DNA of 64,000 bases from a virus. Of the stretch, positions 1 through 64,000 are shown piece after piece. The notes under the pieces are model-generated. The model did no database searches and was not told the origin of the DNA. It saw only the letters and a program-made list of their open reading frames with translations. The translations under genes and the position numbers were made by a program. The stretch covers positions 1 to 64,000 of the IMG/VR virus record IMGVR_UViG_3300020455_000006; one strand, 5' to 3'. Positions within the stretch are counted from its first letter, which is position 1, and every line of letters begins with the position of its first letter.

Positions 1-1
1 C

Positions 2-172
2 CAGTCGGTTGTTGATGCATCTGGTAAGGTTGTTCCTACTTGGGGTGACGTTCTAAACAGAGCGAACTTAGGTATGGAAGTAATGCATGAGCGTAATGCT
101 CACAACTTCCCACTTGACCTTGCTGCTGCTGAGACTTCTGAAGTTGCACTTGTTGCTCCTTCTGTTGGTTGA
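2..172 (+). CDS. psbA: Photosystem II D1 protein, 3' end (partial, runs off window)
   Basis: Manual translation: [56 protein letters not shown], the D1 C-terminus. Missing from the ORF track. Confidence 0.98.
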
Positions 173-197
173 CGTTCAACATATCAGGTGATATAAT

Positions 198-224
198 AAG
201 GGGATCTAAGGATCCCCTTTTTTT
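198..224 (+). terminator. Rho-independent terminator after psbA
   Basis: AAGGGGATC-taag-GATCCCCTT hairpin followed by a T-run. Confidence 0.85.
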
Positions 225-455
225 ATGAAAACCACAGAGAACTACGAGCAATTACTAGCAAGGTTTACCAAGAGATTAGGACAGGTTGACCCAGAAGATA
301 AAGAAAGGGTGTCATATCTAAAAGGATGTATAGATACTATTACATATTTGATGACTGGTAAGTTACCTAGAGATGGTAATCATGATGGTATGAAAGATCA
401 TAAACCAACTCTACTGAAACGTCCCAGACATAATAATTTGGATGCATTAGATTGA
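225..455 (+). CDS. Hypothetical protein
   Basis: 76-aa ORF overlapping the next start. Confidence 0.65.
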   Translation: MKTTENYEQLLARFTKRLGQVDPEDKERVSYLKGCIDTITYLMTGKLPRDGNHDGMKDHKPTLLKRPRHNNLDALD

Positions 456-1789
456 AACACACAGTCCATCAGCACTGGGATCCACTAAAGGTATGTGCCG
501 TAGGTAGATCATTCCCACCAGAATTTTATAGTCGAATCAAAAATTCAAAGGTCCGATCTGTGATGGAAAGGATAGCGATAGAAACTGAAGAGGATTATCA
601 GAAAATAATATCCAAACTAAAAGAGTTTGATGTAGAAGTAATTAGAACAGATATCTCTGACATAGAAGATTATACTAATGGTGATGGAGTTGTGGTACAA
701 CCACCTCCCATGTGTCCTAGAGATTTCACCGCAATGATGGGTGATAAGTTTTACATGCCTGGTAAAGGTTATGCAGAGAACTTTGATGTAGATACGATAT
801 TTGATCACCTTTTATGGAATCTAAGTCAGAAAAAAATTAGTAATATAAATGATCCTTTAGCATGTAAACTTGCACAAAAGATAGAGGATATATTGAACCC
901 TAATCATGGATCATCTCCTAAGACATGTTTACTAAAATTCCAATCAAGAGTTACAAAATATAAAACATTCAAATACAATGGCAAAGAGCATCATTTTTAT
1001 AAACTAAAGTCAATTGTTGATCTTTCCGAGATAAAAGAACTTATTATACAAGCACAGTGTCAGACTATTGGATCTAACATCAAGTTTCCTAATAATAAAA
1101 AGGTATATGCATTTGACACTATACAAAAATGGTTAACAAAAAACAATGTTCCAATAGTTTATGATGAGTATGTCAACTCAGCAACAACATCAAGGGTAGG
1201 AAAAGATTTATACTTTGGTAATGTTAATTTGATAGATGGATTAGCACAAGAATCTTTGAAAAACAAATGGCAAAAACTATTTCCAGATTATAGAATTCAT
1301 CCAATGAAAGTTGGAGGTCATTCTGATGGTCAATTTTGTCCTGTCGTTCCTGGTCTTATAATATCATTGAAAAAACCAGAAACATATAAAGATTCATTTC
1401 CAGATTGGGAAGTAGTATCACTGAAAGATGAGAGTTGGAAGAAGGTTGATGGATTTTTGAAGATGAAAGAAAAATGTCAAGGTAAGTGGTGGATACAAGG
1501 TGAAGAAGACAATGATGATCTTATAGATTACATCCAGACATGGTTAGGTGATTGGGTTACGTATGTTGAAGAGTCTGTATTTGATGTCAACATGCTTGTG
1601 ATAGATGAAAAGAATGTAATGTGTAATGGGTATAATAAAAAAGTGTATGATGCTTTTGAGAGGTATGGTATAACTCCTCATGTAGTAAACTTCAGACACA
1701 GATACTTTTGGGACGGTGGTCTTCATTGTAATACCAGTGACATCAGTAGAGTAGGTGAGAGAAAAGATTATTTTCCAGAACGTGACTAG
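452..1789 (+). CDS. Amidinotransferase-family (pentein) enzyme
   Basis: HWDPLKVCAVGR N-terminus, CPRD, HSDG, and C-terminal FWDGGLHC with the catalytic Cys; TTG start. Confidence 0.85.
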   Translation: MKHTVHQHWDPLKVCAVGRSFPPEFYSRIKNSKVRSVMERIAIETEEDYQKIISKLKEFDVEVIRTDISDIEDYTNGDGVVVQPPPMCPRDFTAMMGDKFYMPGKGYAENFDVDTIFDHLLWNLSQKKISNINDPLACKLAQKIEDILNPNHGSSPKTCLLKFQSRVTKYKTFKYNGKEHHFYKLKSIVDLSEIKELIIQAQCQTIGSNIKFPNNKKVYAFDTIQKWLTKNNVPIVYDEYVNSATTSRVGKDLYFGNVNLIDGLAQESLKNKWQKLFPDYRIHPMKVGGHSDGQFCPVVPGLIISLKKPETYKDSFPDWEVVSLKDESWKKVDGFLKMKEKCQGKWWIQGEEDNDDLIDYIQTWLGDWVTYVEESVFDVNMLVIDEKNVMCNGYNKKVYDAFERYGITPHVVNFRHRYFWDGGLHCNTSDISRVGERKDYFPERD

Positions 1790-1865
1790 GCATTTCTTTT
1801 TATGAAGAAAGGGTCTTTATGTTATAATACCAAGATAAATAATACAGAACACATGGAGGGTGTGT

Positions 1866-2015
1866 ATGCAGCATAACGTGGTTAGTTACAATCAACTGGC
1901 AGGCTCATACGAAGATCGACACGATCAAAAATTGACCGAATATTATGAGTGTCTGATTGAAAGTGGCGACGACCAAAAGAGTAAACGAATATGTAATGAG
2001 GTTTATCTCATGTAA
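1866..2015 (+). CDS. Small Cys-containing hypothetical protein (49 aa)
   Basis: MQHNVVSYNQLAG...EYYECLIESGDDQKSKRICNEVYLM; GGAGG RBS and GATAAATA late-promoter-like site upstream, terminator downstream. Confidence 0.8.
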   Translation: MQHNVVSYNQLAGSYEDRHDQKLTEYYECLIESGDDQKSKRICNEVYLM

Positions 2016-2046
2016 AAAAAGACCGTCTCACCAACGGTCTTTTTTT
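2015..2046 (+). terminator. Terminator, possibly bidirectional
   Basis: AAAAAAGACCGT-ctcacca-ACGGTCTTTTTT. Confidence 0.85.
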
Positions 2047-2084
2047 ATGGGTATATATACTTACAATAGTAATCTCCCGAATCC

Positions 2085-2225
2085 ATGAAAGATAAAAAAG
2101 CTGCAAAAAAAATTATCAAACGTCGAAAGCAAAACAAAAATCTCTACACTGCAGAAGACGTATTATATGCTAAGATGATAAGGAAACGTATAAAACAAAA
2201 TGAAGCCAAGGCAAAAGAAAAGTAG
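2085..2225 (+). CDS. Small basic hypothetical protein (46 aa)
   Basis: Manual translation: MKDKKAAKKIIKRRKQNKNLYTAEDVLYAKMIRKRIKQNEAKAKEK. Confidence 0.7.
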   Translation: MKDKKAAKKIIKRRKQNKNLYTAEDVLYAKMIRKRIKQNEAKAKEK

Positions 2226-2427
2226 AACCTATTACTGGTTCTGGGGTGCTGCTACTGTATCAGTGTTTGCTGGACAGATCTATGTTGGAAATGGATTCCG
2301 TAGGATGGCAGAGTCTTTAGATGGAATTTCTGCTGACATCAATTTACTTGTAGAGGTTGTTACTACACCCTCACCTAAAACAATGCCAGTTCCAGATTAT
2401 GACTATGACATGCCTATCTTGAGATGA
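2200..2427 (+). CDS. Hypothetical membrane protein
   Basis: One hydrophobic segment (YYWFWGAATVSVFAGQIYVG); operon-like overlaps. Confidence 0.7.
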   Translation: MKPRQKKSRTYYWFWGAATVSVFAGQIYVGNGFRRMAESLDGISADINLLVEVVTTPSPKTMPVPDYDYDMPILR

Positions 2428-2960
2428 TATTTTGTTCATATGATTATGAATTATCTCAAGATGATACCCAGTACATTTATGATACCTATAAACAAGATAG
2501 GTTTTTGAGACCTGGTAATGGATCTTACTACACTGGATACCATACTCATCCAATGTCAAGAGCAAGGTACAAAACTGAAAAGTTTGATGATAAAAAAATT
2601 GTCACAATGTATTCTTCGTTCCTTGCAAAGTGTTTGAGAGAACAAGGTTATCCAATGGAAGATAGTATCCTATCTTATAATCATATTTGGGCTCAAATAT
2701 ATCTGAAGGAGAAGGGTTCAATGAATGCTCCTCATAATCACTACATATCTAAGGAGCTATGCTCTTGGATTCATTTTGTCAATGTACCTGATGATCAAGA
2801 TTGTTTGTATTTTCAAATAGGAGATACAAAAGTCTACCCAAAAGAGCAGAGGTCTGGTAAACTTATATTCTTCCCTTCGTGGGCATTCCATGGGGTTGAT
2901 CCAATTACAACAACAAAAGAAAGAGTTGTTGTTGCAGGTAACATAGTCAAACTATTATGA
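2424..2960 (+). CDS. 2OG-Fe(II) oxygenase-like protein
   Basis: PHNH...FFPSWAFHGV...RVVVAGN pattern typical of cyanophage oxygenases. Confidence 0.75.
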   Translation: MIFCSYDYELSQDDTQYIYDTYKQDRFLRPGNGSYYTGYHTHPMSRARYKTEKFDDKKIVTMYSSFLAKCLREQGYPMEDSILSYNHIWAQIYLKEKGSMNAPHNHYISKELCSWIHFVNVPDDQDCLYFQIGDTKVYPKEQRSGKLIFFPSWAFHGVDPITTTKERVVVAGNIVKLL

Positions 2961-3193
2961 AAGCAGTTCTATGGTCTAAAGATAACTGTCAGTGGTGTGA
3001 AAGAGTTAAACAACTCTTTGCTCATTGCAAGATAGATTACCTAGAATATAAATTGGACAAAGACTTTACTAAGTCACAGTTCATACAAGAATTTAAGGAA
3101 GGTGCTACCTTTCCACAAGTTCAACTTGATAACAAACACATAGGTGGATGCAAGGACACACTACATTATCTTCAAAGAAAAAAGATGATCTGA
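2957..3193 (+). CDS. Glutaredoxin
   Basis: CQWC active site, TFPQV, IGG. Confidence 0.9.
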   Translation: MKAVLWSKDNCQWCERVKQLFAHCKIDYLEYKLDKDFTKSQFIQEFKEGATFPQVQLDNKHIGGCKDTLHYLQRKKMI

Positions 3194-3279
3194 ACTCTAT
3201 CAACAAGGGTGCAGAACTTATGATGAGGAAGAAAAGTCCATTTTCTAACTCACCTAAATTAAAGAAGAATAGGAGAAAT

Positions 3280-3498
3280 ATGGAACAAGCAGTACTTGCC
3301 CTCAGTGTAATGGTAGGAGTCCTTACACTCGGATTAGGTCTCGTAATCGGGTACTTATTTCGCTCCTATATACATGACACCACTCCACAATACTCTCACC
3401 CTGAGATGTATGATGCGAATGGAAACCCTCTACCAGACGAACTGATCGCTTTCAGATTCGATCCTGATAGAACTCACGATGATGATGACGACGACTAA
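3280..3498 (+). CDS. Hypothetical membrane protein (start moved to 3280)
   Basis: AGGAG RBS before ATG 3280; N-terminal TM segment; HPEMYDANGN motif; acidic tail. Confidence 0.75.
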   Translation: MEQAVLALSVMVGVLTLGLGLVIGYLFRSYIHDTTPQYSHPEMYDANGNPLPDELIAFRFDPDRTHDDDDDD

Positions 3499-3500
3499 TT

Positions 3501-3950
3501 ATGGCAAAACTACCAAACAACCCTTTGGTTTCTGAATTATTCAAAGCAGTTCATGGAAAGAAGACTGCTCCACAAAAAGTTGCTCTACTCAAAGAGCACA
3601 AGCGTGATGATGTGAAAGCATTATTGATATGGAATTTTGATAAGGGTATTGACAGTGCAGTTCCAGAAGGAAATGTACCATACAAAAAGAATGATGCACC
3701 TGCAGGTACAGAAGGACACACAAGACTCATACATGAGTGGAGAACCCTTTATAACTTTGTAAGAGGTGGTAATAATGGGATCTCAAACATGAGAAGAGAG
3801 ACCTTATTGATTCAACTGCTAGAGTCATTACAGCAAGACGAGGCAGAGATAGTATGTCTTGTAAAGGACAAATCATTGCAGTCCAAGTATAGAATTACTA
3901 GGTCAGTGGTAGAACAAGCATATCCAGAGATAGTATGGAGAGATAAATAA
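3501..3950 (+). CDS. Conserved T4-like cyanophage hypothetical protein
   Basis: PEGNVPY...RRETLLIQLLESL...EAE pattern. Confidence 0.75.
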   Translation: MAKLPNNPLVSELFKAVHGKKTAPQKVALLKEHKRDDVKALLIWNFDKGIDSAVPEGNVPYKKNDAPAGTEGHTRLIHEWRTLYNFVRGGNNGISNMRRETLLIQLLESLQQDEAEIVCLVKDKSLQSKYRITRSVVEQAYPEIVWRDK

Positions 3951-3966
3951 AAGAAAGATTGGATAG

Positions 3967-4464
3967 ATGAAGACATACAAAGAGTTCATGCAAGAGAGTA
4001 GCATGTCACGCTTGAAAGCGAAAGCAGACAAGGGTGGCACTGCTGTTATGTCTGCATCAAGAGGAGACAAGTCAAGGAAAGATAATAGTGCGAGAGCAAA
4101 ACAATTAGATAAAGATATCAGAGGTAAGTTTGGGAGAGGTGCAACTAAAGTGATTGGAAAATATGATGAGAAAGATAAGAAAACTGGTGAAACTAAAAGA
4201 GTCAAGGAAAGAAGTCATGTGATACAACAAGGTAAGATGAGTAAAAGAAAGTTCAAGAAGGCAGTCAAGTCTCTAGGTAGGAAGTATGATCAGGATTCTG
4301 TAATAACTCAGCAAAAAGGATCAAAAGATGCTACACTAAAGAGAACCAGAAAGGGTGGATTGCCAAAGAGAAATATCAAACTCGGCAAGATGAGACCTGG
4401 TCGCACTGGTGAAAACGAAACCCAGATCAAAGGAAAGACCTATACCTATGAAGCAAGGATATGA
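3967..4464 (+). CDS. Basic hypothetical protein
   Basis: MKTYKEFMQE start; ATAAATA late-promoter-like site near 3944; KYDQDSV motif. Confidence 0.7.
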   Translation: MKTYKEFMQESSMSRLKAKADKGGTAVMSASRGDKSRKDNSARAKQLDKDIRGKFGRGATKVIGKYDEKDKKTGETKRVKERSHVIQQGKMSKRKFKKAVKSLGRKYDQDSVITQQKGSKDATLKRTRKGGLPKRNIKLGKMRPGRTGENETQIKGKTYTYEARI

Positions 4465-4696
4465 TGACTCCAACTGGAGAGAGGAGTACAAAGCATACAC
4501 CACTAACAAAAAGTATCTTGAACTGTTAGAAAACGGACCTAAGAGTCTTTCTCAGTCATGGATATTACAAGCACTTTATGGTCAGTGGAAGAAGATGAAA
4601 GGATATGATAAACTAGATCCCAAAGAAAATGAAGGTCAACTCCAGTCATCATTCTCAGATTTTGAAAAAAGTATCAAAAGATACAATAAAAGTTGA
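4448..4696 (+). CDS. Hypothetical protein (start moved to 4448)
   Basis: YDDSNWREEY...LLENGPKSLSQSW. Confidence 0.75.
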   Translation: MKQGYDDSNWREEYKAYTTNKKYLELLENGPKSLSQSWILQALYGQWKKMKGYDKLDPKENEGQLQSSFSDFEKSIKRYNKS

Positions 4697-4721
4697 CTAT
4701 ATAATGAGGGTATGCTAACAT
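4671..4721 (+). promoter_or_regulatory. NtcA-box-like site plus sigma70 promoter of the riboswitch locus
   Basis: GTATCAAAAGATAC (GTA-N8-TAC) at 4671-4684; TTGACT (4693-4698)-N17-TAACAT (4716-4721) with an extended TG. Confidence 0.6.
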
Positions 4722-4728
4722 ACCTTTA

Positions 4729-4771
4729 CGTTCAACCTCATAAGAGGTCGCAAGTAAGCCGACACGGAACG
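4729..4771 (+). ncRNA. Glutamine riboswitch-like aptamer 1 (glnA/Downstream-peptide class)
   Basis: CGTTC...GAACG closing stem, ACCTC-ataa-GAGGT inner stem, CGCAAGTAAGCCGAC junction. Confidence 0.7.
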
Positions 4772-4775
4772 GATA

Positions 4776-4957
4776 CGTTCATCCCAGTATGTTTCATCTA
4801 GCAGTTATTGCATCTACTTTCACTTGTGTTGATGCTCAACTTCTTATTGATAAGATGTATGAGTTCAATGTAGAGGAAGAGACACGAGCAGAAATGATTC
4901 TGGTTGTGATAGAAGAAACACCTGAATGTTGGGACGCAAATGCCGACTGAAGGAACG
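4776..4957 (+). ncRNA. Glutamine riboswitch-like aptamer 2 with a ~140-nt loop insertion
   Basis: CGTTCATCCCA ... TGGGACGCAAATGCCGACTGAAGGAACG, directly upstream of a YRG-peptide gene. Confidence 0.7.
4789..4950 (+). CDS. 53-aa ORF nested inside aptamer 2
   Basis: MFHLAVIASTFTCVDAQLLIDKMYEFNVEEETRAEMILVVIEETPECWDANAD*. Confidence 0.65.
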   Translation: MFHLAVIASTFTCVDAQLLIDKMYEFNVEEETRAEMILVVIEETPECWDANAD

Positions 4958-4989
4958 GGTCTAAACCACCCCTACTTTGGAGAAAGCCA

Positions 4990-5112
4990 ATGGCACAAGT
5001 CACTTATCGTGGTGTCCAGTACGACACTAACGAGCGTAAGCAAGTAAAATCACAGAAGGTTCAAGAAACCTACCGTGGTGTTAAGTTTGAAAAAGAACTT
5101 ACTGCTGCTTAG
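4990..5112 (+). CDS. DUF4278-like YRG-motif peptide (40 aa)
   Basis: MAQVTYRGVQYDTNERKQVKSQKVQETYRGVKFEKELTAA; two TYRGV repeats; GGAG RBS. Confidence 0.85.
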   Translation: MAQVTYRGVQYDTNERKQVKSQKVQETYRGVKFEKELTAA

Positions 5113-5130
5113 TTACACTTGAATAAGTTT

Positions 5131-5159
5131 GAGAGGGGTATTGCACCCCTCTTTTTTTT
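5131..5159 (+). terminator. Rho-independent terminator
   Basis: GAGAGGGGT-attgc-ACCCCTCTT followed by a T-run. Confidence 0.8.
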
Positions 5160-5175
5160 CTGCTATTATATTCGT

Positions 5176-5328
5176 ATGGATAGAGATAAACTAAAAATTA
5201 TAGTATCTGATCTAGAGATGCTATTATCTGCACTCAAAGCAGAGGTCTACTCAGACACTGAGTCTTATAGATACTCAGACATAGAAGCACATGAGATGGA
5301 CTATGACGAAGAGTTCGAGGGAACATGA
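5176..5328 (+). CDS. Small acidic hypothetical protein (start moved to 5176)
   Basis: [27 protein letters not shown]...; the longer call overlaps the terminator. Confidence 0.75.
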
Positions 5329-5966
5329 ATGTAAGACTTGTCAGCATTACACCTGATGCAGAGAAAACTATGGCATATATTGCCAGAGTTTCTAATCCAA
5401 ACAATCAAGAGAACGAGAAGTATTCAGGTCTCTTGAAGTATTGCATCAAGCACAACCACTGGTCTGTGTTTGAACAATCCACTATGACACTGGAGATAGA
5501 GACAACTCGTGCTATCGCTGCACAGATACTTAGACATAGGTCATTTACATTTCAAGAGTTTAGTCAACGATATGCTGATACCCAACTCCTTGAAACAATT
5601 GAACTACCAGAATTGAGAAGACAAGACAATAAGAATAGGCAGAATAGTATTGATGATCTAGATCCGAAGGTTGTTGAGTCATTGAATAGACAGATGAATA
5701 CCTTATTCAGTAGTGCATTTGCATTGTATAATCAAATGCTTGAAGAGGGTGTGGCAAAAGAGTGTGCAAGAATGGTTCTTCCATTATGCACCCCTACCAA
5801 GATTTATATGACTGGTTCATGTAGATCATGGATTCATTACATCAATCTGAGGTCAGCACATGGTACTCAGAAAGAGCACATGGAGATAGCAAAACAATGT
5901 GCATATATCTTTTCAGGTCAATTCCCTGCAGTTAGTGAGGCATTAGGATGGGAACACTCTACTTAG
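5325..5966 (+). CDS. thyX: FAD-dependent thymidylate synthase
   Basis: [14 protein letters not shown] signature, HWSVFE, ARMVLP. Confidence 0.97.
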
Positions 5967-6544
5967 GTCCCACATATGATCTTAGTAATATACAGGGAAA
6001 AGATACAAACTATGATCAGATAGCACACTTCCTTGCAGCAAGAAAGACTGTTGCAATATATCAGGGTAGATCTGAAGCAGGACCTAGAGCGTTAGGTAAT
6101 CGATCTATATTATATGATCCACGAGATCCTAATGGGAAGGACATAGTTAATAAAATCAAGAAGAGAGAATCATTCAGACCATTTGCTGCCAGTATTCTAC
6201 GAGCAGAAGCATCATCATGGTTTGACATGGCAGGTATGTATGAGTCACCTTACATGATGTATGCTGTTGATAGTCTACCTGATGTAAGAAAAATTATCCC
6301 TGCTGTGCTTCATGTAGATCATACCTGCAGGATACAAACTGTGACATCGAGTCAGAACTTTCATTTCTTTTATCTTATTACTGCTTTTTATAATATAACT
6401 GAGGTGCCAATTCTATTCAACACATCATTCAACATGGCGGGTGATCCTTTAGTGGAGACACCTAGAGATGCTATAGATACTTTCATGGGTAGTGAACTAG
6501 ACTATCTTTATTTTCCAGAGGTGCAAAAGGTGATTTCAAAATGA
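5948..6544 (+). CDS. Carbamoyltransferase C-terminal (YrdC-like) domain, stand-alone
   Basis: [42 protein letters not shown]. Confidence 0.92.
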
Positions 6545-6608
6545 ACTTTTTGATTCATATATTCGGGAAAAAAAACTCGGCAAATTTTTGGGGTCTTAAG
6601 TTTTTATG
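6541..6608 (+). repeat. Dispersed leader element, copy 1
   Basis: ACTTTTTGATT...GGAAAAAAAACTCGGCAAATTTTTG...CTTAAGTTTTTATG; resembles 14076-14141. Confidence 0.6.
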
Positions 6609-7406
6609 AGAATACTTGGAGTGAATTTGGCAGAGCATGGTTCTATTTGTCTACTCAATGATGGGCAGATAGAATTGTATCATGAGGCAGAAAGGGTAAC
6701 AAGAAAGAAATATGATTTTAGAGTAGAGGAACTTATCGCTGAGACTTTGAAACCTGATGCGATATCTGTGGTGGATTGTGATTATCTTTTTGCGAAAGAG
6801 GGAAGTGATAAGATGTTGTTCACAGCAAAAGCAAACGCTAAAATAAAAAGACTATTCCCCAACGTACCCATACATGATTTTACGAAGAAGCATCATCTTG
6901 CTCATGCTGCATGTGGATATTATAGATCAGACTTTCTTGAAGCAGCAGTAGTGGTTGTTGATGGTGTGGGTTCAAACGGAGAATGTGAAAGTATATACCA
7001 TGTAAGTCACAATGAATTTACATGTGTACAAAAACGTATCACTCAACCAGACAGTGCGGGTTTTGGTAAGTTGTTTGAGGTCACTGCTGTATCTATGGGA
7101 TGGGATCATAGGGAAGCAGGTAAGGTCATGGGACATGCAGCATTAGGTGAGGGTGATACTCACGAGTGTCAAAAACTATGGGAGGCAAGACTTCATATAT
7201 TAGTTGAGGATGCCATCAGAGAAACAGGTTGTGATTGTATCGTACTATCTGGTGGTTGCATGCTGAATTGTGTCGCCAACTATAAATTACGTAAGAGGTT
7301 GCCAAAAGCAGTCAAACTATATACTGAACCCATTGCACACGATGGAGGTACATCTATCGGTGCTGCATACCTAGTCCATTATGCTACCAAAATTAGACAC
7401 TCTTGA
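6606..7406 (+). CDS. Carbamoyltransferase N-terminal (Kae1-like) domain, stand-alone
   Basis: EAERVTRKK, HHLAHA, VVDGVG, EAGKVMG, SGGCMLNCVAN, HDGGTSIGAA. Confidence 0.92.
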   Translation: MRILGVNLAEHGSICLLNDGQIELYHEAERVTRKKYDFRVEELIAETLKPDAISVVDCDYLFAKEGSDKMLFTAKANAKIKRLFPNVPIHDFTKKHHLAHAACGYYRSDFLEAAVVVVDGVGSNGECESIYHVSHNEFTCVQKRITQPDSAGFGKLFEVTAVSMGWDHREAGKVMGHAALGEGDTHECQKLWEARLHILVEDAIRETGCDCIVLSGGCMLNCVANYKLRKRLPKAVKLYTEPIAHDGGTSIGAAYLVHYATKIRHS

Positions 7407-8193
7407 TGTAAGTTCTTCTATTGGTTGCAATCTTGAGTGCAAGGGATGCAATCATTTTAGTAATTATTTTTCTGCTGGTAGTAAAATAAACACTGACTCA
7501 TTGTTAGATGATATCAAGGTTATCTTACCAAGAGTTGATGTTGAGAGAGTAAATGTAATAGGTGGTGAACCTCTTTTGAACCCTCGTTGTGAGGAGATTC
7601 TGAAAACATGTATAGAATATGCTCCAAAGCGTGTGAACATGTACACTAATGGAGAGTTGATACTTGAGAATCAATGGATACGTGACTATCTTGAACTTCC
7701 AAATGTTTATCTTAGAATAAGTTTGCATCTACCTGAATCAACTGAGAGAGGTAGAAAAATAATAGAGAATGTAAAACAATTTGATCACCCTAAATTGATA
7801 ATTACTGAGCATCATACTGGTGCTGACAGATGGTTTGATTCAATAAAAAAAAGAGGAGATAAAGTACACCCATACAATCAAGGTAATATACAAAAGAGTT
7901 TTAAGTGGTGCTCCTGTCCAAATGCTCAACTATATAATGGAATGTTGTGGAAATGTCCGAACACTGCTTTTTTGAGAGAGATGTTATATGTTATGGATCA
8001 AACTGGAGATCCAGAGTGGGATCCATATCTTGTAGATGGTGTGCCTGTCTCTTGTTCTGACGAGGAATTAGAAAAATTCTGTAAAAATTCATTCAAAGCA
8101 GAACCAGTATGTAATATGTGTACTCACAAACCATTACATTTTAGTGCAGCACAGCAGCAAAAAACCAAAAGAAAGGTTATAATATCACCATAA
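7381..8193 (+). CDS. Radical SAM protein
   Basis: CNLECKGC (CxxxCxxC), GGEPLL, TNG, extra C-terminal cysteines. Confidence 0.9.
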   Translation: MLPKLDTLDVSSSIGCNLECKGCNHFSNYFSAGSKINTDSLLDDIKVILPRVDVERVNVIGGEPLLNPRCEEILKTCIEYAPKRVNMYTNGELILENQWIRDYLELPNVYLRISLHLPESTERGRKIIENVKQFDHPKLIITEHHTGADRWFDSIKKRGDKVHPYNQGNIQKSFKWCSCPNAQLYNGMLWKCPNTAFLREMLYVMDQTGDPEWDPYLVDGVPVSCSDEELEKFCKNSFKAEPVCNMCTHKPLHFSAAQQQKTKRKVIISP

Positions 8194-8215
8194 ATACAAC
8201 ACCTTACAAAATCAT

Positions 8216-8464
8216 ATGCCAAGTTATCCTATTAAAAATTTGAAGACAGGTGAAACACAAGAACTTACCATGTCCATGAAAGAATATGACCAGTGGAGAA
8301 AGGACAATCCTGACTGGGATAAAGATTGGAGTGCAGGTACAGGTGGAGTAGTCAGTGGAACAGGAGATGTGTATAGTCGTACAGATGGAGGATGGAATGA
8401 AGTACTATCCAAAGTAGCACAAGTACCTGGTTCAAAAGTAAAACCACAGAAACGATTCCCATAA
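8216..8464 (+). CDS. Conserved hypothetical protein upstream of phoH (FmdB-like)
   Basis: MPSYP...GWNEVLSKV..PGS; conserved position before phoH. Confidence 0.7.
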   Translation: MPSYPIKNLKTGETQELTMSMKEYDQWRKDNPDWDKDWSAGTGGVVSGTGDVYSRTDGGWNEVLSKVAQVPGSKVKPQKRFP

Positions 8465-9216
8465 TGGCAAGAAAGAAGAAGATGTCAACCAGTGTTGGTG
8501 CTGGAATGACTGCCAAGCAGTTGCAAAGGAAGAAACCTTTTCATTCTGATATGATGGTGCAGGTTGATCCTGTGACAGAAAATCAAAAGGTGGTGTTCGA
8601 TCAATATGTAGAGGGTAAATCTTTGTTTTTGTATGGTGCAGCAGGTACAGGTAAAACATTTATAACATTATATCTTGCACTCAAGGAAGTATTAGATCCT
8701 CTGACTCCATATCAAAAATTATATATTGTAAGATCACTTGTATCTACAAGAGAGATAGGGTTCTTACCTGGTGATCATGAGGATAAGTCTGACATATATC
8801 AAATACCATACAAACATATGGTCAAGTATATGTTTGAACTACCTACAGACAATGACTTTGATATGTTGTGGGGTAATCTAAAGACACAGGACAGTATCAA
8901 GTTCTGGTCAACCTCATTCATCAGAGGAACAACTCTTGATGATGCTATCATTATTGTGGATGAGTCACAAAACTTGAATTTTCATGAGTTAGATAGTATA
9001 ATGACAAGAGTAGGTGAAAACTGTAAGATTATGTTCTGTGGTGATGTTGCTCAGACTGACCTCGTAAAGACCAACGATAAGAATGGTATCCTTGATTTTC
9101 AAAAGATCATTGCTAGGATGCCTGAGTTTGATTTGGTTGAGTTTGGTGTGGATGATATTGTAAGATCAGGTATAGTCAAAAGTTATCTTATTAGTAAAAT
9201 TGAACTAGGAATGTAA
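8464..9216 (+). CDS. phoH: PhoH-family ATPase
   Basis: GAAGTGKT, IGFLPG, RGTTL, DESQN, GDVAQTDL. Confidence 0.96.
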   Translation: MARKKKMSTSVGAGMTAKQLQRKKPFHSDMMVQVDPVTENQKVVFDQYVEGKSLFLYGAAGTGKTFITLYLALKEVLDPLTPYQKLYIVRSLVSTREIGFLPGDHEDKSDIYQIPYKHMVKYMFELPTDNDFDMLWGNLKTQDSIKFWSTSFIRGTTLDDAIIIVDESQNLNFHELDSIMTRVGENCKIMFCGDVAQTDLVKTNDKNGILDFQKIIARMPEFDLVEFGVDDIVRSGIVKSYLISKIELGM

Positions 9217-9875
9217 TGTTTCAGCATGTAGAATGTGAACTCCCTGCATTGAGTAGGAAAACTATTGATGGTGTCAGGTATTACAATGTTAATGACAGAC
9301 CAATGGTGTCTATCACCTCAGTCACATCACATTTCAACAAACAAATCTTTGTGGAGTGGAGGAAGAGAGTAGGTGACAAGGAGGCAGATAGAATCACAAA
9401 GAGAGCGACTTCAAGAGGAACCTCTACTCACACCCTCATAGAAAATTATTTGTTGAATAAGGATGTAGAGTTTGATAAACCTGGTCCTAAAATGTTGTTC
9501 ACTCAAGCAAAGAAAACACTACAAAAGATAAATAATATCTACGCTTTAGAGAAAAGTCTCTACTCAACAGAACTAGGTGTTGCAGGTACTGTTGATTGTA
9601 TTGCAGAATATAATGGTGAACTGTCGATAATAGATTTCAAAACTGCTGCTAAACCCAAGAAAAGGGATTGGATTGAGAATTATTTTGTCCAAGCAGCAGC
9701 ATATGCTTGTATGTTTTATGAACTCACAGGGATACCTGTGAAGAAACTTGTCATTCTTATGACATGTGAGAACGGAGAGGTGACAGTCTACGAAGAGTAT
9801 GATAAAATGAAGTATATGAGACTACTGGTAAAGTACATTGAAAAATTTGTGGAGGACAAACTTAGTGGCATCTGA
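9216..9875 (+). CDS. PD-(D/E)XK exonuclease
   Basis: SITSV, RGTSTH, AGTVDCIA...IIDFKT, Q..AY. Confidence 0.9.
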   Translation: MFQHVECELPALSRKTIDGVRYYNVNDRPMVSITSVTSHFNKQIFVEWRKRVGDKEADRITKRATSRGTSTHTLIENYLLNKDVEFDKPGPKMLFTQAKKTLQKINNIYALEKSLYSTELGVAGTVDCIAEYNGELSIIDFKTAAKPKKRDWIENYFVQAAAYACMFYELTGIPVKKLVILMTCENGEVTVYEEYDKMKYMRLLVKYIEKFVEDKLSGI

Positions 9876-10134
9876 ATCCAAACAGGCAAGGAGAGAATTT
9901 CTCAAGAAAAACTTTCTATGTCAAGATAAATTCTCAAATGACATAGAAATGCTTGTGAAACACAATTCCGAGATGGATTATATAGAAGCAATCTGTCACT
10001 ATTGTGAAGAGAATAACATTGAGATCGAAAATGTATCTAAACTAATATCAAAACCATTGAAAGAAAAGTTGAAATGTAATGCAACTGAACTAAACTATCT
10101 AAAGAAAACATCACTCGCCCGATTTGCTATTTGA
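9865..10134 (+). CDS. gp33: Late-promoter transcription coactivator (GTG start)
   Basis: YIEAICHYCEENNIE...KLISKPLKEKLK; GGAGG RBS; synteny. Confidence 0.85.
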   Translation: MASESKQARREFLKKNFLCQDKFSNDIEMLVKHNSEMDYIEAICHYCEENNIEIENVSKLISKPLKEKLKCNATELNYLKKTSLARFAI

Positions 10135-10149
10135 ACTATGCATCTTGTC

Positions 10150-10752
10150 ATGACACCCTTTGATACTTACAAACAATATCTGGCATACAAAAATCATTTT
10201 ACAAAAGAAAAGTATGACTACCATAAGTATGGTGGTCAATCGAGAGCAAAGATAGAATCTTTTTACAAAAGAAAGGACAGGTACTTCTTTGAAAAGACAT
10301 CAAGGAAGTATAAAGATGAAGAGGTATGTGATTTCTTTCTTGCTAACTTTGTAGCAACAGATAATCCTCAAGGTGTATGGATAGGAAATATTATCAAGAC
10401 AGGTGAAGTAGTATATAAAAATTGGATGAAGAGACAGCAGAGTTTATTCTATAATTTCAAGCAGGGTTCAGAAGATATGATGGATCAATATGATTATGAA
10501 GAGTTTTTTAATGCATCTAAAGGTCACCCACCTATACTCAAGGAACATCTTGCTGGTCGTATTAGTGTAGAAGAGATGTGTATCTATGAAAAACTATTTT
10601 CTTACTGTAAAGACTATGATAAACAGTTGGATGATCCAGTTTGGAAGACTATTAGTATGAAGATAAAGAAGTACTTACCGTTTCTAAATATCGATAGGAA
10701 TAAGTATAGAAATTATCTTTTAAAAAGGATACAAGAGAGGTATAATAAATGA
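10150..10752 (+). CDS. gp59: Helicase loader
   Basis: YLAYKNHFTKEKYDYHKY...FYKRKDRYFFEK. Confidence 0.9.
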   Translation: MTPFDTYKQYLAYKNHFTKEKYDYHKYGGQSRAKIESFYKRKDRYFFEKTSRKYKDEEVCDFFLANFVATDNPQGVWIGNIIKTGEVVYKNWMKRQQSLFYNFKQGSEDMMDQYDYEEFFNASKGHPPILKEHLAGRISVEEMCIYEKLFSYCKDYDKQLDDPVWKTISMKIKKYLPFLNIDRNKYRNYLLKRIQERYNK

Positions 10753-11078
10753 GTAAATTTTTTGATTCTCCTATCATTAGGGATGAGATGCAAGAGATCA
10801 TGGACATACAAAAAGATTTGTACTCAGTGATCCTAAAGTTTCCTAAGATGAGTGACGAGGCAAAGTGGGAGCATATAGAAACAATAAAAGAATTGCTTGA
10901 GAAACAAGAGATTATGTGGGCGAGGATAAAATTATCTGATGATCCACAGGCACTTGAGATGAAGAAGCAATTGGAGAAAGGATCTAATCAATTAGGTTTT
11001 GGTGATACAGATCTTGGTACAATATTTACAAACATGAAAACAACACTCAATCAGGTACAAAGAAATCTAAAAAGATGA
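10749..11078 (+). CDS. DUF1825-like protein
   Basis: FFDSPII...LLEKQ..MWARIKLSDDPQA. Confidence 0.75.
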   Translation: MSKFFDSPIIRDEMQEIMDIQKDLYSVILKFPKMSDEAKWEHIETIKELLEKQEIMWARIKLSDDPQALEMKKQLEKGSNQLGFGDTDLGTIFTNMKTTLNQVQRNLKR

Positions 11079-11710
11079 TGAAAATCAATCATCATTATAA
11101 ACCATGGCATCATTTAGAGGTAGAAGATTTTTTACCTCCAAATAGATTTTCTGAGATAAAAAGACTTGCTCACTTTGAGTATGAAACTTATAAAAGAACT
11201 GGAGTTAATTCAGTTTACACTGATCATAAAGGAAAGGATTACATATCAAGAAATAAGTATACTAGATTTCTAACTCATGATATTGTTCCAGAGACTAATC
11301 AATTTTTTGATATGCTCCCAGAACATAGAGGATATAAGGGTGAACTCAAAAAATTAGTACATTGGGCGATCACTCCAGAAAATTATAACTATCCCATACA
11401 CATTGATAATGCATCAAGAATAAACACTTGCACCTATTACATATGGCCTGAAGAGGAGATAGGAACGATACTATGTAAAAATTCTAGTAGGAATGATGAT
11501 GGGGATCACATCAAGGCAGATAAAGAAAGTGATTTTGAAATAGAAGTTGAATGGAAACCTAATAAACTTTTTGTCCATAATAGTATACCAAATAAGACAT
11601 GGCACAGGTACTCTAGTAAATGTGAAAGAGTAGTGCTGTCAGTTTTTCTTGTACAACCTGATCTAATTAAAAGTAATAGAAATCAACATCAATACCTTTT
11701 AGACTTATGA
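11075..11710 (+). CDS. 2OG-Fe(II) oxygenase-like protein
   Basis: HID, WKPN, TWH..S...R. Confidence 0.7.
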   Translation: MMKINHHYKPWHHLEVEDFLPPNRFSEIKRLAHFEYETYKRTGVNSVYTDHKGKDYISRNKYTRFLTHDIVPETNQFFDMLPEHRGYKGELKKLVHWAITPENYNYPIHIDNASRINTCTYYIWPEEEIGTILCKNSSRNDDGDHIKADKESDFEIEVEWKPNKLFVHNSIPNKTWHRYSSKCERVVLSVFLVQPDLIKSNRNQHQYLLDL

Positions 11711-12333
11711 AAATTTATTTTGATGGAACGTCGTGGACTGCAGGGGGTTGTTTAGAAAATCCTAGCGAGACGAGGTTTAGTAAAATAATATGTGATCATT
11801 ATGGTGCAGAGGAATATAATATATCAACAATGGGTGGGTCTAATAGATGTATTGCACGAAATATTTTGGATCATAATTTTGATGAATATGATATTGTCAT
11901 GATTCAAATGGTCAATCATAGTAGAACTGAATGGTATGATGAGAATCAAAAAAAATTCAGACAAGTAAAGACCTCCATACCAAATTCATTCTCAGATGAG
12001 TTACGAACTTTTTGGAGCACTTATTATGAAGAAATTTATCAGAAAGAATATGGTATCTCTGATGAGAAAATCTACTACAATTTGTTTAGAAAAATATTGC
12101 AAGATAAAAAGCACATGATTTTTACATGTGCTAGAGAATCATTTGTGCCTTTTGATATGGACATATCTCTTGATCTATATGATAATAAAAAGAGACACGC
12201 TATTCACAATCAATGGGGAGATAAACCACCCTATCCAAGACTAAAAAATTACTTGACAACTGGTAATCATCCTAATGAATTGGGTCATAAGATTATTGCT
12301 CAAATGCTAATAAATTTTATTGATAAATTATGA
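11707..12333 (+). CDS. SGNH/GDSL-hydrolase-like protein, paralog A
   Basis: FDGTSWTAG, GGSN, C-terminal HPNELGH. Confidence 0.7.
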   Translation: MKIYFDGTSWTAGGCLENPSETRFSKIICDHYGAEEYNISTMGGSNRCIARNILDHNFDEYDIVMIQMVNHSRTEWYDENQKKFRQVKTSIPNSFSDELRTFWSTYYEEIYQKEYGISDEKIYYNLFRKILQDKKHMIFTCARESFVPFDMDISLDLYDNKKRHAIHNQWGDKPPYPRLKNYLTTGNHPNELGHKIIAQMLINFIDKL

Positions 12334-13094
12334 AAATTTATTTTGATGGATGTTCATGGACTCATGGTTGTGAATTACAAGAACCTGAGAATACTAGATG
12401 GTCAAAATTAGTTTCTGATTATTATGGAGCAGAAGAATACAATATATCAGAAAATGGTAGTTGTAATAGAAGAATAGTTAGAAATTTACTTGAACATAAT
12501 TTAGATGATTATGATATTATAATTATACAAATGTCTATGAATATTAGACAAGAATATTTTGACGGAGATAATTGGCAGAGAGTATCATTCTCATCATCTA
12601 ATTTAAAAAACGCTTCACACCAAGAGTTTTTTATACACTACTACTCTGAAATATATCACACCAAATACGGACACACTGATGATAAAATTTATTACACGTT
12701 GATAAGAAAATTATTAGAGAAGAAAAAACACCTAGTTGTAAGTATTGATAGGGGAAAATCTCAAAGCAAATTGCCTTTAGATATGGACTTATCTCTCATG
12801 TTAGATGACTCAGTGAAAAGAAGAGATGCTTTGAAATCATTGGGAAAAACACCACCATACTCTAGAAATAATAAAGATTATAGATGTAAAGGAATGCATC
12901 CCAATGAGGAGGGTAGTCAAATTTTGTCACATTATATTATAAGTGCTCTTGAATCAGAAGAATTTAAAAATGATGCGATTTGTTCACATCATAATGGTTG
13001 GTGGTCAAACCTTGACCATGATCAATGGAACAAAGATTTGATTAAGGAAAGAGTAAAAGAAGAACGAGAAAAATGGTTGACAAAACCTAAATAG
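12330..13094 (+). CDS. SGNH/GDSL-hydrolase-like protein, paralog B
   Basis: FDGCSWTHG, GSCN, HPNEEG; clear similarity to the previous ORF. Confidence 0.7.
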   Translation: MKIYFDGCSWTHGCELQEPENTRWSKLVSDYYGAEEYNISENGSCNRRIVRNLLEHNLDDYDIIIIQMSMNIRQEYFDGDNWQRVSFSSSNLKNASHQEFFIHYYSEIYHTKYGHTDDKIYYTLIRKLLEKKKHLVVSIDRGKSQSKLPLDMDLSLMLDDSVKRRDALKSLGKTPPYSRNNKDYRCKGMHPNEEGSQILSHYIISALESEEFKNDAICSHHNGWWSNLDHDQWNKDLIKERVKEEREKWLTKPK

Positions 13095-13105
13095 TTGTGT
13101 ATAAT
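13077..13105 (+). promoter_or_regulatory. Consensus sigma70 promoter with embedded late-promoter-like CTAAATA, upstream of gp32
   Basis: TTGACA-N17-TATAAT. Confidence 0.85.
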
Positions 13106-13172
13106 AAACCTTGTACACGCAAGGGATTAATCCCACAATCTACTCAATCTAAAGAATCCAACGAATCAATCT

Positions 13173-14060
13173 ATGACATTCGCAAATCTAAAGAAACAAT
13201 CTAAACTTGGCAGTCTTACTTCCAAACTGACCAACGAAATCGAAAAGATGAACAAAGGCACCACAGGTGGTGCAGATGAAAGACTATGGAAGTTAGAGGT
13301 CGATAAAGCAGGTAATGGTTACGCTGTAATCAGATTCCTACCTGCACCTGATGGTGAAGAACTACCTTGGGCAAAACTTTATTCACATGCATTCCAAGGA
13401 CCTGGTGGATGGTACATTGAGAATAGTCTCACTACATTAGGACAGAAAGACCCTGTATCAGAATACAATAGACTGTTATGGAACAGTGGTATTGATGCAG
13501 ATAAAGAACTTGCAAGAAAGCAGAAGCGTAAACTCACATATATTTCTAACATATATGTTGTGAAAGATCCTACCAACCCACATAATGAGGGTAAGGTATT
13601 CTTATACAAATTCGGTAAGAAGATCTTTGACAAACTCACAGCAGCAATGCAACCTGAGTTTGAGGATGAGGAAGCAATCGATCCATTCGATTTCTGGAAA
13701 GGTGCTAATTTCAAGTTGAAAGCAAAGAACGTAGCAGGTTACAGAAACTATGACAGTTCTGAGTTTGCTGCAACATCAGCATTACTAGATGATGACGATG
13801 CACTTGAAGCAGTATGGAAGAAGCAGTATGCACTTACTGAGTTTACCAATGCTGATCAGTTCAAAGCATATACAGATCTACAAACACGTTTGGATTCTGT
13901 ATTGAACAACAAGCAAACCCGTGTTGCACCAGAGGTAAGACAAGAAGAAGAGACTGTTGAACCAGTATCACTTGAGTCAGTCACTGCCCCAGTCGGAGCA
14001 GGTGTAGGTGCAGGTGATGATGATGCACTATCATACTTTCAAAAGTTAGCAGAGGAGTAA
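13173..14060 (+). CDS. gp32: Single-stranded DNA-binding protein
   Basis: DKAGNGYAVIRFLPA, HAFQGPGGWYIENS, GANFKLK, YFQKLAEE. Confidence 0.97.
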   Translation: MTFANLKKQSKLGSLTSKLTNEIEKMNKGTTGGADERLWKLEVDKAGNGYAVIRFLPAPDGEELPWAKLYSHAFQGPGGWYIENSLTTLGQKDPVSEYNRLLWNSGIDADKELARKQKRKLTYISNIYVVKDPTNPHNEGKVFLYKFGKKIFDKLTAAMQPEFEDEEAIDPFDFWKGANFKLKAKNVAGYRNYDSSEFAATSALLDDDDALEAVWKKQYALTEFTNADQFKAYTDLQTRLDSVLNNKQTRVAPEVRQEEETVEPVSLESVTAPVGAGVGAGDDDALSYFQKLAEE

Positions 14061-14075
14061 TTCTGCACTAAAATC

Positions 14076-14141
14076 GACTTTTGAATTACAGAAATGGCGG
14101 AAAAAAACTCCGCCATTTTTTTGCCCCTTAAGTTTTTTATG
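14076..14141 (+). repeat. gp32 terminator and dispersed leader element, copy 2
   Basis: AAATGGCGGA-aaaaaac-TCCGCCATTT plus T-run, then CTTAAGTTTTTTATG. Confidence 0.65.
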
Positions 14142-14666
14142 AACATAAAAATAATAAAAACAGGTATTGACCCAAAACCCTTTTTAGACCAAATTACCGA
14201 AAATGACTGGAATTGGGTTTCTAGGCAAAAGGGTCTAGGTGGCGATACTAACCCATATGGGTTTTTACCACTTGTTATGGCAAAAGTCAGAAAAGGTGAA
14301 GATCCACATGATGCGGATAGGCAGGGTAGAACAGCATTATATCAAAACTACACTTCTGTGCAAAAATTTTGGAAAGAGTGGAATATATCAGAAACAGGTA
14401 GAGCAGCATTCTTTAGATTAAAACCTGGCAGAAAAGTTTTATCACATATTGATAAAGGTTTATATTATCAAGACAAGGACAGATATCATCTATCTTTAGC
14501 GGGGACATATGAGTATACAGTGGGTGATGAAAAAATGATAGTAGAACCTGGCACATTTTTTTGGTTCTATAATAAGATACCTCACTCAGCGATAAACGTG
14601 GGTGAGGTAGATAGAGTTTCTTTAGTTTTTGATGTTCCTCATAATAAGAATAATCCACATCATTAA
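14139..14666 (+). CDS. Aspartyl/asparaginyl beta-hydroxylase-like oxygenase (start moved to 14139)
   Basis: HIDKGLYY...RYHL...PHSAIN...RVSLVFD. Confidence 0.8.
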   Translation: MNIKIIKTGIDPKPFLDQITENDWNWVSRQKGLGGDTNPYGFLPLVMAKVRKGEDPHDADRQGRTALYQNYTSVQKFWKEWNISETGRAAFFRLKPGRKVLSHIDKGLYYQDKDRYHLSLAGTYEYTVGDEKMIVEPGTFFWFYNKIPHSAINVGEVDRVSLVFDVPHNKNNPHH

Positions 14667-14779
14667 GTAAATATAAAATTATAATGAATTTTTTTATAGT
14701 AAAACTAAAGATATTATAAAAAAACACGGTTTTGTGTGAATTTCAATATAATATAGTATGTGGAATTCAACAAAAATGC

Positions 14780-14905
14780 ATGCAGGTATCAACAACTACC
14801 TTAAATTCTTTAAAATGGACTGAAGATGGAGAATTATCTTCTATTGATATGGATAGGATTTTAGATGCCTTGAAAAATGTAGAAAAAGAGGAGGAAAAAG
14901 AATGA
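14780..14905 (+). CDS. Small hypothetical protein (41 aa)
   Basis: MQVSTTTLNSLKWTEDGELSSIDMDRILDALKNVEKEEEKE; TATAAT upstream. Confidence 0.65.
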   Translation: MQVSTTTLNSLKWTEDGELSSIDMDRILDALKNVEKEEEKE

Positions 14906-15063
14906 GTGGAGATTCTGGACTAAAAGAACAACCATTGATTTTTTATTCAGATGAGATGACCCTTGCGAAGAAGATTCTTATTAAAAAACATGCAAAGTTT
15001 GTTGAGATAGAAGAAGTTGAGATCCAACAGAGATGGAGAACTGGTGGATTATTGCAAGAATAA
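14902..15063 (+). CDS. Small hypothetical protein (53 aa)
   Basis: MSGDSGLKEQPLIFYSDEMTLAKK...; GGAGG RBS and ATGA overlap. Confidence 0.65.
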   Translation: MSGDSGLKEQPLIFYSDEMTLAKKILIKKHAKFVEIEEVEIQQRWRTGGLLQE

Positions 15064-15729
15064 TTAACGAGGAGATAGTATTCTTAGATTATCTCCTATC
15101 TTGAGTCTTTTATTAATAAACTGAGAAGAATCAGTATAAGTCATAATTTGTTTCATATCTTCCATAATAATCTGTAAGTATTCTTGTCTTAGAATATGTA
15201 TAGAACGTTTTGCGTCATTTTTTCTAACTTCAAAATCATAATGAGATACTGAATCTAATACTAAAGAACCTGATCTACTCTCATTAATACCAAATTCAGA
15301 ATAATTGAATACAAAATCAGAATCAACTATTTGACCTCCTTCAAGTATTATCTTATTATCACTGTCTTTTATCGTTTTGGTTTCATAGTGTTTTATTGAT
15401 GCCAATCTCTCTGCTGTATATTTGCTATTCAGATATACAATAAAGTCATTACCATTCATTGGCCACTCATCTCTGACACTTATAATATTATTTGATAATA
15501 AAACAATCCAATCTAATTCTGGATCATTATATAAATCTTGTGCTACATTATCAGGTCTATCATCACCTTGAATACTATATTTGGAAAAAGCAGTAGCATT
15601 TTCAAAGAAGTCGTCTCTTATCTTACCTCTTTTGAATATATTTTTAGCAGTGACGTAATCAGTGCTAGAAGTTCTATCATTATTATATGAAGGAACTAGA
15701 ATATTTGGAAATTGATCGAAGTATGCCAT
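15064..15729 (-). CDS. gp53: Baseplate wedge subunit
   Basis: MAYFDQFP, DRPDNVA..LY..LDWIVLLSNNI...EWP. Confidence 0.9.
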   Translation of the reverse strand: MAYFDQFPNILVPSYNNDRTSSTDYVTAKNIFKRGKIRDDFFENATAFSKYSIQGDDRPDNVAQDLYNDPELDWIVLLSNNIISVRDEWPMNGNDFIVYLNSKYTAERLASIKHYETKTIKDSDNKIILEGGQIVDSDFVFNYSEFGINESRSGSLVLDSVSHYDFEVRKNDAKRSIHILRQEYLQIIMEDMKQIMTYTDSSQFINKRLKIGDNLRILSPR

Positions 15730-17480
15730 TAGTACCCTATGTCGTTTGCTGATGTTACGTTTGTGTTGCCAGTTTCTCTAGGAGCACTTGCTGCATCAGG
15801 TCCTTCATCTCGAATTGTTGATTGTAATTCAGTAACTGATGATTTGTATCCCTCATCACTTTCATAATCATCCCAAAAGATTGGAGACAATTCGGTGAAA
15901 CCTAGAGTCATTATAGATCTGACTGGTTGAGATATCACATTAGGATCATCATATGCTTGATATGAACCATCTGGTGCAAAATCTATTTGACAAGTTGTCA
16001 AAGCACAGATTTTGAATGAGTTTAAAGATCTAATTTTGTCTTGACCATTCATAAATGACAATCTAAACACATTTGGTGACATTAAGAATAAATCACTACT
16101 CAACCTTCTACTAGGTAACATACCTTGTTTGAAGAATCTCATAATTCTTCTGGTAGCAGCAGCATCCTCAATGTTTTGTGGTGCAAATTGGAAAGAAAAC
16201 TGAAACGATCTTAGTTTAGGACCTGCAAATAATAATTCAAGATTTGGGTTGACTGCTTTTCCGAATGCCCTTGTCATCATCTGATTTGGATCAGTATTTA
16301 CATTGATTGATGCTAATGCTGCTCTTGCTGCTGCACCCGACAATAAGTCATTTGCATCCCCTGCTTCTCCACCAGCAAACTTTTCAATAACGTTTTTCAA
16401 CGTTCCAGATCCATCTCTGATAAGATCTACAAAACTCTTTTGACCTCCTACTGCTTGTCTAATACTACTAAAAGCAGCCATAAATGATGCTGCTTCAAAA
16501 GCATTTGCTCTTCCTTCACCCCAACTTACACCATTTCCAGTTCTAAGTTGATTAGGAATCGGCATTTTTACCGTGCCCAAATATTTTTTGAGAGTAGTGT
16601 TTCTTTGTAATCCTTTTGTAATGGTATCGGCAAATAAAGCATTATTATCTCTGTCATTTGCCCCTACATTTACTTCACTATTATTATTATTTCTATTGAA
16701 AAGTGGTAATGCCATCCTCAGACCTGGAGCAGAAGCGATTGCTGCATTTTTCAGACTACCTGTCACTCTCTGCTGTGTTATGTTACCACCTTTATTGCCT
16801 TCATTATTATTTTTTCCAAATAAACTTCCTAACTGATTCTTCTGAGGTGCCTGATACTGGAACATATCAATTTTCATATGATCCTGTGTCGGTCTTGATC
16901 TATCATTATAATGTGCATTTGCTGGATATTGCATTAAACCAGCAAAACCCTTTACTCTTTCGCTTGGTTTCGTTTTTGATAGAGCAAGTTGATCAGATAC
17001 CTTTAGCTGTTCATTTGTTTCGTCATTATTACCTCCGTCTATCCGACCATCCTCTGCAGCATCAGAAATCTCTGCTGTAGTTGGATTTTCAATATACTCG
17101 ACAGCAGGTAGATGGACATTGTACGGATACAAACCACTTGCTATTTCATACATTTCTGAGTTTTTTAATGCTTCATCATGTACAGTTCCGTATCCTGCTT
17201 TTATCGCTTTATTCTTAATATAATCCATCTCATTTAGATATGAATTCTGTCTAGCACCATTTTCATCTTGATATATCATTCTTCCCAGAAACCCATTTGG
17301 ACCAACCTCAACTAATTGCCCACCTTCTTTTACCTTTACAGAAAGAGTTGTACCATAAGTAGGACTGTTTAGGTCGATATCTAAGGTTTCATGTATTCTT
17401 TTGCCCTCTATCGTATAGTGAAACGTTTCGGTCAGAGGACCGTTACCACCATAAGCAGAGACTTTTATTTGTCCAGACAT
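15729..17480 (-). CDS. gp48: Baseplate tail-tube cap
   Basis: NPNLELLFAGPKLRSFQFSFQFAP, PNVF, FTEL; N-terminal extension. Confidence 0.85.
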   Translation of the reverse strand: MSGQIKVSAYGGNGPLTETFHYTIEGKRIHETLDIDLNSPTYGTTLSVKVKEGGQLVEVGPNGFLGRMIYQDENGARQNSYLNEMDYIKNKAIKAGYGTVHDEALKNSEMYEIASGLYPYNVHLPAVEYIENPTTAEISDAAEDGRIDGGNNDETNEQLKVSDQLALSKTKPSERVKGFAGLMQYPANAHYNDRSRPTQDHMKIDMFQYQAPQKNQLGSLFGKNNNEGNKGGNITQQRVTGSLKNAAIASAPGLRMALPLFNRNNNNSEVNVGANDRDNNALFADTITKGLQRNTTLKKYLGTVKMPIPNQLRTGNGVSWGEGRANAFEAASFMAAFSSIRQAVGGQKSFVDLIRDGSGTLKNVIEKFAGGEAGDANDLLSGAAARAALASINVNTDPNQMMTRAFGKAVNPNLELLFAGPKLRSFQFSFQFAPQNIEDAAATRRIMRFFKQGMLPSRRLSSDLFLMSPNVFRLSFMNGQDKIRSLNSFKICALTTCQIDFAPDGSYQAYDDPNVISQPVRSIMTLGFTELSPIFWDDYESDEGYKSSVTELQSTIRDEGPDAASAPRETGNTNVTSANDIGY

Positions 17481-17893
17481 TATCTTCTATAAAAATTAGT
17501 TAGATTAGGGTCAATACTTATATTGACACCTCCCAAATTACGTACAAAGTCTTCTAGTCTCATTTCAACTGCTTTTTCCATATCAGTCAGACTAAGAGAA
17601 AGAAATATGCCTCTAACGTATGATCTGAGGTATTTATTATATCCAGATAACTTTGTAAAGTCATCACCTGCATCAATGTAACTCAATACTGCTGCTCTAT
17701 TCTTAGGTTTTGTGTAATGAAGATTGACCCCGTAAAATGCTTTGCCCTCTACTGCGACAATATAAGATAAAGGGTTTCTATCGTAGAATGGAAGAGATTT
17801 GGCATATTTTGCACCATACTGGAACAGCATAAGTCTACCTGGTTGAGGACTTCCTACTGCCTGTGAATTTGGAAATATATTATTAAACTCCAA
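17480..17893 (-). CDS. DNA end protector (gp2)-like protein
   Basis: PGRL..FQY.AK....LPFYDRNPL...GVNLHY. Confidence 0.65.
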   Translation of the reverse strand: MEFNNIFPNSQAVGSPQPGRLMLFQYGAKYAKSLPFYDRNPLSYIVAVEGKAFYGVNLHYTKPKNRAAVLSYIDAGDDFTKLSGYNKYLRSYVRGIFLSLSLTDMEKAVEMRLEDFVRNLGGVNISIDPNLTNFYRR

Positions 17894-18317
17894 GTTCTTT
17901 CTCCGTTAGTATTTGAAATTTCCACTTTCTATCCTTGCAAAATTCCTCTGCTGCAATCCATTTTGCTTGATTCTTGGCATATGTCACAACCTCGGTCACA
18001 TACTTTTTAGTTTTTCTTTTTTGTACTTTAGGTTCTTGCACTTGTTTGGCAGGTTTGATTTCAACTACCTTCTCTATCATTTTTCCAGTATTATCTTTGT
18101 ATTTCAAGTAGAAATCAGGAAAATATCTATGAAAACGATTGTCGATGGGTGATTTGTATGGAATAATAATTTCTTCACTAGACCATTTGACAATATTAGT
18201 ATTACTGTCACAATACCTCATGAATTTTAGTTCCCAAAGTGACCTATATACTATATTAGTGGGATCACCTTTATATTTCTTAGGTTTTGATGGTCTGAAT
18301 TTGCCTTTATAAGACAT
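17883..18317 (-). CDS. gp4: Head completion nuclease
   Basis: KYKGDPTNIVYRSLWE, WSSEE, HRYFPDF, EIKP, NQAKW. Confidence 0.92.
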   Translation of the reverse strand: MSYKGKFRPSKPKKYKGDPTNIVYRSLWELKFMRYCDSNTNIVKWSSEEIIIPYKSPIDNRFHRYFPDFYLKYKDNTGKMIEKVVEIKPAKQVQEPKVQKRKTKKYVTEVVTYAKNQAKWIAAEEFCKDRKWKFQILTEKELGV

Positions 18318-18345
18318 TTTCTCGGTAAATCACACAATTATTTAG

Positions 18346-19311
18346 ATGGCAAAGTTAGCAGATGTATTGATGAGACAGAAGCATCATCTCCCTACGGAGT
18401 TGTTGCACAAAACTGACACGAAGTTTGGTAATATCGTACCCGCATTTAATAATTCATATGATGTTTATATAAACTTCAGGGGAGCAAGAGGATTACTGTC
18501 ATTTATCAATCAGCATGGTTTTTATGATCAAAATAGTGATGAAGACATAGGAGATTACCTTAGACTGTTTTGCTCTGAGGCAGTATTGCCTGGTTCATCA
18601 TTAGTGAATGCAGAAATACCTGGTATAAGACAAGGTATGATGACACAAGTGGGTGTTATGAGAAAGATGACCGATCTTACTCTTACATTCTTTTCTCAAA
18701 AAGATTATTACACCAATGATGTATTCAATGCATGGATGGAATATATCAGTCCTACTCGTTTAGGCAATGGTCATTTTGGAACGAGTACAAGACAACGTAG
18801 AAACGATAAAAATTCCTTTAGAAGACTAAAATATCCTGATGAATATAAATGTGAAATAGAAATCACAGCATTTAGTAATGATATTTTTGAGAAAAGTGAA
18901 AGACTTGAGGATACTAATATTAACATGGTACAAATACCAAGTAGTATCACATACTATGTTCAAAATGCTTTTCCAATCAATATAGTAGCAGCACCTCTTG
19001 CTTATGGTAATGCACAATTGATAAAAACTTCAATAGTATTCAAGTTTGATAATTTCTTTGTTGATAGAACATCAAGAGTAGGTGATGTTATTGCTTTTTC
19101 AGACCAACCATGGAAAAATACACGAGATGCTAATATTAGTAGAAGACCAACTTTATCAAGTAGTACATTGAAAGGATCTTCTGATGAACCAACCGATCAA
19201 TCTACAGATACAGATAGCAAATCTGAAGGAAATCGTGGAATCTTAGGTTGGAGATCTTCTCTTGATTTTATAATGCGTAATACTACAGATTTCGATGGAA
19301 AGGGTAATTAG
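18346..19311 (+). CDS. Tail-tube-fold baseplate protein (gp54/gp19-like)
   Basis: CSEAVLPG, FNAWMEYI, YPDEYK, NAFPINI; synteny before gp26. Confidence 0.65.
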   Translation: MAKLADVLMRQKHHLPTELLHKTDTKFGNIVPAFNNSYDVYINFRGARGLLSFINQHGFYDQNSDEDIGDYLRLFCSEAVLPGSSLVNAEIPGIRQGMMTQVGVMRKMTDLTLTFFSQKDYYTNDVFNAWMEYISPTRLGNGHFGTSTRQRRNDKNSFRRLKYPDEYKCEIEITAFSNDIFEKSERLEDTNINMVQIPSSITYYVQNAFPINIVAAPLAYGNAQLIKTSIVFKFDNFFVDRTSRVGDVIAFSDQPWKNTRDANISRRPTLSSSTLKGSSDEPTDQSTDTDSKSEGNRGILGWRSSLDFIMRNTTDFDGKGN

Positions 19312-19344
19312 TGACCTACTAAATAAATCACTGAAGTAATTATT

Positions 19345-20073
19345 ATGCCTTTACCAAAGGTCGTAGCACCAACATTTGAACTGAATCTTATATCATCTCA
19401 AAAAGCAGTAAAGTATCGCCCATTTCTTGTAAAAGAGGAAAAGGCACTACTTATAGCGATGGAGAATGGTAATGATAAGGACATCACCGCAACAATCAAA
19501 AATGTATTGAAGGGTTGTATGATGTCAAGAGTGAAGATAGATGATCTACCTTCATTCGATCTTGAATATCTTTTTCTAAATGTGAGAGGTAAATCAGTTG
19601 GAGAGACTGTTGACCTCATAGTAACATGTCAAGATGACGGAGAAACAACGGTACCAATTACCATAGGTTTATCTGACATCAAGTTACACATACCCGATGG
19701 ACATAGTGATACTGTAGACATTGGAGGTGGTATTTCAATAAAGATGAAATATCCATCAATGCAGCAATTCCTAGAGAATAACTTCATTTCTCCTTCAGAT
19801 GAGACAAATCAAGACAGAATTGATAAGGCATTTGAATCTGTTGCAGGTTGTATTGATCAGGTATTCACAGAAGAAGAGGCATGGTCAGCAAGTGATTGTA
19901 CTAAGAAAGAATTGGTTGCTTTTATTGAGTCACTAAATTCTCAACAGTTTGGTAAAATAGAAAACTTTTTTACCACAATGCCTAGATTGCAGTATAAATC
20001 TACAGTCAAAAACCCAAAGACAGATGTAGAGTCTGAAGTTCTAGTTGAGGGTTTATCAAATTTTTTCGCATAA
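19345..20073 (+). CDS. gp26: Baseplate hub subunit
   Basis: MPLPK...YRPFLVKEEK...FDLEYLFLNVRGKSVGE...FF. Confidence 0.93.
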   Translation: MPLPKVVAPTFELNLISSQKAVKYRPFLVKEEKALLIAMENGNDKDITATIKNVLKGCMMSRVKIDDLPSFDLEYLFLNVRGKSVGETVDLIVTCQDDGETTVPITIGLSDIKLHIPDGHSDTVDIGGGISIKMKYPSMQQFLENNFISPSDETNQDRIDKAFESVAGCIDQVFTEEEAWSASDCTKKELVAFIESLNSQQFGKIENFFTTMPRLQYKSTVKNPKTDVESEVLVEGLSNFFA

Positions 20074-20264
20074 TGCTTTATCATACGAGTCTTGACTCTT
20101 ATTATGAGTCAAATTTCTCCTTGATGCAGCACCATGACTGGAATCTAAGTGATATAGAAGATATGATTCCTTTTGAACGTGAAATCTACATAACACTTCT
20201 TTCTAATTACATAGAGAAAAAAAATTTAGAGGCACAACAAGCAAAGAATGCAAACTCCTTCTAA
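20073..20264 (+). CDS. gp51: Baseplate hub assembly catalyst
   Basis: NFSLMQHH.W.LSDIEDMIPFEREIY. Confidence 0.88.
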   Translation: MLYHTSLDSYYESNFSLMQHHDWNLSDIEDMIPFEREIYITLLSNYIEKKNLEAQQAKNANSF

Positions 20265-21696
20265 CTATCAATCTAAATCAAGTATGGTGGACTCGCCTAT
20301 TGCAAGGTTGAGTAGTAATAGGGCGTTAGTAAATTTTGAGAAAGTAAATACAAATATGATTCAACTTAGAACACAGTTGAAAACAGATACGTTAGATAAG
20401 CAAAAGTTTGAAGAGAAGAGAGCAAAATTATTTAAGAAGGAAGAAGAATCACTAACAGGTCTGAGAGCAGCAACATTCAATCTAAGAACAATTATAGGTT
20501 CTATTTCTGGTGCATCTGCACTTAGAAGTTTCTCGAAAGGAAATATTGGTGAAGGACTACAGGAAACAGGTGTGGCGATTGCATCATTTTTGCCTGAGAT
20601 TATAGGTATTACATCAAATATTATAGTAGGTGGTCTTGCTACTAAGGGTTTGATTGGTGGTGGTAAGGGATTGGCAGCAAGTGCTCCTAAAGGTAAAGCA
20701 GGTCTAATGGCACTACCTTTACTAGCATTGGCACCATTATTGATGGGTGCAGGTAGAAATAATCAAGGTAATTCACCCACTTCTGAATTTAGAAGAGAAC
20801 AAGAATTAAGGAAAACGAGAAAGAATATTATTAATTCTGGTGATACTCAGAGATTTGGTAAACAACTTGATAGATTTGAACAAATATTGGATGGTATGGG
20901 AGGAGCTAGAAAAACATCAGAAAATGTAAACAAATCATTGCTAGGCTTTGATATGACTGATGATAAAAATGAAGATGATGATAGAGATGAAGAGGGAAGA
21001 GATAAAGATGGTAAAAAGAATATAGGAAATCAAATTGTAGATTTCTTATCATTGCTTGATCCATTCAAGGGAATGTCTAGTTCTTTTAAGTCTGATGAAG
21101 AGAATTTGCAAGATTCTAAAGATACTTTTGCTATATTTGGTACTATGTTTGATGGTGTGATGAACTTATTCAGACCCCAAGAAGCAAAAGCGGGGACACT
21201 TGATGAATTTCTCAAGGATGGTGGTGTTTTGCCTAGTAATAATGACGAAACAAATGAAAATCTCATAAAAGCTAGAAATAATTTAATGAATATATCTGAT
21301 TCATTTAGGATAAGTCAAGAAGGAGATGTTGATTTCTCTTCAATTTTAGGTTCAACAAAGGGAAAGGAAATGGAAGATATTATGACTAACTTTTTAGGAG
21401 TTGTAAAAACACAGTTTGTACCATCGTCAGATGACGATAAATTATTATCTATTGCTAATAGTTTCGGAAGTAAGTCAATAAATTATAAACCTATAACAAA
21501 AATTGAATTCGATACTGATTCTTTAGGAGATATATTTTTTCCGATGCCATCAGGTGATAGTGAAATACCATCCTTTGTTGATCAGGGTGAAATAGCAGAG
21601 TCTGATGCAGGTGTAGGGGATCCTTTCGTAGAGGTGGATTTCAAAGGTAGTATTGATAAATTTATGAATAGATTAGTTCTGAATATTAATAGATAA
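20248..21696 (+). CDS. Putative baseplate hub/tape-measure-region protein
   Basis: Position after gp51; helical with Gly/Ala-rich hydrophobic stretches. Confidence 0.5.
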   Translation: MQTPSNYQSKSSMVDSPIARLSSNRALVNFEKVNTNMIQLRTQLKTDTLDKQKFEEKRAKLFKKEEESLTGLRAATFNLRTIIGSISGASALRSFSKGNIGEGLQETGVAIASFLPEIIGITSNIIVGGLATKGLIGGGKGLAASAPKGKAGLMALPLLALAPLLMGAGRNNQGNSPTSEFRREQELRKTRKNIINSGDTQRFGKQLDRFEQILDGMGGARKTSENVNKSLLGFDMTDDKNEDDDRDEEGRDKDGKKNIGNQIVDFLSLLDPFKGMSSSFKSDEENLQDSKDTFAIFGTMFDGVMNLFRPQEAKAGTLDEFLKDGGVLPSNNDETNENLIKARNNLMNISDSFRISQEGDVDFSSILGSTKGKEMEDIMTNFLGVVKTQFVPSSDDDKLLSIANSFGSKSINYKPITKIEFDTDSLGDIFFPMPSGDSEIPSFVDQGEIAESDAGVGDPFVEVDFKGSIDKFMNRLVLNINR

Positions 21697-23537
21697 TGAT
21701 AAACGTAAGAAAGTTAGTAAAGATTTCAAGGATAGCAGATACATCATCTGGTGGACTTGCCATGATGTTTAAGAGAAATACTCTTACAAACACAGTATCA
21801 AGAACCAAATTATATAAAGAAGAGGAAAAACTACAAAAACTAAGAGAAGATACATTTTCTGCTCTCTCTCAAACATTAGGAGAGAAAGGAAAGAAAGGCG
21901 GTCTTACAACATTATTGGGTATACTTGGAATAGGAGGAACAGGTAGAGTAGTAAGAAGATTTGGTGGTGGAGGTGGTGGACTCCGTGGTGGAAGTGGTGC
22001 ACCTAAACTACCTAGAGGACCTCTTGCAAAAAGTCTATCAAAGTTTGGTAGGATTGGACCTCTAGCACTAGCATCAACAGGTTTAGATTTCTTTTCTAGG
22101 AAACAATCAGGTCAAAGTAATCTACAGGCAGGTGGTGGTGCACTTGCAGGTCTTGGTGGATTTGCAGGTGGAGCAAAACTTGGTGCAATGTTAGGTACAG
22201 CAATAATGCCTGGTGCTGGAACTGCTGTAGGTGGATTGTTGGGTGGTGCAGTAGGTGGATTGATGGGTGGTAATATATTTGATAGATTATATGGTCAAAA
22301 TACATTAGGAGCAGGTGCTGATCTTAGAAGAATTCAAGAGTTAGAAAGAACAAGACAAGGAAAAACATTATTTGGTGAAAATTTAGACAAATTTGACGTT
22401 GTATTAGATAAGTTTGAAGCTACTTCTACCAAATCAAAATTTGACCCAGCTTTTGAAGAGGTCGTTGGGTCTATATCTGCTATGCTTTTTAATATATCTC
22501 CTAAAAAGAAAGTTTCAACTCAAACTCCAGCTTTCATGAGACTGATTGATACATTATTCAATGCTGCGGTTGTTGTAGTTCCACAAGCTAAACCTCTACA
22601 ACTTACTTGGAAACAAGTTGCAAGAAACCTTATAGTAAGTAAAAAATCTAGAAAAGCATCTGGATTTTTAAAATTCAGTCAAGATGCATCTAAAATCAAA
22701 CCTCAGACATTACTTGAGAGAATGGCAAACAGTCCTTTCATGACTAAAAGAGGTACCATAATACCTGGTCAAAAAGGTGCACCAGGCATTAGTAAAAAAG
22801 GTATAACAGTAAGACAAACTTCCTTATTCAGGAAAAATTTTGGTAAAATGATCAAGAACGATCCTGAATTTCAATTGATGGATTTCTTGAAGTCATCAAA
22901 ATTGATAGATCCAAAAAAACTAAAAATAAATCTTAATAAAGATTATAGTAGAGCTTATAGTAATATAATGGAATCATATAAAAAAATCAAAAATCCAACT
23001 TCAATTGATGAGATAACGATGTTAAAGAAAATAGATAATTTGAGAAAAGTATATGAAAATAAAATTGTAGAAATCACAAGATATGGTGATGAGGTAAGAG
23101 CATTATTCAACCAATTGAAAGGTAGTTCGGTACAACAAAGGATTCTCAATAAGACTAAACCATCTGCTGAAGGTTCAGAAGTGATGAATGATATAATGAA
23201 GAATTTTAAAGTAATAAAGAAGAGATACTCAGACATAAACAAAAAGGTATTTTCTAATGAAAAAGGTGGTATAATGTCAGGACCTGAGACAGGTTATCTT
23301 GCTGTATTGCATGGTAGAGAAAGAGTTATACCAGAGGAGAACCGTTACACTAGGTCAAGGGGTCAATCACAAGGTATGAAGCAAAACATATTCATATTCC
23401 AAGATAGTAATAATAATACTCAACCACAACAATCCATACAAACACCAAAAGCACAGATGGTACCTATAATTGTAGAAGCAAATCCTTTTGATGTTGCCAC
23501 TAAATACAGTGAACTAATTGCGAAGGTGACGGTATGA
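21696..23537 (+). CDS. Putative tape-measure-like protein
   Basis: Glycine-zipper segment; GGIMSGPETGYLAVLHGRERVIP motif. Confidence 0.55.
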   Translation: MINVRKLVKISRIADTSSGGLAMMFKRNTLTNTVSRTKLYKEEEKLQKLREDTFSALSQTLGEKGKKGGLTTLLGILGIGGTGRVVRRFGGGGGGLRGGSGAPKLPRGPLAKSLSKFGRIGPLALASTGLDFFSRKQSGQSNLQAGGGALAGLGGFAGGAKLGAMLGTAIMPGAGTAVGGLLGGAVGGLMGGNIFDRLYGQNTLGAGADLRRIQELERTRQGKTLFGENLDKFDVVLDKFEATSTKSKFDPAFEEVVGSISAMLFNISPKKKVSTQTPAFMRLIDTLFNAAVVVVPQAKPLQLTWKQVARNLIVSKKSRKASGFLKFSQDASKIKPQTLLERMANSPFMTKRGTIIPGQKGAPGISKKGITVRQTSLFRKNFGKMIKNDPEFQLMDFLKSSKLIDPKKLKINLNKDYSRAYSNIMESYKKIKNPTSIDEITMLKKIDNLRKVYENKIVEITRYGDEVRALFNQLKGSSVQQRILNKTKPSAEGSEVMNDIMKNFKVIKKRYSDINKKVFSNEKGGIMSGPETGYLAVLHGRERVIPEENRYTRSRGQSQGMKQNIFIFQDSNNNTQPQQSIQTPKAQMVPIIVEANPFDVATKYSELIAKVTV

Positions 23538-24757
23538 GTAAATTCCAAATTGGTTCTAAAATTTTAGGTTTTGAGATATTTCCCCCAGATGGAGAAGGAA
23601 CACCGTTAGATTTTTCATTACAGACTAATGGTATTAACTTTTACGAGGATGTTACAGATACATCAGTTCATTTGGAAGTTGGTATTATAGATGTTTTTGG
23701 AAGATATAATAAATTGCCTGTGAGAAGTGGTAATAAAGTAGTGATTGAAATAGAGTCTAATGGGGAAACTATAAAACAGGAAATGAAAATAAGTAATATC
23801 ACTGCTTACGTAGCAACAGCAAAACGTGAGATGTATAACATTATATGTGAATCACAATCTGCCTTTGATAATCATACCACTAGGATTACTAAAAAATATA
23901 CTGGAAATATATCAGATAATATAGTGTCAATAGTAAATGATATGGGTGGAGAAATGATAGTAAATGATTCTTCATCAAATACTTTAGCATTTTGTGGAGG
24001 GTATCGTAGACCTTTGCTTGCATGCACATGGTTAGCAAAGAAATGTATCAATGGAGATATGAGCGAAACAAAGGGTTCTGCGGGTTTTTTATTTTTTCAA
24101 ACACAAGATGGATTCAATTTACTTGACATTGACAAAACATTTGATGCAGCAGATAAAGATAATGTAATAAACTATGAATATCAAATTGGTAAAAATACTC
24201 TTGATGTAAGTAATTACTATACACTCTCTGCTCAACCCACATTATCAGTAAATCATAATCTATTACAACAATTATCAGTGGGTCATTTCAAAACTGCTAA
24301 TTGGCATTATGATATAATCACAAGAAAAGCAACTTTTGTAGAATATAGTTACAGGGATAGTCAGGGTCAGATGAAAAGTTCTGCTGATGAAAATATAATA
24401 CCAGATGGTATTGATAATAATTATTCTAGACTTTTATTACAAATAACTGATAATGGTGCGATGGCACCTTCAGGGGATTCAAAAACAAAAAATGAAGAAT
24501 CCTACTTTAGACAGGCACAATCAACTTCAAGATATGCTTCTCTTTTTTCACAGATAACAAAAGTAGTGGTTCCCACAAATTTGAATCTAAGAGCAGGTAT
24601 GATAATATTTCTCAAATTACCCGAAATAAATAGTACGTATACAACTGGTCCTCAATCAGGTCTTTATATGATTTCTAAATTATGCCATCAATTTGGTGGT
24701 GATAAAGACTATACTGGACTAGAATTGGTTAGAGATTCCTATCAGGAGCTATCATGA
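23534..24757 (+). CDS. Putative baseplate hub/tail protein (gp27-like position)
   Basis: FLFFQTQDGFN, LRAGMII, SGLYMISKLCH, LVRDS; before gp5. Confidence 0.55.
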   Translation: MSKFQIGSKILGFEIFPPDGEGTPLDFSLQTNGINFYEDVTDTSVHLEVGIIDVFGRYNKLPVRSGNKVVIEIESNGETIKQEMKISNITAYVATAKREMYNIICESQSAFDNHTTRITKKYTGNISDNIVSIVNDMGGEMIVNDSSSNTLAFCGGYRRPLLACTWLAKKCINGDMSETKGSAGFLFFQTQDGFNLLDIDKTFDAADKDNVINYEYQIGKNTLDVSNYYTLSAQPTLSVNHNLLQQLSVGHFKTANWHYDIITRKATFVEYSYRDSQGQMKSSADENIIPDGIDNNYSRLLLQITDNGAMAPSGDSKTKNEESYFRQAQSTSRYASLFSQITKVVVPTNLNLRAGMIIFLKLPEINSTYTTGPQSGLYMISKLCHQFGGDKDYTGLELVRDSYQELS

Positions 24758-24981
24758 AAACTATCGAAGATCACATTGCAAAGGATAAGGAGATCCTAAA
24801 AGATCCTACAATATCCGAACCAACACGTCATCACATTGAAGATGAACTCCATGATCTTATAGATTATGAAGAACATCATCATGACGAGATTGAAGCTGGA
24901 GATCATCACGATCCTAATACAATAGAATTATGGTGTGATCAGCATCCAGAAGAACCTGAGTGTTTAATTTATGACGACTAA
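24754..24981 (+). CDS. cp12: CP12 Calvin-cycle inhibitor
   Basis: C-terminal ELWCDQHPEEPECLIYDD motif. Confidence 0.9.
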   Translation: MKTIEDHIAKDKEILKDPTISEPTRHHIEDELHDLIDYEEHHHDEIEAGDHHDPNTIELWCDQHPEEPECLIYDD

Positions 24982-27095
24982 TGCTTGAACAAAAATTATC
25001 TAAAATTGATTTTGCTGGAAAGGATGGATTTAATTGGTTCATCGCACAGGTAACAACGGATAAAGCTTGGCGTAAATTTGATGAAACCGATGGATACAGG
25101 GCAAAGGTAAGAATTTTAGGAGTTCATCCTCCCGAAATGAAAGATAAAGACTTGCCATGGGCACAATTCCTAACCCCTGCAAACTGGGGGTCTGGGAATA
25201 ATTATGGTGGACAGTCTTTTGCTTTGCAAGGAGGAGAGACCGTAATGGGTTTCTTCTTGGATGGTGATGAAGGGCAACAACCTGTGATATTTGGTTCAAT
25301 GCCACAGAGTACTTTTGTTGCACCTCCAATAAAATGGGAACTGGCAACAAGTAATGAATCCTCAAAGTATCAACCTATATCATTCAAACAGGCATATGAG
25401 TATGGTGCTCACATAAAACTTACAGGTGATGGAATACCACATAGATTGGGTGGTTTCCTAAATGCAAATAATCAAATTTTTGATGAAAGTGGTTCAAGGC
25501 AAGAGACTCATATTAAAAAAGTAAACAATGAAAAAATAGTAGTAAAGAAAGCACAGAAGTGTACTAAACCTGCACAGGTTTTTAGTGATGCTATTAAGGA
25601 AATGAAAGGGATAATGGAGTTTGTTGAAAGATTGGAACCAACTCCATTTGGTTATATTGATAAAGTATTCAATATTCCTATTCCAACAGAGGATTTTGAT
25701 AAAGTCCTTGAAAAAGTATCAAGTAAAATAGGTGGTGCTTTGTCAGTCAATCTTAGATTGGCAAAAGCGGAGATGATGGTAAAAATCGACGATGCTGTTG
25801 ATGGCATGTTGAAATTTACTGAACCTGATTTTTTGTTGAAAAAACTCAAGATAGATAAATCAAAAAACGAATTATCATGTTTATTTGAAAATATATTGGG
25901 TGGTCTTAGCAATATGATCAAAGGTTTATTGAAAAATGTTTTAGGTAAATTAGTAAGTCTCCCACTCTGTGCTGCTGAAAACTTATTGGGTGGTCTATTA
26001 TCTAATATAACAGATAAAATATCCTCTGCAATCGGACCTGCTCTCAATGCTATTACTGGTGTGTTGAACACACTATCAAATCCACTTGGTGCTCTATTAG
26101 GTGGCATGCCTAGTTTACCAGATTTTTCTTCAATGATGAAGAAAGCAATGGGTTTTGCACAAGTGGGACTCAAGTTATTCTCTTGTGAGGGTCAGGAATG
26201 TGATCCAGAACCTACTGATTGGGATTTGAATGTAGGACCTGATGGTCTTGCAAAACCTAACACGGGTAGACTTGGTAAAATAGCAGATAGAATGAATTTG
26301 ATACCAAAAATAGAGGGTATAGGAGAATCTATATTTCCTGGTCTTAAAAATGTCAAGACTCCTTTTGCAGGTATTTCTTCTTCGATTGATGGATTTGGTA
26401 CTCGTGCTGAAAAGAGATTAGCAGAACTTGAAGAGACCAACCCAGAAGCAATGGAACTTCTTGATGAAGTTGGTGGATGTGATGGTGATGACGGACCTTT
26501 TGCTAAAAAATGTGGACCTCCTAAAGTCGTATTTTTCGGGGGAGAAGGTATTGGTGGTGCTGGAAAAGCAGTTATAAATGAAATAGGAGAGATTATTGGT
26601 GTCTCTATGATTGATATGGGATTCAATTTCACATCTCCACCAGATGTAGCTTTTGTTGATGAATGTGAAAATGGTCAAGGTGCTTCAGGTAAGGCAATAA
26701 TTGAAGATGGTAAGATAGTCAAGGTTGTAATGCAAGAATCTGGAACTGGTTACTTGGGTGGTGGTATGTCTGATAGTGATGGAGAACAAGTCATTGCAGT
26801 TCTTGATGGAATTGATGTTATAGGAACTGGTGTGGGATACGAAGAAGGTGATACTATAACTACTTCTGATGGACAAGTTTTAGAACCTATCATACAAGGA
26901 GGACGTATTATTGGTGCTAATCCTATTGATGTGAGAGATGTTACTGAACTTCCTGATCTTACTATAAACAGTGATACTGGTTTTGGTGCTATGGTCAGAC
27001 CAATATTGAATATTATGAAGGTTGAAGATTATGAAAAACCAATATTACCTACTACAAAGGTAATTCAAGTTATCGATTGTGTTTCCTCTTACTAA
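24981..27095 (+). CDS. gp5: Baseplate hub/spike protein gp5 (N-terminal OB-fold part)
   Basis: R.KVRILGVH...LPWA...GETVMGFFLDG...PVIFG; no lysozyme domain seen. Confidence 0.85.
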   Translation: MLEQKLSKIDFAGKDGFNWFIAQVTTDKAWRKFDETDGYRAKVRILGVHPPEMKDKDLPWAQFLTPANWGSGNNYGGQSFALQGGETVMGFFLDGDEGQQPVIFGSMPQSTFVAPPIKWELATSNESSKYQPISFKQAYEYGAHIKLTGDGIPHRLGGFLNANNQIFDESGSRQETHIKKVNNEKIVVKKAQKCTKPAQVFSDAIKEMKGIMEFVERLEPTPFGYIDKVFNIPIPTEDFDKVLEKVSSKIGGALSVNLRLAKAEMMVKIDDAVDGMLKFTEPDFLLKKLKIDKSKNELSCLFENILGGLSNMIKGLLKNVLGKLVSLPLCAAENLLGGLLSNITDKISSAIGPALNAITGVLNTLSNPLGALLGGMPSLPDFSSMMKKAMGFAQVGLKLFSCEGQECDPEPTDWDLNVGPDGLAKPNTGRLGKIADRMNLIPKIEGIGESIFPGLKNVKTPFAGISSSIDGFGTRAEKRLAELEETNPEAMELLDEVGGCDGDDGPFAKKCGPPKVVFFGGEGIGGAGKAVINEIGEIIGVSMIDMGFNFTSPPDVAFVDECENGQGASGKAIIEDGKIVKVVMQESGTGYLGGGMSDSDGEQVIAVLDGIDVIGTGVGYEEGDTITTSDGQVLEPIIQGGRIIGANPIDVRDVTELPDLTINSDTGFGAMVRPILNIMKVEDYEKPILPTTKVIQVIDCVSSY

Positions 27096-27643
27096 TGACT
27101 AAACCATCTGATTGCCCACCAATTATTTTTACTAATCCTGAAGATGGTTTTCTTCGTATTGGTAAAGAAAAAGAAAAACAAAAAAGAGACAGTCAGGTGC
27201 AATTAGCATCTGGATCTGCTGCTAGTTTGCGTTTGTTCAAAGATGGTGGGTGGGAACTAAAGTCTCAAACCAACTCTAAAGGAAGTAATATAATTCAAAA
27301 AGGCACAGGTCCTCTCAGTATAAAATCAGAGGGTGATTTCAATATAGATGTAGATGGCACTTTTCACTTGAAGGCAAAAGATATTGTCATGGAGACAACG
27401 GATGCTGATGTGGGTGACATAGTATTGAATCCAAAGCATGACTTTAGGTTAGATGCTAAGAATTATGTTATACTAATGGGTAAAGATGTTACATTAGATG
27501 CACATAATAAACTAATTCTCTTCTCAGAGGACATGTCCTATCTTGTTGGTAGATACGTGCGAATACATGAACCAACATCACAACTCATACCACCTACCTT
27601 TGGTGCCCACATCGATTCCCTTACAGATACTCTTAAGAACTAA
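27095..27643 (+). CDS. gp5 C-terminal beta-helix-like spike protein (start moved to 27095)
   Basis: Repetitive beta-strand pattern; TAATG coupling to gp5. Confidence 0.55.
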   Translation: MTKPSDCPPIIFTNPEDGFLRIGKEKEKQKRDSQVQLASGSAASLRLFKDGGWELKSQTNSKGSNIIQKGTGPLSIKSEGDFNIDVDGTFHLKAKDIVMETTDADVGDIVLNPKHDFRLDAKNYVILMGKDVTLDAHNKLILFSEDMSYLVGRYVRIHEPTSQLIPPTFGAHIDSLTDTLKN

Positions 27644-28452
27644 TGGCTGGATTACGTGACTTAGACTCAGGTAAAATTTACATAGGACCTGAAGAACCAA
27701 AAAAACTTGACAAATCAGTAGAGACAAAGAATGGAGACAAACCTTTCGATGGTACTCTTGCTGTCACAGGTCCTATATTTTTAGGTGCACATAGTGACAA
27801 AGCTTTAGGTGTTGTCAATATGGGCACAGCATTAGGAGATTTCCAACCGATAGATGCTGGTAAAGCACTCGATATTGAAGGTGATGTCAAGATTGTAGGT
27901 GATGGAGGTGGTAAACAAGGTGTCAATGCATTGGTGATTGAGGGTGATGTGCTTGTCAAGGGCAAAATGGATTGTGGTAATAAGGGAGTTCTTGCAGCTA
28001 GATTTAATGAAGCAGATCTAAAAGGTAAAACTTTTGATATGCCTCATCCTAATCAAGATGGATATAGACTAAGACATGCTTGTATTGAAGGTCCAGAAAT
28101 TGCAGTGTATTGTAGAGGAAGGTGTACTGGCACAGAAATTATATTACCTTCTTATTGGAAAAATCTAGTGCATGAAGATAGTATAACAGTTCAACTTACT
28201 CCTATTGGATTGCAGCAGAAGATTATAGTAAAAGAATTTGATAATGAAAAAGTTGTATTAGAATCTGATATTGGTAATATTGATTGTTTTTATATGATAT
28301 GTGGTGAGAGAAAGGATGTAAATCCACTTCTTACCGAATATCAAGGAAAAGACTATCCTGATCCTAATTGGAAGAAAGATAGTCATGATGAGACTAGAAA
28401 TATGAAAGATCCTCAATATGATTATGGACAAAATACGAAAACCGTGTTATAA
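27643..28452 (+). CDS. Baseplate/spike-associated hypothetical protein
   Basis: FDMPHP...LRHACIEGPE.AVY.RG...LP.YW...SITVQLTPIG domain. Confidence 0.65.
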   Translation: MAGLRDLDSGKIYIGPEEPKKLDKSVETKNGDKPFDGTLAVTGPIFLGAHSDKALGVVNMGTALGDFQPIDAGKALDIEGDVKIVGDGGGKQGVNALVIEGDVLVKGKMDCGNKGVLAARFNEADLKGKTFDMPHPNQDGYRLRHACIEGPEIAVYCRGRCTGTEIILPSYWKNLVHEDSITVQLTPIGLQQKIIVKEFDNEKVVLESDIGNIDCFYMICGERKDVNPLLTEYQGKDYPDPNWKKDSHDETRNMKDPQYDYGQNTKTVL

Positions 28453-28472
28453 TATTAGAAAATAACAAAATT

Positions 28473-28733
28473 ATGGAAACTTGTGGAAAAGTGAAGATCG
28501 ATGGTATCATTGAACTACCAGATTACATGGTAGGTAAGATTGACCCCGAAAGTATTTGTGTGCAACTCACTCCTATTGGTGTATCTCAAGAGTTATTTGT
28601 TGAATCAATACCATATGGAGCAAAAGTTGTAATTAGAAATAGTGCAGGTGGTCCTATAAATGCATACTATCACATTCATGCAAATTCCTTAGAGGATGAT
28701 GATCATGCTCATTATCGCACAACTGATATTTGA
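28473..28733 (+). CDS. Stand-alone copy of the VQLTPIG domain
   Basis: IELPDY...SICVQLTPIG..Q aligns with the C-terminus of the previous ORF. Confidence 0.7.
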   Translation: METCGKVKIDGIIELPDYMVGKIDPESICVQLTPIGVSQELFVESIPYGAKVVIRNSAGGPINAYYHIHANSLEDDDHAHYRTTDI

Positions 28734-28778
28734 CTTTGTGGCAGGGTGTGCTATCATAGATGCAGTTACCTTTTTCAC

Positions 28779-28979
28779 ATGGAATCCTTTCCTAAATTTC
28801 AAGACGAGTACGTTGACAGAGTAGAAATATCTTTGACAAAAAGATTATTCAAGATATTTGGGTCTGATGGTCACGTACAGGAACTATTATGTGACACAAG
28901 TGATCAGTTTATGAAAGTATTAGAGGTTTCTAAGATGGCGGAGGAGATAGATAGTGAAATAAAAGTTGTATATGTCTAA
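28779..28979 (+). CDS. Hypothetical protein (start moved to 28779)
   Basis: sigma70-like TTGACT/TATCAT upstream. Confidence 0.7.
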   Translation: MESFPKFQDEYVDRVEISLTKRLFKIFGSDGHVQELLCDTSDQFMKVLEVSKMAEEIDSEIKVVYV

Positions 28980-29310
28980 AGGTAGATTCCCATTTTCTGA
29001 TGTGAGATTCCACAGCATTCCTGTTATTGGTCAGTTTTATACTAAAAAAGAGGTAGACAAACTGATAAAGGATGCTGTTGATGAAGCAAGGCGGATAGAT
29101 GAGGAATCTATGGCAAAACATAATCGTGATGCAACTGTTATTAGTATGATATTAGGGTTTACAACATTAGCGTTATTTGTAGATGGTTTACTAAGGTTAT
29201 TAGGTATTACTCCTCCGTTTTTGGATATTGATATAAACATCATTGATAATATAGTAGAAAAGGTAGAAAGTGACTTGGTGCCTTTAGTTCAGAAGATACC
29301 ACGAATCTAA
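28972..29310 (+). CDS. Hypothetical membrane protein
   Basis: KHNRDATVISMILGFTTLALFVDGLLRLLG. Confidence 0.75.
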   Translation: MSKGRFPFSDVRFHSIPVIGQFYTKKEVDKLIKDAVDEARRIDEESMAKHNRDATVISMILGFTTLALFVDGLLRLLGITPPFLDIDINIIDNIVEKVESDLVPLVQKIPRI

Positions 29311-29315
29311 AGGGG

Positions 29316-29323
29316 TATAAATA
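29316..29323 (+). promoter_or_regulatory. T4-type late promoter
   Basis: TATAAATA. Confidence 0.8.
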
Positions 29324-29352
29324 AGTTTACGGAATGGTGTCAGGAATAGGTA

Positions 29353-32300
29353 ATGCCTCTTAGTAGACTTGAAAATTTTCTAAAAAATGTACAGGGAAAC
29401 GTATTATACGTCAACCCAGAAGAACTCGATGCAACAGATGATGTAAGCAATAGGGGTAATTCGAGAACTCGTCCTTTTAGGACGATTCAGAGAGCACTGA
29501 TTGAGTCAGCGAGATTTTCATATCAGCCAGGTCAAGATAACGATAGATTTGATAAAACAACAATACATGTATCTACAGGTACACACTATATTGATAATAG
29601 ACCAGGATATCTAATTGATACGAGTGGTAATATAACAGATATTAATGGTACATCTAAGACTATATCTGAGTTTTCTATAGGTACAAACTTTGATATTCAG
29701 GATCCATCAAACGTATTACACATATTCAACTCTGTAGAGGGTGGAGTTATATTACCAAGAGGTACATCTATCATAGGTGCTGACCTAAGAAAGACAAAAA
29801 TAAGACCAAAGTTTATACCACAACCTGATAATAATAGTATTGCTACCAGTGCAATCTTCAGGGTTACTGGTGGATGCTTCTTCTTTGGATTTACATTCTT
29901 TGATGGCGATCCAGCAGATAGAGTATTCAGAGACTATACACAAAATACATATAATCCAAACTATTCACACCATAAACTTACTTGTTTTGAGTATGCTGAT
30001 GGCGTAAACCTTCAGGGAACATCAGGTAACACTGACTTAGACATGTATTATGCTAAGTTGACCCGTGCTTATGGTACCAACTCAGGACGTAGTTTACCAC
30101 CATATCCAGCAACAAAAGATTTCCAAAAAATTTCTGAAGAGAGTAAGATTGTAGGACCTGTATCACAAATAGGTGCTATTGAAATAGAAGACATATTCTC
30201 AGGATCCAATTCTACAGATACAAACGCTACAAAGATTGTTACTGTTATAACCAAGACAGATCATAACTTAGCAAAAGGAACTGCAGTTCTTATCAGTGAT
30301 GTAAATGCAAGTGGTAATAATGGTGATGAGTATGATGGAACTCATGTGGTAGCACAGGTTATCAATGACACTACATTTACATATTCACTATCAGTTACAC
30401 CTGCAACAACTGCATTACCAAACCTAACAGGTATCAACCCAACTGTTGTACCTGAGAGTGATACTGTATCATCTGCTTCTCCTTACATATTCAACTGCAC
30501 CACCAGATCAGTATTCGGTATGAATGGACTTCATGCTGATGGTAATAAGGCAACTGGATTCAAATCTATGCTTGCTGCACAGTTTACTGGTATTGGACTA
30601 CAGAAAGATGATAATGCATTTGTAAAATACAACACCACATCAGGTGTGTATGAGGATCAAACAACACTGGGATCTACAACTACATTACATGTAGATAGTT
30701 TAGCAAGATTCAAACCAGATTATGAAAACTTCCATATCAAGGGATCTAACAAAGCAGGTTTACAACTTGTATCTGTATTTGCTATAGGATATGCAAAGCA
30801 TTTCGTAACAGAATCTGGTGCTGATTTCTCACTTACAAACTCTAACTCCAACTTTGGTGCTTTAGCACTTGAAGCAAAAGGTTTTAGAGATGAGGCTTTC
30901 ACAAAGGATGATAAGGGATATATTACTTCCATCGTACCACCTCAAAAGAATACAGTAAAAGAAGGTAAGTTTAACTGGTTGTCAATAGCGACAGGTCTCA
31001 CCACAACTACAGCAGGTGATACTAAGTTATTCTTACAAGGATATACAAGTAAGGGTAATCCTCCTCCAGATAAAGCAACTAAGTATCAGGTTGGTAATAG
31101 AAGAGGAGAAGTTCTTACATGCCTTATTAATAATGTAGCAGAAACTGCTAATGTTTTGATGCCTACTCCTCAGATACCTGATCTAGGTGCATCTGCTATA
31201 AAGGAGGTAAGGGTTGGACAAAACTCAGGTATCAATAGTATAACAAGTAATATCTTTACACTTGAGACATTCCACCAATTAGTACCAGGTGAATCTGTAA
31301 GAGTCCTATCAGAGAATGGTTCATTACCTGATGGTTTAGAACACGGTCAAAAATATTTTGCTGTAACAACAGGTATTGGTACGCATCAACTGAAGTTAGC
31401 AACGAGTAGAAACGCTGCTATAAATGCTAATGCTATCAGTGGTATCAACAACATTGGTGGTAAGTTGACTATCGTATCATCTGTTGCAGATAAAAAACCA
31501 GGTGATGAAGGACATCCAATACAATATGATGACACAGCAGGTGGTTGGTATGTAAATGTAAACACTGGAAATGGTTTATCCACATCTATCACAACCAACG
31601 CTCTTTTATTAGCACCTGAGACACCAGTCACTACTATTGCAAGAAAGGCAGACGCAAGAATAGATTTAGAGAAGATATATCGCCTAAGATATTCTATACC
31701 AGAAGGTTCAACACTTGCTGCAGAACCAATCAACGGATTTGTAATTCAGGATAGTGCATCTGTACTTGATGATAGTAAGTTCCAAGATAATGATGCTTCT
31801 CTTACATCTGATACAGATCTAAGAACTGATAATAGTATTATAACTGCATCTTGGGCAAGTAATGTTGGTATTATAACAACAAAACAACCTCACAATCTTC
31901 TTGTCGGACAGCCCGTTGAGGTCAAGAGAATTAGAAGTGCTAACAATACTACAGGTGTTGATAATACTGGATTCAATAGAGCATATGTTGTCTCTTCAGT
32001 TGATGATCCTAAGACATTCAGAGTAGGACTCAACACAGATCCTGGTGCAATCACAAAGATTACAACTATACCATACACTCAGGTAGATAGAACTATTGTT
32101 GGAACAGGAAGAACATTCAATCCATTCTTTACAAGAAAAGATTTTGGACCTGACTTCCAGATATTTGCACAAGAAAAGGTACAAAGATTCCAAAAGTCTG
32201 CACAAGATGGTATCTACGATATAACAGTTCTTGGATATTTGAACTCTGCTAATGTATCACCATACACAGATAATTCAATAAAGTTTGCACAGGATGTCAA

Positions 32301-34923
32301 CGATTTCAAGCCAGAAGTAAGTGTTGATAATAACGATGATGATCCTAACGCAGCAGTAAGTTTTGCACTTAGAGATAAGATTGGACAGGTAAAAACCAAC
32401 GATACATCTAAGAGTATAACAAAGGAAACTATATTCTCATTTATTGAAAACACAGGTATTGGTATTGGTGTTACAGGTGCTAGTGTAACAGGATCTGGAA
32501 GTGTAAAAAATCTTAGCGTTGATCTTGGAAGACAACACAACCTCAATGGTGTTGAGTCTGTTACAAATGTAACAGGTGGATCAAACTATGGTACTAATAG
32601 TGGAAGTGCTGAATTTTATTATAGTGTAAACTTACTTGGTGGAACTGGACAAGGTGCAACTGCAGATATAACTGTGTCTGCTGCTGCTACTATTACTGGC
32701 GTAGATTTAGTTGATGCTGGAAGTGGATATGCTGTGAATGATGTCCTCACAGTCAAAGGCGTTCCTTTCATAGCACCTGGTACTGATTGTCAAGTTACAG
32801 TTGGTGCTATTGATAATAAGATTAACGATATTGTCCAAACAGTTGGTATTGGATCTACAGCTTTCAATGGTATTAATAAAATTACTGCTATTGACCAGCA
32901 AACACGAGTTACATTCTTAGGACAGTCTATTGGTGACTGGTCTACACCAGGAGGTTTTGCATATCATGTTGGTGTGTCTACACAAATTACAAATATTGTT
33001 CATGATACTACAAGTGGTATAGCAACTGTCACATTATACCAAGATATTGGTCTAAGGCGTGGTGACATGATTGTCATCAATAATGCTAATAACGAGTATA
33101 ATGGAACTCATCTTGTTGAAGATAGAATAGGATATGGTTCATCACTATCTGTGAATATAGGTGCATCATCATCACCTACTTTCGCACCTTCAGGTACAGC
33201 ATATGGACATGATGCAGGTATCTCGATGAGGGGATTCAATCAGAATGTTCCCATCTATGGTGGACAAACAACTGTGATTGACTCTGCTATGTCTGCAACC
33301 TCAACCACAATTGGTTTGCAGAAGAAGGCAATGTTTAGGCGTGGTGATTATATAATGATAGATGAGGAGATTCTAAGAATTGCAAATAAAAACTGCACAG
33401 AAGTTATAAGAGGACTCTTTGGTACACAAGCAGTAGCACATATAAGATTCAATGCTGTAAGAAAGATAAGAATCGTAGCTGTAGAAAATAGAAGAAACTC
33501 TACTATACGTGCTTCAGGACATACATTTGAATACCTCGGATTTGGTCCAGGTAACTATTCAACATCATTACCACAAACACAAGATAGAGTTCTAAGTGAA
33601 GATGATCAGATTTTTGCTCAGTCTATCAACGTAAATGGTGGTGCTGTTGTTTACACAGGTTTGAATGATAAAGGTGAGTTCTTTATAGGACGTAAGAAGA
33701 TTGACGCTATCACTGGTGAAGAGACATCAACTATTGCTCAAATAGATCAGACTCCTTCACAAAATAGACTACCTCTTACAGCAAGTTTCAGTGATATAGA
33801 CGTAACAAATAGTTTGACCAGTGGTGGTGATACGGAAGTTATTGATCTAAGACTGAAGGGTAATAGATCTGGTGATCAAGCTCAATCAGTTTATCTTGGT
33901 ATAAGTCAGAACACACCTTCAAGTAGTACAGATAATATTATATTTGCTACATCTTACGATAAAGGTGGATATCTTGGATGGGTCAGGACAACAGATGCAA
34001 GTAATCCTTGGCAACGTTTCGGACCTATATCATACGAGGCAAGCTCGGAACACTATGCTTTTGATAAGTTAGCTGTTGGAAAAACAAATGCAGAGAATGA
34101 TAAGGTAGTTGATGTAACTGGTAATGTTGCTATTACTGGTAACATAACCATATCAGGTGTTACTACATGTACTCTTGCAGCAAGCAGTGCAAAGGTAGAA
34201 GATCTTACTGCTGGACGAGTTGTAATCGCTGGATCAGGTGGAGAATTAGAGGATAGTTCATCACTTACATTCTCAGGAGCAACACTTACTGCAAATACAT
34301 TAACAGTTACAACCACCGCTAATGCAGCAAATCTAACCGCATCTCAGACAGTCACAGGTGAACACTTAGTTTCTACTGACGATGCAGTAATTGCTGATGA
34401 TCTGACTGTTGGTGGTGATGTTGCTGTTACAGGATCTGTCACAGCAACAGGTGGTTTCACTGGTGGTGGTGCCATACCGTTGGGTGGTATTATAATGTGG
34501 TCTGGAACTGATGGAGATGTTCCTTCAGACTGGAGGCTATGTAATACTGCTAACGGAGGAAATGTTGTCAACGGTATCACTGTTCCAAACTTAGAGGATA
34601 GATTTGTAATTGGTCGTGGTTCAACTTACGGTGCTGGTACCACAGGTGGTTCAAAAGATGCAGTATTAGTATCTCACCAACACGGATTTAGTGGAAGTGC
34701 ATCACACTCTCACACTCATACTGTAGCAACACACCCAAGTGGATCAGGACCTGAACAGAACCAGAGTGGTGGACCTGAAGATAGAACAAACTTTAGTGAT
34801 ACTGGAACAACCAGTACAGAGACTGTTACCATAACAGGTAATACTGGTACAGAGGGTGTTTCAGGAACTGATACGAACCTACCACCATACTTTGCTATTG
34901 CTTACATTATACGAGTAAGTTGA
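29353..34923 (+). CDS. Large virion structural/tail fibre protein
   Basis: 1856 aa; MPLSRLENFLKN start; C-terminal collar-like IPLGGIIMWSG...PNLEDRF...NLPPYFAIAYIIR. Confidence 0.85.
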   Translation: MPLSRLENFLKNVQGNVLYVNPEELDATDDVSNRGNSRTRPFRTIQRALIESARFSYQPGQDNDRFDKTTIHVSTGTHYIDNRPGYLIDTSGNITDINGTSKTISEFSIGTNFDIQDPSNVLHIFNSVEGGVILPRGTSIIGADLRKTKIRPKFIPQPDNNSIATSAIFRVTGGCFFFGFTFFDGDPADRVFRDYTQNTYNPNYSHHKLTCFEYADGVNLQGTSGNTDLDMYYAKLTRAYGTNSGRSLPPYPATKDFQKISEESKIVGPVSQIGAIEIEDIFSGSNSTDTNATKIVTVITKTDHNLAKGTAVLISDVNASGNNGDEYDGTHVVAQVINDTTFTYSLSVTPATTALPNLTGINPTVVPESDTVSSASPYIFNCTTRSVFGMNGLHADGNKATGFKSMLAAQFTGIGLQKDDNAFVKYNTTSGVYEDQTTLGSTTTLHVDSLARFKPDYENFHIKGSNKAGLQLVSVFAIGYAKHFVTESGADFSLTNSNSNFGALALEAKGFRDEAFTKDDKGYITSIVPPQKNTVKEGKFNWLSIATGLTTTTAGDTKLFLQGYTSKGNPPPDKATKYQVGNRRGEVLTCLINNVAETANVLMPTPQIPDLGASAIKEVRVGQNSGINSITSNIFTLETFHQLVPGESVRVLSENGSLPDGLEHGQKYFAVTTGIGTHQLKLATSRNAAINANAISGINNIGGKLTIVSSVADKKPGDEGHPIQYDDTAGGWYVNVNTGNGLSTSITTNALLLAPETPVTTIARKADARIDLEKIYRLRYSIPEGSTLAAEPINGFVIQDSASVLDDSKFQDNDASLTSDTDLRTDNSIITASWASNVGIITTKQPHNLLVGQPVEVKRIRSANNTTGVDNTGFNRAYVVSSVDDPKTFRVGLNTDPGAITKITTIPYTQVDRTIVGTGRTFNPFFTRKDFGPDFQIFAQEKVQRFQKSAQDGIYDITVLGYLNSANVSPYTDNSIKFAQDVNDFKPEVSVDNNDDDPNAAVSFALRDKIGQVKTNDTSKSITKETIFSFIENTGIGIGVTGASVTGSGSVKNLSVDLGRQHNLNGVESVTNVTGGSNYGTNSGSAEFYYSVNLLGGTGQGATADITVSAAATITGVDLVDAGSGYAVNDVLTVKGVPFIAPGTDCQVTVGAIDNKINDIVQTVGIGSTAFNGINKITAIDQQTRVTFLGQSIGDWSTPGGFAYHVGVSTQITNIVHDTTSGIATVTLYQDIGLRRGDMIVINNANNEYNGTHLVEDRIGYGSSLSVNIGASSSPTFAPSGTAYGHDAGISMRGFNQNVPIYGGQTTVIDSAMSATSTTIGLQKKAMFRRGDYIMIDEEILRIANKNCTEVIRGLFGTQAVAHIRFNAVRKIRIVAVENRRNSTIRASGHTFEYLGFGPGNYSTSLPQTQDRVLSEDDQIFAQSINVNGGAVVYTGLNDKGEFFIGRKKIDAITGEETSTIAQIDQTPSQNRLPLTASFSDIDVTNSLTSGGDTEVIDLRLKGNRSGDQAQSVYLGISQNTPSSSTDNIIFATSYDKGGYLGWVRTTDASNPWQRFGPISYEASSEHYAFDKLAVGKTNAENDKVVDVTGNVAITGNITISGVTTCTLAASSAKVEDLTAGRVVIAGSGGELEDSSSLTFSGATLTANTLTVTTTANAANLTASQTVTGEHLVSTDDAVIADDLTVGGDVAVTGSVTATGGFTGGGAIPLGGIIMWSGTDGDVPSDWRLCNTANGGNVVNGITVPNLEDRFVIGRGSTYGAGTTGGSKDAVLVSHQHGFSGSASHSHTHTVATHPSGSGPEQNQSGGPEDRTNFSDTGTTSTETVTITGNTGTEGVSGTDTNLPPYFAIAYIIRVS

Positions 34924-34954
34924 TAAATACACATACTAAGGAGCATTGTAGTAG

Positions 34955-37303
34955 ATGGCATCAGTAAATAAAAAATTTGCTGTAGAAAAAGGTCTTGAAG
35001 TTGGTGATGACGCACTGGTCGTTGATGCTGATGGTAGAAAGACTGGTATTGGTAAAACCGATCCGAAATACGGATTAGATGTTGCACTGACTGCAAATTT
35101 TGACGGGATAGTCGCAGCAGAATCTGTGGGTATTGGTAGTACCCAACCAGGTAAAGACTTTGATATAAACAAAGATACTATTATAAGAAAGAAACTCTTT
35201 GATTCTAATGTATCTGAGGGTACAAATGGTCAGGTTCTTATCAGCACAGGCACGGGAGTTTCATTCACATCTCAGGCAGATATAACCACAAACGCTGCAG
35301 GTGGTACAAAGACTGTACAATTCAAAGGAGCAGATGGTAAGTTTGGAGGAGCAGATAATTTTGTTTATGATTCAGGAAATAATAGAGTAGGTATTGGTAG
35401 TACTATACCTGAATACTTACTACAAACAGAAGGTGGTCAGGTTCATTTTGACTCCCAACTATTAGATAGTAATAAGACTGTTGGTGCTGCAGGTTCAGTG
35501 TTGGGTGCAGATGCATCAGGTAAATCTGTATGGGAACCAAAGGGATCAGAAATATCAAATGTTATATTTGTAACTGAGAATGGAAATGATGAAAATAATG
35601 GACTATCGCCAGGAACTGCTAAGAGAACCGTTGGCGGTGCCACAAGTATAGCGGTAGCTGGTAATGTTATTAGAGTTGCAGGTGGTATATACACAGAAAA
35701 TAATCCAGTCTTGATACCAAGAAATGTCACGATTGATGGTGATGACCTTAGAAATACACAAATAGTTCCAACAAATGTTGGTAAGGATCTATTTCATGTT
35801 ACTAACGGAACACTGATTCAGAACTTATCCTTCGTTGGTGCTGCAAATACAGGTGCTATTATAGCATTTCCACCAGAGGGTGTGGTCAATAGACATACAT
35901 TCTCTTCAGGATATGGTGCAACTAATGCAGTAAAGGTAGGTCCTAATTGGCACACTGGTTCATCAGTCACACCTACAGATGTATCGTACGATCCACTTAC
36001 AGGTATTACTACATTTACTAAGTCATCTCATGGATTGACAGTCAGTGATACAGTTGGTATTGTTACCAATAGTATAGCATTTTCTTGTGATCAAGATTCA
36101 CATGCTTCAATTCACTCATATCCTAGAGCATCTGACCCTGTAGCAGGTATATTCACTGCAATTACAGCAGCAGATACAGATACATTTACTATAAATGTTA
36201 GTGATGCTGGTACTGGTGCAAGAATTGCAGGTATCATCACACAGGGACCTTACGTTAGAAACTGTACAAACTTTGTACCAGATTCAATTGGTATGAAGAT
36301 TGATGGAAACGCAGTCATGGGTCTGAAAGCCATGAATGTTGACTCATATACACAATATAATCAAGGTGGTATTGGTGTTACTATATCTAATGATGGATAT
36401 GCTCAGTTAGTTTCTATCTTTACTATATGTGATGAGTCTGCTATCACTTGTGTATCAGGTGGTCAGTGTGATGTCAACAACTCTAACGCATCATTCGGTA
36501 CTTATGGTCTTATAGCATCAGGTGTTGGAACTGTTACTCAGACAGGAGCATTGGCACAAGCAGCAGTAGCAGAAGATAATCAGGTGGTGGTTTCAGGACT
36601 TACAGTAGAGAGACCATATACAGGACAGGTATTATATCTTGGAGAATTATTCAACGGTGTTAGTAAGGTAACTGTAGGAAATCCTGGTTCAGGATATACC
36701 AGTTCTAACCCACCAACAGTAACTATAGGATCACCTACAGGTCCTAATGGTATTACTGCAGAGGGTGTGGCAGTTGTTAGTGGTTTTGGTAGTATAACTG
36801 CTGTAAATATGTTTGCTACTGGTTCCCAGTACAGGTCAGCACCGACAGTTACGATTGCTGCTCCTTCATCTGGTATCACTGCAACAGCAACAGCATCATT
36901 AGAACCATCTTATTTTACTATAAATAGTACGACCCCAGTTACAGCTGGTGTTTCTACTATAACTCTTGACCAAAATCTCCCATCTAATGTGGGAGTAGGT
37001 TCAACAGTTCCATTTGCAAGACAATCATTGATTCTTGCTTCTTCCTACACCTTTGAATACATAGGTGCAGGTCTTACTATCGGGCAAGCACTACCAAGAA
37101 AAGGTGGTACTACAATACCTGAGAATGAAACAACTTCTGAGGAAGGTGGTAAGGTAGTTTACACATCAACAGATGAGAGAGGAAATCTGAAGGTTGGTGA
37201 TCAATTCACAATCAATCAACAGACAGGTACTGTCACTGGTGATGCATTTAATAAGAGTATTCAAGCAACACTTACACCACTCATCATAGCACTAGGACAA
37301 TAA
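34955..37303 (+). CDS. Tail fibre-like structural protein
   Basis: VGIGSTxP repeats, beta-helix-like central region; GATAAATA upstream. Confidence 0.8.
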   Translation: MASVNKKFAVEKGLEVGDDALVVDADGRKTGIGKTDPKYGLDVALTANFDGIVAAESVGIGSTQPGKDFDINKDTIIRKKLFDSNVSEGTNGQVLISTGTGVSFTSQADITTNAAGGTKTVQFKGADGKFGGADNFVYDSGNNRVGIGSTIPEYLLQTEGGQVHFDSQLLDSNKTVGAAGSVLGADASGKSVWEPKGSEISNVIFVTENGNDENNGLSPGTAKRTVGGATSIAVAGNVIRVAGGIYTENNPVLIPRNVTIDGDDLRNTQIVPTNVGKDLFHVTNGTLIQNLSFVGAANTGAIIAFPPEGVVNRHTFSSGYGATNAVKVGPNWHTGSSVTPTDVSYDPLTGITTFTKSSHGLTVSDTVGIVTNSIAFSCDQDSHASIHSYPRASDPVAGIFTAITAADTDTFTINVSDAGTGARIAGIITQGPYVRNCTNFVPDSIGMKIDGNAVMGLKAMNVDSYTQYNQGGIGVTISNDGYAQLVSIFTICDESAITCVSGGQCDVNNSNASFGTYGLIASGVGTVTQTGALAQAAVAEDNQVVVSGLTVERPYTGQVLYLGELFNGVSKVTVGNPGSGYTSSNPPTVTIGSPTGPNGITAEGVAVVSGFGSITAVNMFATGSQYRSAPTVTIAAPSSGITATATASLEPSYFTINSTTPVTAGVSTITLDQNLPSNVGVGSTVPFARQSLILASSYTFEYIGAGLTIGQALPRKGGTTIPENETTSEEGGKVVYTSTDERGNLKVGDQFTINQQTGTVTGDAFNKSIQATLTPLIIALGQ

Positions 37304-37306
37304 ACA

Positions 37307-37645
37307 ATGGCTGCAATTCCTTTAAATAGGTTCAAGACTATAACCCACACACTTACAACCTCTGCAGTTGGGATTTACACATGCCCACCAGGTGTTGCAG
37401 CGTTGATCATTTATGGTAATGTATCCAACGTCGGAAGTAGTTCATCTGTAAGAACCTTTACCGTATCACATAGTAGAAACTCTGTTGATACTGAGATAGT
37501 ATCAAACATTGGAGTGCCAGCTTCTGATGCGATGTCTTTCATAGAAGGACGACTTGTATTAGAAACAGGAGATATATTGAAAATTTCTGGTGATGTCAAT
37601 AATACCATGAAAGGTATCATCAGTGTATTAGAGAACGCTAAGTAA
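37307..37645 (+). CDS. Small structural/fibre-associated protein
   Basis: YTCPPG...LVLETGD.L. Confidence 0.65.
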   Translation: MAAIPLNRFKTITHTLTTSAVGIYTCPPGVAALIIYGNVSNVGSSSSVRTFTVSHSRNSVDTEIVSNIGVPASDAMSFIEGRLVLETGDILKISGDVNNTMKGIISVLENAK

Positions 37646-37646
37646 A

Positions 37647-39518
37647 ATGCCAAGACTCTTATCGGGAAAGGTTGGTGTAACCAGTTTTGCTGGATTATCA
37701 ACTACACGAAATCAGACCACATCAGATCCCCTTAAGTTTTTGGGTGTGGGAGACATGGAACCCAACCTTGGGTTGCCATCTAATAATGATTATATTTTAT
37801 TTGGTAATACAGATGGTACTCGAAGATGGGATGTCTTTACACCATCAGGTGCTGTTGATGGTATAACTGTATTAGACGAGAATATAACTCCTTCAGGTTT
37901 CGCTGGTTCAATAACAAAACTAAACTTTGAGGGTAATGGTGTTACAGTAACACAAATCAAAGAACAGGTTGGCGATGCACAGATAGGTTTAGCAACAGTA
38001 TTCATAAACAAATCAACTAATGATGTGATGGATCCTTCAGGATTTGTCTCAGTTGTTGGTGTAACTACATTCAAAGTTGGTGCAGGTTTATCCTTTGTAC
38101 CACTAGCAGGTCAGGCAGGTATAGTATCAATATTCAATACAGCAGAGGCAAAACTTACATTCCAAGATGATAGAGGACTAACCACTCTTACTGACATAGG
38201 TCAAATAAGAGTTGGTGCAGGTTTGACTGTGAGTCAATCTGCCACTGGTATTGCATCAATCAGCCCAACGGGTCAGTTTGAACATGTGAATGCCACAGGG
38301 TTTGTTACAGCAACACAGGGGTTTGTTGGTAACATAACTGGTAACGTAACAGGTAATACAAACGGAACTCATACAGGAGCTGTCAACGGAAACGTTACTG
38401 GTAATGTTGTGGGTAATGTTACTGGTAATGTGACAGGAGATTTGACAGGTGATTTCAACGCTGGTATCTCAACTGTCACTGAGTTGAGAGCAACAACAAT
38501 CAACGCTACTGGTATTATAACAACATCCACAGGTTTTATAGCACCAGTAGGAAGTTTTGGATTTAGTGGGTCATTGAATTCTACAGGTATTTCAACTGTG
38601 GCATTCTTTAGTGGTACTAACATCAATGTTAGTGGTATAGCGACTGCTGACGGAGGATTTGTTGCCACACCTGGCGGTTCAGGATTTACTGGTAGATTGA
38701 CAGGAGATGTTGTTGGAGATATAAAATCTTCAGGGGTTTCTACCACCACCTACCAACAAACAACTCATGTGAATGCGAGTGGTATTATAACTGCTACAGG
38801 TGGGTTTGTTGGTAACGTAACTGGAAGTGTTGCTGGTGCAGCATCTCTTGTTACTTTAGCTGATGAGTCAGCTGACACTACTTGCTTCCCAGTGTTCGCT
38901 ACTGGTGCCACTGGTGATCTTGCTCCTAAAACAGATGGTAGTGCGTTATTATATAATGCAGCGACAGGAACATTTACTGCTGCTGTATTCAGTGGTTCAG
39001 CAGCATCATTGACCAATATACCAGGTGGTCAAATTACAGGAGCACTTGCTGCAGTTGATGGATCTGCTTTGACTGATGTTATATCAGAAAAAACAAAACT
39101 AACTGCATCTAATACTACAAATGCTACACATTTTCTAACTTTTGTAGATACTGCAACAGGTAATGAGGATGTTCGTACAGATACGAACCTTACTTATAAT
39201 CCTGGTACAAATATTTTATCTGCCACCACATTCAATGGTAATGCCACAGGATTGACTGGAACTCCTTCAGTTACAGTTGGTGATTTGACAGTGGCAGGGT
39301 CAGCAGTTCCCGATGCTGATAATACTAGAAACTTAGGAGGTCCCTCTGCTAGGTGGGCAAATATATACACAGCAGATATGCATTTCTCTAACAAAGATAT
39401 GAGAAATTCAGTGGACGGAACTTGGGGTGACTGGACTATGCAAGAGGGCGAAAATACGCTCTTCCTATTGAATAATCGTAATGGAAAGAAGTATAGTATA
39501 AACCTCACTGAGGTATAA
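37647..39518 (+). CDS. Tail fibre-like protein
   Basis: GNVT tandem repeats, NA.GIITA..GF repeats, conserved C-terminal module. Confidence 0.8.
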   Translation: MPRLLSGKVGVTSFAGLSTTRNQTTSDPLKFLGVGDMEPNLGLPSNNDYILFGNTDGTRRWDVFTPSGAVDGITVLDENITPSGFAGSITKLNFEGNGVTVTQIKEQVGDAQIGLATVFINKSTNDVMDPSGFVSVVGVTTFKVGAGLSFVPLAGQAGIVSIFNTAEAKLTFQDDRGLTTLTDIGQIRVGAGLTVSQSATGIASISPTGQFEHVNATGFVTATQGFVGNITGNVTGNTNGTHTGAVNGNVTGNVVGNVTGNVTGDLTGDFNAGISTVTELRATTINATGIITTSTGFIAPVGSFGFSGSLNSTGISTVAFFSGTNINVSGIATADGGFVATPGGSGFTGRLTGDVVGDIKSSGVSTTTYQQTTHVNASGIITATGGFVGNVTGSVAGAASLVTLADESADTTCFPVFATGATGDLAPKTDGSALLYNAATGTFTAAVFSGSAASLTNIPGGQITGALAAVDGSALTDVISEKTKLTASNTTNATHFLTFVDTATGNEDVRTDTNLTYNPGTNILSATTFNGNATGLTGTPSVTVGDLTVAGSAVPDADNTRNLGGPSARWANIYTADMHFSNKDMRNSVDGTWGDWTMQEGENTLFLLNNRNGKKYSINLTEV

Positions 39519-39521
39519 ATA
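39514..39521 (+). promoter_or_regulatory. T4-type late promoter
   Basis: TATAAATA overlapping the stop codon. Confidence 0.8.
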
Positions 39522-39552
39522 CAAACGATAGGATTTTAACAAAATACCCATT

Positions 39553-40635
39553 ATGTCTAGAGCTAGAGAATTAGCAAAGGTCGGTGGAAAGAATCAACAG
39601 GTAATAGCAGGTCTATCCTCCCACGTTGGTGTATCTACCTTTCTGAATAATGTACATATGTTCGCTAACCTAGATGTAGGTGGTAACGTTACTGTGACTG
39701 GAACTACTGCCTTCAACGGTGGAACACTTACTTTAGGAGATAGTGCTTCTGATAACGTTGTATTTGGTGCAGACGTAAACTCAAATATTATACCAAATAC
39801 AGATAATGCATATGACTTAGGTTCTTCGAGTCAAGAATGGAAAGATTTATTCATAGATGGCACAGCACATATTGATACTTTAGACGTTGATGGTAATGCA
39901 GGGGTCATCGGTAATCTTACACTTACTGGCAACGGTGATTTCAATGGTGACTTAGATGTTGATGGTACAACAAACTTAGATGGAACCAACGTAGTTGGAA
40001 CCCTTGCTGTCACAGGTGCTGCAACTGTCGATAATTTATCACTGAATGGAAACACAGTAACAACATCATCGGGGAATCTTACGATAGATTCTGCAGGTGG
40101 TACTACAACTGTCTCTGACAACTTGACAGTTTCTGGAACAGTTACTTTCAATACTGCTTTGGCGAGTGGAAACTTGGCAACATCAGGTGTAAGTGCTAAC
40201 ACTTATGGTAGTTCAACTGCTATACCTATATTAGTGGTAAATGACAAAGGATTGATTACCTCTGCAAGCACCACTGCAGTTGATAGTACAACAATTGAGC
40301 AATTGAATACATCCGTTTCATGTACTGACACAGGTACGAATGGATTGGTAACAGTTGTTGCCGACGGATCAACGGTTGCTGTATTTGATCAAGCACTGAT
40401 TACTGTAACTGGTAATATATTACCAGAAGCAAACGGTACTAGAGACCTCGGTGCTAGTGGCACAAGATGGGCAAACATCTACAGTTCTGACTTAGATTTA
40501 TCAAACGAGGCAAAAGGTGCTAACAGCATTGACAACACATGGGGTTCATACCTTATAGAAGAAGGTGAGAACGATCTATTCTTGAAAAACAGAAGAACTG
40601 GTAAGCAATACAAGTTCGTACTTCAAGAAGTATAA
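39553..40635 (+). CDS. Tail fibre-like protein
   Basis: MSRARELA start, LDVDG repeats, RWANIY...TWG...EGEN module. Confidence 0.8.
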   Translation: MSRARELAKVGGKNQQVIAGLSSHVGVSTFLNNVHMFANLDVGGNVTVTGTTAFNGGTLTLGDSASDNVVFGADVNSNIIPNTDNAYDLGSSSQEWKDLFIDGTAHIDTLDVDGNAGVIGNLTLTGNGDFNGDLDVDGTTNLDGTNVVGTLAVTGAATVDNLSLNGNTVTTSSGNLTIDSAGGTTTVSDNLTVSGTVTFNTALASGNLATSGVSANTYGSSTAIPILVVNDKGLITSASTTAVDSTTIEQLNTSVSCTDTGTNGLVTVVADGSTVAVFDQALITVTGNILPEANGTRDLGASGTRWANIYSSDLDLSNEAKGANSIDNTWGSYLIEEGENDLFLKNRRTGKQYKFVLQEV

Positions 40636-40638
40636 ATA
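40631..40638 (+). promoter_or_regulatory. T4-type late promoter
   Basis: TATAAATA overlapping the stop codon. Confidence 0.8.
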
Positions 40639-40662
40639 ACAAGGAAGGAGAATTTGAACTAA

Positions 40663-41538
40663 ATGGCTTTTTACGGAAATGCTGCTAATGTTAATGTTAC
40701 AGTTGACCCTGCAGCAGGTAATTACGGTTCTAGCAACGCAATACCTGTTATAACAGTTGACTCAGATAAAAGAATTAGTGCTATTAATACAGCATCACTA
40801 ACATTAGATGCATCAGTGAATACTAATTCATCTACAGGTGACTTAGGAACATATGGATTCTTGATGCAAGCATCAGGAAATACCTCATATGAACCAGGTC
40901 AAACTCTAGCAGGTTCTAACTTACGTTATGCAGACTCTACAGGTAGAGTATCCAGTAACGTAACACCAAGTGGAACTTGGAAACTCATGGGTTATGACTC
41001 AGGGTCACCAAGAACAAACTCAGGTTCAGGTTCTGGATCAGGTTCTGGTTCTGGTAGTATATCTGGTAACGTTGAGGGTAATACATCATTATCAAGTGGT
41101 GAAGTTCAAGGTAACGTTTCAGGTGCATTGCAAGGTGGTGAAGTTCAAGGTAACTCTTCTCTTTCTTCAGGTAACATCCAAGGTAATACAAACGTAAACG
41201 TATCTGGTAATATTTCGGTGAGTTCACACTCTCATGGTGTTCCATCCGCAGGTAACCAAGCTAGAATTGGTGACTCAAAATCTGCTACTGCAGGTGGTAA
41301 CTTCTCTGGTTCTGGTTCAGTATCTCTTGATAACATGGGAGTTGGTGGTAACGTAAATACATCAGGTTTGAACGTTGCTGGTAACACAAGTATCACAACA
41401 TCTGGTTTGAACGTTGCAGGTAACGTGACTACTGACAACTTGAATGTTGGTGGTAATGCTACAGTGAACGTCAACACAAACGTAAACGTAAACACTACAG
41501 TTGCTTATCCTACTTCTCTTTGGATGCGTTCTGCATAA
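40663..41538 (+). CDS. Fibre-tip-like protein with a G/S/N/V-rich insertion
   Basis: YGSSNAIPVITVD, PSGTWKLMG...SLWMRSA; AAGGAG RBS. Confidence 0.7.
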   Translation: MAFYGNAANVNVTVDPAAGNYGSSNAIPVITVDSDKRISAINTASLTLDASVNTNSSTGDLGTYGFLMQASGNTSYEPGQTLAGSNLRYADSTGRVSSNVTPSGTWKLMGYDSGSPRTNSGSGSGSGSGSGSISGNVEGNTSLSSGEVQGNVSGALQGGEVQGNSSLSSGNIQGNTNVNVSGNISVSSHSHGVPSAGNQARIGDSKSATAGGNFSGSGSVSLDNMGVGGNVNTSGLNVAGNTSITTSGLNVAGNVTTDNLNVGGNATVNVNTNVNVNTTVAYPTSLWMRSA

Positions 41539-41562
41539 ATAAAATCGAAGGTTCTAAAAACT

Positions 41563-41967
41563 ATGGCAGTTAATTTTACAGTCACCGATGCAAGAAACCC
41601 AGTTTGGGCAAATGACGATAAAAATGCTATTACATTAGAAGTTAATTTTGCTGAAATTACTGATTCAGATTATGTCTCGTTTACAGCAAGTCCAACTGAT
41701 GTGGTAGAACATTCTCGTACCATTTATGCAAATGCAGTGAATGGTGATTATGGTACGGTATCAGATTATACTCATCATAGATTATGGCACCCAATTGATC
41801 AAAGTACTGTTGACATTTCTAATGTAGGTTTGGTACAAATCTTACTAGAAAAAGGTTTGTTGGATGATTATGATGTAGATGCAATTCTTGTGGAGAACAC
41901 AGAAACAGTCGCTTTTGCTCGTACTACTACCAATTCATCAATGAATGGTGATTGGGACGGTATATAA
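41563..41967 (+). CDS. Tail fibre assembly chaperone-like protein
   Basis: ARNPVWAN...FTASPTD..H.R.IY..A..G.YG.V. Confidence 0.65.
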   Translation: MAVNFTVTDARNPVWANDDKNAITLEVNFAEITDSDYVSFTASPTDVVEHSRTIYANAVNGDYGTVSDYTHHRLWHPIDQSTVDISNVGLVQILLEKGLLDDYDVDAILVENTETVAFARTTTNSSMNGDWDGI

Positions 41968-41987
41968 AAAAACACAGTCTTTAACCA

Positions 41988-42518
41988 ATGATTACTTCAG
42001 AAGGAAATTACCAAAATAGTCATTTGACCACCATTGGTGATGGTTATGCCACTACCATAGAGACTAATGGTAATGGTGGTCAAATGATACGAAACAACCA
42101 GCAGGTAAATTTCGTGTCTAATACAAAGGGAATTCCAACTTATAATGTTGGATTTGGTTCTACTGTATCGACTGCTGCATGGGTTGAATGGACTGCAAGA
42201 GAATTTGATGCTGCTGGAATATCAACTTCTGAGTTCGATCCAACAAAACCAGATGAGAGAAAAACTGTACAAATAAATGTACCAGCATCTAATATTTGGA
42301 CTGTATCTCTGTATGGCGAGACCACTAAATTGAGTGGTAGGAAACCAAAATTCCAAGGATTCTTTGATTTATATGAAAATGGAGACGATAGAAAGGCAAG
42401 ACATAAGGCACTGAGAGAAGCAGGTTTGACACCACCATTCCCAAGAGCAGATAAATTCTCAAAAAATAAACATCAAAATTTTGTGAGATCAGGTGTAACA
42501 ACGGAGGGAAGTTACTAA
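41988..42518 (+). CDS. Hypothetical protein
   Basis: 176-aa ORF in the operon. Confidence 0.65.
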   Translation: MITSEGNYQNSHLTTIGDGYATTIETNGNGGQMIRNNQQVNFVSNTKGIPTYNVGFGSTVSTAAWVEWTAREFDAAGISTSEFDPTKPDERKTVQINVPASNIWTVSLYGETTKLSGRKPKFQGFFDLYENGDDRKARHKALREAGLTPPFPRADKFSKNKHQNFVRSGVTTEGSY

Positions 42519-42540
42519 AAACTAAATTGATTTCTTTATA

Positions 42541-43545
42541 ATGGCAGATAGATCAGATAAGTGGCATCATACCATGTGTAGGTATCTTGGATTGCACCAA
42601 GATACCTTTTTTGATTTTGGCATTCTGCCAGGTGTATGCAGAGAAGCATTAGGTAGGAATGATTACCTTTATACTAAGAAAGGTACATTCAATAGCAATA
42701 AAGTATATGCTTGGTCTGACTATCACTATAAGAGACTGGTAAATCAACAAAGAGGTGTCGTACCATATTACGGTACAGCACCTTTTTTATGGGAACTTGG
42801 TAAGATAGCATATGCTCAAGAGAATACGCCAGAGTTTTATGCTTTACCTGCTGGATCGTTATTTTTTCTACCGAGAGATGATCAATGTACCATAAGAGAG
42901 GAAGAATATGAAAGTGTACAACGTATTATAGATGATATACCAAGACCTGTCACTTTCTTAGTACCATGGCGTAGTTGTGACATATGGAAGTATTGGGATA
43001 AATTGAACCTGGGTGAATCCAGCACTGTGATCCAGATGTCTGATCCAGAAACGAGACAATATACATTAGCAACACTTTTATTACAACATGAGCATATCTT
43101 TATACCATGGCCAGGTACAGATGTATATTATGCTGAGTTCTTAGATCGGCAGGTACATGTCTATGATGATATTACAAAATATAGAACCAAGAAACCACAT
43201 GAACAAGAAAGATTTGGTTCGACTGTCTTATTATATCTGAAGTGGGGATATGATTATCTGAATGATATGCAAAAAGAATTTTTTCATCTCACGGAGAAGT
43301 GGGACACTCTTCACCAGCAGGATAGAAAGTTTCTAACAAGTAAAATGTTAGGTCTTGATGCTATAAAATCTCCTAACGTATTATACAATGAACTTGTAGA
43401 GAATAAATTTATAACTGACGGCAGGTTTGGATCACCGATCCAGAGTGAATATGAAAACGCTTATATTTACTTAAAGGAAAAGATTGAAAAATCTTATAAT
43501 TCTAAATGTTCTCAGGTAGTATTAGACCTTTACAATAAACTCTAA
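42541..43545 (+). CDS. Hypothetical protein, possibly glycan-modifying
   Basis: 334-aa ORF convergent with the sugar cassette; no decisive motif. Confidence 0.55.
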   Translation: MADRSDKWHHTMCRYLGLHQDTFFDFGILPGVCREALGRNDYLYTKKGTFNSNKVYAWSDYHYKRLVNQQRGVVPYYGTAPFLWELGKIAYAQENTPEFYALPAGSLFFLPRDDQCTIREEEYESVQRIIDDIPRPVTFLVPWRSCDIWKYWDKLNLGESSTVIQMSDPETRQYTLATLLLQHEHIFIPWPGTDVYYAEFLDRQVHVYDDITKYRTKKPHEQERFGSTVLLYLKWGYDYLNDMQKEFFHLTEKWDTLHQQDRKFLTSKMLGLDAIKSPNVLYNELVENKFITDGRFGSPIQSEYENAYIYLKEKIEKSYNSKCSQVVLDLYNKL

Positions 43546-44429
43546 TTTCTCATATATCCGAAGTGTTTTGAAATATCTTCACTCATAAAGAAATCATTAT
43601 CATGTATGCCTCGGTCATCAATATATTTGTTTGCTCTTGGTTTACCAAAGAATAACTTATGATACTTTACACCCCAACTAGCAAGTTGTGCTTCAGTTCT
43701 TGATCTACAATGATAATCTGCTTCACGTTGTTGGCAATTTATGTCATCTGGATACCTACCAGTACTATGAATAAATCCTCTTGCAGTCATAAGATATATT
43801 GTAGCACCATCCTCATATAGTTTATTTACTTTTTGAATACGATCTCTTCTTGGTATAGCATCCCATGGACTACCATCATGAGGTTCAGTCAATGTGCCGT
43901 CAATATCAATACAGTATATGTCGTCTCTTTTCTCAGTTACATCATCATATCTTTGTACAATTTTGGGTAGTTCTGGTAATATAACTCCAGTCTGTTCCAT
44001 TATTTCATATATTGTTGACAAAGCTTTCACTTCAAAATGATGATAGTGTGTCGCATCAATTACAATCGTTTCTATCGTTTCATGTTTATCTGGTGCTATG
44101 AGTAGTGTTTCTGTTGAACCACCATAGGGTGCGGTGATTGATATTTTTTCCAATTCTTGTGTAAGAGGACTATTGACACGACAAGTGATACCTATGATAA
44201 GATCAGCACCTTCATTAGCATATCTTATCCATTCGTGTTTCCAATCTCCATCACCACCTAAAGCAGTAAGACTAATACTATCAGGAGCAAAACAAAATTT
44301 ACCAGTGTGACGATAGATATCACTTGCCATGTGTTGAGCAATGGCAAGATTACCACCATTACCTATCAATGCAATTCGTTTTGCATCAGAAAATAATTTT
44401 AGTGATTCAGTAGATAGTTTTCCGTCCAT
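43542..44429 (-). CDS. SIS (GmhA-like) isomerase fused to a HAD phosphatase
   Basis: GNGGNLAIAQHMASD at the N-terminus; DIDGTL, TAR and KP...YIDD at the C-terminus. Confidence 0.8.
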   Translation of the reverse strand: MDGKLSTESLKLFSDAKRIALIGNGGNLAIAQHMASDIYRHTGKFCFAPDSISLTALGGDGDWKHEWIRYANEGADLIIGITCRVNSPLTQELEKISITAPYGGSTETLLIAPDKHETIETIVIDATHYHHFEVKALSTIYEIMEQTGVILPELPKIVQRYDDVTEKRDDIYCIDIDGTLTEPHDGSPWDAIPRRDRIQKVNKLYEDGATIYLMTARGFIHSTGRYPDDINCQQREADYHCRSRTEAQLASWGVKYHKLFFGKPRANKYIDDRGIHDNDFFMSEDISKHFGYMRN

Positions 44430-45220
44430 GTTTTTGCTTTTTCTCGTAGTATGTGAGGTAGAAAGGTAAAACGATTATCATGCAATGATATATCTATACT
44501 TTTACTCAATCCGAAAGTTTTACAATAATCTCCTGTATCAAGACTAAAGGTCTCATAAGGTATTTTATAGTACTCTAGTAAATTTTTCAAGTATTTTTCA
44601 AATCTTCGTGATTCATTGATATTATTCGTGATAAATTCAACATATCCATCTTCTCCTCGTTCTTCTAATACTTTTGTAGAACCCTCAAGAAAAAAGTTAT
44701 GAACCCAATCATACAAATTTTCTTTATACACTAAGATATTACATCTATTCCTAAGTTCGTTCAAACTATATTCCAAATCTACATTCATTGGTGGTTGTCT
44801 CATTCTCATATTCCAATTCATTTCCCTGCTACCAACACCAGAGCAATATCCTAATGATGTAAGTGGGTTGACTACTATATCTGACTCATATATTCGTGGA
44901 AACATTTTATATAAATTTATTGGAAATTGAGCAAACTTACTTTTATCAGTAAAACTCATGCCAGAGTTCTCCGATCTTTGAGACAATACTTCGTCTATAG
45001 TTTCTAAATGTCTTACTTCATACCAACTCTTGAGTTCGTGTGAAAATTTATTTTCCCAATTCCATTCGTATGAGTGATAACCATTACCACATGGTTTCGT
45101 TATGATAGTAAATGGAATGTAACCTGCATTTAAAAGTGAGTAAGATTTCTGATTATATTGGAATAAACTTCTGATAAAAAACTTACCACTTTTGACACCG
45201 CCAAAATAGGTATATTTCAT
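44399..45220 (-). CDS. Hypothetical protein, possibly a divergent sulfotransferase
   Basis: N-terminal GGVKSG resembles a PAPS-binding loop; resembles 45925-46893. Confidence 0.5.
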   Translation of the reverse strand: MKYTYFGGVKSGKFFIRSLFQYNQKSYSLLNAGYIPFTIITKPCGNGYHSYEWNWENKFSHELKSWYEVRHLETIDEVLSQRSENSGMSFTDKSKFAQFPINLYKMFPRIYESDIVVNPLTSLGYCSGVGSREMNWNMRMRQPPMNVDLEYSLNELRNRCNILVYKENLYDWVHNFFLEGSTKVLEERGEDGYVEFITNNINESRRFEKYLKNLLEYYKIPYETFSLDTGDYCKTFGLSKSIDISLHDNRFTFLPHILREKAKTWTENYLLNH

Positions 45221-45918
45221 AAATTTTTTTCTACTTCGTCTATATGATGTGGGCGATCAACTGCTCTGACTTTGCCACACTTCAAATCAAATGGCACTAC
45301 ATCATACTTACCACAGAATCCTATGGTATCGAGACCATGCCAATACTGAACAAATGTCATATCACAATTAGGAAAGTCCACGATCACATCTTTCTTATAC
45401 ATGTATAACCCTAACTGAGTGACAATATTATCACATATCACATCACATTTTCTTTGCATGTGAGTGACCACTCCGTTATTCAAAATCATTTTGACAACAT
45501 CTTCGTCCTCTATCTCCTCTGGTTCTAGTTCTCTAGATGATTGAAGTACGTCTATATTATTATCAACACCATATCGTATCATATCGTCTATCCATTTCGG
45601 GTTGGTGAGTGGTTCATCACCTTGCAGGTTGAAAATAAAATCCGCCAGCAGATCTCCAGCGACTTCAGCAACTCTATGAGTACATGTATAGTGTGAAGAG
45701 GTAACTATACTGTCAAAACCATTTTCATTTGCTAAATCTTGTATGATCTTATCTTCAGTTGCAATAATTATTCCATCAAGATACTCAGACTGCTTTGCTA
45801 TATCTGCCACTCTCAGCACCATTTCCCTACCCTTGATCTTAGCAAGTGGTTTATTAGGAAATCGACTAGAACCCAATCTAGCAGGGATAACACAGATAAT
45901 TTTTTTGTTTTGATACAT
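45217..45918 (-). CDS. kdsB: CMP-Kdo synthetase-like cytidylyltransferase
   Basis: IPARLGSSRFPNKPL, ATED, NLQGDEP, GLYMY, AVD.P. Confidence 0.8.
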   Translation of the reverse strand: MYQNKKIICVIPARLGSSRFPNKPLAKIKGREMVLRVADIAKQSEYLDGIIIATEDKIIQDLANENGFDSIVTSSHYTCTHRVAEVAGDLLADFIFNLQGDEPLTNPKWIDDMIRYGVDNNIDVLQSSRELEPEEIEDEDVVKMILNNGVVTHMQRKCDVICDNIVTQLGLYMYKKDVIVDFPNCDMTFVQYWHGLDTIGFCGKYDVVPFDLKCGKVRAVDRPHHIDEVEKNL

Positions 45919-45924
45919 GTGGTA

Positions 45925-46893
45925 CTATATCATGTCAGTTATTCTACCCGATAAACGAGTGTCTGTCAATCCACGAACTGTCACATATTCACTTGCCATA
46001 TCTTCAAGCATCTTACGTTTATGCTCTGTTACTGGATTATTCGTGTCAAAATTAGGGTGTGAGTATTTTTTATCTAGAACTATTTTACAACCAAACTGAC
46101 TATAATCGTCCTCATCAAGGTTGAAGTGGTCGTAAGGTATATTATAGTCTTGTAATGCTTGTTCTATATCTCTTTGCTGTCTAGTAAAATCGTCTAGATG
46201 ATTCCATATTATCTCCTTATCCCTTTTGTATGCGTCTATAATTGTATTGAAAAATACAGGTCTACCCGTTAGTTTCGTATAATTCTTAGATTGCTTTGGT
46301 GGGTCAAACATATTTAATTTACTTATCATACTATCAAGGATATTTACTTTATAAGGTATAAGATTCGTGGTATTTTTGAGAAGTGATATGATTTTTGGTG
46401 TTGTGATATATATTCTTTGATAGTTGACAATACCTAATAGATGATGTGGTCTTATGAGTATCTCTCCATCAAACATATAGTCTAAAGCAAACTCCCATGT
46501 ATTTGGTGCATGATTCAAGAATGGTTCATAATCATCAATATTAGTGAATTGTTTATCTAACCCTCGTCTATCAGAACTGTCTGTGATAATTTTATTTTTA
46601 TAAAATTCTGTGGTTCTATGATCTACAAAATTATATTTTTCCATATAACTATACGATTTCTCTTTCAAAGGGTTTTTTACCCTAGTTGTTCTATATAATA
46701 CTCGAACTAATTTATTTTCATTTCGTGGTTTGTAATAGTGATACCACTCTTGTTTCTTAGGTTCTGGATAAATATATCTATCGAATTTATAGGTATTATT
46801 AGTAAAGAACACATGTTGTCGTTCATTGAACTCAAACATTCTGTTCAAGTGGTCACTACCACTATTTACAGCACCCCAGTAGACAAATTTCAT
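45925..46893 (-). CDS. Hypothetical protein, possibly a divergent sulfotransferase (start likely 46893)
   Basis: MKFVYWGAVNSG; shares the Y.IPY..F.LD..DY motif with 44399-45220. Confidence 0.5.
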   Translation of the reverse strand: MKFVYWGAVNSGSDHLNRMFEFNERQHVFFTNNTYKFDRYIYPEPKKQEWYHYYKPRNENKLVRVLYRTTRVKNPLKEKSYSYMEKYNFVDHRTTEFYKNKIITDSSDRRGLDKQFTNIDDYEPFLNHAPNTWEFALDYMFDGEILIRPHHLLGIVNYQRIYITTPKIISLLKNTTNLIPYKVNILDSMISKLNMFDPPKQSKNYTKLTGRPVFFNTIIDAYKRDKEIIWNHLDDFTRQQRDIEQALQDYNIPYDHFNLDEDDYSQFGCKIVLDKKYSHPNFDTNNPVTEHKRKMLEDMASEYVTVRGLTDTRLSGRITDMI

Positions 46894-46930
46894 AATATTA
46901 TCTATACTACTTCCATATATTAGCACCTTC

Positions 46931-47350
46931 ATGGCGATACCGCACCCACCCAGAGCAGAGAACTATGGAAATCAAGATCTAGACCCTCGTTGGGAGATAG
47001 GAGATTTCAAGGTTGGGGATATAGTTGAGTGCTTTCTTTGTCTCAATGGTACAATGCAACCAAGCAAACCTGACTGTGGTGTCATATCATTTGTATCAGG
47101 TGGGTACATGAGTTTGTGTGTTGGTTGTAATGCAGAGGGTAGAGCAATCAATGTTTGTATCAATCAACTCTATCATATAAGAATACTACAGGAACATGAA
47201 TATACCAAACTGGATACATCACTCCAAAAAGGTTGCCAAACCAAGAAAGCGACCACAGGCATTGAGACAGGCGAGGAAGAGACGCTCGCAGTTTCTCACA
47301 CGCTTGAAAAGAGAATCGAAACTTATCCTCTCGAAGCGAAATCATACTAG
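46931..47350 (+). CDS. Hypothetical protein
   Basis: 139 aa; KOW-like FKVGDIV; Cys-rich. Confidence 0.55.
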   Translation: MAIPHPPRAENYGNQDLDPRWEIGDFKVGDIVECFLCLNGTMQPSKPDCGVISFVSGGYMSLCVGCNAEGRAINVCINQLYHIRILQEHEYTKLDTSLQKGCQTKKATTGIETGEEETLAVSHTLEKRIETYPLEAKSY

Positions 47351-47428
47351 ACAATAATAATATTGGCACATGGGGGTGTACATATAGAATAGTTGTGACT
47401 ATAATGAATAGTATATACACCAAATATA

Positions 47429-49639
47429 ATGCCAGTCAACATTGAAATCAAAGGCAACCTTGCCAAGTTACTAGCAACTGAGAATCTTATCATTGAGCAT
47501 AAGGCAGTTGACACAGCATCATTTGATGTTCAGAGAAGAGTTCTTACTCTTCCACAATGGGATACAGACAGCAACTATATCTATGATATGCTTGTTGCTC
47601 ATGAAGTGGGTCATGCACTACACACACCTAATCGCAACTACAAGTTAGAAGAAAAATACAAAGACATACCACATGATTATGTCAATGTAGTTGAAGATGC
47701 TCGCATTGAGAGATTGATGAAGCAGAGATTTGCAGGGTTGAATAGAGACTTCTATAAAGCATACGAAGAACTACATGCTAACAACTTCTTTGAAGTAGAT
47801 GATGAAGATGTCAATGATCTCAAACTTGTTGATAGAATCAATCTATACTTCAAGATTGGTGCATATCTTTGCATTGACTTCAATGATGAAGAGAATCAAA
47901 TCATCACAGAGATTTCACAGGCAGAGACATTTGACCAAGTTCTTGAAATATCTAAGAAGTTACATCAATTAGGTAAGAAACAAAAGCAAGAAGTAGATGC
48001 ACAACATCAAGTAAACATTGAAGTTGCTCTCAAAGAAATGAAAGAAGATGAGAACGGAGAACTTGCTAATCCACTTACATTTGAACCAACTGATGAGTCA
48101 GATGATGATGCACTTGAGATCGAGGGCAAGGGTAATACACCAGATCAACAAACTGATGAAGATGTTGATGATGAAGAACCAGAGGTAGATACTACCATCA
48201 AGGCAGGGAATCATGGCAACATTGAAGAGTCTGATACACAGAGATCATTTGACAAAAATGCTCATGAACTCGCACAGTCACAAGATCGGAGAGAAATTAC
48301 TTATGTAACTATTCCTAAGATTGACATTGACTCAGTAACTATAAAGTTTGAGACAGTCAGAGATTCACTCAAGAAACATTTTGCATCTAAGAGTTTTGAT
48401 ACATCATCTGAACATCAATATTCAGTAACTTCATGGAACAACTCACTTGATGAAATGTTCAAGAGATACAATGACTATAAGAAGTCAGCAAGAAAAGATG
48501 TCAACAACCTAGTCAAAGAGTTTGAAATGAAGAAGTCAGCAGACTCTTATTCTAGATCAGCAACAGCAAGGACTGGTATGCTTGATATGAACAAGTTACA
48601 CACATACAAGTATAACGAGGACATATTCAAGAAAGTCACAGTCATACCAGAGGGCAAGAATCATGGTCTAGTATTTCTACTTGACTGGTCTGGTTCTATG
48701 CACAACCAATTAGAGGATACTCTAAAGCAGTTGTTCAATCTTATATGGTTCTGTCGTAAGGTTCAGATACCATTCGAGGTATATGCTTTCACAAATGACT
48801 CATGGATACTTGACCCTAGAGTATCAGAGGACGCTACGAGATCATACGCATGGCAGAGAACTCTACCCAAGCATCACACACCCGAACTCAATGAGTTGGT
48901 AATCCCTGAGACTTTCCGTATGGTAAACATACTATCAAGTCAGCAACGTGGTAGAGACTTAGATGAAATGATGAAGTTATTATACATGCAGACTCTAGCA
49001 ATGTGTAATCACTCATACTGCAACTATGACCATAAGTTTGCACTATCAGGTACACCACTCAATGAAGCGATTATCTCACTTGGTCAGATAATCAAACAGT
49101 TCATCAAGTCAAGTGGTATTCAGAAGTGTCATACAGTTATATTGACTGATGGAGACGCATTTCATTCTGAATATGCTTACAAATTTTATGAAGATGGAAA
49201 TTCAGTCAATAGATCAGTTTACTCTGGTGGGTTCATGATAAGACATGGTTCTAGAACATATAATGGTGGTAATGGTCATTCTGACTTTACTTGCAGTCTA
49301 ATCAAGGCAGTAAAAGATGATCTACCTAATACATCATTCTTAGGTATCAGAATCCTTGAGAGAGACTACAGACATTTCTACATGCACTATGCTAGAAACT
49401 CTTACATGGACTTCGAGGAAATGAAAGCACAGAACCGCAAAGAGGGTATGATACATTTCAAATCCAATTCATTTGACAAGTGGTATGGTATCTCAGGTAA
49501 TAAATTACAAGATGATGCTGAACTAGAGGTCAATCAAGGTGCTGACAAGAGATCAATCTCTACCGCTTTCAAGAAGATGAACAGAGGTAAGAAAACTAAC
49601 AAGGTCATGGTAAAACAATTCATAGACCAGATAGCATAG
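47429..49639 (+). CDS. Metallopeptidase-like/vWA (CobT-like) protein
   Basis: HEVGH, NVVEDARIE, acidic linker, MIDAS DWSGS...GTP...TDG. Confidence 0.85.
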   Translation: MPVNIEIKGNLAKLLATENLIIEHKAVDTASFDVQRRVLTLPQWDTDSNYIYDMLVAHEVGHALHTPNRNYKLEEKYKDIPHDYVNVVEDARIERLMKQRFAGLNRDFYKAYEELHANNFFEVDDEDVNDLKLVDRINLYFKIGAYLCIDFNDEENQIITEISQAETFDQVLEISKKLHQLGKKQKQEVDAQHQVNIEVALKEMKEDENGELANPLTFEPTDESDDDALEIEGKGNTPDQQTDEDVDDEEPEVDTTIKAGNHGNIEESDTQRSFDKNAHELAQSQDRREITYVTIPKIDIDSVTIKFETVRDSLKKHFASKSFDTSSEHQYSVTSWNNSLDEMFKRYNDYKKSARKDVNNLVKEFEMKKSADSYSRSATARTGMLDMNKLHTYKYNEDIFKKVTVIPEGKNHGLVFLLDWSGSMHNQLEDTLKQLFNLIWFCRKVQIPFEVYAFTNDSWILDPRVSEDATRSYAWQRTLPKHHTPELNELVIPETFRMVNILSSQQRGRDLDEMMKLLYMQTLAMCNHSYCNYDHKFALSGTPLNEAIISLGQIIKQFIKSSGIQKCHTVILTDGDAFHSEYAYKFYEDGNSVNRSVYSGGFMIRHGSRTYNGGNGHSDFTCSLIKAVKDDLPNTSFLGIRILERDYRHFYMHYARNSYMDFEEMKAQNRKEGMIHFKSNSFDKWYGISGNKLQDDAELEVNQGADKRSISTAFKKMNRGKKTNKVMVKQFIDQIA

Positions 49640-49713
49640 TGTCACATGGGTTGGTTGCCAACCCATTTTACTTATGGTACGATAAGTACGAAGCAAACAT
49701 TCATTCAAAATTC

Positions 49714-50889
49714 ATGCCTACTACCTACGATTCAGATTTCCATATCAACAACATAGTTGAGAAGTATGGTAAGAAACTAGATGCTGACATGGTAAAGGCA
49801 TATTGTGATGACAACCCAATAGGGTATCAGACCATCACAAAGTTTCTAAACAGATACAAAACCAAGCGAGGACATTGGAATGTAACTGTCAAGCAAGCGA
49901 AAGCACAACTTGAGCAGTCATTTCAACAACCCTCTGCACCAATACAACAACCAGTTGTAGTTCCCACTCAATCCAAAGTTGGTCTTGCTAAGACTAGCAT
50001 TGATGTTGAGAACCTTGTACCAGAGAAAGACCCAACATTTGTAAAGTTTGGTCAGTTCCCTGATCTCAAGAAAGTGATCGCTTCCAAACTATTCTACCCT
50101 GTATTCATTACAGGTATGTCTGGTAATGGTAAGACATTCGGTGTTGAGCAAGCAGCAGCAGAGACAGGCAGAGAACTAATTAGAGTCAACATCACAGTCG
50201 AGACTGATGAAGATGACCTTATTGGTGGATTCAGACTTGTCAATGGCGAGACTGTATGGCACAACGGAGCAGTCATTGAAGCATTAGAGCGTGGTGCTAT
50301 CTTATTACTTGATGAGATTGATCTAGCATCTAATAAGATCATGTGTCTACAGTCCATACTAGAGGGCAAGGGTGTGTTTCTCAAGAAGATTGGAGAGTAC
50401 ATCAAACCCAAGCATGGATTCAACATCATTGCTACTGCTAACACAAAGGGTAAGGGTTCTGATGATGGTAGATTCATTGGCACAAATGTACTCAATGAAG
50501 CGTTCCTTGAGAGATTCCCAGTTACCTTTGAGCAAGAGTATCCTACTGTCAAGACAGAGATCAAGATACTCACATCACTATCTGAGCAACTCAAGATACC
50601 TATGATAGGAGAGCATGAGAAGTTCATCAAGCACCTTTGTGACTGGTCTGACATAGTTCGCAGAACATTCAAGGAGGGTGGTGTTGATGAGATTATCTCA
50701 ACTCGTAGACTAACTCACATCATTAGAGCATACTCTATCTTTGGCAACAAAGAGAAAGCAGTACAAATCTGTCTCAATAGATTTGATGAAGAAACCAAAG
50801 AGTCATTCTGGTCACTCTATACTAAGTTAGATGAAACTGTGGGTGTACAACCTGATACAGAAGACCCTAACAGTCCATACGCTACATAA
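49714..50889 (+). CDS. cobS: CobS/MoxR-like AAA+ ATPase (start moved to 49714)
   Basis: GMSGNGKT, LLLDEID, ATANTKG, NEAFLERF; the longer call overlaps its promoter. Confidence 0.88.
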   Translation: MPTTYDSDFHINNIVEKYGKKLDADMVKAYCDDNPIGYQTITKFLNRYKTKRGHWNVTVKQAKAQLEQSFQQPSAPIQQPVVVPTQSKVGLAKTSIDVENLVPEKDPTFVKFGQFPDLKKVIASKLFYPVFITGMSGNGKTFGVEQAAAETGRELIRVNITVETDEDDLIGGFRLVNGETVWHNGAVIEALERGAILLLDEIDLASNKIMCLQSILEGKGVFLKKIGEYIKPKHGFNIIATANTKGKGSDDGRFIGTNVLNEAFLERFPVTFEQEYPTVKTEIKILTSLSEQLKIPMIGEHEKFIKHLCDWSDIVRRTFKEGGVDEIISTRRLTHIIRAYSIFGNKEKAVQICLNRFDEETKESFWSLYTKLDETVGVQPDTEDPNSPYAT

Positions 50890-50892
50890 TGT

Positions 50893-51015
50893 ATGGACGA
50901 AATAGAGTTTATACCAGAGGAGGGTTTGGATATTCAATTCACACCCTCTGACAACCTAAAAGAGGATATGTCAGAGGAGGAGTGGACTGCATACCTAGCA
51001 ATCTTTCAAACCTAA
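50893..51015 (+). CDS. Small acidic protein (40 aa)
   Basis: MDEIEFIPEEGLDIQFTPSDNLKEDMSEEEWTAYLAIFQT. Confidence 0.6.
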   Translation: MDEIEFIPEEGLDIQFTPSDNLKEDMSEEEWTAYLAIFQT

Positions 51016-51032
51016 CTTACAATATTCTAACC

Positions 51033-51064
51033 AACCTATCGGTCATAGTACTGGTAGGTTTTTT
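51033..51064 (+). terminator. Terminator
   Basis: AACCTATCGGT-catagt-ACTGGTAGGTT (with G-U pairs) plus T-run. Confidence 0.6.
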
Positions 51065-51192
51065 ATTGTTTATGTAAAGTTTTGTTACTATCTCAACACA
51101 TACTATAGACAGGTTTGGAACTACCCTGTACAATAAAGTACATGAGGGTTGATTGATTGCTTCCCTCTAAATGTCCTTTATTATTCTTGATA

Positions 51193-51414
51193 ATGAGTTA
51201 CAAAATCAACAATTCAAGTGCTATCGCAAACGTAGATTTCTCAGACAACAACAAGGTGTCTGTTCAGTTCACAACTAGCGACACACCTTATGAGTTTCTT
51301 GCAAAAGATTCTTCTCTTGTAAGAAATGGTCTTGAGAGTGCTATCAACAAAGGCGATTCAGTTGGTCGTTTGATTGCTTCTTATAGAGCAAGTGGCGAAT
51401 TGACAGCAGTATAA
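51193..51414 (+). CDS. KTSC-domain-like small protein
   Basis: SSAIANVDF...VSVQF....YEF...SVGR pattern. Confidence 0.6.
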   Translation: MSYKINNSSAIANVDFSDNNKVSVQFTTSDTPYEFLAKDSSLVRNGLESAINKGDSVGRLIASYRASGELTAV

Positions 51415-51436
51415 TCATACTGCCTATGATATTCAT

Positions 51437-51463
51437 ACCCACACTCTATGTGTGGGTTTTTTT
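51437..51463 (+). terminator. Terminator
   Basis: ACCCACAC-tctat-GTGTGGGT plus T-run. Confidence 0.85.
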
Positions 51464-51471
51464 ATTCTAAC

Positions 51472-51759
51472 ATGAGTTACATGACTAACAACACAACCAT
51501 TGAGTTGATGAGAGAACTGGACGAGTCAGTTCAAAGAGTCAAAGAACTCAACAGAATCATCAACAAACTTCACACCGCTATTATATGTGATAGCGAAGAA
51601 CTAGAGGATTTGGTAGAATTGACAAGAACCTATGCAAACTATAGCATCAGAGACTTGGAGAATTCCTACCTACACACTTTCAATACTGTTATCAAAAATG
51701 ATAAAGTAGTTCCGTTTCCTATCAAGAAACAATTTGTACATTTAGATGAGGACGCATAA
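51472..51759 (+). CDS. Hypothetical protein
   Basis: Helical ORF after the terminator. Confidence 0.65.
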   Translation: MSYMTNNTTIELMRELDESVQRVKELNRIINKLHTAIICDSEELEDLVELTRTYANYSIRDLENSYLHTFNTVIKNDKVVPFPIKKQFVHLDEDA

Positions 51760-51760
51760 C

Positions 51761-52024
51761 ATGACATTTGCATTTTTGAGTGGATTAGCAGAACTATGGG
51801 AAGCAGTTGATTGGCAAGATGTTCCCATATTCTTTGTATGTCTATTTGGTTTATACTGGGGAAAGAATTGGATTGACCTTAGATTTGCTCGTAAGAAAGC
51901 ACAGATAGTACATAGAGTCAAGATAGTGGGAGATTCCCATATCAACATAGACCATGCACACATAGATGAGATAGAGCATAATCATGTTGAAGGAGACGTA
52001 AACACTCACAATAAGACTTGGTAA
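51761..52024 (+). CDS. Membrane protein with His-rich tail
   Basis: TM segment followed by HINIDHAHIDEIEHNH. Confidence 0.65.
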   Translation: MTFAFLSGLAELWEAVDWQDVPIFFVCLFGLYWGKNWIDLRFARKKAQIVHRVKIVGDSHINIDHAHIDEIEHNHVEGDVNTHNKTW

Positions 52025-52025
52025 A

Positions 52026-52667
52026 ATGACATCAATCACTACGCTAGAACATACTACACTAGGTAATATCTCAGCAAGTGATTTTACTCTATCGCAATTA
52101 TCTCTTCTCTTATTTGAGAAGGGATTATTGCTTGGTTTTGATAATGTATTTGACAAAACTAAGATAAGAGAGATCATGGTTGCTGAGAAACTAGGACATA
52201 ATGTACACAGTACAGTTATAGCAGGGAAGGGAACTATCAACTATGGTAGTGACGCTACAGACCCCACAACAGGCAAGAAGGCAGAGTATAAGTCACAGAC
52301 ACTAAGGTCTAAGGACTTGAGAAATTTATTTCAAGAGGTTAGATACCCTAAGAGTGGTAAGAAATTTGCACCACTTACAATTACTGGTGTTTATAATGGT
52401 TTCAATAGTAACTATGAATCAGCATCAGTTGAGTATGAAAAGGTTGACCATTATTTCTCACTCTTCTGGAGAGAGAACCCAGTAGCAATATATCAGATTG
52501 ACACATACTATGTGATGAACATGCTTATAGACAATTATAGTAAGTGGCATAATAATGGTAGGCAAGGAACATCTAATTGCAATTCAGTCAAAATTCAATT
52601 AGAATCACAGTCAGACTATTATACAGTAAAGTACATTGATGAGAGATTTTTCAATGAAAAGAAATAG
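52026..52667 (+). CDS. PvuII-like PD-(D/E)XK restriction endonuclease
   Basis: GSDATDPTTGKKAEYKS resembles the PvuII GNDAVDNAGQEYELKS motif (recalled); also AIY...KW; adjacent MTases. Confidence 0.65.
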   Translation: MTSITTLEHTTLGNISASDFTLSQLSLLLFEKGLLLGFDNVFDKTKIREIMVAEKLGHNVHSTVIAGKGTINYGSDATDPTTGKKAEYKSQTLRSKDLRNLFQEVRYPKSGKKFAPLTITGVYNGFNSNYESASVEYEKVDHYFSLFWRENPVAIYQIDTYYVMNMLIDNYSKWHNNGRQGTSNCNSVKIQLESQSDYYTVKYIDERFFNEKK

Positions 52668-53421
52668 TATAACAAACAAGGACTGTTTGAAGTTTCTAAA
52701 GACAATACCAGACAAGTCTGTTGATCTGGTATTGACTGACCCACCATATAATATTGGATTTGATGGTGGTAAGGGTTGGGATTCATACTGGAAGAATGAC
52801 AGAGAGTACATTCAATGGTGTATATCATGGTCTAAGGAGTGCATCAGGGTACTCAAGGACAATAGAATGTTTGTAGTCTGGGGAACTCTCAAGACAGAGA
52901 GTTTCCTACTCTATAAACTAGCATTGAATCGCTTTGAAGGTATCTACCCACAGAATGAGATTATATGGTCATACAACTGGGGTGGTCGAACCAAAGATAA
53001 CTTTGCTCGCAAACATGAGTATGCTTGGTGTTATAGCACAGGTAAGAAGTTTCTATTCAATAGTGATGATGTTCGAGTTGATAGAAAAGTTGGCAAGAAC
53101 ATGAGAACTGGACAGAACTATACTAAGGGAACTATACCCACTTGTGTATGGGAGAAAAACAACCACACAACGTCTAAAGACTATTGTGGTTGGCATGCCA
53201 CAACTAAGAATATAGAGGTCTTAGAGAGGATTATAAGGGCATACAGCAATGAGAATGATCTGGTTCTTGACCCATTTATGGGTAGTGGTTCAACTGCTAT
53301 TGCTTGCAAGTTATCCAACAGAGATTATATCGGATCAGAGTTGGATCAGGAATATGTCAAGAAGGCAAGAGCAAGAGTAAAGAGTTATGATAGGATAAAC
53401 ACACTATCAGCAATACTATGA
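52654..53421 (+). CDS. Beta-class amino DNA methyltransferase (m6A or m4C)
   Basis: TDPPY before DPFMGSGST. Confidence 0.93.
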   Translation: MKRNSITNKDCLKFLKTIPDKSVDLVLTDPPYNIGFDGGKGWDSYWKNDREYIQWCISWSKECIRVLKDNRMFVVWGTLKTESFLLYKLALNRFEGIYPQNEIIWSYNWGGRTKDNFARKHEYAWCYSTGKKFLFNSDDVRVDRKVGKNMRTGQNYTKGTIPTCVWEKNNHTTSKDYCGWHATTKNIEVLERIIRAYSNENDLVLDPFMGSGSTAIACKLSNRDYIGSELDQEYVKKARARVKSYDRINTLSAIL

Positions 53422-54377
53422 AGGATAGAATACTATATGGAGACTGTCGAGAGACACTCAAACAAATAGATTCTGGAACAGTTCAAATGTGTGTGACCAG
53501 TCCACCCTACTATGGTCTACGAGACTATGGAGGGGAGGAGAAACAAATAGGTCAAGAACAGACACCAGAGGAGTTTATTGATGAGTTAGTATCTGTATTC
53601 AGAGAAGTAAGAAGAACACTCAAAGATGATGGCACACTATGGGTAAACATAGGGGACAGTTATTATAACTATCGTCCCAGTAGGGGTAAATCATATCCAA
53701 AGCAGACTGTTAGTAAGACAAAGCAAGATTTACCTGATTATAGTAGCAAGAGAAACAACAAGTTACCAAACTACAAAGAAAAGGATTTGATCGGCATACC
53801 ATTTATGCTTGCCTTTGCCTTACGAAATGATGGGTGGTATCTTAGACAAGATATTATATGGCATAAACCAAATCCTATGCCTGAGAGTGTAAAGGATAGA
53901 TGTACTAAATCACATGAGTATATCTTTTTATTATCAAAGAACAAAAAGTATTACTATGACAATGAAGCAATCAAAGAACCAGTCAAGCAAGACTGGGGAA
54001 CAAGAAACCGCACAAATGGTAAGTACCATAATAGTGGGAGTGGGTTACACCCTCATAGTGGTCTTACCAAGTCTTATGACAGGAAAAATAAACGTGATGT
54101 TTGGTCAGTAACAAATAAACCATACAAACACGCTCACTTCGCTACATTTCCACCTGACTTGATAGAACCACCGATTTTAGCGGGTAGTCGAGAGGGAGAT
54201 ATAGTTCTAGACCCATTCATGGGGTCAGGAACTACCGCTATGGTATCAAAACAACATGGAAGATATTATATCGGGTGTGAACTACATGAAGAGTATGGAG
54301 ACTTGATTCAAGGACGTATGCCAGATGAGATATTGGCACAAGATGTACAGAATCCGTTGACAGACATGTTATACTGA
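53418..54377 (+). CDS. Beta-class N4-cytosine DNA methyltransferase
   Basis: TSPPY, HFATFP, DPFMGSGTT. Confidence 0.92.
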   Translation: MKDRILYGDCRETLKQIDSGTVQMCVTSPPYYGLRDYGGEEKQIGQEQTPEEFIDELVSVFREVRRTLKDDGTLWVNIGDSYYNYRPSRGKSYPKQTVSKTKQDLPDYSSKRNNKLPNYKEKDLIGIPFMLAFALRNDGWYLRQDIIWHKPNPMPESVKDRCTKSHEYIFLLSKNKKYYYDNEAIKEPVKQDWGTRNRTNGKYHNSGSGLHPHSGLTKSYDRKNKRDVWSVTNKPYKHAHFATFPPDLIEPPILAGSREGDIVLDPFMGSGTTAMVSKQHGRYYIGCELHEEYGDLIQGRMPDEILAQDVQNPLTDMLY

Positions 54378-54399
54378 AGCATACCTACAAAACAGGTCA

Positions 54400-54591
54400 A
54401 TGCCCAAAAAAGAACCACAATTACCTGATTTCTTAGATGGTAACAAACTAATTACAGTTGAGACTGAGTGGCACTCAGTTGAGATACCAAAAAATGAAAT
54501 GGAAAAGGTAATCGCTTTTTGTAATGATAATAACATTACAACAGACTACTACATGTGGGAGTTCATGACTTGGGAGCATGAAGAGTCATGA
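54400..54591 (+). CDS. Small early-region hypothetical protein
   Basis: Follows a palindrome promoter. Confidence 0.7.
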   Translation: MPKKEPQLPDFLDGNKLITVETEWHSVEIPKNEMEKVIAFCNDNNITTDYYMWEFMTWEHEES

Positions 54592-54743
54592 AAACTATTA
54601 CTCTCAAACTTAGTGAAACACAACTCACTAAAGTAGAGGACATTTTCGATAGTCTATTACTTGACAATGATGTTGACAAGGAAATAGACAAACTCTATAA
54701 TGATCTTTTAGATCAGGCATACTATTCTGAGGAAAACCAATGA
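54588..54743 (+). CDS. Small acidic protein (51 aa)
   Basis: MKTITLKLSETQLTKVEDIFD...; ATGA overlaps. Confidence 0.7.
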   Translation: MKTITLKLSETQLTKVEDIFDSLLLDNDVDKEIDKLYNDLLDQAYYSEENQ

Positions 54744-54883
54744 GAGAATTTCTAGTCTCAGCACTTGTTGAAGGGTACAGAATTGAGGACTACATCATGG
54801 CAGCAAGTGAGCATCATGCTATAAGATTACTTGAGTCAAAGTATCCACAGGCAAGAAACACTTATGCTATCCTACAAGACTGA
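54740..54883 (+). CDS. Small protein (47 aa)
   Basis: MREFLVSALVEGYRIEDYIMAASEHHAIRLLESKYPQA...; GAGG RBS. Confidence 0.7.
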   Translation: MREFLVSALVEGYRIEDYIMAASEHHAIRLLESKYPQARNTYAILQD

Positions 54884-55023
54884 TGGAATACAAATTTACC
54901 ACACCCTACGAGAGGTTTCAAGAGTGGTTGAATCAATGCCCAGTTGAGATAATCAACTATCAAGACTTTACAGACCAGTTCGAGGTCACGTTTAGCGTAC
55001 CACTAGAAGAGATAGACAGTTGA
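54883..55023 (+). CDS. Small protein (46 aa)
   Basis: MEYKFTTPYERFQEWLNQCPV...; TGATG coupling. Confidence 0.7.
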   Translation: MEYKFTTPYERFQEWLNQCPVEIINYQDFTDQFEVTFSVPLEEIDS

Positions 55024-55092
55024 GAGACTGTCTATTTTTTTGTCTATTCATCAATAGTATAGACTACAATTAGATCAGTTACACAATTCATT

Positions 55093-55224
55093 ATGACTTA
55101 TGTTATCTACACAGACCCAATACAGAGGACTACAGACTATGATGAAGCATGTTTTATCGCTGACGATCATTTCAATGCTACTGGGTTTATCGTTGCAGTA
55201 GAGGAGGACGAGAGCAATGCTTAG
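55093..55224 (+). CDS. Small acidic protein (43 aa)
   Basis: MTYVIYTDPIQRTTDYDEACFIADD...; follows a palindrome promoter. Confidence 0.7.
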   Translation: MTYVIYTDPIQRTTDYDEACFIADDHFNATGFIVAVEEDESNA

Positions 55225-55432
55225 ACAGTATGTTATTACTGGTACAAAGACCTTTACTTATTATAAGACAGTCCACGCTGAAGATATTACTGAAGCACAT
55301 TTGCTGGCACATGAACCGAGTGAAGATTCTGATGATGACTGGACTTGTTACTTTGATTATGACTATGATGAACCCACAGAGGACAATGGTCTTATGGTAG
55401 TCAAACACATTGAAGATGAGGGAGAGATCTAA
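55217..55432 (+). CDS. Small acidic protein
   Basis: GAGGAGG RBS; V.AE...EA..LA motif. Confidence 0.7.
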   Translation: MLRQYVITGTKTFTYYKTVHAEDITEAHLLAHEPSEDSDDDWTCYFDYDYDEPTEDNGLMVVKHIEDEGEI

Positions 55433-55638
55433 TGCCAATTTATCATGTCAAATGCTCAGAGACAGTAAATTTTACTGTCGCAATCGAAGCAGACACAGAA
55501 AATGATGCAAGGGAACTTGCACACGCAGACATCAATTCTCATGAAGTTATTGCAGAGTCAACAACTGACTGGGATATTGACGAAATCATTTTAGAATCAC
55601 AGGAGTGGTACAACAAACAGAGGAATTTATCATGTTAG
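55432..55638 (+). CDS. Small acidic protein, similar to the previous ORF
   Basis: IEADTENDARELA. Confidence 0.7.
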   Translation: MPIYHVKCSETVNFTVAIEADTENDARELAHADINSHEVIAESTTDWDIDEIILESQEWYNKQRNLSC

Positions 55639-55883
55639 ATGAAGTAAAAAAAACAATTACTTACACTCTCACATTTGATGAAGTGCAAGCATTTGAAGAT
55701 CATGTCACATGGCACATACTTGAACATGATATACCTGTAAGTGATAACTTACAGTCATTCATTGACAAGGTATTATACGATAGTATGCCAAGACGTACTA
55801 AAGAGTGGTATGCCATTCAAGAATTTGAGGAAGCGGAAAAAAATCTATCACCGCCTTATGAACACATACCAGACAGATACTAA
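55632..55883 (+). CDS. Small hypothetical protein
   Basis: GAGG RBS before ATG 55632. Confidence 0.7.
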   Translation: MLDEVKKTITYTLTFDEVQAFEDHVTWHILEHDIPVSDNLQSFIDKVLYDSMPRRTKEWYAIQEFEEAEKNLSPPYEHIPDRY

Positions 55884-55951
55884 ACTGTCACAAGAACCAT
55901 AGTTATCTTACTATAGATGGTTCATAATAGAGTATAACAACAAGAGGTCAC

Positions 55952-56149
55952 ATGCCTAGATCAAACAGCACACCAGTAGAATGGAATCGTTCACTTGATG
56001 TTACTGAAGCAGAAGAGTCAGTACTCGTTGAAATGGTAGGATTCTTCAATGACATGGGTTGGATAAATGATGAGTCACAAGATGCCTACGACACACTTGT
56101 AGACAAAATTTGTGAACCAAGTCCATTTGATTACACACCACAGTCATGA
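55952..56149 (+). CDS. Small acidic protein
   Basis: GAGG RBS; follows a palindrome promoter. Confidence 0.75.
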   Translation: MPRSNSTPVEWNRSLDVTEAEESVLVEMVGFFNDMGWINDESQDAYDTLVDKICEPSPFDYTPQS

Positions 56150-56310
56150 AGAAATTAGTCAACAAATACACTAGGGCAGGGTATAGAGGTAAATCTATAA
56201 CTTGCCCAGAATGTGATACTGACGCTATTGTGTATCACTTTGCATGGTCAGCACTCGGTTGTCAATCGTGTGGTGCTATGGTAGAAAAACATCAATGGAG
56301 TATAACATGA
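56146..56310 (+). CDS. Zinc-ribbon protein (54 aa)
   Basis: CPEC...VYHFAWSALGCQSC; ATGA overlaps on both sides. Confidence 0.75.
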   Translation: MKKLVNKYTRAGYRGKSITCPECDTDAIVYHFAWSALGCQSCGAMVEKHQWSIT

Positions 56311-56642
56311 GAACTTGGATTTTCAAAGACTACCTAAAAATGGAACATGGTAAGTTTTTACCATTACAGACTATTGAGTCAGAGGAGTTCGGTAGTCACT
56401 TCTTTATTGACATAGCATTTGAATTTATCACAGCACCCAGTCTAGTAGAAGGTGGGTATGATGAGAGTCAACTTGATTATGTCAGTAATTGGACTGAGTG
56501 GGAAGATGTCAACATGAATAAACTGTTTGACATTTATCGTGACCTTACATGGAAGGAAAACAACGATAACAGAGAGAAAGCAAGCGAAGAGTTTGCAGCA
56601 TACATTGATGACGTTGAAAAGGGAAGAATAGAATACCTATGA
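56307..56642 (+). CDS. Hypothetical protein (start moved to 56307)
   Basis: GGAG RBS and ATGA overlap. Confidence 0.7.
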   Translation: MRTWIFKDYLKMEHGKFLPLQTIESEEFGSHFFIDIAFEFITAPSLVEGGYDESQLDYVSNWTEWEDVNMNKLFDIYRDLTWKENNDNREKASEEFAAYIDDVEKGRIEYL

Positions 56643-56851
56643 CTATCTACACGACTGGACGTATTATCGGGTCATTCTTGATAGTCATAGCATATTTTAT
56701 TGTACTACATGTATCGGCAACAGTAGGAGCAGCAATGCACCTGATAGCAAACATCATAAGCATACCATTCTTTATAAGAACTAAGGGATATGATGTGGTT
56801 ATCATGCTAACATTTTTGATGGTAATATCACTTGGTAAGATATTATCATGA
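56639..56851 (+). CDS. Small multi-TM membrane protein
   Basis: Three hydrophobic segments. Confidence 0.75.
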   Translation: MTIYTTGRIIGSFLIVIAYFIVLHVSATVGAAMHLIANIISIPFFIRTKGYDVVIMLTFLMVISLGKILS

Positions 56852-56929
56852 CAATATTATTACTGTCACAACCTGTCTTGATTATCTTAGGATAACAGGC
56901 AATAATAGAGTATAACAAACGAGGTTATT

Positions 56930-57127
56930 ATGAGTCTATCTCAACAAATCAAAATTCAAGAGTTTGACAAGTACATCTTACAAGGTGGCGATCAATCTCT
57001 ATCAAATATAGAGGACTTATGTGTTTATGGTTTTGTAATGATGGACACCGAACCTGATGAAGAAACATTCAATGATGTAGTCATTGATGTGATTCGTAAA
57101 CTCAAGTTAGCATTACATTTACAATAG
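56930..57127 (+). CDS. Small hypothetical protein
   Basis: GAGG RBS; follows a palindrome promoter. Confidence 0.75.
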   Translation: MSLSQQIKIQEFDKYILQGGDQSLSNIEDLCVYGFVMMDTEPDEETFNDVVIDVIRKLKLALHLQ

Positions 57128-57136
57128 GAGTTCGTT

Positions 57137-57334
57137 ATGTCAACATTACATCATGACTCAATTTTTCAATCTTGCAATGAGTCAGTAGATATTCGTCCTT
57201 GTTTCAATGGTGTTGGTTCGTGGGAAGTATTTGATGATACTGGTACAGTTCACGATACTTACGACACACTAGATGAAGCAACAAAAGCAAGAGAAGATCT
57301 CGTCCTTTACCTATGGGAGTGCTTACTACAATGA
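57137..57334 (+). CDS. Small hypothetical protein
   Basis: AGGAG RBS; MSTLHH start. Confidence 0.75.
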   Translation: MSTLHHDSIFQSCNESVDIRPCFNGVGSWEVFDDTGTVHDTYDTLDEATKAREDLVLYLWECLLQ

Positions 57335-57570
57335 AACCTGATGAATTCGTCTTGAATCAAGAGCAGTTCAACACACTCAAAGAGATATACGTTGAACGAC
57401 TCGTTGATAATATGGAAACCAAAGACCTTGTAACCTACGTCACAAATGACATAGGAGAGTGGGTGGACAAACTGACCTATGCTGAAGCAATGAATGAATT
57501 TTCTGAGTATTGGGAAGAGTATTTCACAGACACTATTCAAGAAGTTTTGGAGATACACCCCAATGATTAG
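57331..57570 (+). CDS. Small acidic protein
   Basis: YVERLVDNMETKDL; ATGA overlap. Confidence 0.75.
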   Translation: MKPDEFVLNQEQFNTLKEIYVERLVDNMETKDLVTYVTNDIGEWVDKLTYAEAMNEFSEYWEEYFTDTIQEVLEIHPND

Positions 57571-57742
57571 TACTTGCACATATTTTTCCATTGCTGATAA
57601 GGTCAGAGATACAGACAGTCTATCTGAGTGGTGGGTACTGACTCTATATCCCAACTTGAACCAAGTTGTTTGTATTACTACTGATGAATCTCGTAATACT
57701 CGTAAATCGTTCAAACCGCATCAATTAGAGATCATACCATAA
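57563..57742 (+). CDS. Small hypothetical protein
   Basis: GGAG RBS before ATG 57563. Confidence 0.6.
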   Translation: MISTCTYFSIADKVRDTDSLSEWWVLTLYPNLNQVVCITTDESRNTRKSFKPHQLEIIP

Positions 57743-57859
57743 CTAGCAGATTTTTAGTCTAGAGGGGCGAAAGCGGGTCAATTTTATTAGTGTCACAAGG
57801 TCTATACCATTTGTCCAAAGAATAGGCAATAATGAAGTATAACTTTCTAAGGAGAGAAA

Positions 57860-58105
57860 ATGATTTTTTCAATGCAATTCAAAAGAGCGTTCTGGTTGAC
57901 TGAGGAAGATGCAATGGTATCATGCCCAGTATTACCTGATGGTACTATACAAGACTGGAACTGGGAGTATATTACAGGCGAGAAGGGCAAACCCTACTTC
58001 GAGACTGACCACAATTTCAACTGTCTTGTCAGAATATTCAATGCTCTCAAAGAGAATAGACAAGAAGGGTTGTATGAAATCAAGATCAAAGAGGTGGTGG
58101 CATAA
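57860..58105 (+). CDS. Small hypothetical protein
   Basis: AAGGAG RBS; follows a palindrome promoter. Confidence 0.75.
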   Translation: MIFSMQFKRAFWLTEEDAMVSCPVLPDGTIQDWNWEYITGEKGKPYFETDHNFNCLVRIFNALKENRQEGLYEIKIKEVVA

Positions 58106-58311
58106 TGGCATGGTGTTGTAAATGCGGTAATCAGAATGATGATAAAACCGCCCCTGATTACATAGCAGATAATGACCTATATTTCTACTGGGATAGTCCA
58201 CTTGAAGAGGATTACGACTGGCGGACTCACAACCCAGATATTGACTGCCTATGTGAGATATGTTTCGACATTCTAAATCATGATGGTAAGATAATCTGGA
58301 AACCAGTTTGA
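58105..58311 (+). CDS. Small Cys-rich (zinc-binding-like) protein
   Basis: CCKC...CLCEIC. Confidence 0.7.
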   Translation: MAWCCKCGNQNDDKTAPDYIADNDLYFYWDSPLEEDYDWRTHNPDIDCLCEICFDILNHDGKIIWKPV

Positions 58312-58382
58312 ATACTGTCACAAGATCTATTTCATTCGTCTACATTTTCGTCTATTATTAGTTCAACAAGCAAACATTCGTC

Positions 58383-58595
58383 ATGTACTCAAAACCACTT
58401 TATTCGTTATCAGAATCCTACAGACTGATAGGTAGGTACAATAAGAAATATAGTTCAGTTGAAATTGCTGATCTAGATCAAAGAGATCAGGGGTGGACTG
58501 ACTATGACCCTGTTCATGGAGCATCAGATAATGTACTCACTCAAGAATGTGATTCATTATACGATAGACTATTATTACAGGAGTTAGCATCATGA
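58383..58595 (+). CDS. Small hypothetical protein
   Basis: Follows a palindrome promoter. Confidence 0.7.
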   Translation: MYSKPLYSLSESYRLIGRYNKKYSSVEIADLDQRDQGWTDYDPVHGASDNVLTQECDSLYDRLLLQELAS

Positions 58596-58804
58596 GCAAC
58601 TCTTATGAACTCAGATGGAATGAAATTACTGAAAAGAATTTCTATTTCTATTTCTTCTTTGGTATGGCAGAGGGATTGACTCTTAGGGAGTGCATACATG
58701 GCAAGGGTTCTCAGACACCCGCCCAAGTTCAACCAGTTTGGTATAAGGGAACATATAATGAATATGCTAACAGTATAAAAACTTATATCCAAGAAATGCT
58801 GTAA
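58592..58804 (+). CDS. Small hypothetical protein
   Basis: AGGAG RBS and ATGA overlap. Confidence 0.7.
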   Translation: MSNSYELRWNEITEKNFYFYFFFGMAEGLTLRECIHGKGSQTPAQVQPVWYKGTYNEYANSIKTYIQEML

Positions 58805-58893
58805 CAAAACCACATATAAAATTGGCACAAGACACACCCTAAAATCAAACTTTCGTGATTATAATGAAGGAGTCCAAACAAATAGTAACAACT

Positions 58894-59160
58894 ATGCCAA
58901 CTAAGTCTATCGCTAAAGTAACAACAACTAAAGCAAAGACTAGGACTAGAGTAACAACAACAAAACTCAAAAGACCTGCTAAGAGTGTACTTACTCTAAA
59001 TCACTACGTTAGAGACTATCAGTCAAGAGTAAAAATTCACAATTATGAGTTTCAACAATTCTTGAATGATTGTAAAAAAGGTATTCAATTAGTAAGACAA
59101 TCTTCAGAGAATGTTTATAACTATGCTCTACAATCTTACAAAACACACTTCAATGTGTGA
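58894..59160 (+). CDS. Small basic Thr/Lys-rich protein (start moved to 58894)
   Basis: The longer call overlaps the -10 box. Confidence 0.7.
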   Translation: MPTKSIAKVTTTKAKTRTRVTTTKLKRPAKSVLTLNHYVRDYQSRVKIHNYEFQQFLNDCKKGIQLVRQSSENVYNYALQSYKTHFNV

Positions 59161-59178
59161 CAGTCAATGAATTGACAC

Positions 59179-59202
59179 AAGCACCCTAGAGGTGCTTTTT
59201 TC
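59179..59202 (+). terminator. Terminator
   Basis: AAGCACC-ctaga-GGTGCTT plus T-run. Confidence 0.8.
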
Positions 59203-59299
59203 TTATCGTAAGAAAACCAGTTGAGATAGTGTCACAAGTACCCCTTCACAAATCCCATTATTCAGACTATACTATTAGTATAGCAATCAATCAAACATC

Positions 59300-59671
59300 A
59301 TGAGAAAAATCGAAAGACAAATGAACTTCGCTCTATCCAATAAGGGCAATTTCTCAAGTTCAAACACTTCTGTTTCTTACCACCCTTCAGAGAATCTTTC
59401 GGAAGTGAGACTACATGGCAATCTAATTGCATGGTTAGACCACACTAAGCAAGTATTAGCACTTAGTTCGGCAGGGTGGCATACTAACACCACTAAGTCT
59501 AGACTAAATGCTTTACTCTTTGAGTTCAATACTGGCATTAGTGTATTTCAGAAAAACTGGGATTGGTTCGTCTCTGACTTCTCAGGTAAGAAAAAAGTTG
59601 ACTTTTATGATGGAATTTTAGTCACTAAGGAGGGATTTTCGTCAATTCACTCACACCCTGCTGTAGCATAA
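59300..59671 (+). CDS. Conserved phage hypothetical protein
   Basis: MRKIERQM...V.LHGN.IA...GW.T.TTKSRLNAL. Confidence 0.8.
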   Translation: MRKIERQMNFALSNKGNFSSSNTSVSYHPSENLSEVRLHGNLIAWLDHTKQVLALSSAGWHTNTTKSRLNALLFEFNTGISVFQKNWDWFVSDFSGKKKVDFYDGILVTKEGFSSIHSHPAVA

Positions 59672-59829
59672 GTTACAGCAGTTCGTCCATTTGATACGCA
59701 ATTACTTCGTTATGCAACTATTTTCGTCTAAAGTTCGTCTAAAATCCCTTGATATGACTTCGTTTTCGTTATCAAGAGATATATACAAAAGTTTACATGA
59801 AATGAACAGTTATGATGCTACAATTATGG

Positions 59830-61078
59830 GTATCAACTGTTACACGCAAAAGAATAAAAATGTTTCAAAAAACATTTATTGACTCTTTATAGATGTTACA
59901 AAGGTGTGTATCATTTGTTCTCTTAGCGAGCATGGCATAAAAGTCAAGCAAATACTAGGAGACCCACACAGAATCCCCGATACAGGCACTTGTAACATAT
60001 TATACATGGGACTTGTGCCAATATATGAACTGGCACAGCAAGACACAATGATACCACAGCGAGTATCATTTGATACACGAACAGATGCTACAATATGCTG
60101 TAACATTTGATACAGGCACTATTGTAACATATTATACCTGGTACTGTACCAGATTTACATGACCTTGTAAAGTACCAATGATACATTCTGACGTATCAAA
60201 TGTTACATGGTATAATATTATACATGAACATGTTCAGGTATCATTTGATACAACTTCATGTTATTACAAATAATTATAAGTTGGCAGGGGGAGTGGCGAA
60301 TATTTTCTAAAGTCCTACCCCAGACTTGCTTACCCTAATTTTAACAAATTTCTCAGGGCAGTACAAGTACATTTGATACATGTACATGTTCATGTAACAT
60401 ATGATACATCTGGTTTAGATTCTACTTCCATTCTAGCAAAGATTTTTTTTATATGCAATGTACATTTTATACAATGTAAAATATGATACATGGGCGGTTT
60501 CCCGTACCTTTTACAGGTGGCAATCTCTGGAAGGACATGTTAAGATTAGATTGTTCGACAGCAAATCTTTTATTATGTTCCCTTCAACAATCCTTGAGAC
60601 AATCAAAGCAAACACACCTGCACCTGCTAGATCATTCAACATCAACACTAATAGCAGAGACCTTGACTTTCAGGTATCAACTAAGCAAATCCTCCAGATA
60701 CTTAGAAAGAATCCTCAAGGTATGACACTTACAGAAATTGCACAAGCAGTTGACCCTAACTGGCAAACAATGAACTGTAAGAGAATGTTCAAACAGGCGA
60801 TTGATCCTCTATGCCTTCGTGATGATGTTCGTTTCACTACGTCCAAATCTGGCAAGCGTGTAAAGTACTTCCCAACTCGTGTTTCTAAGCGTTGGTTAGT
60901 CAAAGAACTTTTCAACACATTTGCACAGGCGAAAAATTCATAATCGCTAGACTCTGGCAATGCCAATAAGTCCAGAGTCGAACACAAACCAGTTGACAGA
61001 GTGTCAAGTGATCTTGTTACCTCACACTATATCATTTGTTACTTGACACCTTGTCAACACCCCTGTATCATTTGATAC
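59830..61078. repeat. Array of 11 perfect GTA-N8-TAC palindromes (consensus GTAWCAWWTGWTAC)
   Basis: Copies start at 59830, 59992, 60063, 60100, 60124, 60193, 60210, 60238, 60394, 60476 and 61065. Confidence 0.9.
60575..60943 (+). CDS. Winged helix-turn-helix DNA-binding protein (start moved to 60575)
   Basis: ILQILRKNPQGMTLTEIAQAV...FKQAIDPL..RDDVRFTTSKSGKRVKYF; extended -10 TGtTAAGAT near 60538. Confidence 0.7.
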   Translation: MFPSTILETIKANTPAPARSFNINTNSRDLDFQVSTKQILQILRKNPQGMTLTEIAQAVDPNWQTMNCKRMFKQAIDPLCLRDDVRFTTSKSGKRVKYFPTRVSKRWLVKELFNTFAQAKNS

Positions 61079-61081
61079 ACG

Positions 61082-61111
61082 AAATCGCAGGTAAATCTTG
61101 CGATTTTTTTT
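61082..61111 (+). terminator. Terminator near the strand switch
   Basis: AAATCGCAG-gtaaat-CTTGCGATTT plus T-run. Confidence 0.7.
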
Positions 61112-61210
61112 ATATTGATGGGGGCGGTGCGTTATTAAAAAGTACCTTCTATCTAACCTACAAACGTTTCCCAACGCCCTCGGTATCATAAATCAAAATT
61201 TTTTTCCCTA

Positions 61211-61954
61211 TTAAAAAACGCCCCTTAGATTTTTTTCCAGTATATCTGCTATCATAACATGACCCTTCTTGGTAGGATGTTTAGAGAGTGGGTTGAGTAA
61301 ACCTTTCATCTCTCCAAGTTTGATTCTTCTTTCAGTCTTGATATGAGTATTGACAAATGCTTCATCTGTAGGTTGCCATGTTGAATAATGATATGATTGA
61401 TCTTCAACAGTCATACGAGTCAATAGGTCTACTGGTAGAAGTCTTGGTATTTCTAAAGGATACTTGTGAGTATTGAATGTATCAAACCAATAGTTCTGTA
61501 TACCTAACGATTCAAAGAAGAGATTCCAATGAAGCATTTGATGAGCAAGTAACTTCACTTCATGTTCATGATTGTAGAAGTTCTCGGCATACTCTATTGC
61601 ATTGAATACTTTGTAATTAGTATTATAAGATACGTTCTTGATTCTTTCTTCTTTTGCAAGATAGAGTTCATTACGGGCAGTTGAAGTGATTCCCCATAAT
61701 ACGATAGTTTTTTCTTTTGGACGCTCTGTGAAATACTTACATGCTAATCGAAATTGTTTCTGATTACTTGACCCACCTTTTGAAATATTGATGTTATTAT
61801 ATCCATGTCTTTGTGATAAGATAGCACGAAAAGAATACTTGTTAGCATTCTCTTCACTCTTATAGTGTTTATAATATTGATCTAGATTCTCACCTTTTTC
61901 GTATCCACATCCGATACCCCAAGTCCAAGAACATCCAAGTGTTATAAGATTCAT
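61211..61954 (-). CDS. SGNH/GDSL-hydrolase-like protein, paralog C
   Basis: LGCSWTWG, GGSSN, HPTKKGH. Confidence 0.7.
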   Translation of the reverse strand: MNLITLGCSWTWGIGCGYEKGENLDQYYKHYKSEENANKYSFRAILSQRHGYNNINISKGGSSNQKQFRLACKYFTERPKEKTIVLWGITSTARNELYLAKEERIKNVSYNTNYKVFNAIEYAENFYNHEHEVKLLAHQMLHWNLFFESLGIQNYWFDTFNTHKYPLEIPRLLPVDLLTRMTVEDQSYHYSTWQPTDEAFVNTHIKTERRIKLGEMKGLLNPLSKHPTKKGHVMIADILEKNLRGVF

Positions 61955-62040
61955 ACGTGTGGATCATACTTACGCATTATGTAGAGAGCGATAAGAGCAC
62001 CAACACTAGATGCACCAAGAACAATTAGAAATAAAGGCAT
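61951..62040 (-). CDS. 29-aa membrane peptide
   Basis: MPLFLIVLGASSVGALIALYIMRKYDPHV; ATGA overlap with the next gene. Confidence 0.6.
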   Translation of the reverse strand: MPLFLIVLGASSVGALIALYIMRKYDPHV

Positions 62041-62100
62041 AACATTTGAAAAATAATAGGGTTCCTCTTATACACAACGTCCCATCAATATAAGAGGAAA

Positions 62101-62289
62101 AAAAGGGAGGTTGGATTCCTGTATACCAACAAAGAACGGGCATTACTACAGTAGTAAGTTTTACGTCCTTGCCTGAGACCCGACTGGTAAGTCGATTCAC
62201 CTTTCGGTGCAGCACCACCTGTGTCTCATCACCTTATCCAGCGTTTGCCAGAAAGATTATTCAGTCACTCCCGACGTAACCGTCGTTAC
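62101..62289 (-). ncRNA. Structured ncRNA, manA-motif-like
   Basis: GGGAG...CUCCC closing helix; GAGAC/GUCUC, CGAC/GUCG and GUUGG/CCAAC stems; GUGGUGCUGC segment; family assignment from memory. Confidence 0.7.
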
Positions 62290-62295
62290 TCTATT

Positions 62296-62324
62296 ATTAT
62301 AGTACATGTGAATGAAGTTGTCAA
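62296..62324 (-). promoter_or_regulatory. Consensus sigma70 promoter of the ncRNA
   Basis: TTGACA-N17-TATAAT on the minus strand. Confidence 0.9.
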
Positions 62325-62815
62325 CAAATATCCTGACCGAAAAAAGTATATTCATCAACCATCTCCTGTATTGTTTTTCGACAATATCTACAGTCAACTT
62401 TCTGAGAACCCCAACCATTCTCTCCTAGCACACGGTTCTTACGATACTTGTTCCATAACTCTTTACGTTTACTGATTTCCATTTCTCTGTAGGATTCAAG
62501 GTCGATACAGTACACATGATTATCTTCATCATGGACAAAGTTACCTATAGTGTAATCAGTAAAAGTCCAAGGAGATTCTCTTTCTACAAGTTCACGGTAT
62601 AATATATGAGAGAACTTATGCCCTACAAACTTACCTTTGATATACTCTGATGTTGTAATTATGGATAAACCTTCGGTAGTATAAGAGAAGGATGGTACAC
62701 GTATTTCTGTAAATGTATCCTTATCTTTCTGTAATTGATTCAAACGAGTAACTATTCTATCAAATTTCTCTTGAGACTCATAGGTCTTATGTTTTATAAT
62801 TGTAAATTTGTTCAT
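62321..62815 (-). CDS. Minimal protein-kinase-like fold protein
   Basis: SEYIKG...DYTIGNFV...YCIDLES (D....N and IDLE motifs). Confidence 0.55.
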   Translation of the reverse strand: MNKFTIIKHKTYESQEKFDRIVTRLNQLQKDKDTFTEIRVPSFSYTTEGLSIITTSEYIKGKFVGHKFSHILYRELVERESPWTFTDYTIGNFVHDEDNHVYCIDLESYREMEISKRKELWNKYRKNRVLGENGWGSQKVDCRYCRKTIQEMVDEYTFFGQDIC

Positions 62816-63714
62816 AGATGTTTTCTACCGAATGCATAGAGTTCTTCAGTCAATGGTTCAATTTCTGTGTTTTGGTCTTTGAGTCCTTCTATGTCTTTGT
62901 TCTTTGACATGTACTGATTAGGATAAAGGTTTTCTGGTTTGATTTCGTAATCTAGAAATTCAGACAACCTATCAAAAGATTCGTTATGGTACGATGAGTT
63001 CCAAAATTTCTCCATTTCTACTACCAAAACATTTTTATTACCATAACTCTTTCTAAATTTTTCGATGTTATCTTCGTAGTAACAATTTGTACTAAATCTT
63101 GATCTTTCGCAACACCAGCGAAATAATTTTTGTTGCTTCTTAGTACGTATGTAATGATTATACATCAGATCATCATTTTTGACAAACCTCTGCAGTTTTT
63201 TTCTTTTATGTTCATTGGAATGGTACATGGTAATTAGACCGCCCATTTCCTGATAGTAACGAAAGACAGGATCTGCAAGTAGTATTGTTACCCTCACATC
63301 AAAGTGGGATTTCAAAGCGTTTGCATGTGCTGTCAGAAATTCTTCTGGTAAACTGATGTTATAGTTGGAGAAATCACATACTGCATGATACTCAGGAAAC
63401 ATATCTCTCATATACTGCATATGATAGATGTATTTGTCGAATGAGTGCTCTGGTTCTAGCAGTGCCTGATAGTGGTCTTTATTGTATTCTGCAGTAATCT
63501 CTGGTAGTTCTCCTGTACGAAAATCAGGTCGTCTCTCTGTATATCGTTCAATCATCCAGTTCGTAAAATCTCTCTGGTTGGTATGCATCATATGCAGGTA
63601 ATGAAACTCTTTCTTATAACCTGCATGGCAATACTTAGCATTACGAAGAGTGTAGTAGAAAGGAGTTGTACCAGCATAAGGTGTGCCTGGATTCAGTAGA
63701 AGTTTAGGTTTCAT
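62812..63714 (-). CDS. Sulfotransferase-like protein (start moved to 63714)
   Basis: GTPYAGTT, KEFHY, DFS, DPVFR; ATGA overlap. Confidence 0.7.
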   Translation of the reverse strand: MKPKLLLNPGTPYAGTTPFYYTLRNAKYCHAGYKKEFHYLHMMHTNQRDFTNWMIERYTERRPDFRTGELPEITAEYNKDHYQALLEPEHSFDKYIYHMQYMRDMFPEYHAVCDFSNYNISLPEEFLTAHANALKSHFDVRVTILLADPVFRYYQEMGGLITMYHSNEHKRKKLQRFVKNDDLMYNHYIRTKKQQKLFRWCCERSRFSTNCYYEDNIEKFRKSYGNKNVLVVEMEKFWNSSYHNESFDRLSEFLDYEIKPENLYPNQYMSKNKDIEGLKDQNTEIEPLTEELYAFGRKHL

Positions 63715-64000
63715 CGATTCCATTCCTCTGGTATACTCCCGTAGCATTTCTCCCAGTCTGTATATACAAAACCCAGATACTGTTTCGACCATTCGTATAA
63801 CTCAGGGGTTATGTCCTCAAAGTCACTTCCCCATTGGTCTTTCAAAGCTTCATAGTGTGGTGCTTTTGTTCCTAAGTCAGGCACATAGACATTCTCATGT
63901 ATCTTTGTAATCTCATAGTCTAAGAATTTTGAAAGTCTCTCACATTGTTCTGCTTGTCTCTCTGGGTTCCAAAACTGCTCCATAATAATCGGCAAGACTC
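63711..64000 (-). CDS. Sulfotransferase-like paralog, 3' part (partial)
   Basis: ME.FWN...RLS.FLDYEI...LKDQ shared with the downstream gene. Confidence 0.7.
   Translation of the reverse strand, partial: VLPIIMEQFWNPERQAEQCERLSKFLDYEITKIHENVYVPDLGTKAPHYEALKDQWGSDFEDITPELYEWSKQYLGFVYTDWEKCYGSIPEEWNR

What the first reader, a model, noticed from the sequence alone, without database searches (positions are those of the whole stretch)
46318..60340. Apparent complete absence of TTAA and RGCY across ~14 kb of the early region
Seen (by-eye scan): no TTAA between the copies at 46314 and 60341, although on the order of 100 would be expected in AT-rich DNA. TCAA, CTAA and TTGA abound, and AATT is common. 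I also found no AGCT, AGCC, GGCT or GGCC between 44022 and 63846; AGC and GGC are always followed by A or G there. Both words occur elsewhere in the window (TTAA near 1133, 3005, 5081; AGCT near 2099, 36943). Established: TTAA is an MseI-type site and RGCY a CviJI-type site, and site avoidance is a known anti-restriction strategy. Inference: the early block, which also holds the endonuclease and MTases, is under much stronger purging than the rest. It may be exposed first or before protection, which would be unexpected for a circularly permuted T4-like genome.
Basis: partly seen in the sequence, partly recalled or inferred. Interest (0 to 1): 0.72.

Follow-up and report, generated by a model that had tools for sequence, protein, structure and literature searches.

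The report
Cut-site-free early block in cyanophage
A marine virus of cyanobacteria has thinned out, across its genome, the short DNA words that DNA-cutting enzymes recognise, and has erased them completely from one 14-20 kb block of small genes; related viruses share the pattern, which suggests this block is the part of the genome that cannot afford a single cut.

Summary
There is no TTAA between 46314 and 60341, and no RGCY between 44022 and 63846. Synonymous-codon shuffles expect 63-77 TTAA and 85-91 RGCY there.

CCGG, CGCG, GCGC and nine 6-bp palindromes are absent. TTAA and RGCY stand at 0.20-0.25 of expectation. The block is therefore a second, total layer of avoidance.

Five of five relatives lack RGCY for at least 9.5 kb there. 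Cultured P-SSM4, Syn9 and S-ShM2 have 12-19 kb RGCY-free gaps over their small-ORF regions. Gene size, composition, foreign origin and assembly error do not explain it.

TTAA loss tracks two phage-borne nuclease families. One, with a PvuII-like fold, lies in the block at 52026-52667. S-ShM2 carries the other family, has no homologue of the block's first methylase, and has 0 TTAA in 179,563 bp.

Best reading (0.4): stronger selection on the pre-replicative module. Early timing and entry order are untested. I found no paper on this. Earlier notes of this scan report the same block on other cyanophage genomes.

The parts
46318..60340 (.). TTAA-free stretch (14,023 bp)
   Evidence: Searches give the positions. 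expects 63-77 sites and finds 0.
44023..63845 (.). RGCY-free stretch (19,823 bp); also free of CCGG, CGCG and GCGC, like the whole contig
   Evidence: expects 85-91 sites and finds 0.
46931..60943 (+). Plus-strand cluster of CobT, CobS, the nuclease-methylase cassette and about 25 small ORFs: the core of the block, inferred to be a pre-replicative (early-type) unit
   Evidence: ORF lists. TTAA+RGCY: 1 observed against 130.9 expected. All 23 of 23 genes of <=135 aa have zero sites, against 14 of 35 outside.
43542..46932 (-). Left shoulder: four divergently oriented genes, including a cytidylyltransferase and a phosphoheptose-isomerase-like ORF. No RGCY except one at 44022; two TTAA
   Evidence: O/E 0.09 (3 vs 32.6).
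60943..64000 (-). Right shoulder: minus-strand genes with intermediate depletion. It continues past the window end to about 65,700 on the contig
   Evidence: O/E 0.15 (6 vs 41.2) for contig 60943-65700.
47429..49639 (+). CobT-like protein, 736 aa (annotated 'peptidase' in cyanophage records)
   Evidence: phrog_459, E 3.9e-234. 464 phage records match by tblastn.
49639..50889 (+). CobS-like AAA+ ATPase
   Evidence: PF07728, E 5e-19. phrog_249, E 5e-127.
52026..52667 (+). 213-aa PD-(D/E)XK nuclease with a PvuII-like fold (family A1); candidate TTAA-linked nuclease
   Evidence: No Pfam or NCBIfam hit. AF2 model pLDDT 89.3. Twelve of the first 13 listed Foldseek PDB matches are PvuII entries; best E 6.2e-7, TM 0.63-0.65 normalised to the target. 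D76, E87 and K89 are invariant in 25 sequences. TTAA O/E has a median of 0.24 in 24 loci that carry the family.
52636..53421 (+). Beta-class DNA methyltransferase 1; its start overlaps the nuclease ORF
   Evidence: PF01555, E 6e-52. Adenine-MTase models in NCBIfam, below their cut-offs. Nearest PDB sequences are M.MboIIA, M.RsrI and CcrM.
53418..54377 (+). Beta-class DNA methyltransferase 2; 76-80% aa identity to P-HM2 and P-SSM4 genes
   Evidence: PF01555, E 7e-60..
54334..59238 (+). Six plus-strand copies of TGKCACAAG, each about 30 nt upstream of a -10-like hexamer and upstream of a small ORF (54334, 55886, 57791, 58316, 58823, 59230); one more on the minus strand at 60020
   Evidence: Seven of the 12 exact matches in the 122.7-kb contig fall in 54.3-60.0 kb. 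None of the 6 TATAAATA late-promoter words lies between 40631 and 67389.
59300..59671 (+). Kyanoviridae Gp96-family gene near the distal edge; its Syn9 homologue ends Syn9's RGCY-free gap
   Evidence: PF23790, E 1.4e-35. The Syn9 homologue lies at 53112-53426 and the gap ends at 53475.
59830..61083 (.). Array of GTA-N8-TAC dyads (NtcA-box-like) at the distal edge of the TTAA-free stretch, around a weakly HTH-like ORF at 60458-60943
   Evidence: Families D1, D2, D4, D8 and D10. HTH hits are below the Pfam cut-offs. Also noted by other first readers.

Best explanation
The window is the first 64 kb of a 122.7-kb fragment of an uncultured marine T4-like cyanophage. Its DNA carries a two-layer purge of short palindromic words of the kind that Type II endonucleases recognise.

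Layer 1 covers the whole contig. CCGG, CGCG, GCGC and nine 6-bp palindromes are absent, and TTAA and RGCY are 4-5-fold depleted. RGCY and CCGG avoidance is shared with the other marine T4-like cyanophages examined; the agent is unknown. TTAA avoidance is most likely self-avoidance of a nuclease the phage itself carries: the PvuII-fold ORF at 52026-52667, with a methylase beside it that would protect the remaining sites.

Layer 2 is the finding. In the 14-20 kb module of CobT, CobS, the nuclease-methylase cassette and about 25 small ORFs, every such word is removed.

I read this as position-specific, stronger selection. The module must be transcribed intact from the single incoming genome copy while nucleases (host, rival phage or the phage's own) are active. 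That is before methylation, copy number and T4-type recombination or ligation repair can buffer cuts elsewhere.

Shown: the purge, its codon-level nature, its location, its conservation and the link between TTAA and the nuclease. Inferred: that the module is early, that cuts elsewhere are tolerated, and which enzymes act.
For: - Only palindromic words are depleted.
- The block has 0 sites against 63-91 expected under synonymous shuffles. TTAA+RGCY O/E is 0.008 in the block, 0.09 and 0.15 in the shoulders, and 0.25 outside.
- Small genes outside the block are not purged (O/E 0.36, 34 vs 95.3). All 23 of 23 small genes inside have no site. Small ORFs at about 57.3-59.2 kb, and several others in the block, found no match in the ten comparison genomes, yet are also site-free.
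- Words that are only mildly avoided genome-wide are avoided more in the block. TGCA is 0.49 vs 0.75 here; GTAC is 0.09 vs 0.27 in Syn9 and 0.27 vs 0.60 in P-HM2.
- Conservation, RGCY-free stretches: G001 16.0 kb, G002 10.3, G003 17.5, G004 18.4, G005 9.5 kb (5 of 5; all but G004 are cut by a contig end). In G001, G003 and G004 the TTAA gap is 16.4-18.4 kb at the same place, and the same stretch holds no CCGG, which occurs elsewhere in those contigs.
- Largest RGCY gaps elsewhere: P-SSM4 18,166 bp, S-ShM2 19,356, Syn9 11,962, AG-345-D19 at least 8,897, P-HM2 9,650. Median gaps are 185-400 bp. P ranges from 2.6e-9 to 1.8e-4.
- The P-SSM4 gap runs from PSSM4_037 to the start of the baseplate genes. 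It holds an annotated restriction endonuclease and two MTases.
- S-PM2 has no long gap, but its ORFanage region is at 0.14 against 0.35 for the rest.
- The block has its own promoter-like motif and no late-promoter word.
- TTAA O/E is 0.13-0.29 in the four nuclease-bearing contigs and 0.00 in S-ShM2 (0 vs 586). It is 0.86-1.05 in Syn9, S-PM2, P-SSM4, P-HM2 and AG-345-D19, in which tblastn found no match to the nuclease tested.
- In loci carrying family A1, 17 of 24 have TTAA O/E below 0.5. For family A2 it is 25 of 35. In control CobT loci it is 1 of 55.
- Precedent for selection against restriction sites at sub-genomic scale: T5/BF23 (PMC10644984, passages) and T7-like Murciavirus (PMC12455610, abstract and discussion).
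Against: - Early expression of the block is not shown for this phage or, from what I could read, for the cultured ones.
- In P-HM2 the RGCY-free stretch covers gp46, CobT, CobS, gp45, gp44 and dam (replication genes). Its small-ORF region is not special, at about 0.32 against 0.37.
- S-PM2 shows only a weak version.
- The edges of the gaps do not coincide exactly with transcription-unit edges. The TTAA edge at 46314 lies inside a minus-strand ORF. TTAA at 60341 and 60540 lies inside the plus-strand unit.
- If the nuclease is the phage's own and methylase 1 is its partner, incoming DNA should already be methylated. It is then unclear why this block needs more protection than the rest.
- That cuts outside the block are survivable is my inference from T4 biology, not a result.
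- The sigma-70 scan is only modestly above shuffles (100 vs 78.6+-9.6).
Confidence: 0.4

Rival explanations
1. First-entering DNA. Packaging in these cyanophages is not fully random, so the block sits near the end that leaves the capsid first. It meets nucleases before the rest, as with T5 first-step-transfer DNA or the T7-type leading region.
For: - The pattern is the one documented for T5/BF23 and Murciavirus.
- Puxty et al. 2015 (PMC4503421, passage read) report 2-3-fold read density immediately downstream of the S-PM2 ORFanage region. They read it as terminal redundancy next to a packaging start.
- Here, the contigs over about 59.3-60.4, -61.2 or -62.1 kb (their ends differ by run) have 1.5-1.9 times the depth of their neighbours in 4 of 4 runs laid (table 8). 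At most 3 of these are independent.
- All five relatives' contigs end in the block or within about 150 bp of its edge.
Against: - T4-type genomes are taken to be circularly permuted. P-SSM2 and P-SSM4 assembled as closed circles (PMC1079782, passage).
- PMC12455610 states that leading-region avoidance should not matter for headful phages.
- Contig depth is a mean per contig and may reflect sharing among strains.
- No raw reads were available, and one search lists no place where molecules begin or end.
- This contig runs through both edges of the block.
Confidence: 0.2
2. Linkage or gene-pool history. The block is the neighbourhood that travels with the nuclease-methylase cassette, or circulates only among phages that carry such cassettes. 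It is therefore 'born' site-free. The rest of the genome is still being purged under methylase protection, or keeps receiving sites by recombination with unpurged phages.
For: - The cassette is mobile. Two unrelated nuclease families occupy the same slot upstream of the same methylase in G000 and G004.
- Methylase 2 is the only part of 46000-60500 with megablast matches to cultured phages, at 77-78% nt. Its 80% aa identity to P-SSM4 exceeds every other gene compared, which reach at most 76%.
- S-ShM2 shows that a nuclease-bearing phage without a homologue of methylase 1 can be TTAA-free genome-wide.
- Block genes have homologues inside the P-SSM4 block.
Against: - The block is not a compositional outlier. 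Its dinucleotide distance is 42-48 within a contig range of 20-74, and its GC is 0.371-0.375.
- Identity to relatives is 37-87% in the block and 25-89% in the flanks, so the ranges overlap widely and nothing points to a recent import.
- The edges are syntenic between G000 and G004 although their nucleases differ.
- The same block is free of five different words at once, and RGCY-free blocks occur in phages where no matching nuclease was found.
- Neutral regain of sites after methylase gain would be uniform.
Confidence: 0.2
3. Host restriction only. Host MseI-type and CviJI-type systems select against TTAA and RGCY, and the phage's own nuclease plays no part.
For: - Palindromic-word avoidance is the classic signature of Type II restriction (Rusinov et al. 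2018, PMC6286503, passages).
- The sets of absent 6-mers differ between phage lineages, as expected from differing enzyme repertoires.
Against: - TTAA depletion follows carriage of the nuclease families across unlike phage backgrounds, including loci that are not RGCY-depleted (L156-L168, L222).
- It is absent from cultured cyanophages that lack them.
- On its own it gives no reason for a block.
Confidence: 0.08
4. No biology: chance, codon usage, base composition, small-gene bias or an assembly or base-calling artefact.
For: The block has many small ORFs. It uses GCT/GCC less than the rest: 59 codons in the 30 genes inside against 781 in the 115 outside.
Against: - Per-gene synonymous shuffles still expect 63 TTAA and 69 RGCY in 46318-60340.
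- Max-gap P values are 1e-7 to 1e-9.
- Small genes elsewhere are at O/E 0.36.
- GC and dinucleotide signature are ordinary.
- Contigs from other runs agree.
- The pattern recurs in finished genomes of cultured phages.
Confidence: 0.01

Closest known systems
First-step-transfer (pre-early) DNA of T5, BF23 and other Tequintavirus phages
   Same: One sub-genomic segment carrying the first-needed genes must be free of restriction sites, while the rest of the genome keeps sites and is still not restricted (PMC10644984, abstract and passages).
   Different: In T5 the segment is the terminal repeat that enters first in a two-step injection. Here the phage is T4-like and neither its termini nor its entry order is known. 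The rest of its genome is also 4-5-fold purged. The block is internal to the contig.
Leading (first-injected) region of T7-like Murciavirus and Type I restriction
   Same: The location of a motif, not its count, decides sensitivity. Selection is concentrated on a variable early region that encodes anti-defence genes (PMC12455610, abstract and discussion).
   Different: That case involves Type I motifs and transcription-driven ordered entry. The paper expects no such effect in headful packagers, which is what T4-like cyanophages are thought to be.
Genome-wide restriction-site avoidance in virulent dsDNA phages
   Same: Palindromic Type II words are under-represented relative to composition (PMC6286503, passages).
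   Different: That survey treats genomes as wholes. In a term search of its text, 'early' and 'cyano' do not occur. Here avoidance has a sharp internal structure and part of it tracks a phage-borne nuclease.
Type IIP restriction-modification systems of the PvuII kind (R.PvuII with a beta-class methylase)
   Same: ORF 52026-52667 has the PvuII fold and a D...ExK triad. It overlaps a beta-class methylase gene.
   Different: No sequence-level family match was found. The word that tracks the family is TTAA, not CAGCTG, which occurs 7 times in the contig. There are two methylases. The carrier is a lytic phage. No activity has been tested.
Virus-encoded restriction enzymes of chloroviruses (such as CviJI, RG^CY) used to degrade host DNA
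   Same: A lytic virus carries Type II-like nucleases and methylases. RGCY is the CviJI word.
   Different: This comparison is recalled, not drawn from any call. Chloroviruses are said to rely on methylation, whereas these phages also remove the words. No CviJI-like gene was sought or found here.
Hyperplastic small-gene regions with promoter-early stem-loops (PeSLs) in T4-type phages
   Same: The block is a run of small, fast-turning-over ORFs. Each is preceded by a repeated promoter-like motif, and several terminator-like hairpins are present.
   Different: I saw PeSLs only as cited in a passage of PMC4503421. No report links them to site avoidance.

Membership tests
Restriction-site (Type II word) avoidance | The word is under-represented relative to a null that keeps protein sequence and codon usage | tested here: met
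   genome O/E 0.25 for TTAA and 0.20 for RGCY; 0 for CCGG, CGCG and GCGC (expected 69-79, 33-35 and 45-52); 0 in the block.
Restriction-site (Type II word) avoidance | The avoided words are palindromic, and non-palindromic words are not affected | tested here: met
   the seven lowest 4-mer classes are CCGG, CGCG, GCGC, GGCC, AGCC/GGCT, AGCT and TTAA; mean O/E of non-palindromic words is 1.02 in the block and 1.03 in the rest.
Restriction-site (Type II word) avoidance | An enzyme cutting that word exists in the host or the phage | tested here: inconclusive
   For TTAA, two phage-borne PD-(D/E)XK families co-occur with depletion, but no cleavage assay was done. For RGCY, CCGG, CGCG and GCGC no enzyme was identified. 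Host genomes were not examined.
Leading or first-step-transfer region (T5/T7 type) | A site-free segment within a genome that keeps sites elsewhere | tested here: met
Leading or first-step-transfer region (T5/T7 type) | The segment lies at the genome end that enters the cell first | not testable with these tools
   The contig is a fragment (G001, a relative, is rated 70% complete). Only contigs of runs were available, and no starts or ends of molecules were reported.
Leading or first-step-transfer region (T5/T7 type) | The segment encodes functions that protect the rest of the genome | tested here: inconclusive
   Two DNA methylases are present. Seven small ORFs match only PHROG families of unknown function, and three of the ten scanned match none. 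No known anti-restriction family was found.
T4-type early (pre-replicative) gene region | A cluster of small ORFs on one strand with host-type promoters and no late promoters | tested here: met
   (the ORFs); the repeated motif with a -10-like hexamer, and 0 of 6 TATAAATA words in 41-67 kb. The sigma-70 scan is only modestly above shuffles.
T4-type early (pre-replicative) gene region | Transcribed first after infection | not testable with these tools
   Doron et al. 2016 is not held. The P-HM2 cluster table is a supplement, and supplements are closed.
Type II R-M system, PvuII-like | PD-(D/E)XK fold like R.PvuII with a conserved catalytic triad | tested here: met
   (E 6.2e-7, TM 0.63-0.65 normalised to the target). 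(D76, E87 and K89 invariant).
Type II R-M system, PvuII-like | Sequence membership of the Pfam/NCBIfam PvuII family, and CAGCTG specificity | tested here: not met
   No family hit at E<=0.05 or <=0.01. No PDB sequence hit better than E 0.26. CAGCTG is present 7 times. I therefore describe it as 'PvuII-like fold', not as a member.
Type II R-M system, PvuII-like | Adjacent cognate methyltransferase of the same specificity | tested here: inconclusive
   A beta-class MTase gene overlaps the nuclease ORF. Its specificity is unknown.

The most novel reading that the evidence does not exclude
Marine T4-like cyanophages tell their own DNA from host and rival DNA partly by word exclusion. They carry Type II-like nucleases: a TTAA-linked one here, which in S-ShM2 comes without a homologue of this phage's first methylase. 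They also keep one module, the first-needed host-takeover genes, free of every cuttable word. That would mean one of two things. Either these 'headful' phages have a preferred leading end after all, or a T4-type genome can survive cuts anywhere except in this module. In both cases a site desert would let early and anti-defence genes be read off uncultured phage genomes from sequence alone.
Probability: 0.3. Interest if true: 0.85.

Novelty: new variant of a known kind. Interest (0 to 1): 0.7.

Why it matters
Restriction-site avoidance is usually scored per genome. Sub-genomic concentration of that selection is documented only for phages with staged or ordered DNA entry (T5, T7-like). A 2025 paper explicitly expects it not to apply to headful packagers (PMC12455610).

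Here a sharp, conserved site desert appears in T4-like cyanophages, which include ecologically important marine viruses. It is also present in cultured model phages (P-SSM4, Syn9, S-ShM2), so it can be tested at the bench.

It bears on three questions:
- How these phages enter and protect their DNA.
- Why phages of hosts said to have few restriction systems are so heavily purged.
- Whether phage-borne nucleases, rather than host ones, drive that purge.

Tried and rejected
**Explanations tested and rejected**
- Codon usage: rejected by per-gene and genome-pool synonymous shuffles.
- Base composition: GC is flat at 0.35-0.39 across the block.
- Small-gene or low-expression bias: small genes outside the block are at O/E 0.36.
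- Foreign origin of the block: the dinucleotide signature is ordinary and identity to relatives overlaps that of the flanks.
- A local 'cis' valley around the nuclease gene: meta-profiles over 13 (A1) and 28 (A2) non-redundant loci are roughly flat at 0.2-0.6 over +-10 kb, with no dip centred on the gene.
- The PvuII-fold nuclease as the cause of the block: G001, G003 and G004 lack it yet have the block.
- Assembly artefact: contigs from other runs agree.

**Checks that gave nothing usable**
- Population variants. Of the 40 best-supported variants listed, 2 would create a site (50710, 54044). Both lie in clusters of differences on high-depth contigs that look like other phages. Chance would give about 3 of 40, since 7.9% of possible changes create a site. 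143 further variants were not shown.
- CobT-centred meta-profile over 10 ordinary cyanophage loci: only a shallow RGCY dip, 0.19-0.39 against 0.5-0.69.
- hhalign of the two nuclease families: no relation (probability 0.14).

**Literature**
- Searches for cyanophage site avoidance found nothing relevant: searches gave 0 papers; two searches gave none on the subject.
- The review PMC2984593 mentions restriction only as a possible cause of host-range differences.
- The supplementary tables of PMC5082946 and PMC6708340, and the paper of Doron et al. 2016, assign temporal classes to P-HM2 and Syn9 genes. I could not see them, and they bear directly on the 'early' claim.
- My memory that the Syn9 early cluster covers this small-ORF region is recall only.
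- The cyanobacterial origin of enzymes such as AvaI, AvrII and AsuII is also recalled.

**Not used:** Complex prediction, the search of protein representatives, the protein-atlas search, Rfam tools.

Full report
**What the window is**

The window is bases 1-64000 of a single 122,669-base virus contig. The genes identify a marine T4-like cyanomyovirus, known only as a fragment:
- baseplate hub, tail-tube cap and tail fibres;
- CobT-like and CobS proteins and two N6_N4 DNA methyltransferases;
- a Kyanoviridae Gp96-family gene;
- an array of NtcA-box-like dyads.

The nearest deposited record is a single-cell-derived marine virus, at 45% identity for CobT. The only nucleotide-level matches of 46000-60500 to 50,697 phage records are to the methylase genes of Prochlorococcus phages. 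A relative's 133-kb contig is rated 70% complete.

**The observation**

It holds to the base.
- TTAA occurs at 46314 and next at 60341. RGCY occurs at 44022 and next at 63846.
- On the whole contig these are the largest gaps by far: 14,027 against 3,894 bp, and 19,824 against 6,460 bp. Max-gap probabilities are 3.6e-7 and 2.9e-8.
- With amino-acid sequences and codon pools held fixed, 63-77 TTAA and 85-91 RGCY are expected in the two stretches. None is seen.
- The avoidance is visible as codon-context choice. In the block no TTA codon (0 of 75) is followed by A. No GCT/GCC codon (0 of 59) follows a purine-ending codon. No TAA stop (0 of 12) follows a T.

The rest of the genome is not normal.
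- CCGG, CGCG and GCGC are absent from all 122.7 kb. The codon-aware null expects 69-79, 33-35 and 45-52.
- Nine 6-bp palindromes that contain none of the five avoided words are also absent. They include ACTAGT and TTCGAA, each with a Markov expectation of about 13.
- TTAA and RGCY stand at 0.25 and 0.20 of expectation genome-wide.
- Only palindromic words are affected.

The finding is therefore a second layer: a genome that avoids these words everywhere, and one block that avoids them absolutely. Per-gene figures for TTAA+RGCY:

| Region | O/E | Observed vs expected |
|---|---|---|
| 46.9-60.9 kb (block) | 0.008 | 1 vs 130.9 |
| 43.5-46.9 kb (left shoulder) | 0.09 | 3 vs 32.6 |
| 60.9-65.7 kb (right shoulder) | 0.15 | 6 vs 41.2 |
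| Other regions | 0.18-0.34 | |

**Simple causes excluded**

- Small genes outside the block are at 0.36, and 14 of 35 have no site. Inside, 23 of 23 have none.
- GC content and dinucleotide signature are ordinary.
- Protein identity to relatives overlaps that of the flanks. ORFs with no match in ten comparison genomes are just as clean.
- Contigs from four metagenome runs, from up to four studies, carry the same sequence.

**Conservation**

I fetched five related IMG/VR contigs through CobT (60-71% identity). All five lack RGCY for 9.5-18.4 kb around CobT/CobS.
- In G001, G003 and G004 the TTAA gap is 16.4-18.4 kb at the same place. The same stretch holds no CCGG, which occurs elsewhere in those genomes. 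Their flanks reach 6 RGCY per kb.
- The edges are syntenic. The block starts a few kb upstream of CobT and ends at the HTH-like gene.

The pattern extends to cultured cyanophages:

| Phage | Largest RGCY gap |
|---|---|
| P-SSM4 | 18,166 bp |
| S-ShM2 | 19,356 bp |
| Syn9 | 11,962 bp |
| P-HM2 | 9,650 bp |
| AG-345-D19 | at least 8,897 bp |

Median gaps are 185-400 bp.

- In P-SSM4 the gap is the run of small ORFs from PSSM4_037 to the first baseplate gene. It contains an annotated restriction endonuclease and two methylases.
- In Syn9 the gap ends at the homologue of the block's Gp96-family gene.
- S-PM2 has no long gap, but its ORFanage region is at 0.14 against 0.35.
- P-HM2 is the exception in content. 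Its gap covers gp46, CobT, CobS, gp45, gp44 and dam.
- Words that are mildly avoided genome-wide are avoided more in the blocks.
- All four cultured genomes first examined have 0-1 CCGG.

**The nuclease and TTAA**

ORF 52026-52667 has no family hit. It folds with high confidence (pLDDT 89.3). Twelve of its first 13 listed PDB matches are PvuII entries, and its D..ExK triad is invariant in 25 homologues. It overlaps methylase 1.

It has no homologue in the phage collection or in G001-G005. G004 instead has, in the same slot, an unrelated 183-aa ORF. That ORF folds like PD-(D/E)XK nucleases: I-Ssp6803I, EcoRV and PvuII, with E 7e-4 to 1e-2.

Figures below are:

| Loci | Median TTAA O/E | Loci below 0.5 |
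|---|---|---|
| Family A1 | 0.24 | 17 of 24 |
| Family A2 | 0.11 | 25 of 35 |
| CobT loci of ordinary cyanophages | 0.87 | 1 of 55 |

Eight of the 35 A2 loci have no TTAA at all. The depleted loci include backgrounds that do not avoid RGCY.

Whole records agree. TTAA O/E is 0.13-0.29 in G000, G001, G003 and G004. It is 0.86-1.05 in Syn9, S-PM2, P-SSM4, P-HM2 and AG-345-D19. It is 0 of about 586 in cultured S-ShM2, which has an A2 homologue and no homologue of methylase 1.

I conclude, at about 0.6, that TTAA is the word of these phage-borne nucleases. Where a methylase accompanies the nuclease, as here, sites are tolerated outside the block.

**Why a block?**

A dip centred on the nuclease gene is not seen in the meta-profiles, and RGCY-free blocks exist without these nucleases. 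The block therefore reflects a general vulnerability of this DNA to cutting.

- Best reading (0.4): the module must be expressed from the single incoming copy while nucleases are active. Cuts elsewhere are buffered later by methylation, copy number and T4-type recombination or ligation. The last step is inference.
- First-entry rival (0.2): it gains from the S-PM2 report of raised read density just downstream of its ORFanage. It also gains from a 1.5-1.9-fold contig-depth step at about 59.3-62.1 kb in the four runs laid. No termini could be mapped.
- Linkage rival (0.2): it gains from the evident mobility of the cassette. It does not explain syntenic edges or the simultaneous loss of five words.

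**Known and new**

Genome-wide site avoidance is known (PMC6286503). Sub-genomic avoidance is known for T5-like and T7-like phages (PMC10644984, PMC12455610). The latter paper expects none in headful phages.

My searches found no paper on site avoidance in marine cyanomyoviruses. Earlier notes of this scan describe the same kind of block, and own-nuclease avoidance, on other cyanophage genomes. I reached the block results before reading them, and I tested the nuclease lead myself.

I class this as a new variant of a known kind.

Noticed in passing
whole contig (window 1-64000 and beyond): CCGG, CGCG and GCGC are absent from all 122,669 bases. So are nine 6-bp palindromes that contain none of the five avoided words: ACTAGT, CACGTG, CCTAGG, CGATCG, CTCGAG, GACGTC, GCTAGC, GTCGAC and TTCGAA. 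CYCGRG is absent too, but it contains CTCGAG and CCGG-bearing words. The set of absent 6-mers differs between cyanophage lineages.
   Followed up: partly
window 59830-61083: A dense array of GTA-N8-TAC dyads (NtcA-box-like) lies around a weakly HTH-like ORF, exactly at the distal edge of the TTAA-free stretch. Other first readers noted it as well.
   Followed up: partly
window about 59300-62133: The contigs over this stretch have 1.5-1.9 times the mean depth of their neighbours in all four metagenome runs laid (for example 29.2 against 16.5-19.4, and 21.9 against 13.4-14.5). This could be terminal redundancy or sharing among strains (table 8).
   Followed up: no
window 54334-60020: A repeated promoter-like element lies upstream of small ORFs: CCAG, about 10 nt, TGKCACAAG, about 30 nt, then a -10-like hexamer. 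Seven of the 12 exact core matches in the contig lie here.
   Followed up: partly
L096:6914-7465 (G004), same slot as window 52026-52667: A relative carries an unrelated 183-aa PD-(D/E)XK-fold ORF in place of the PvuII-fold nuclease, upstream of the same methylase. This looks like a swap of nuclease families within one cassette.
   Followed up: yes
S-ShM2 record NC_015281 (L228-L236): A cultured Synechococcus phage has no TTAA at all in 179,563 bp (about 586-590 expected) and one CCGG. It carries a homologue of the G004-type nuclease (SShM2_059) and no homologue of methylase 1.
   Followed up: yes
Syn9 record NC_008296 (L099-L106): Besides CCGG (1 site) and RGCY, Syn9 is strongly depleted in GAAC/GTTC (O/E 0.20) and GTAC (0.26). 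GTAC is lower still inside its RGCY-free block, at 0.09.
   Followed up: no
blocks of six genomes (G000, G001, Syn9, P-SSM4, P-HM2, AG-345-D19): ATAT is lower inside every block (0.62-0.80) than in the rest of the same genome (0.90-1.05). No explanation is offered.
   Followed up: no
window 53418-54377: Methylase 2 is 80% identical in protein to the P-SSM4 gene and 76% to the P-HM2 gene. That is higher than any other gene compared with P-SSM4 (at most 76%), which suggests exchange of this gene between distant cyanophage lineages.
   Followed up: partly
window 50001-60000: Nearly the same sequence (0.86-0.97 of sampled words) is held by 13 marine metagenome runs filed from 2014 to 2024. The 20 rows that hold at least part of it come from 8 studies. 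This phage population is widespread and stable.
   Followed up: partly
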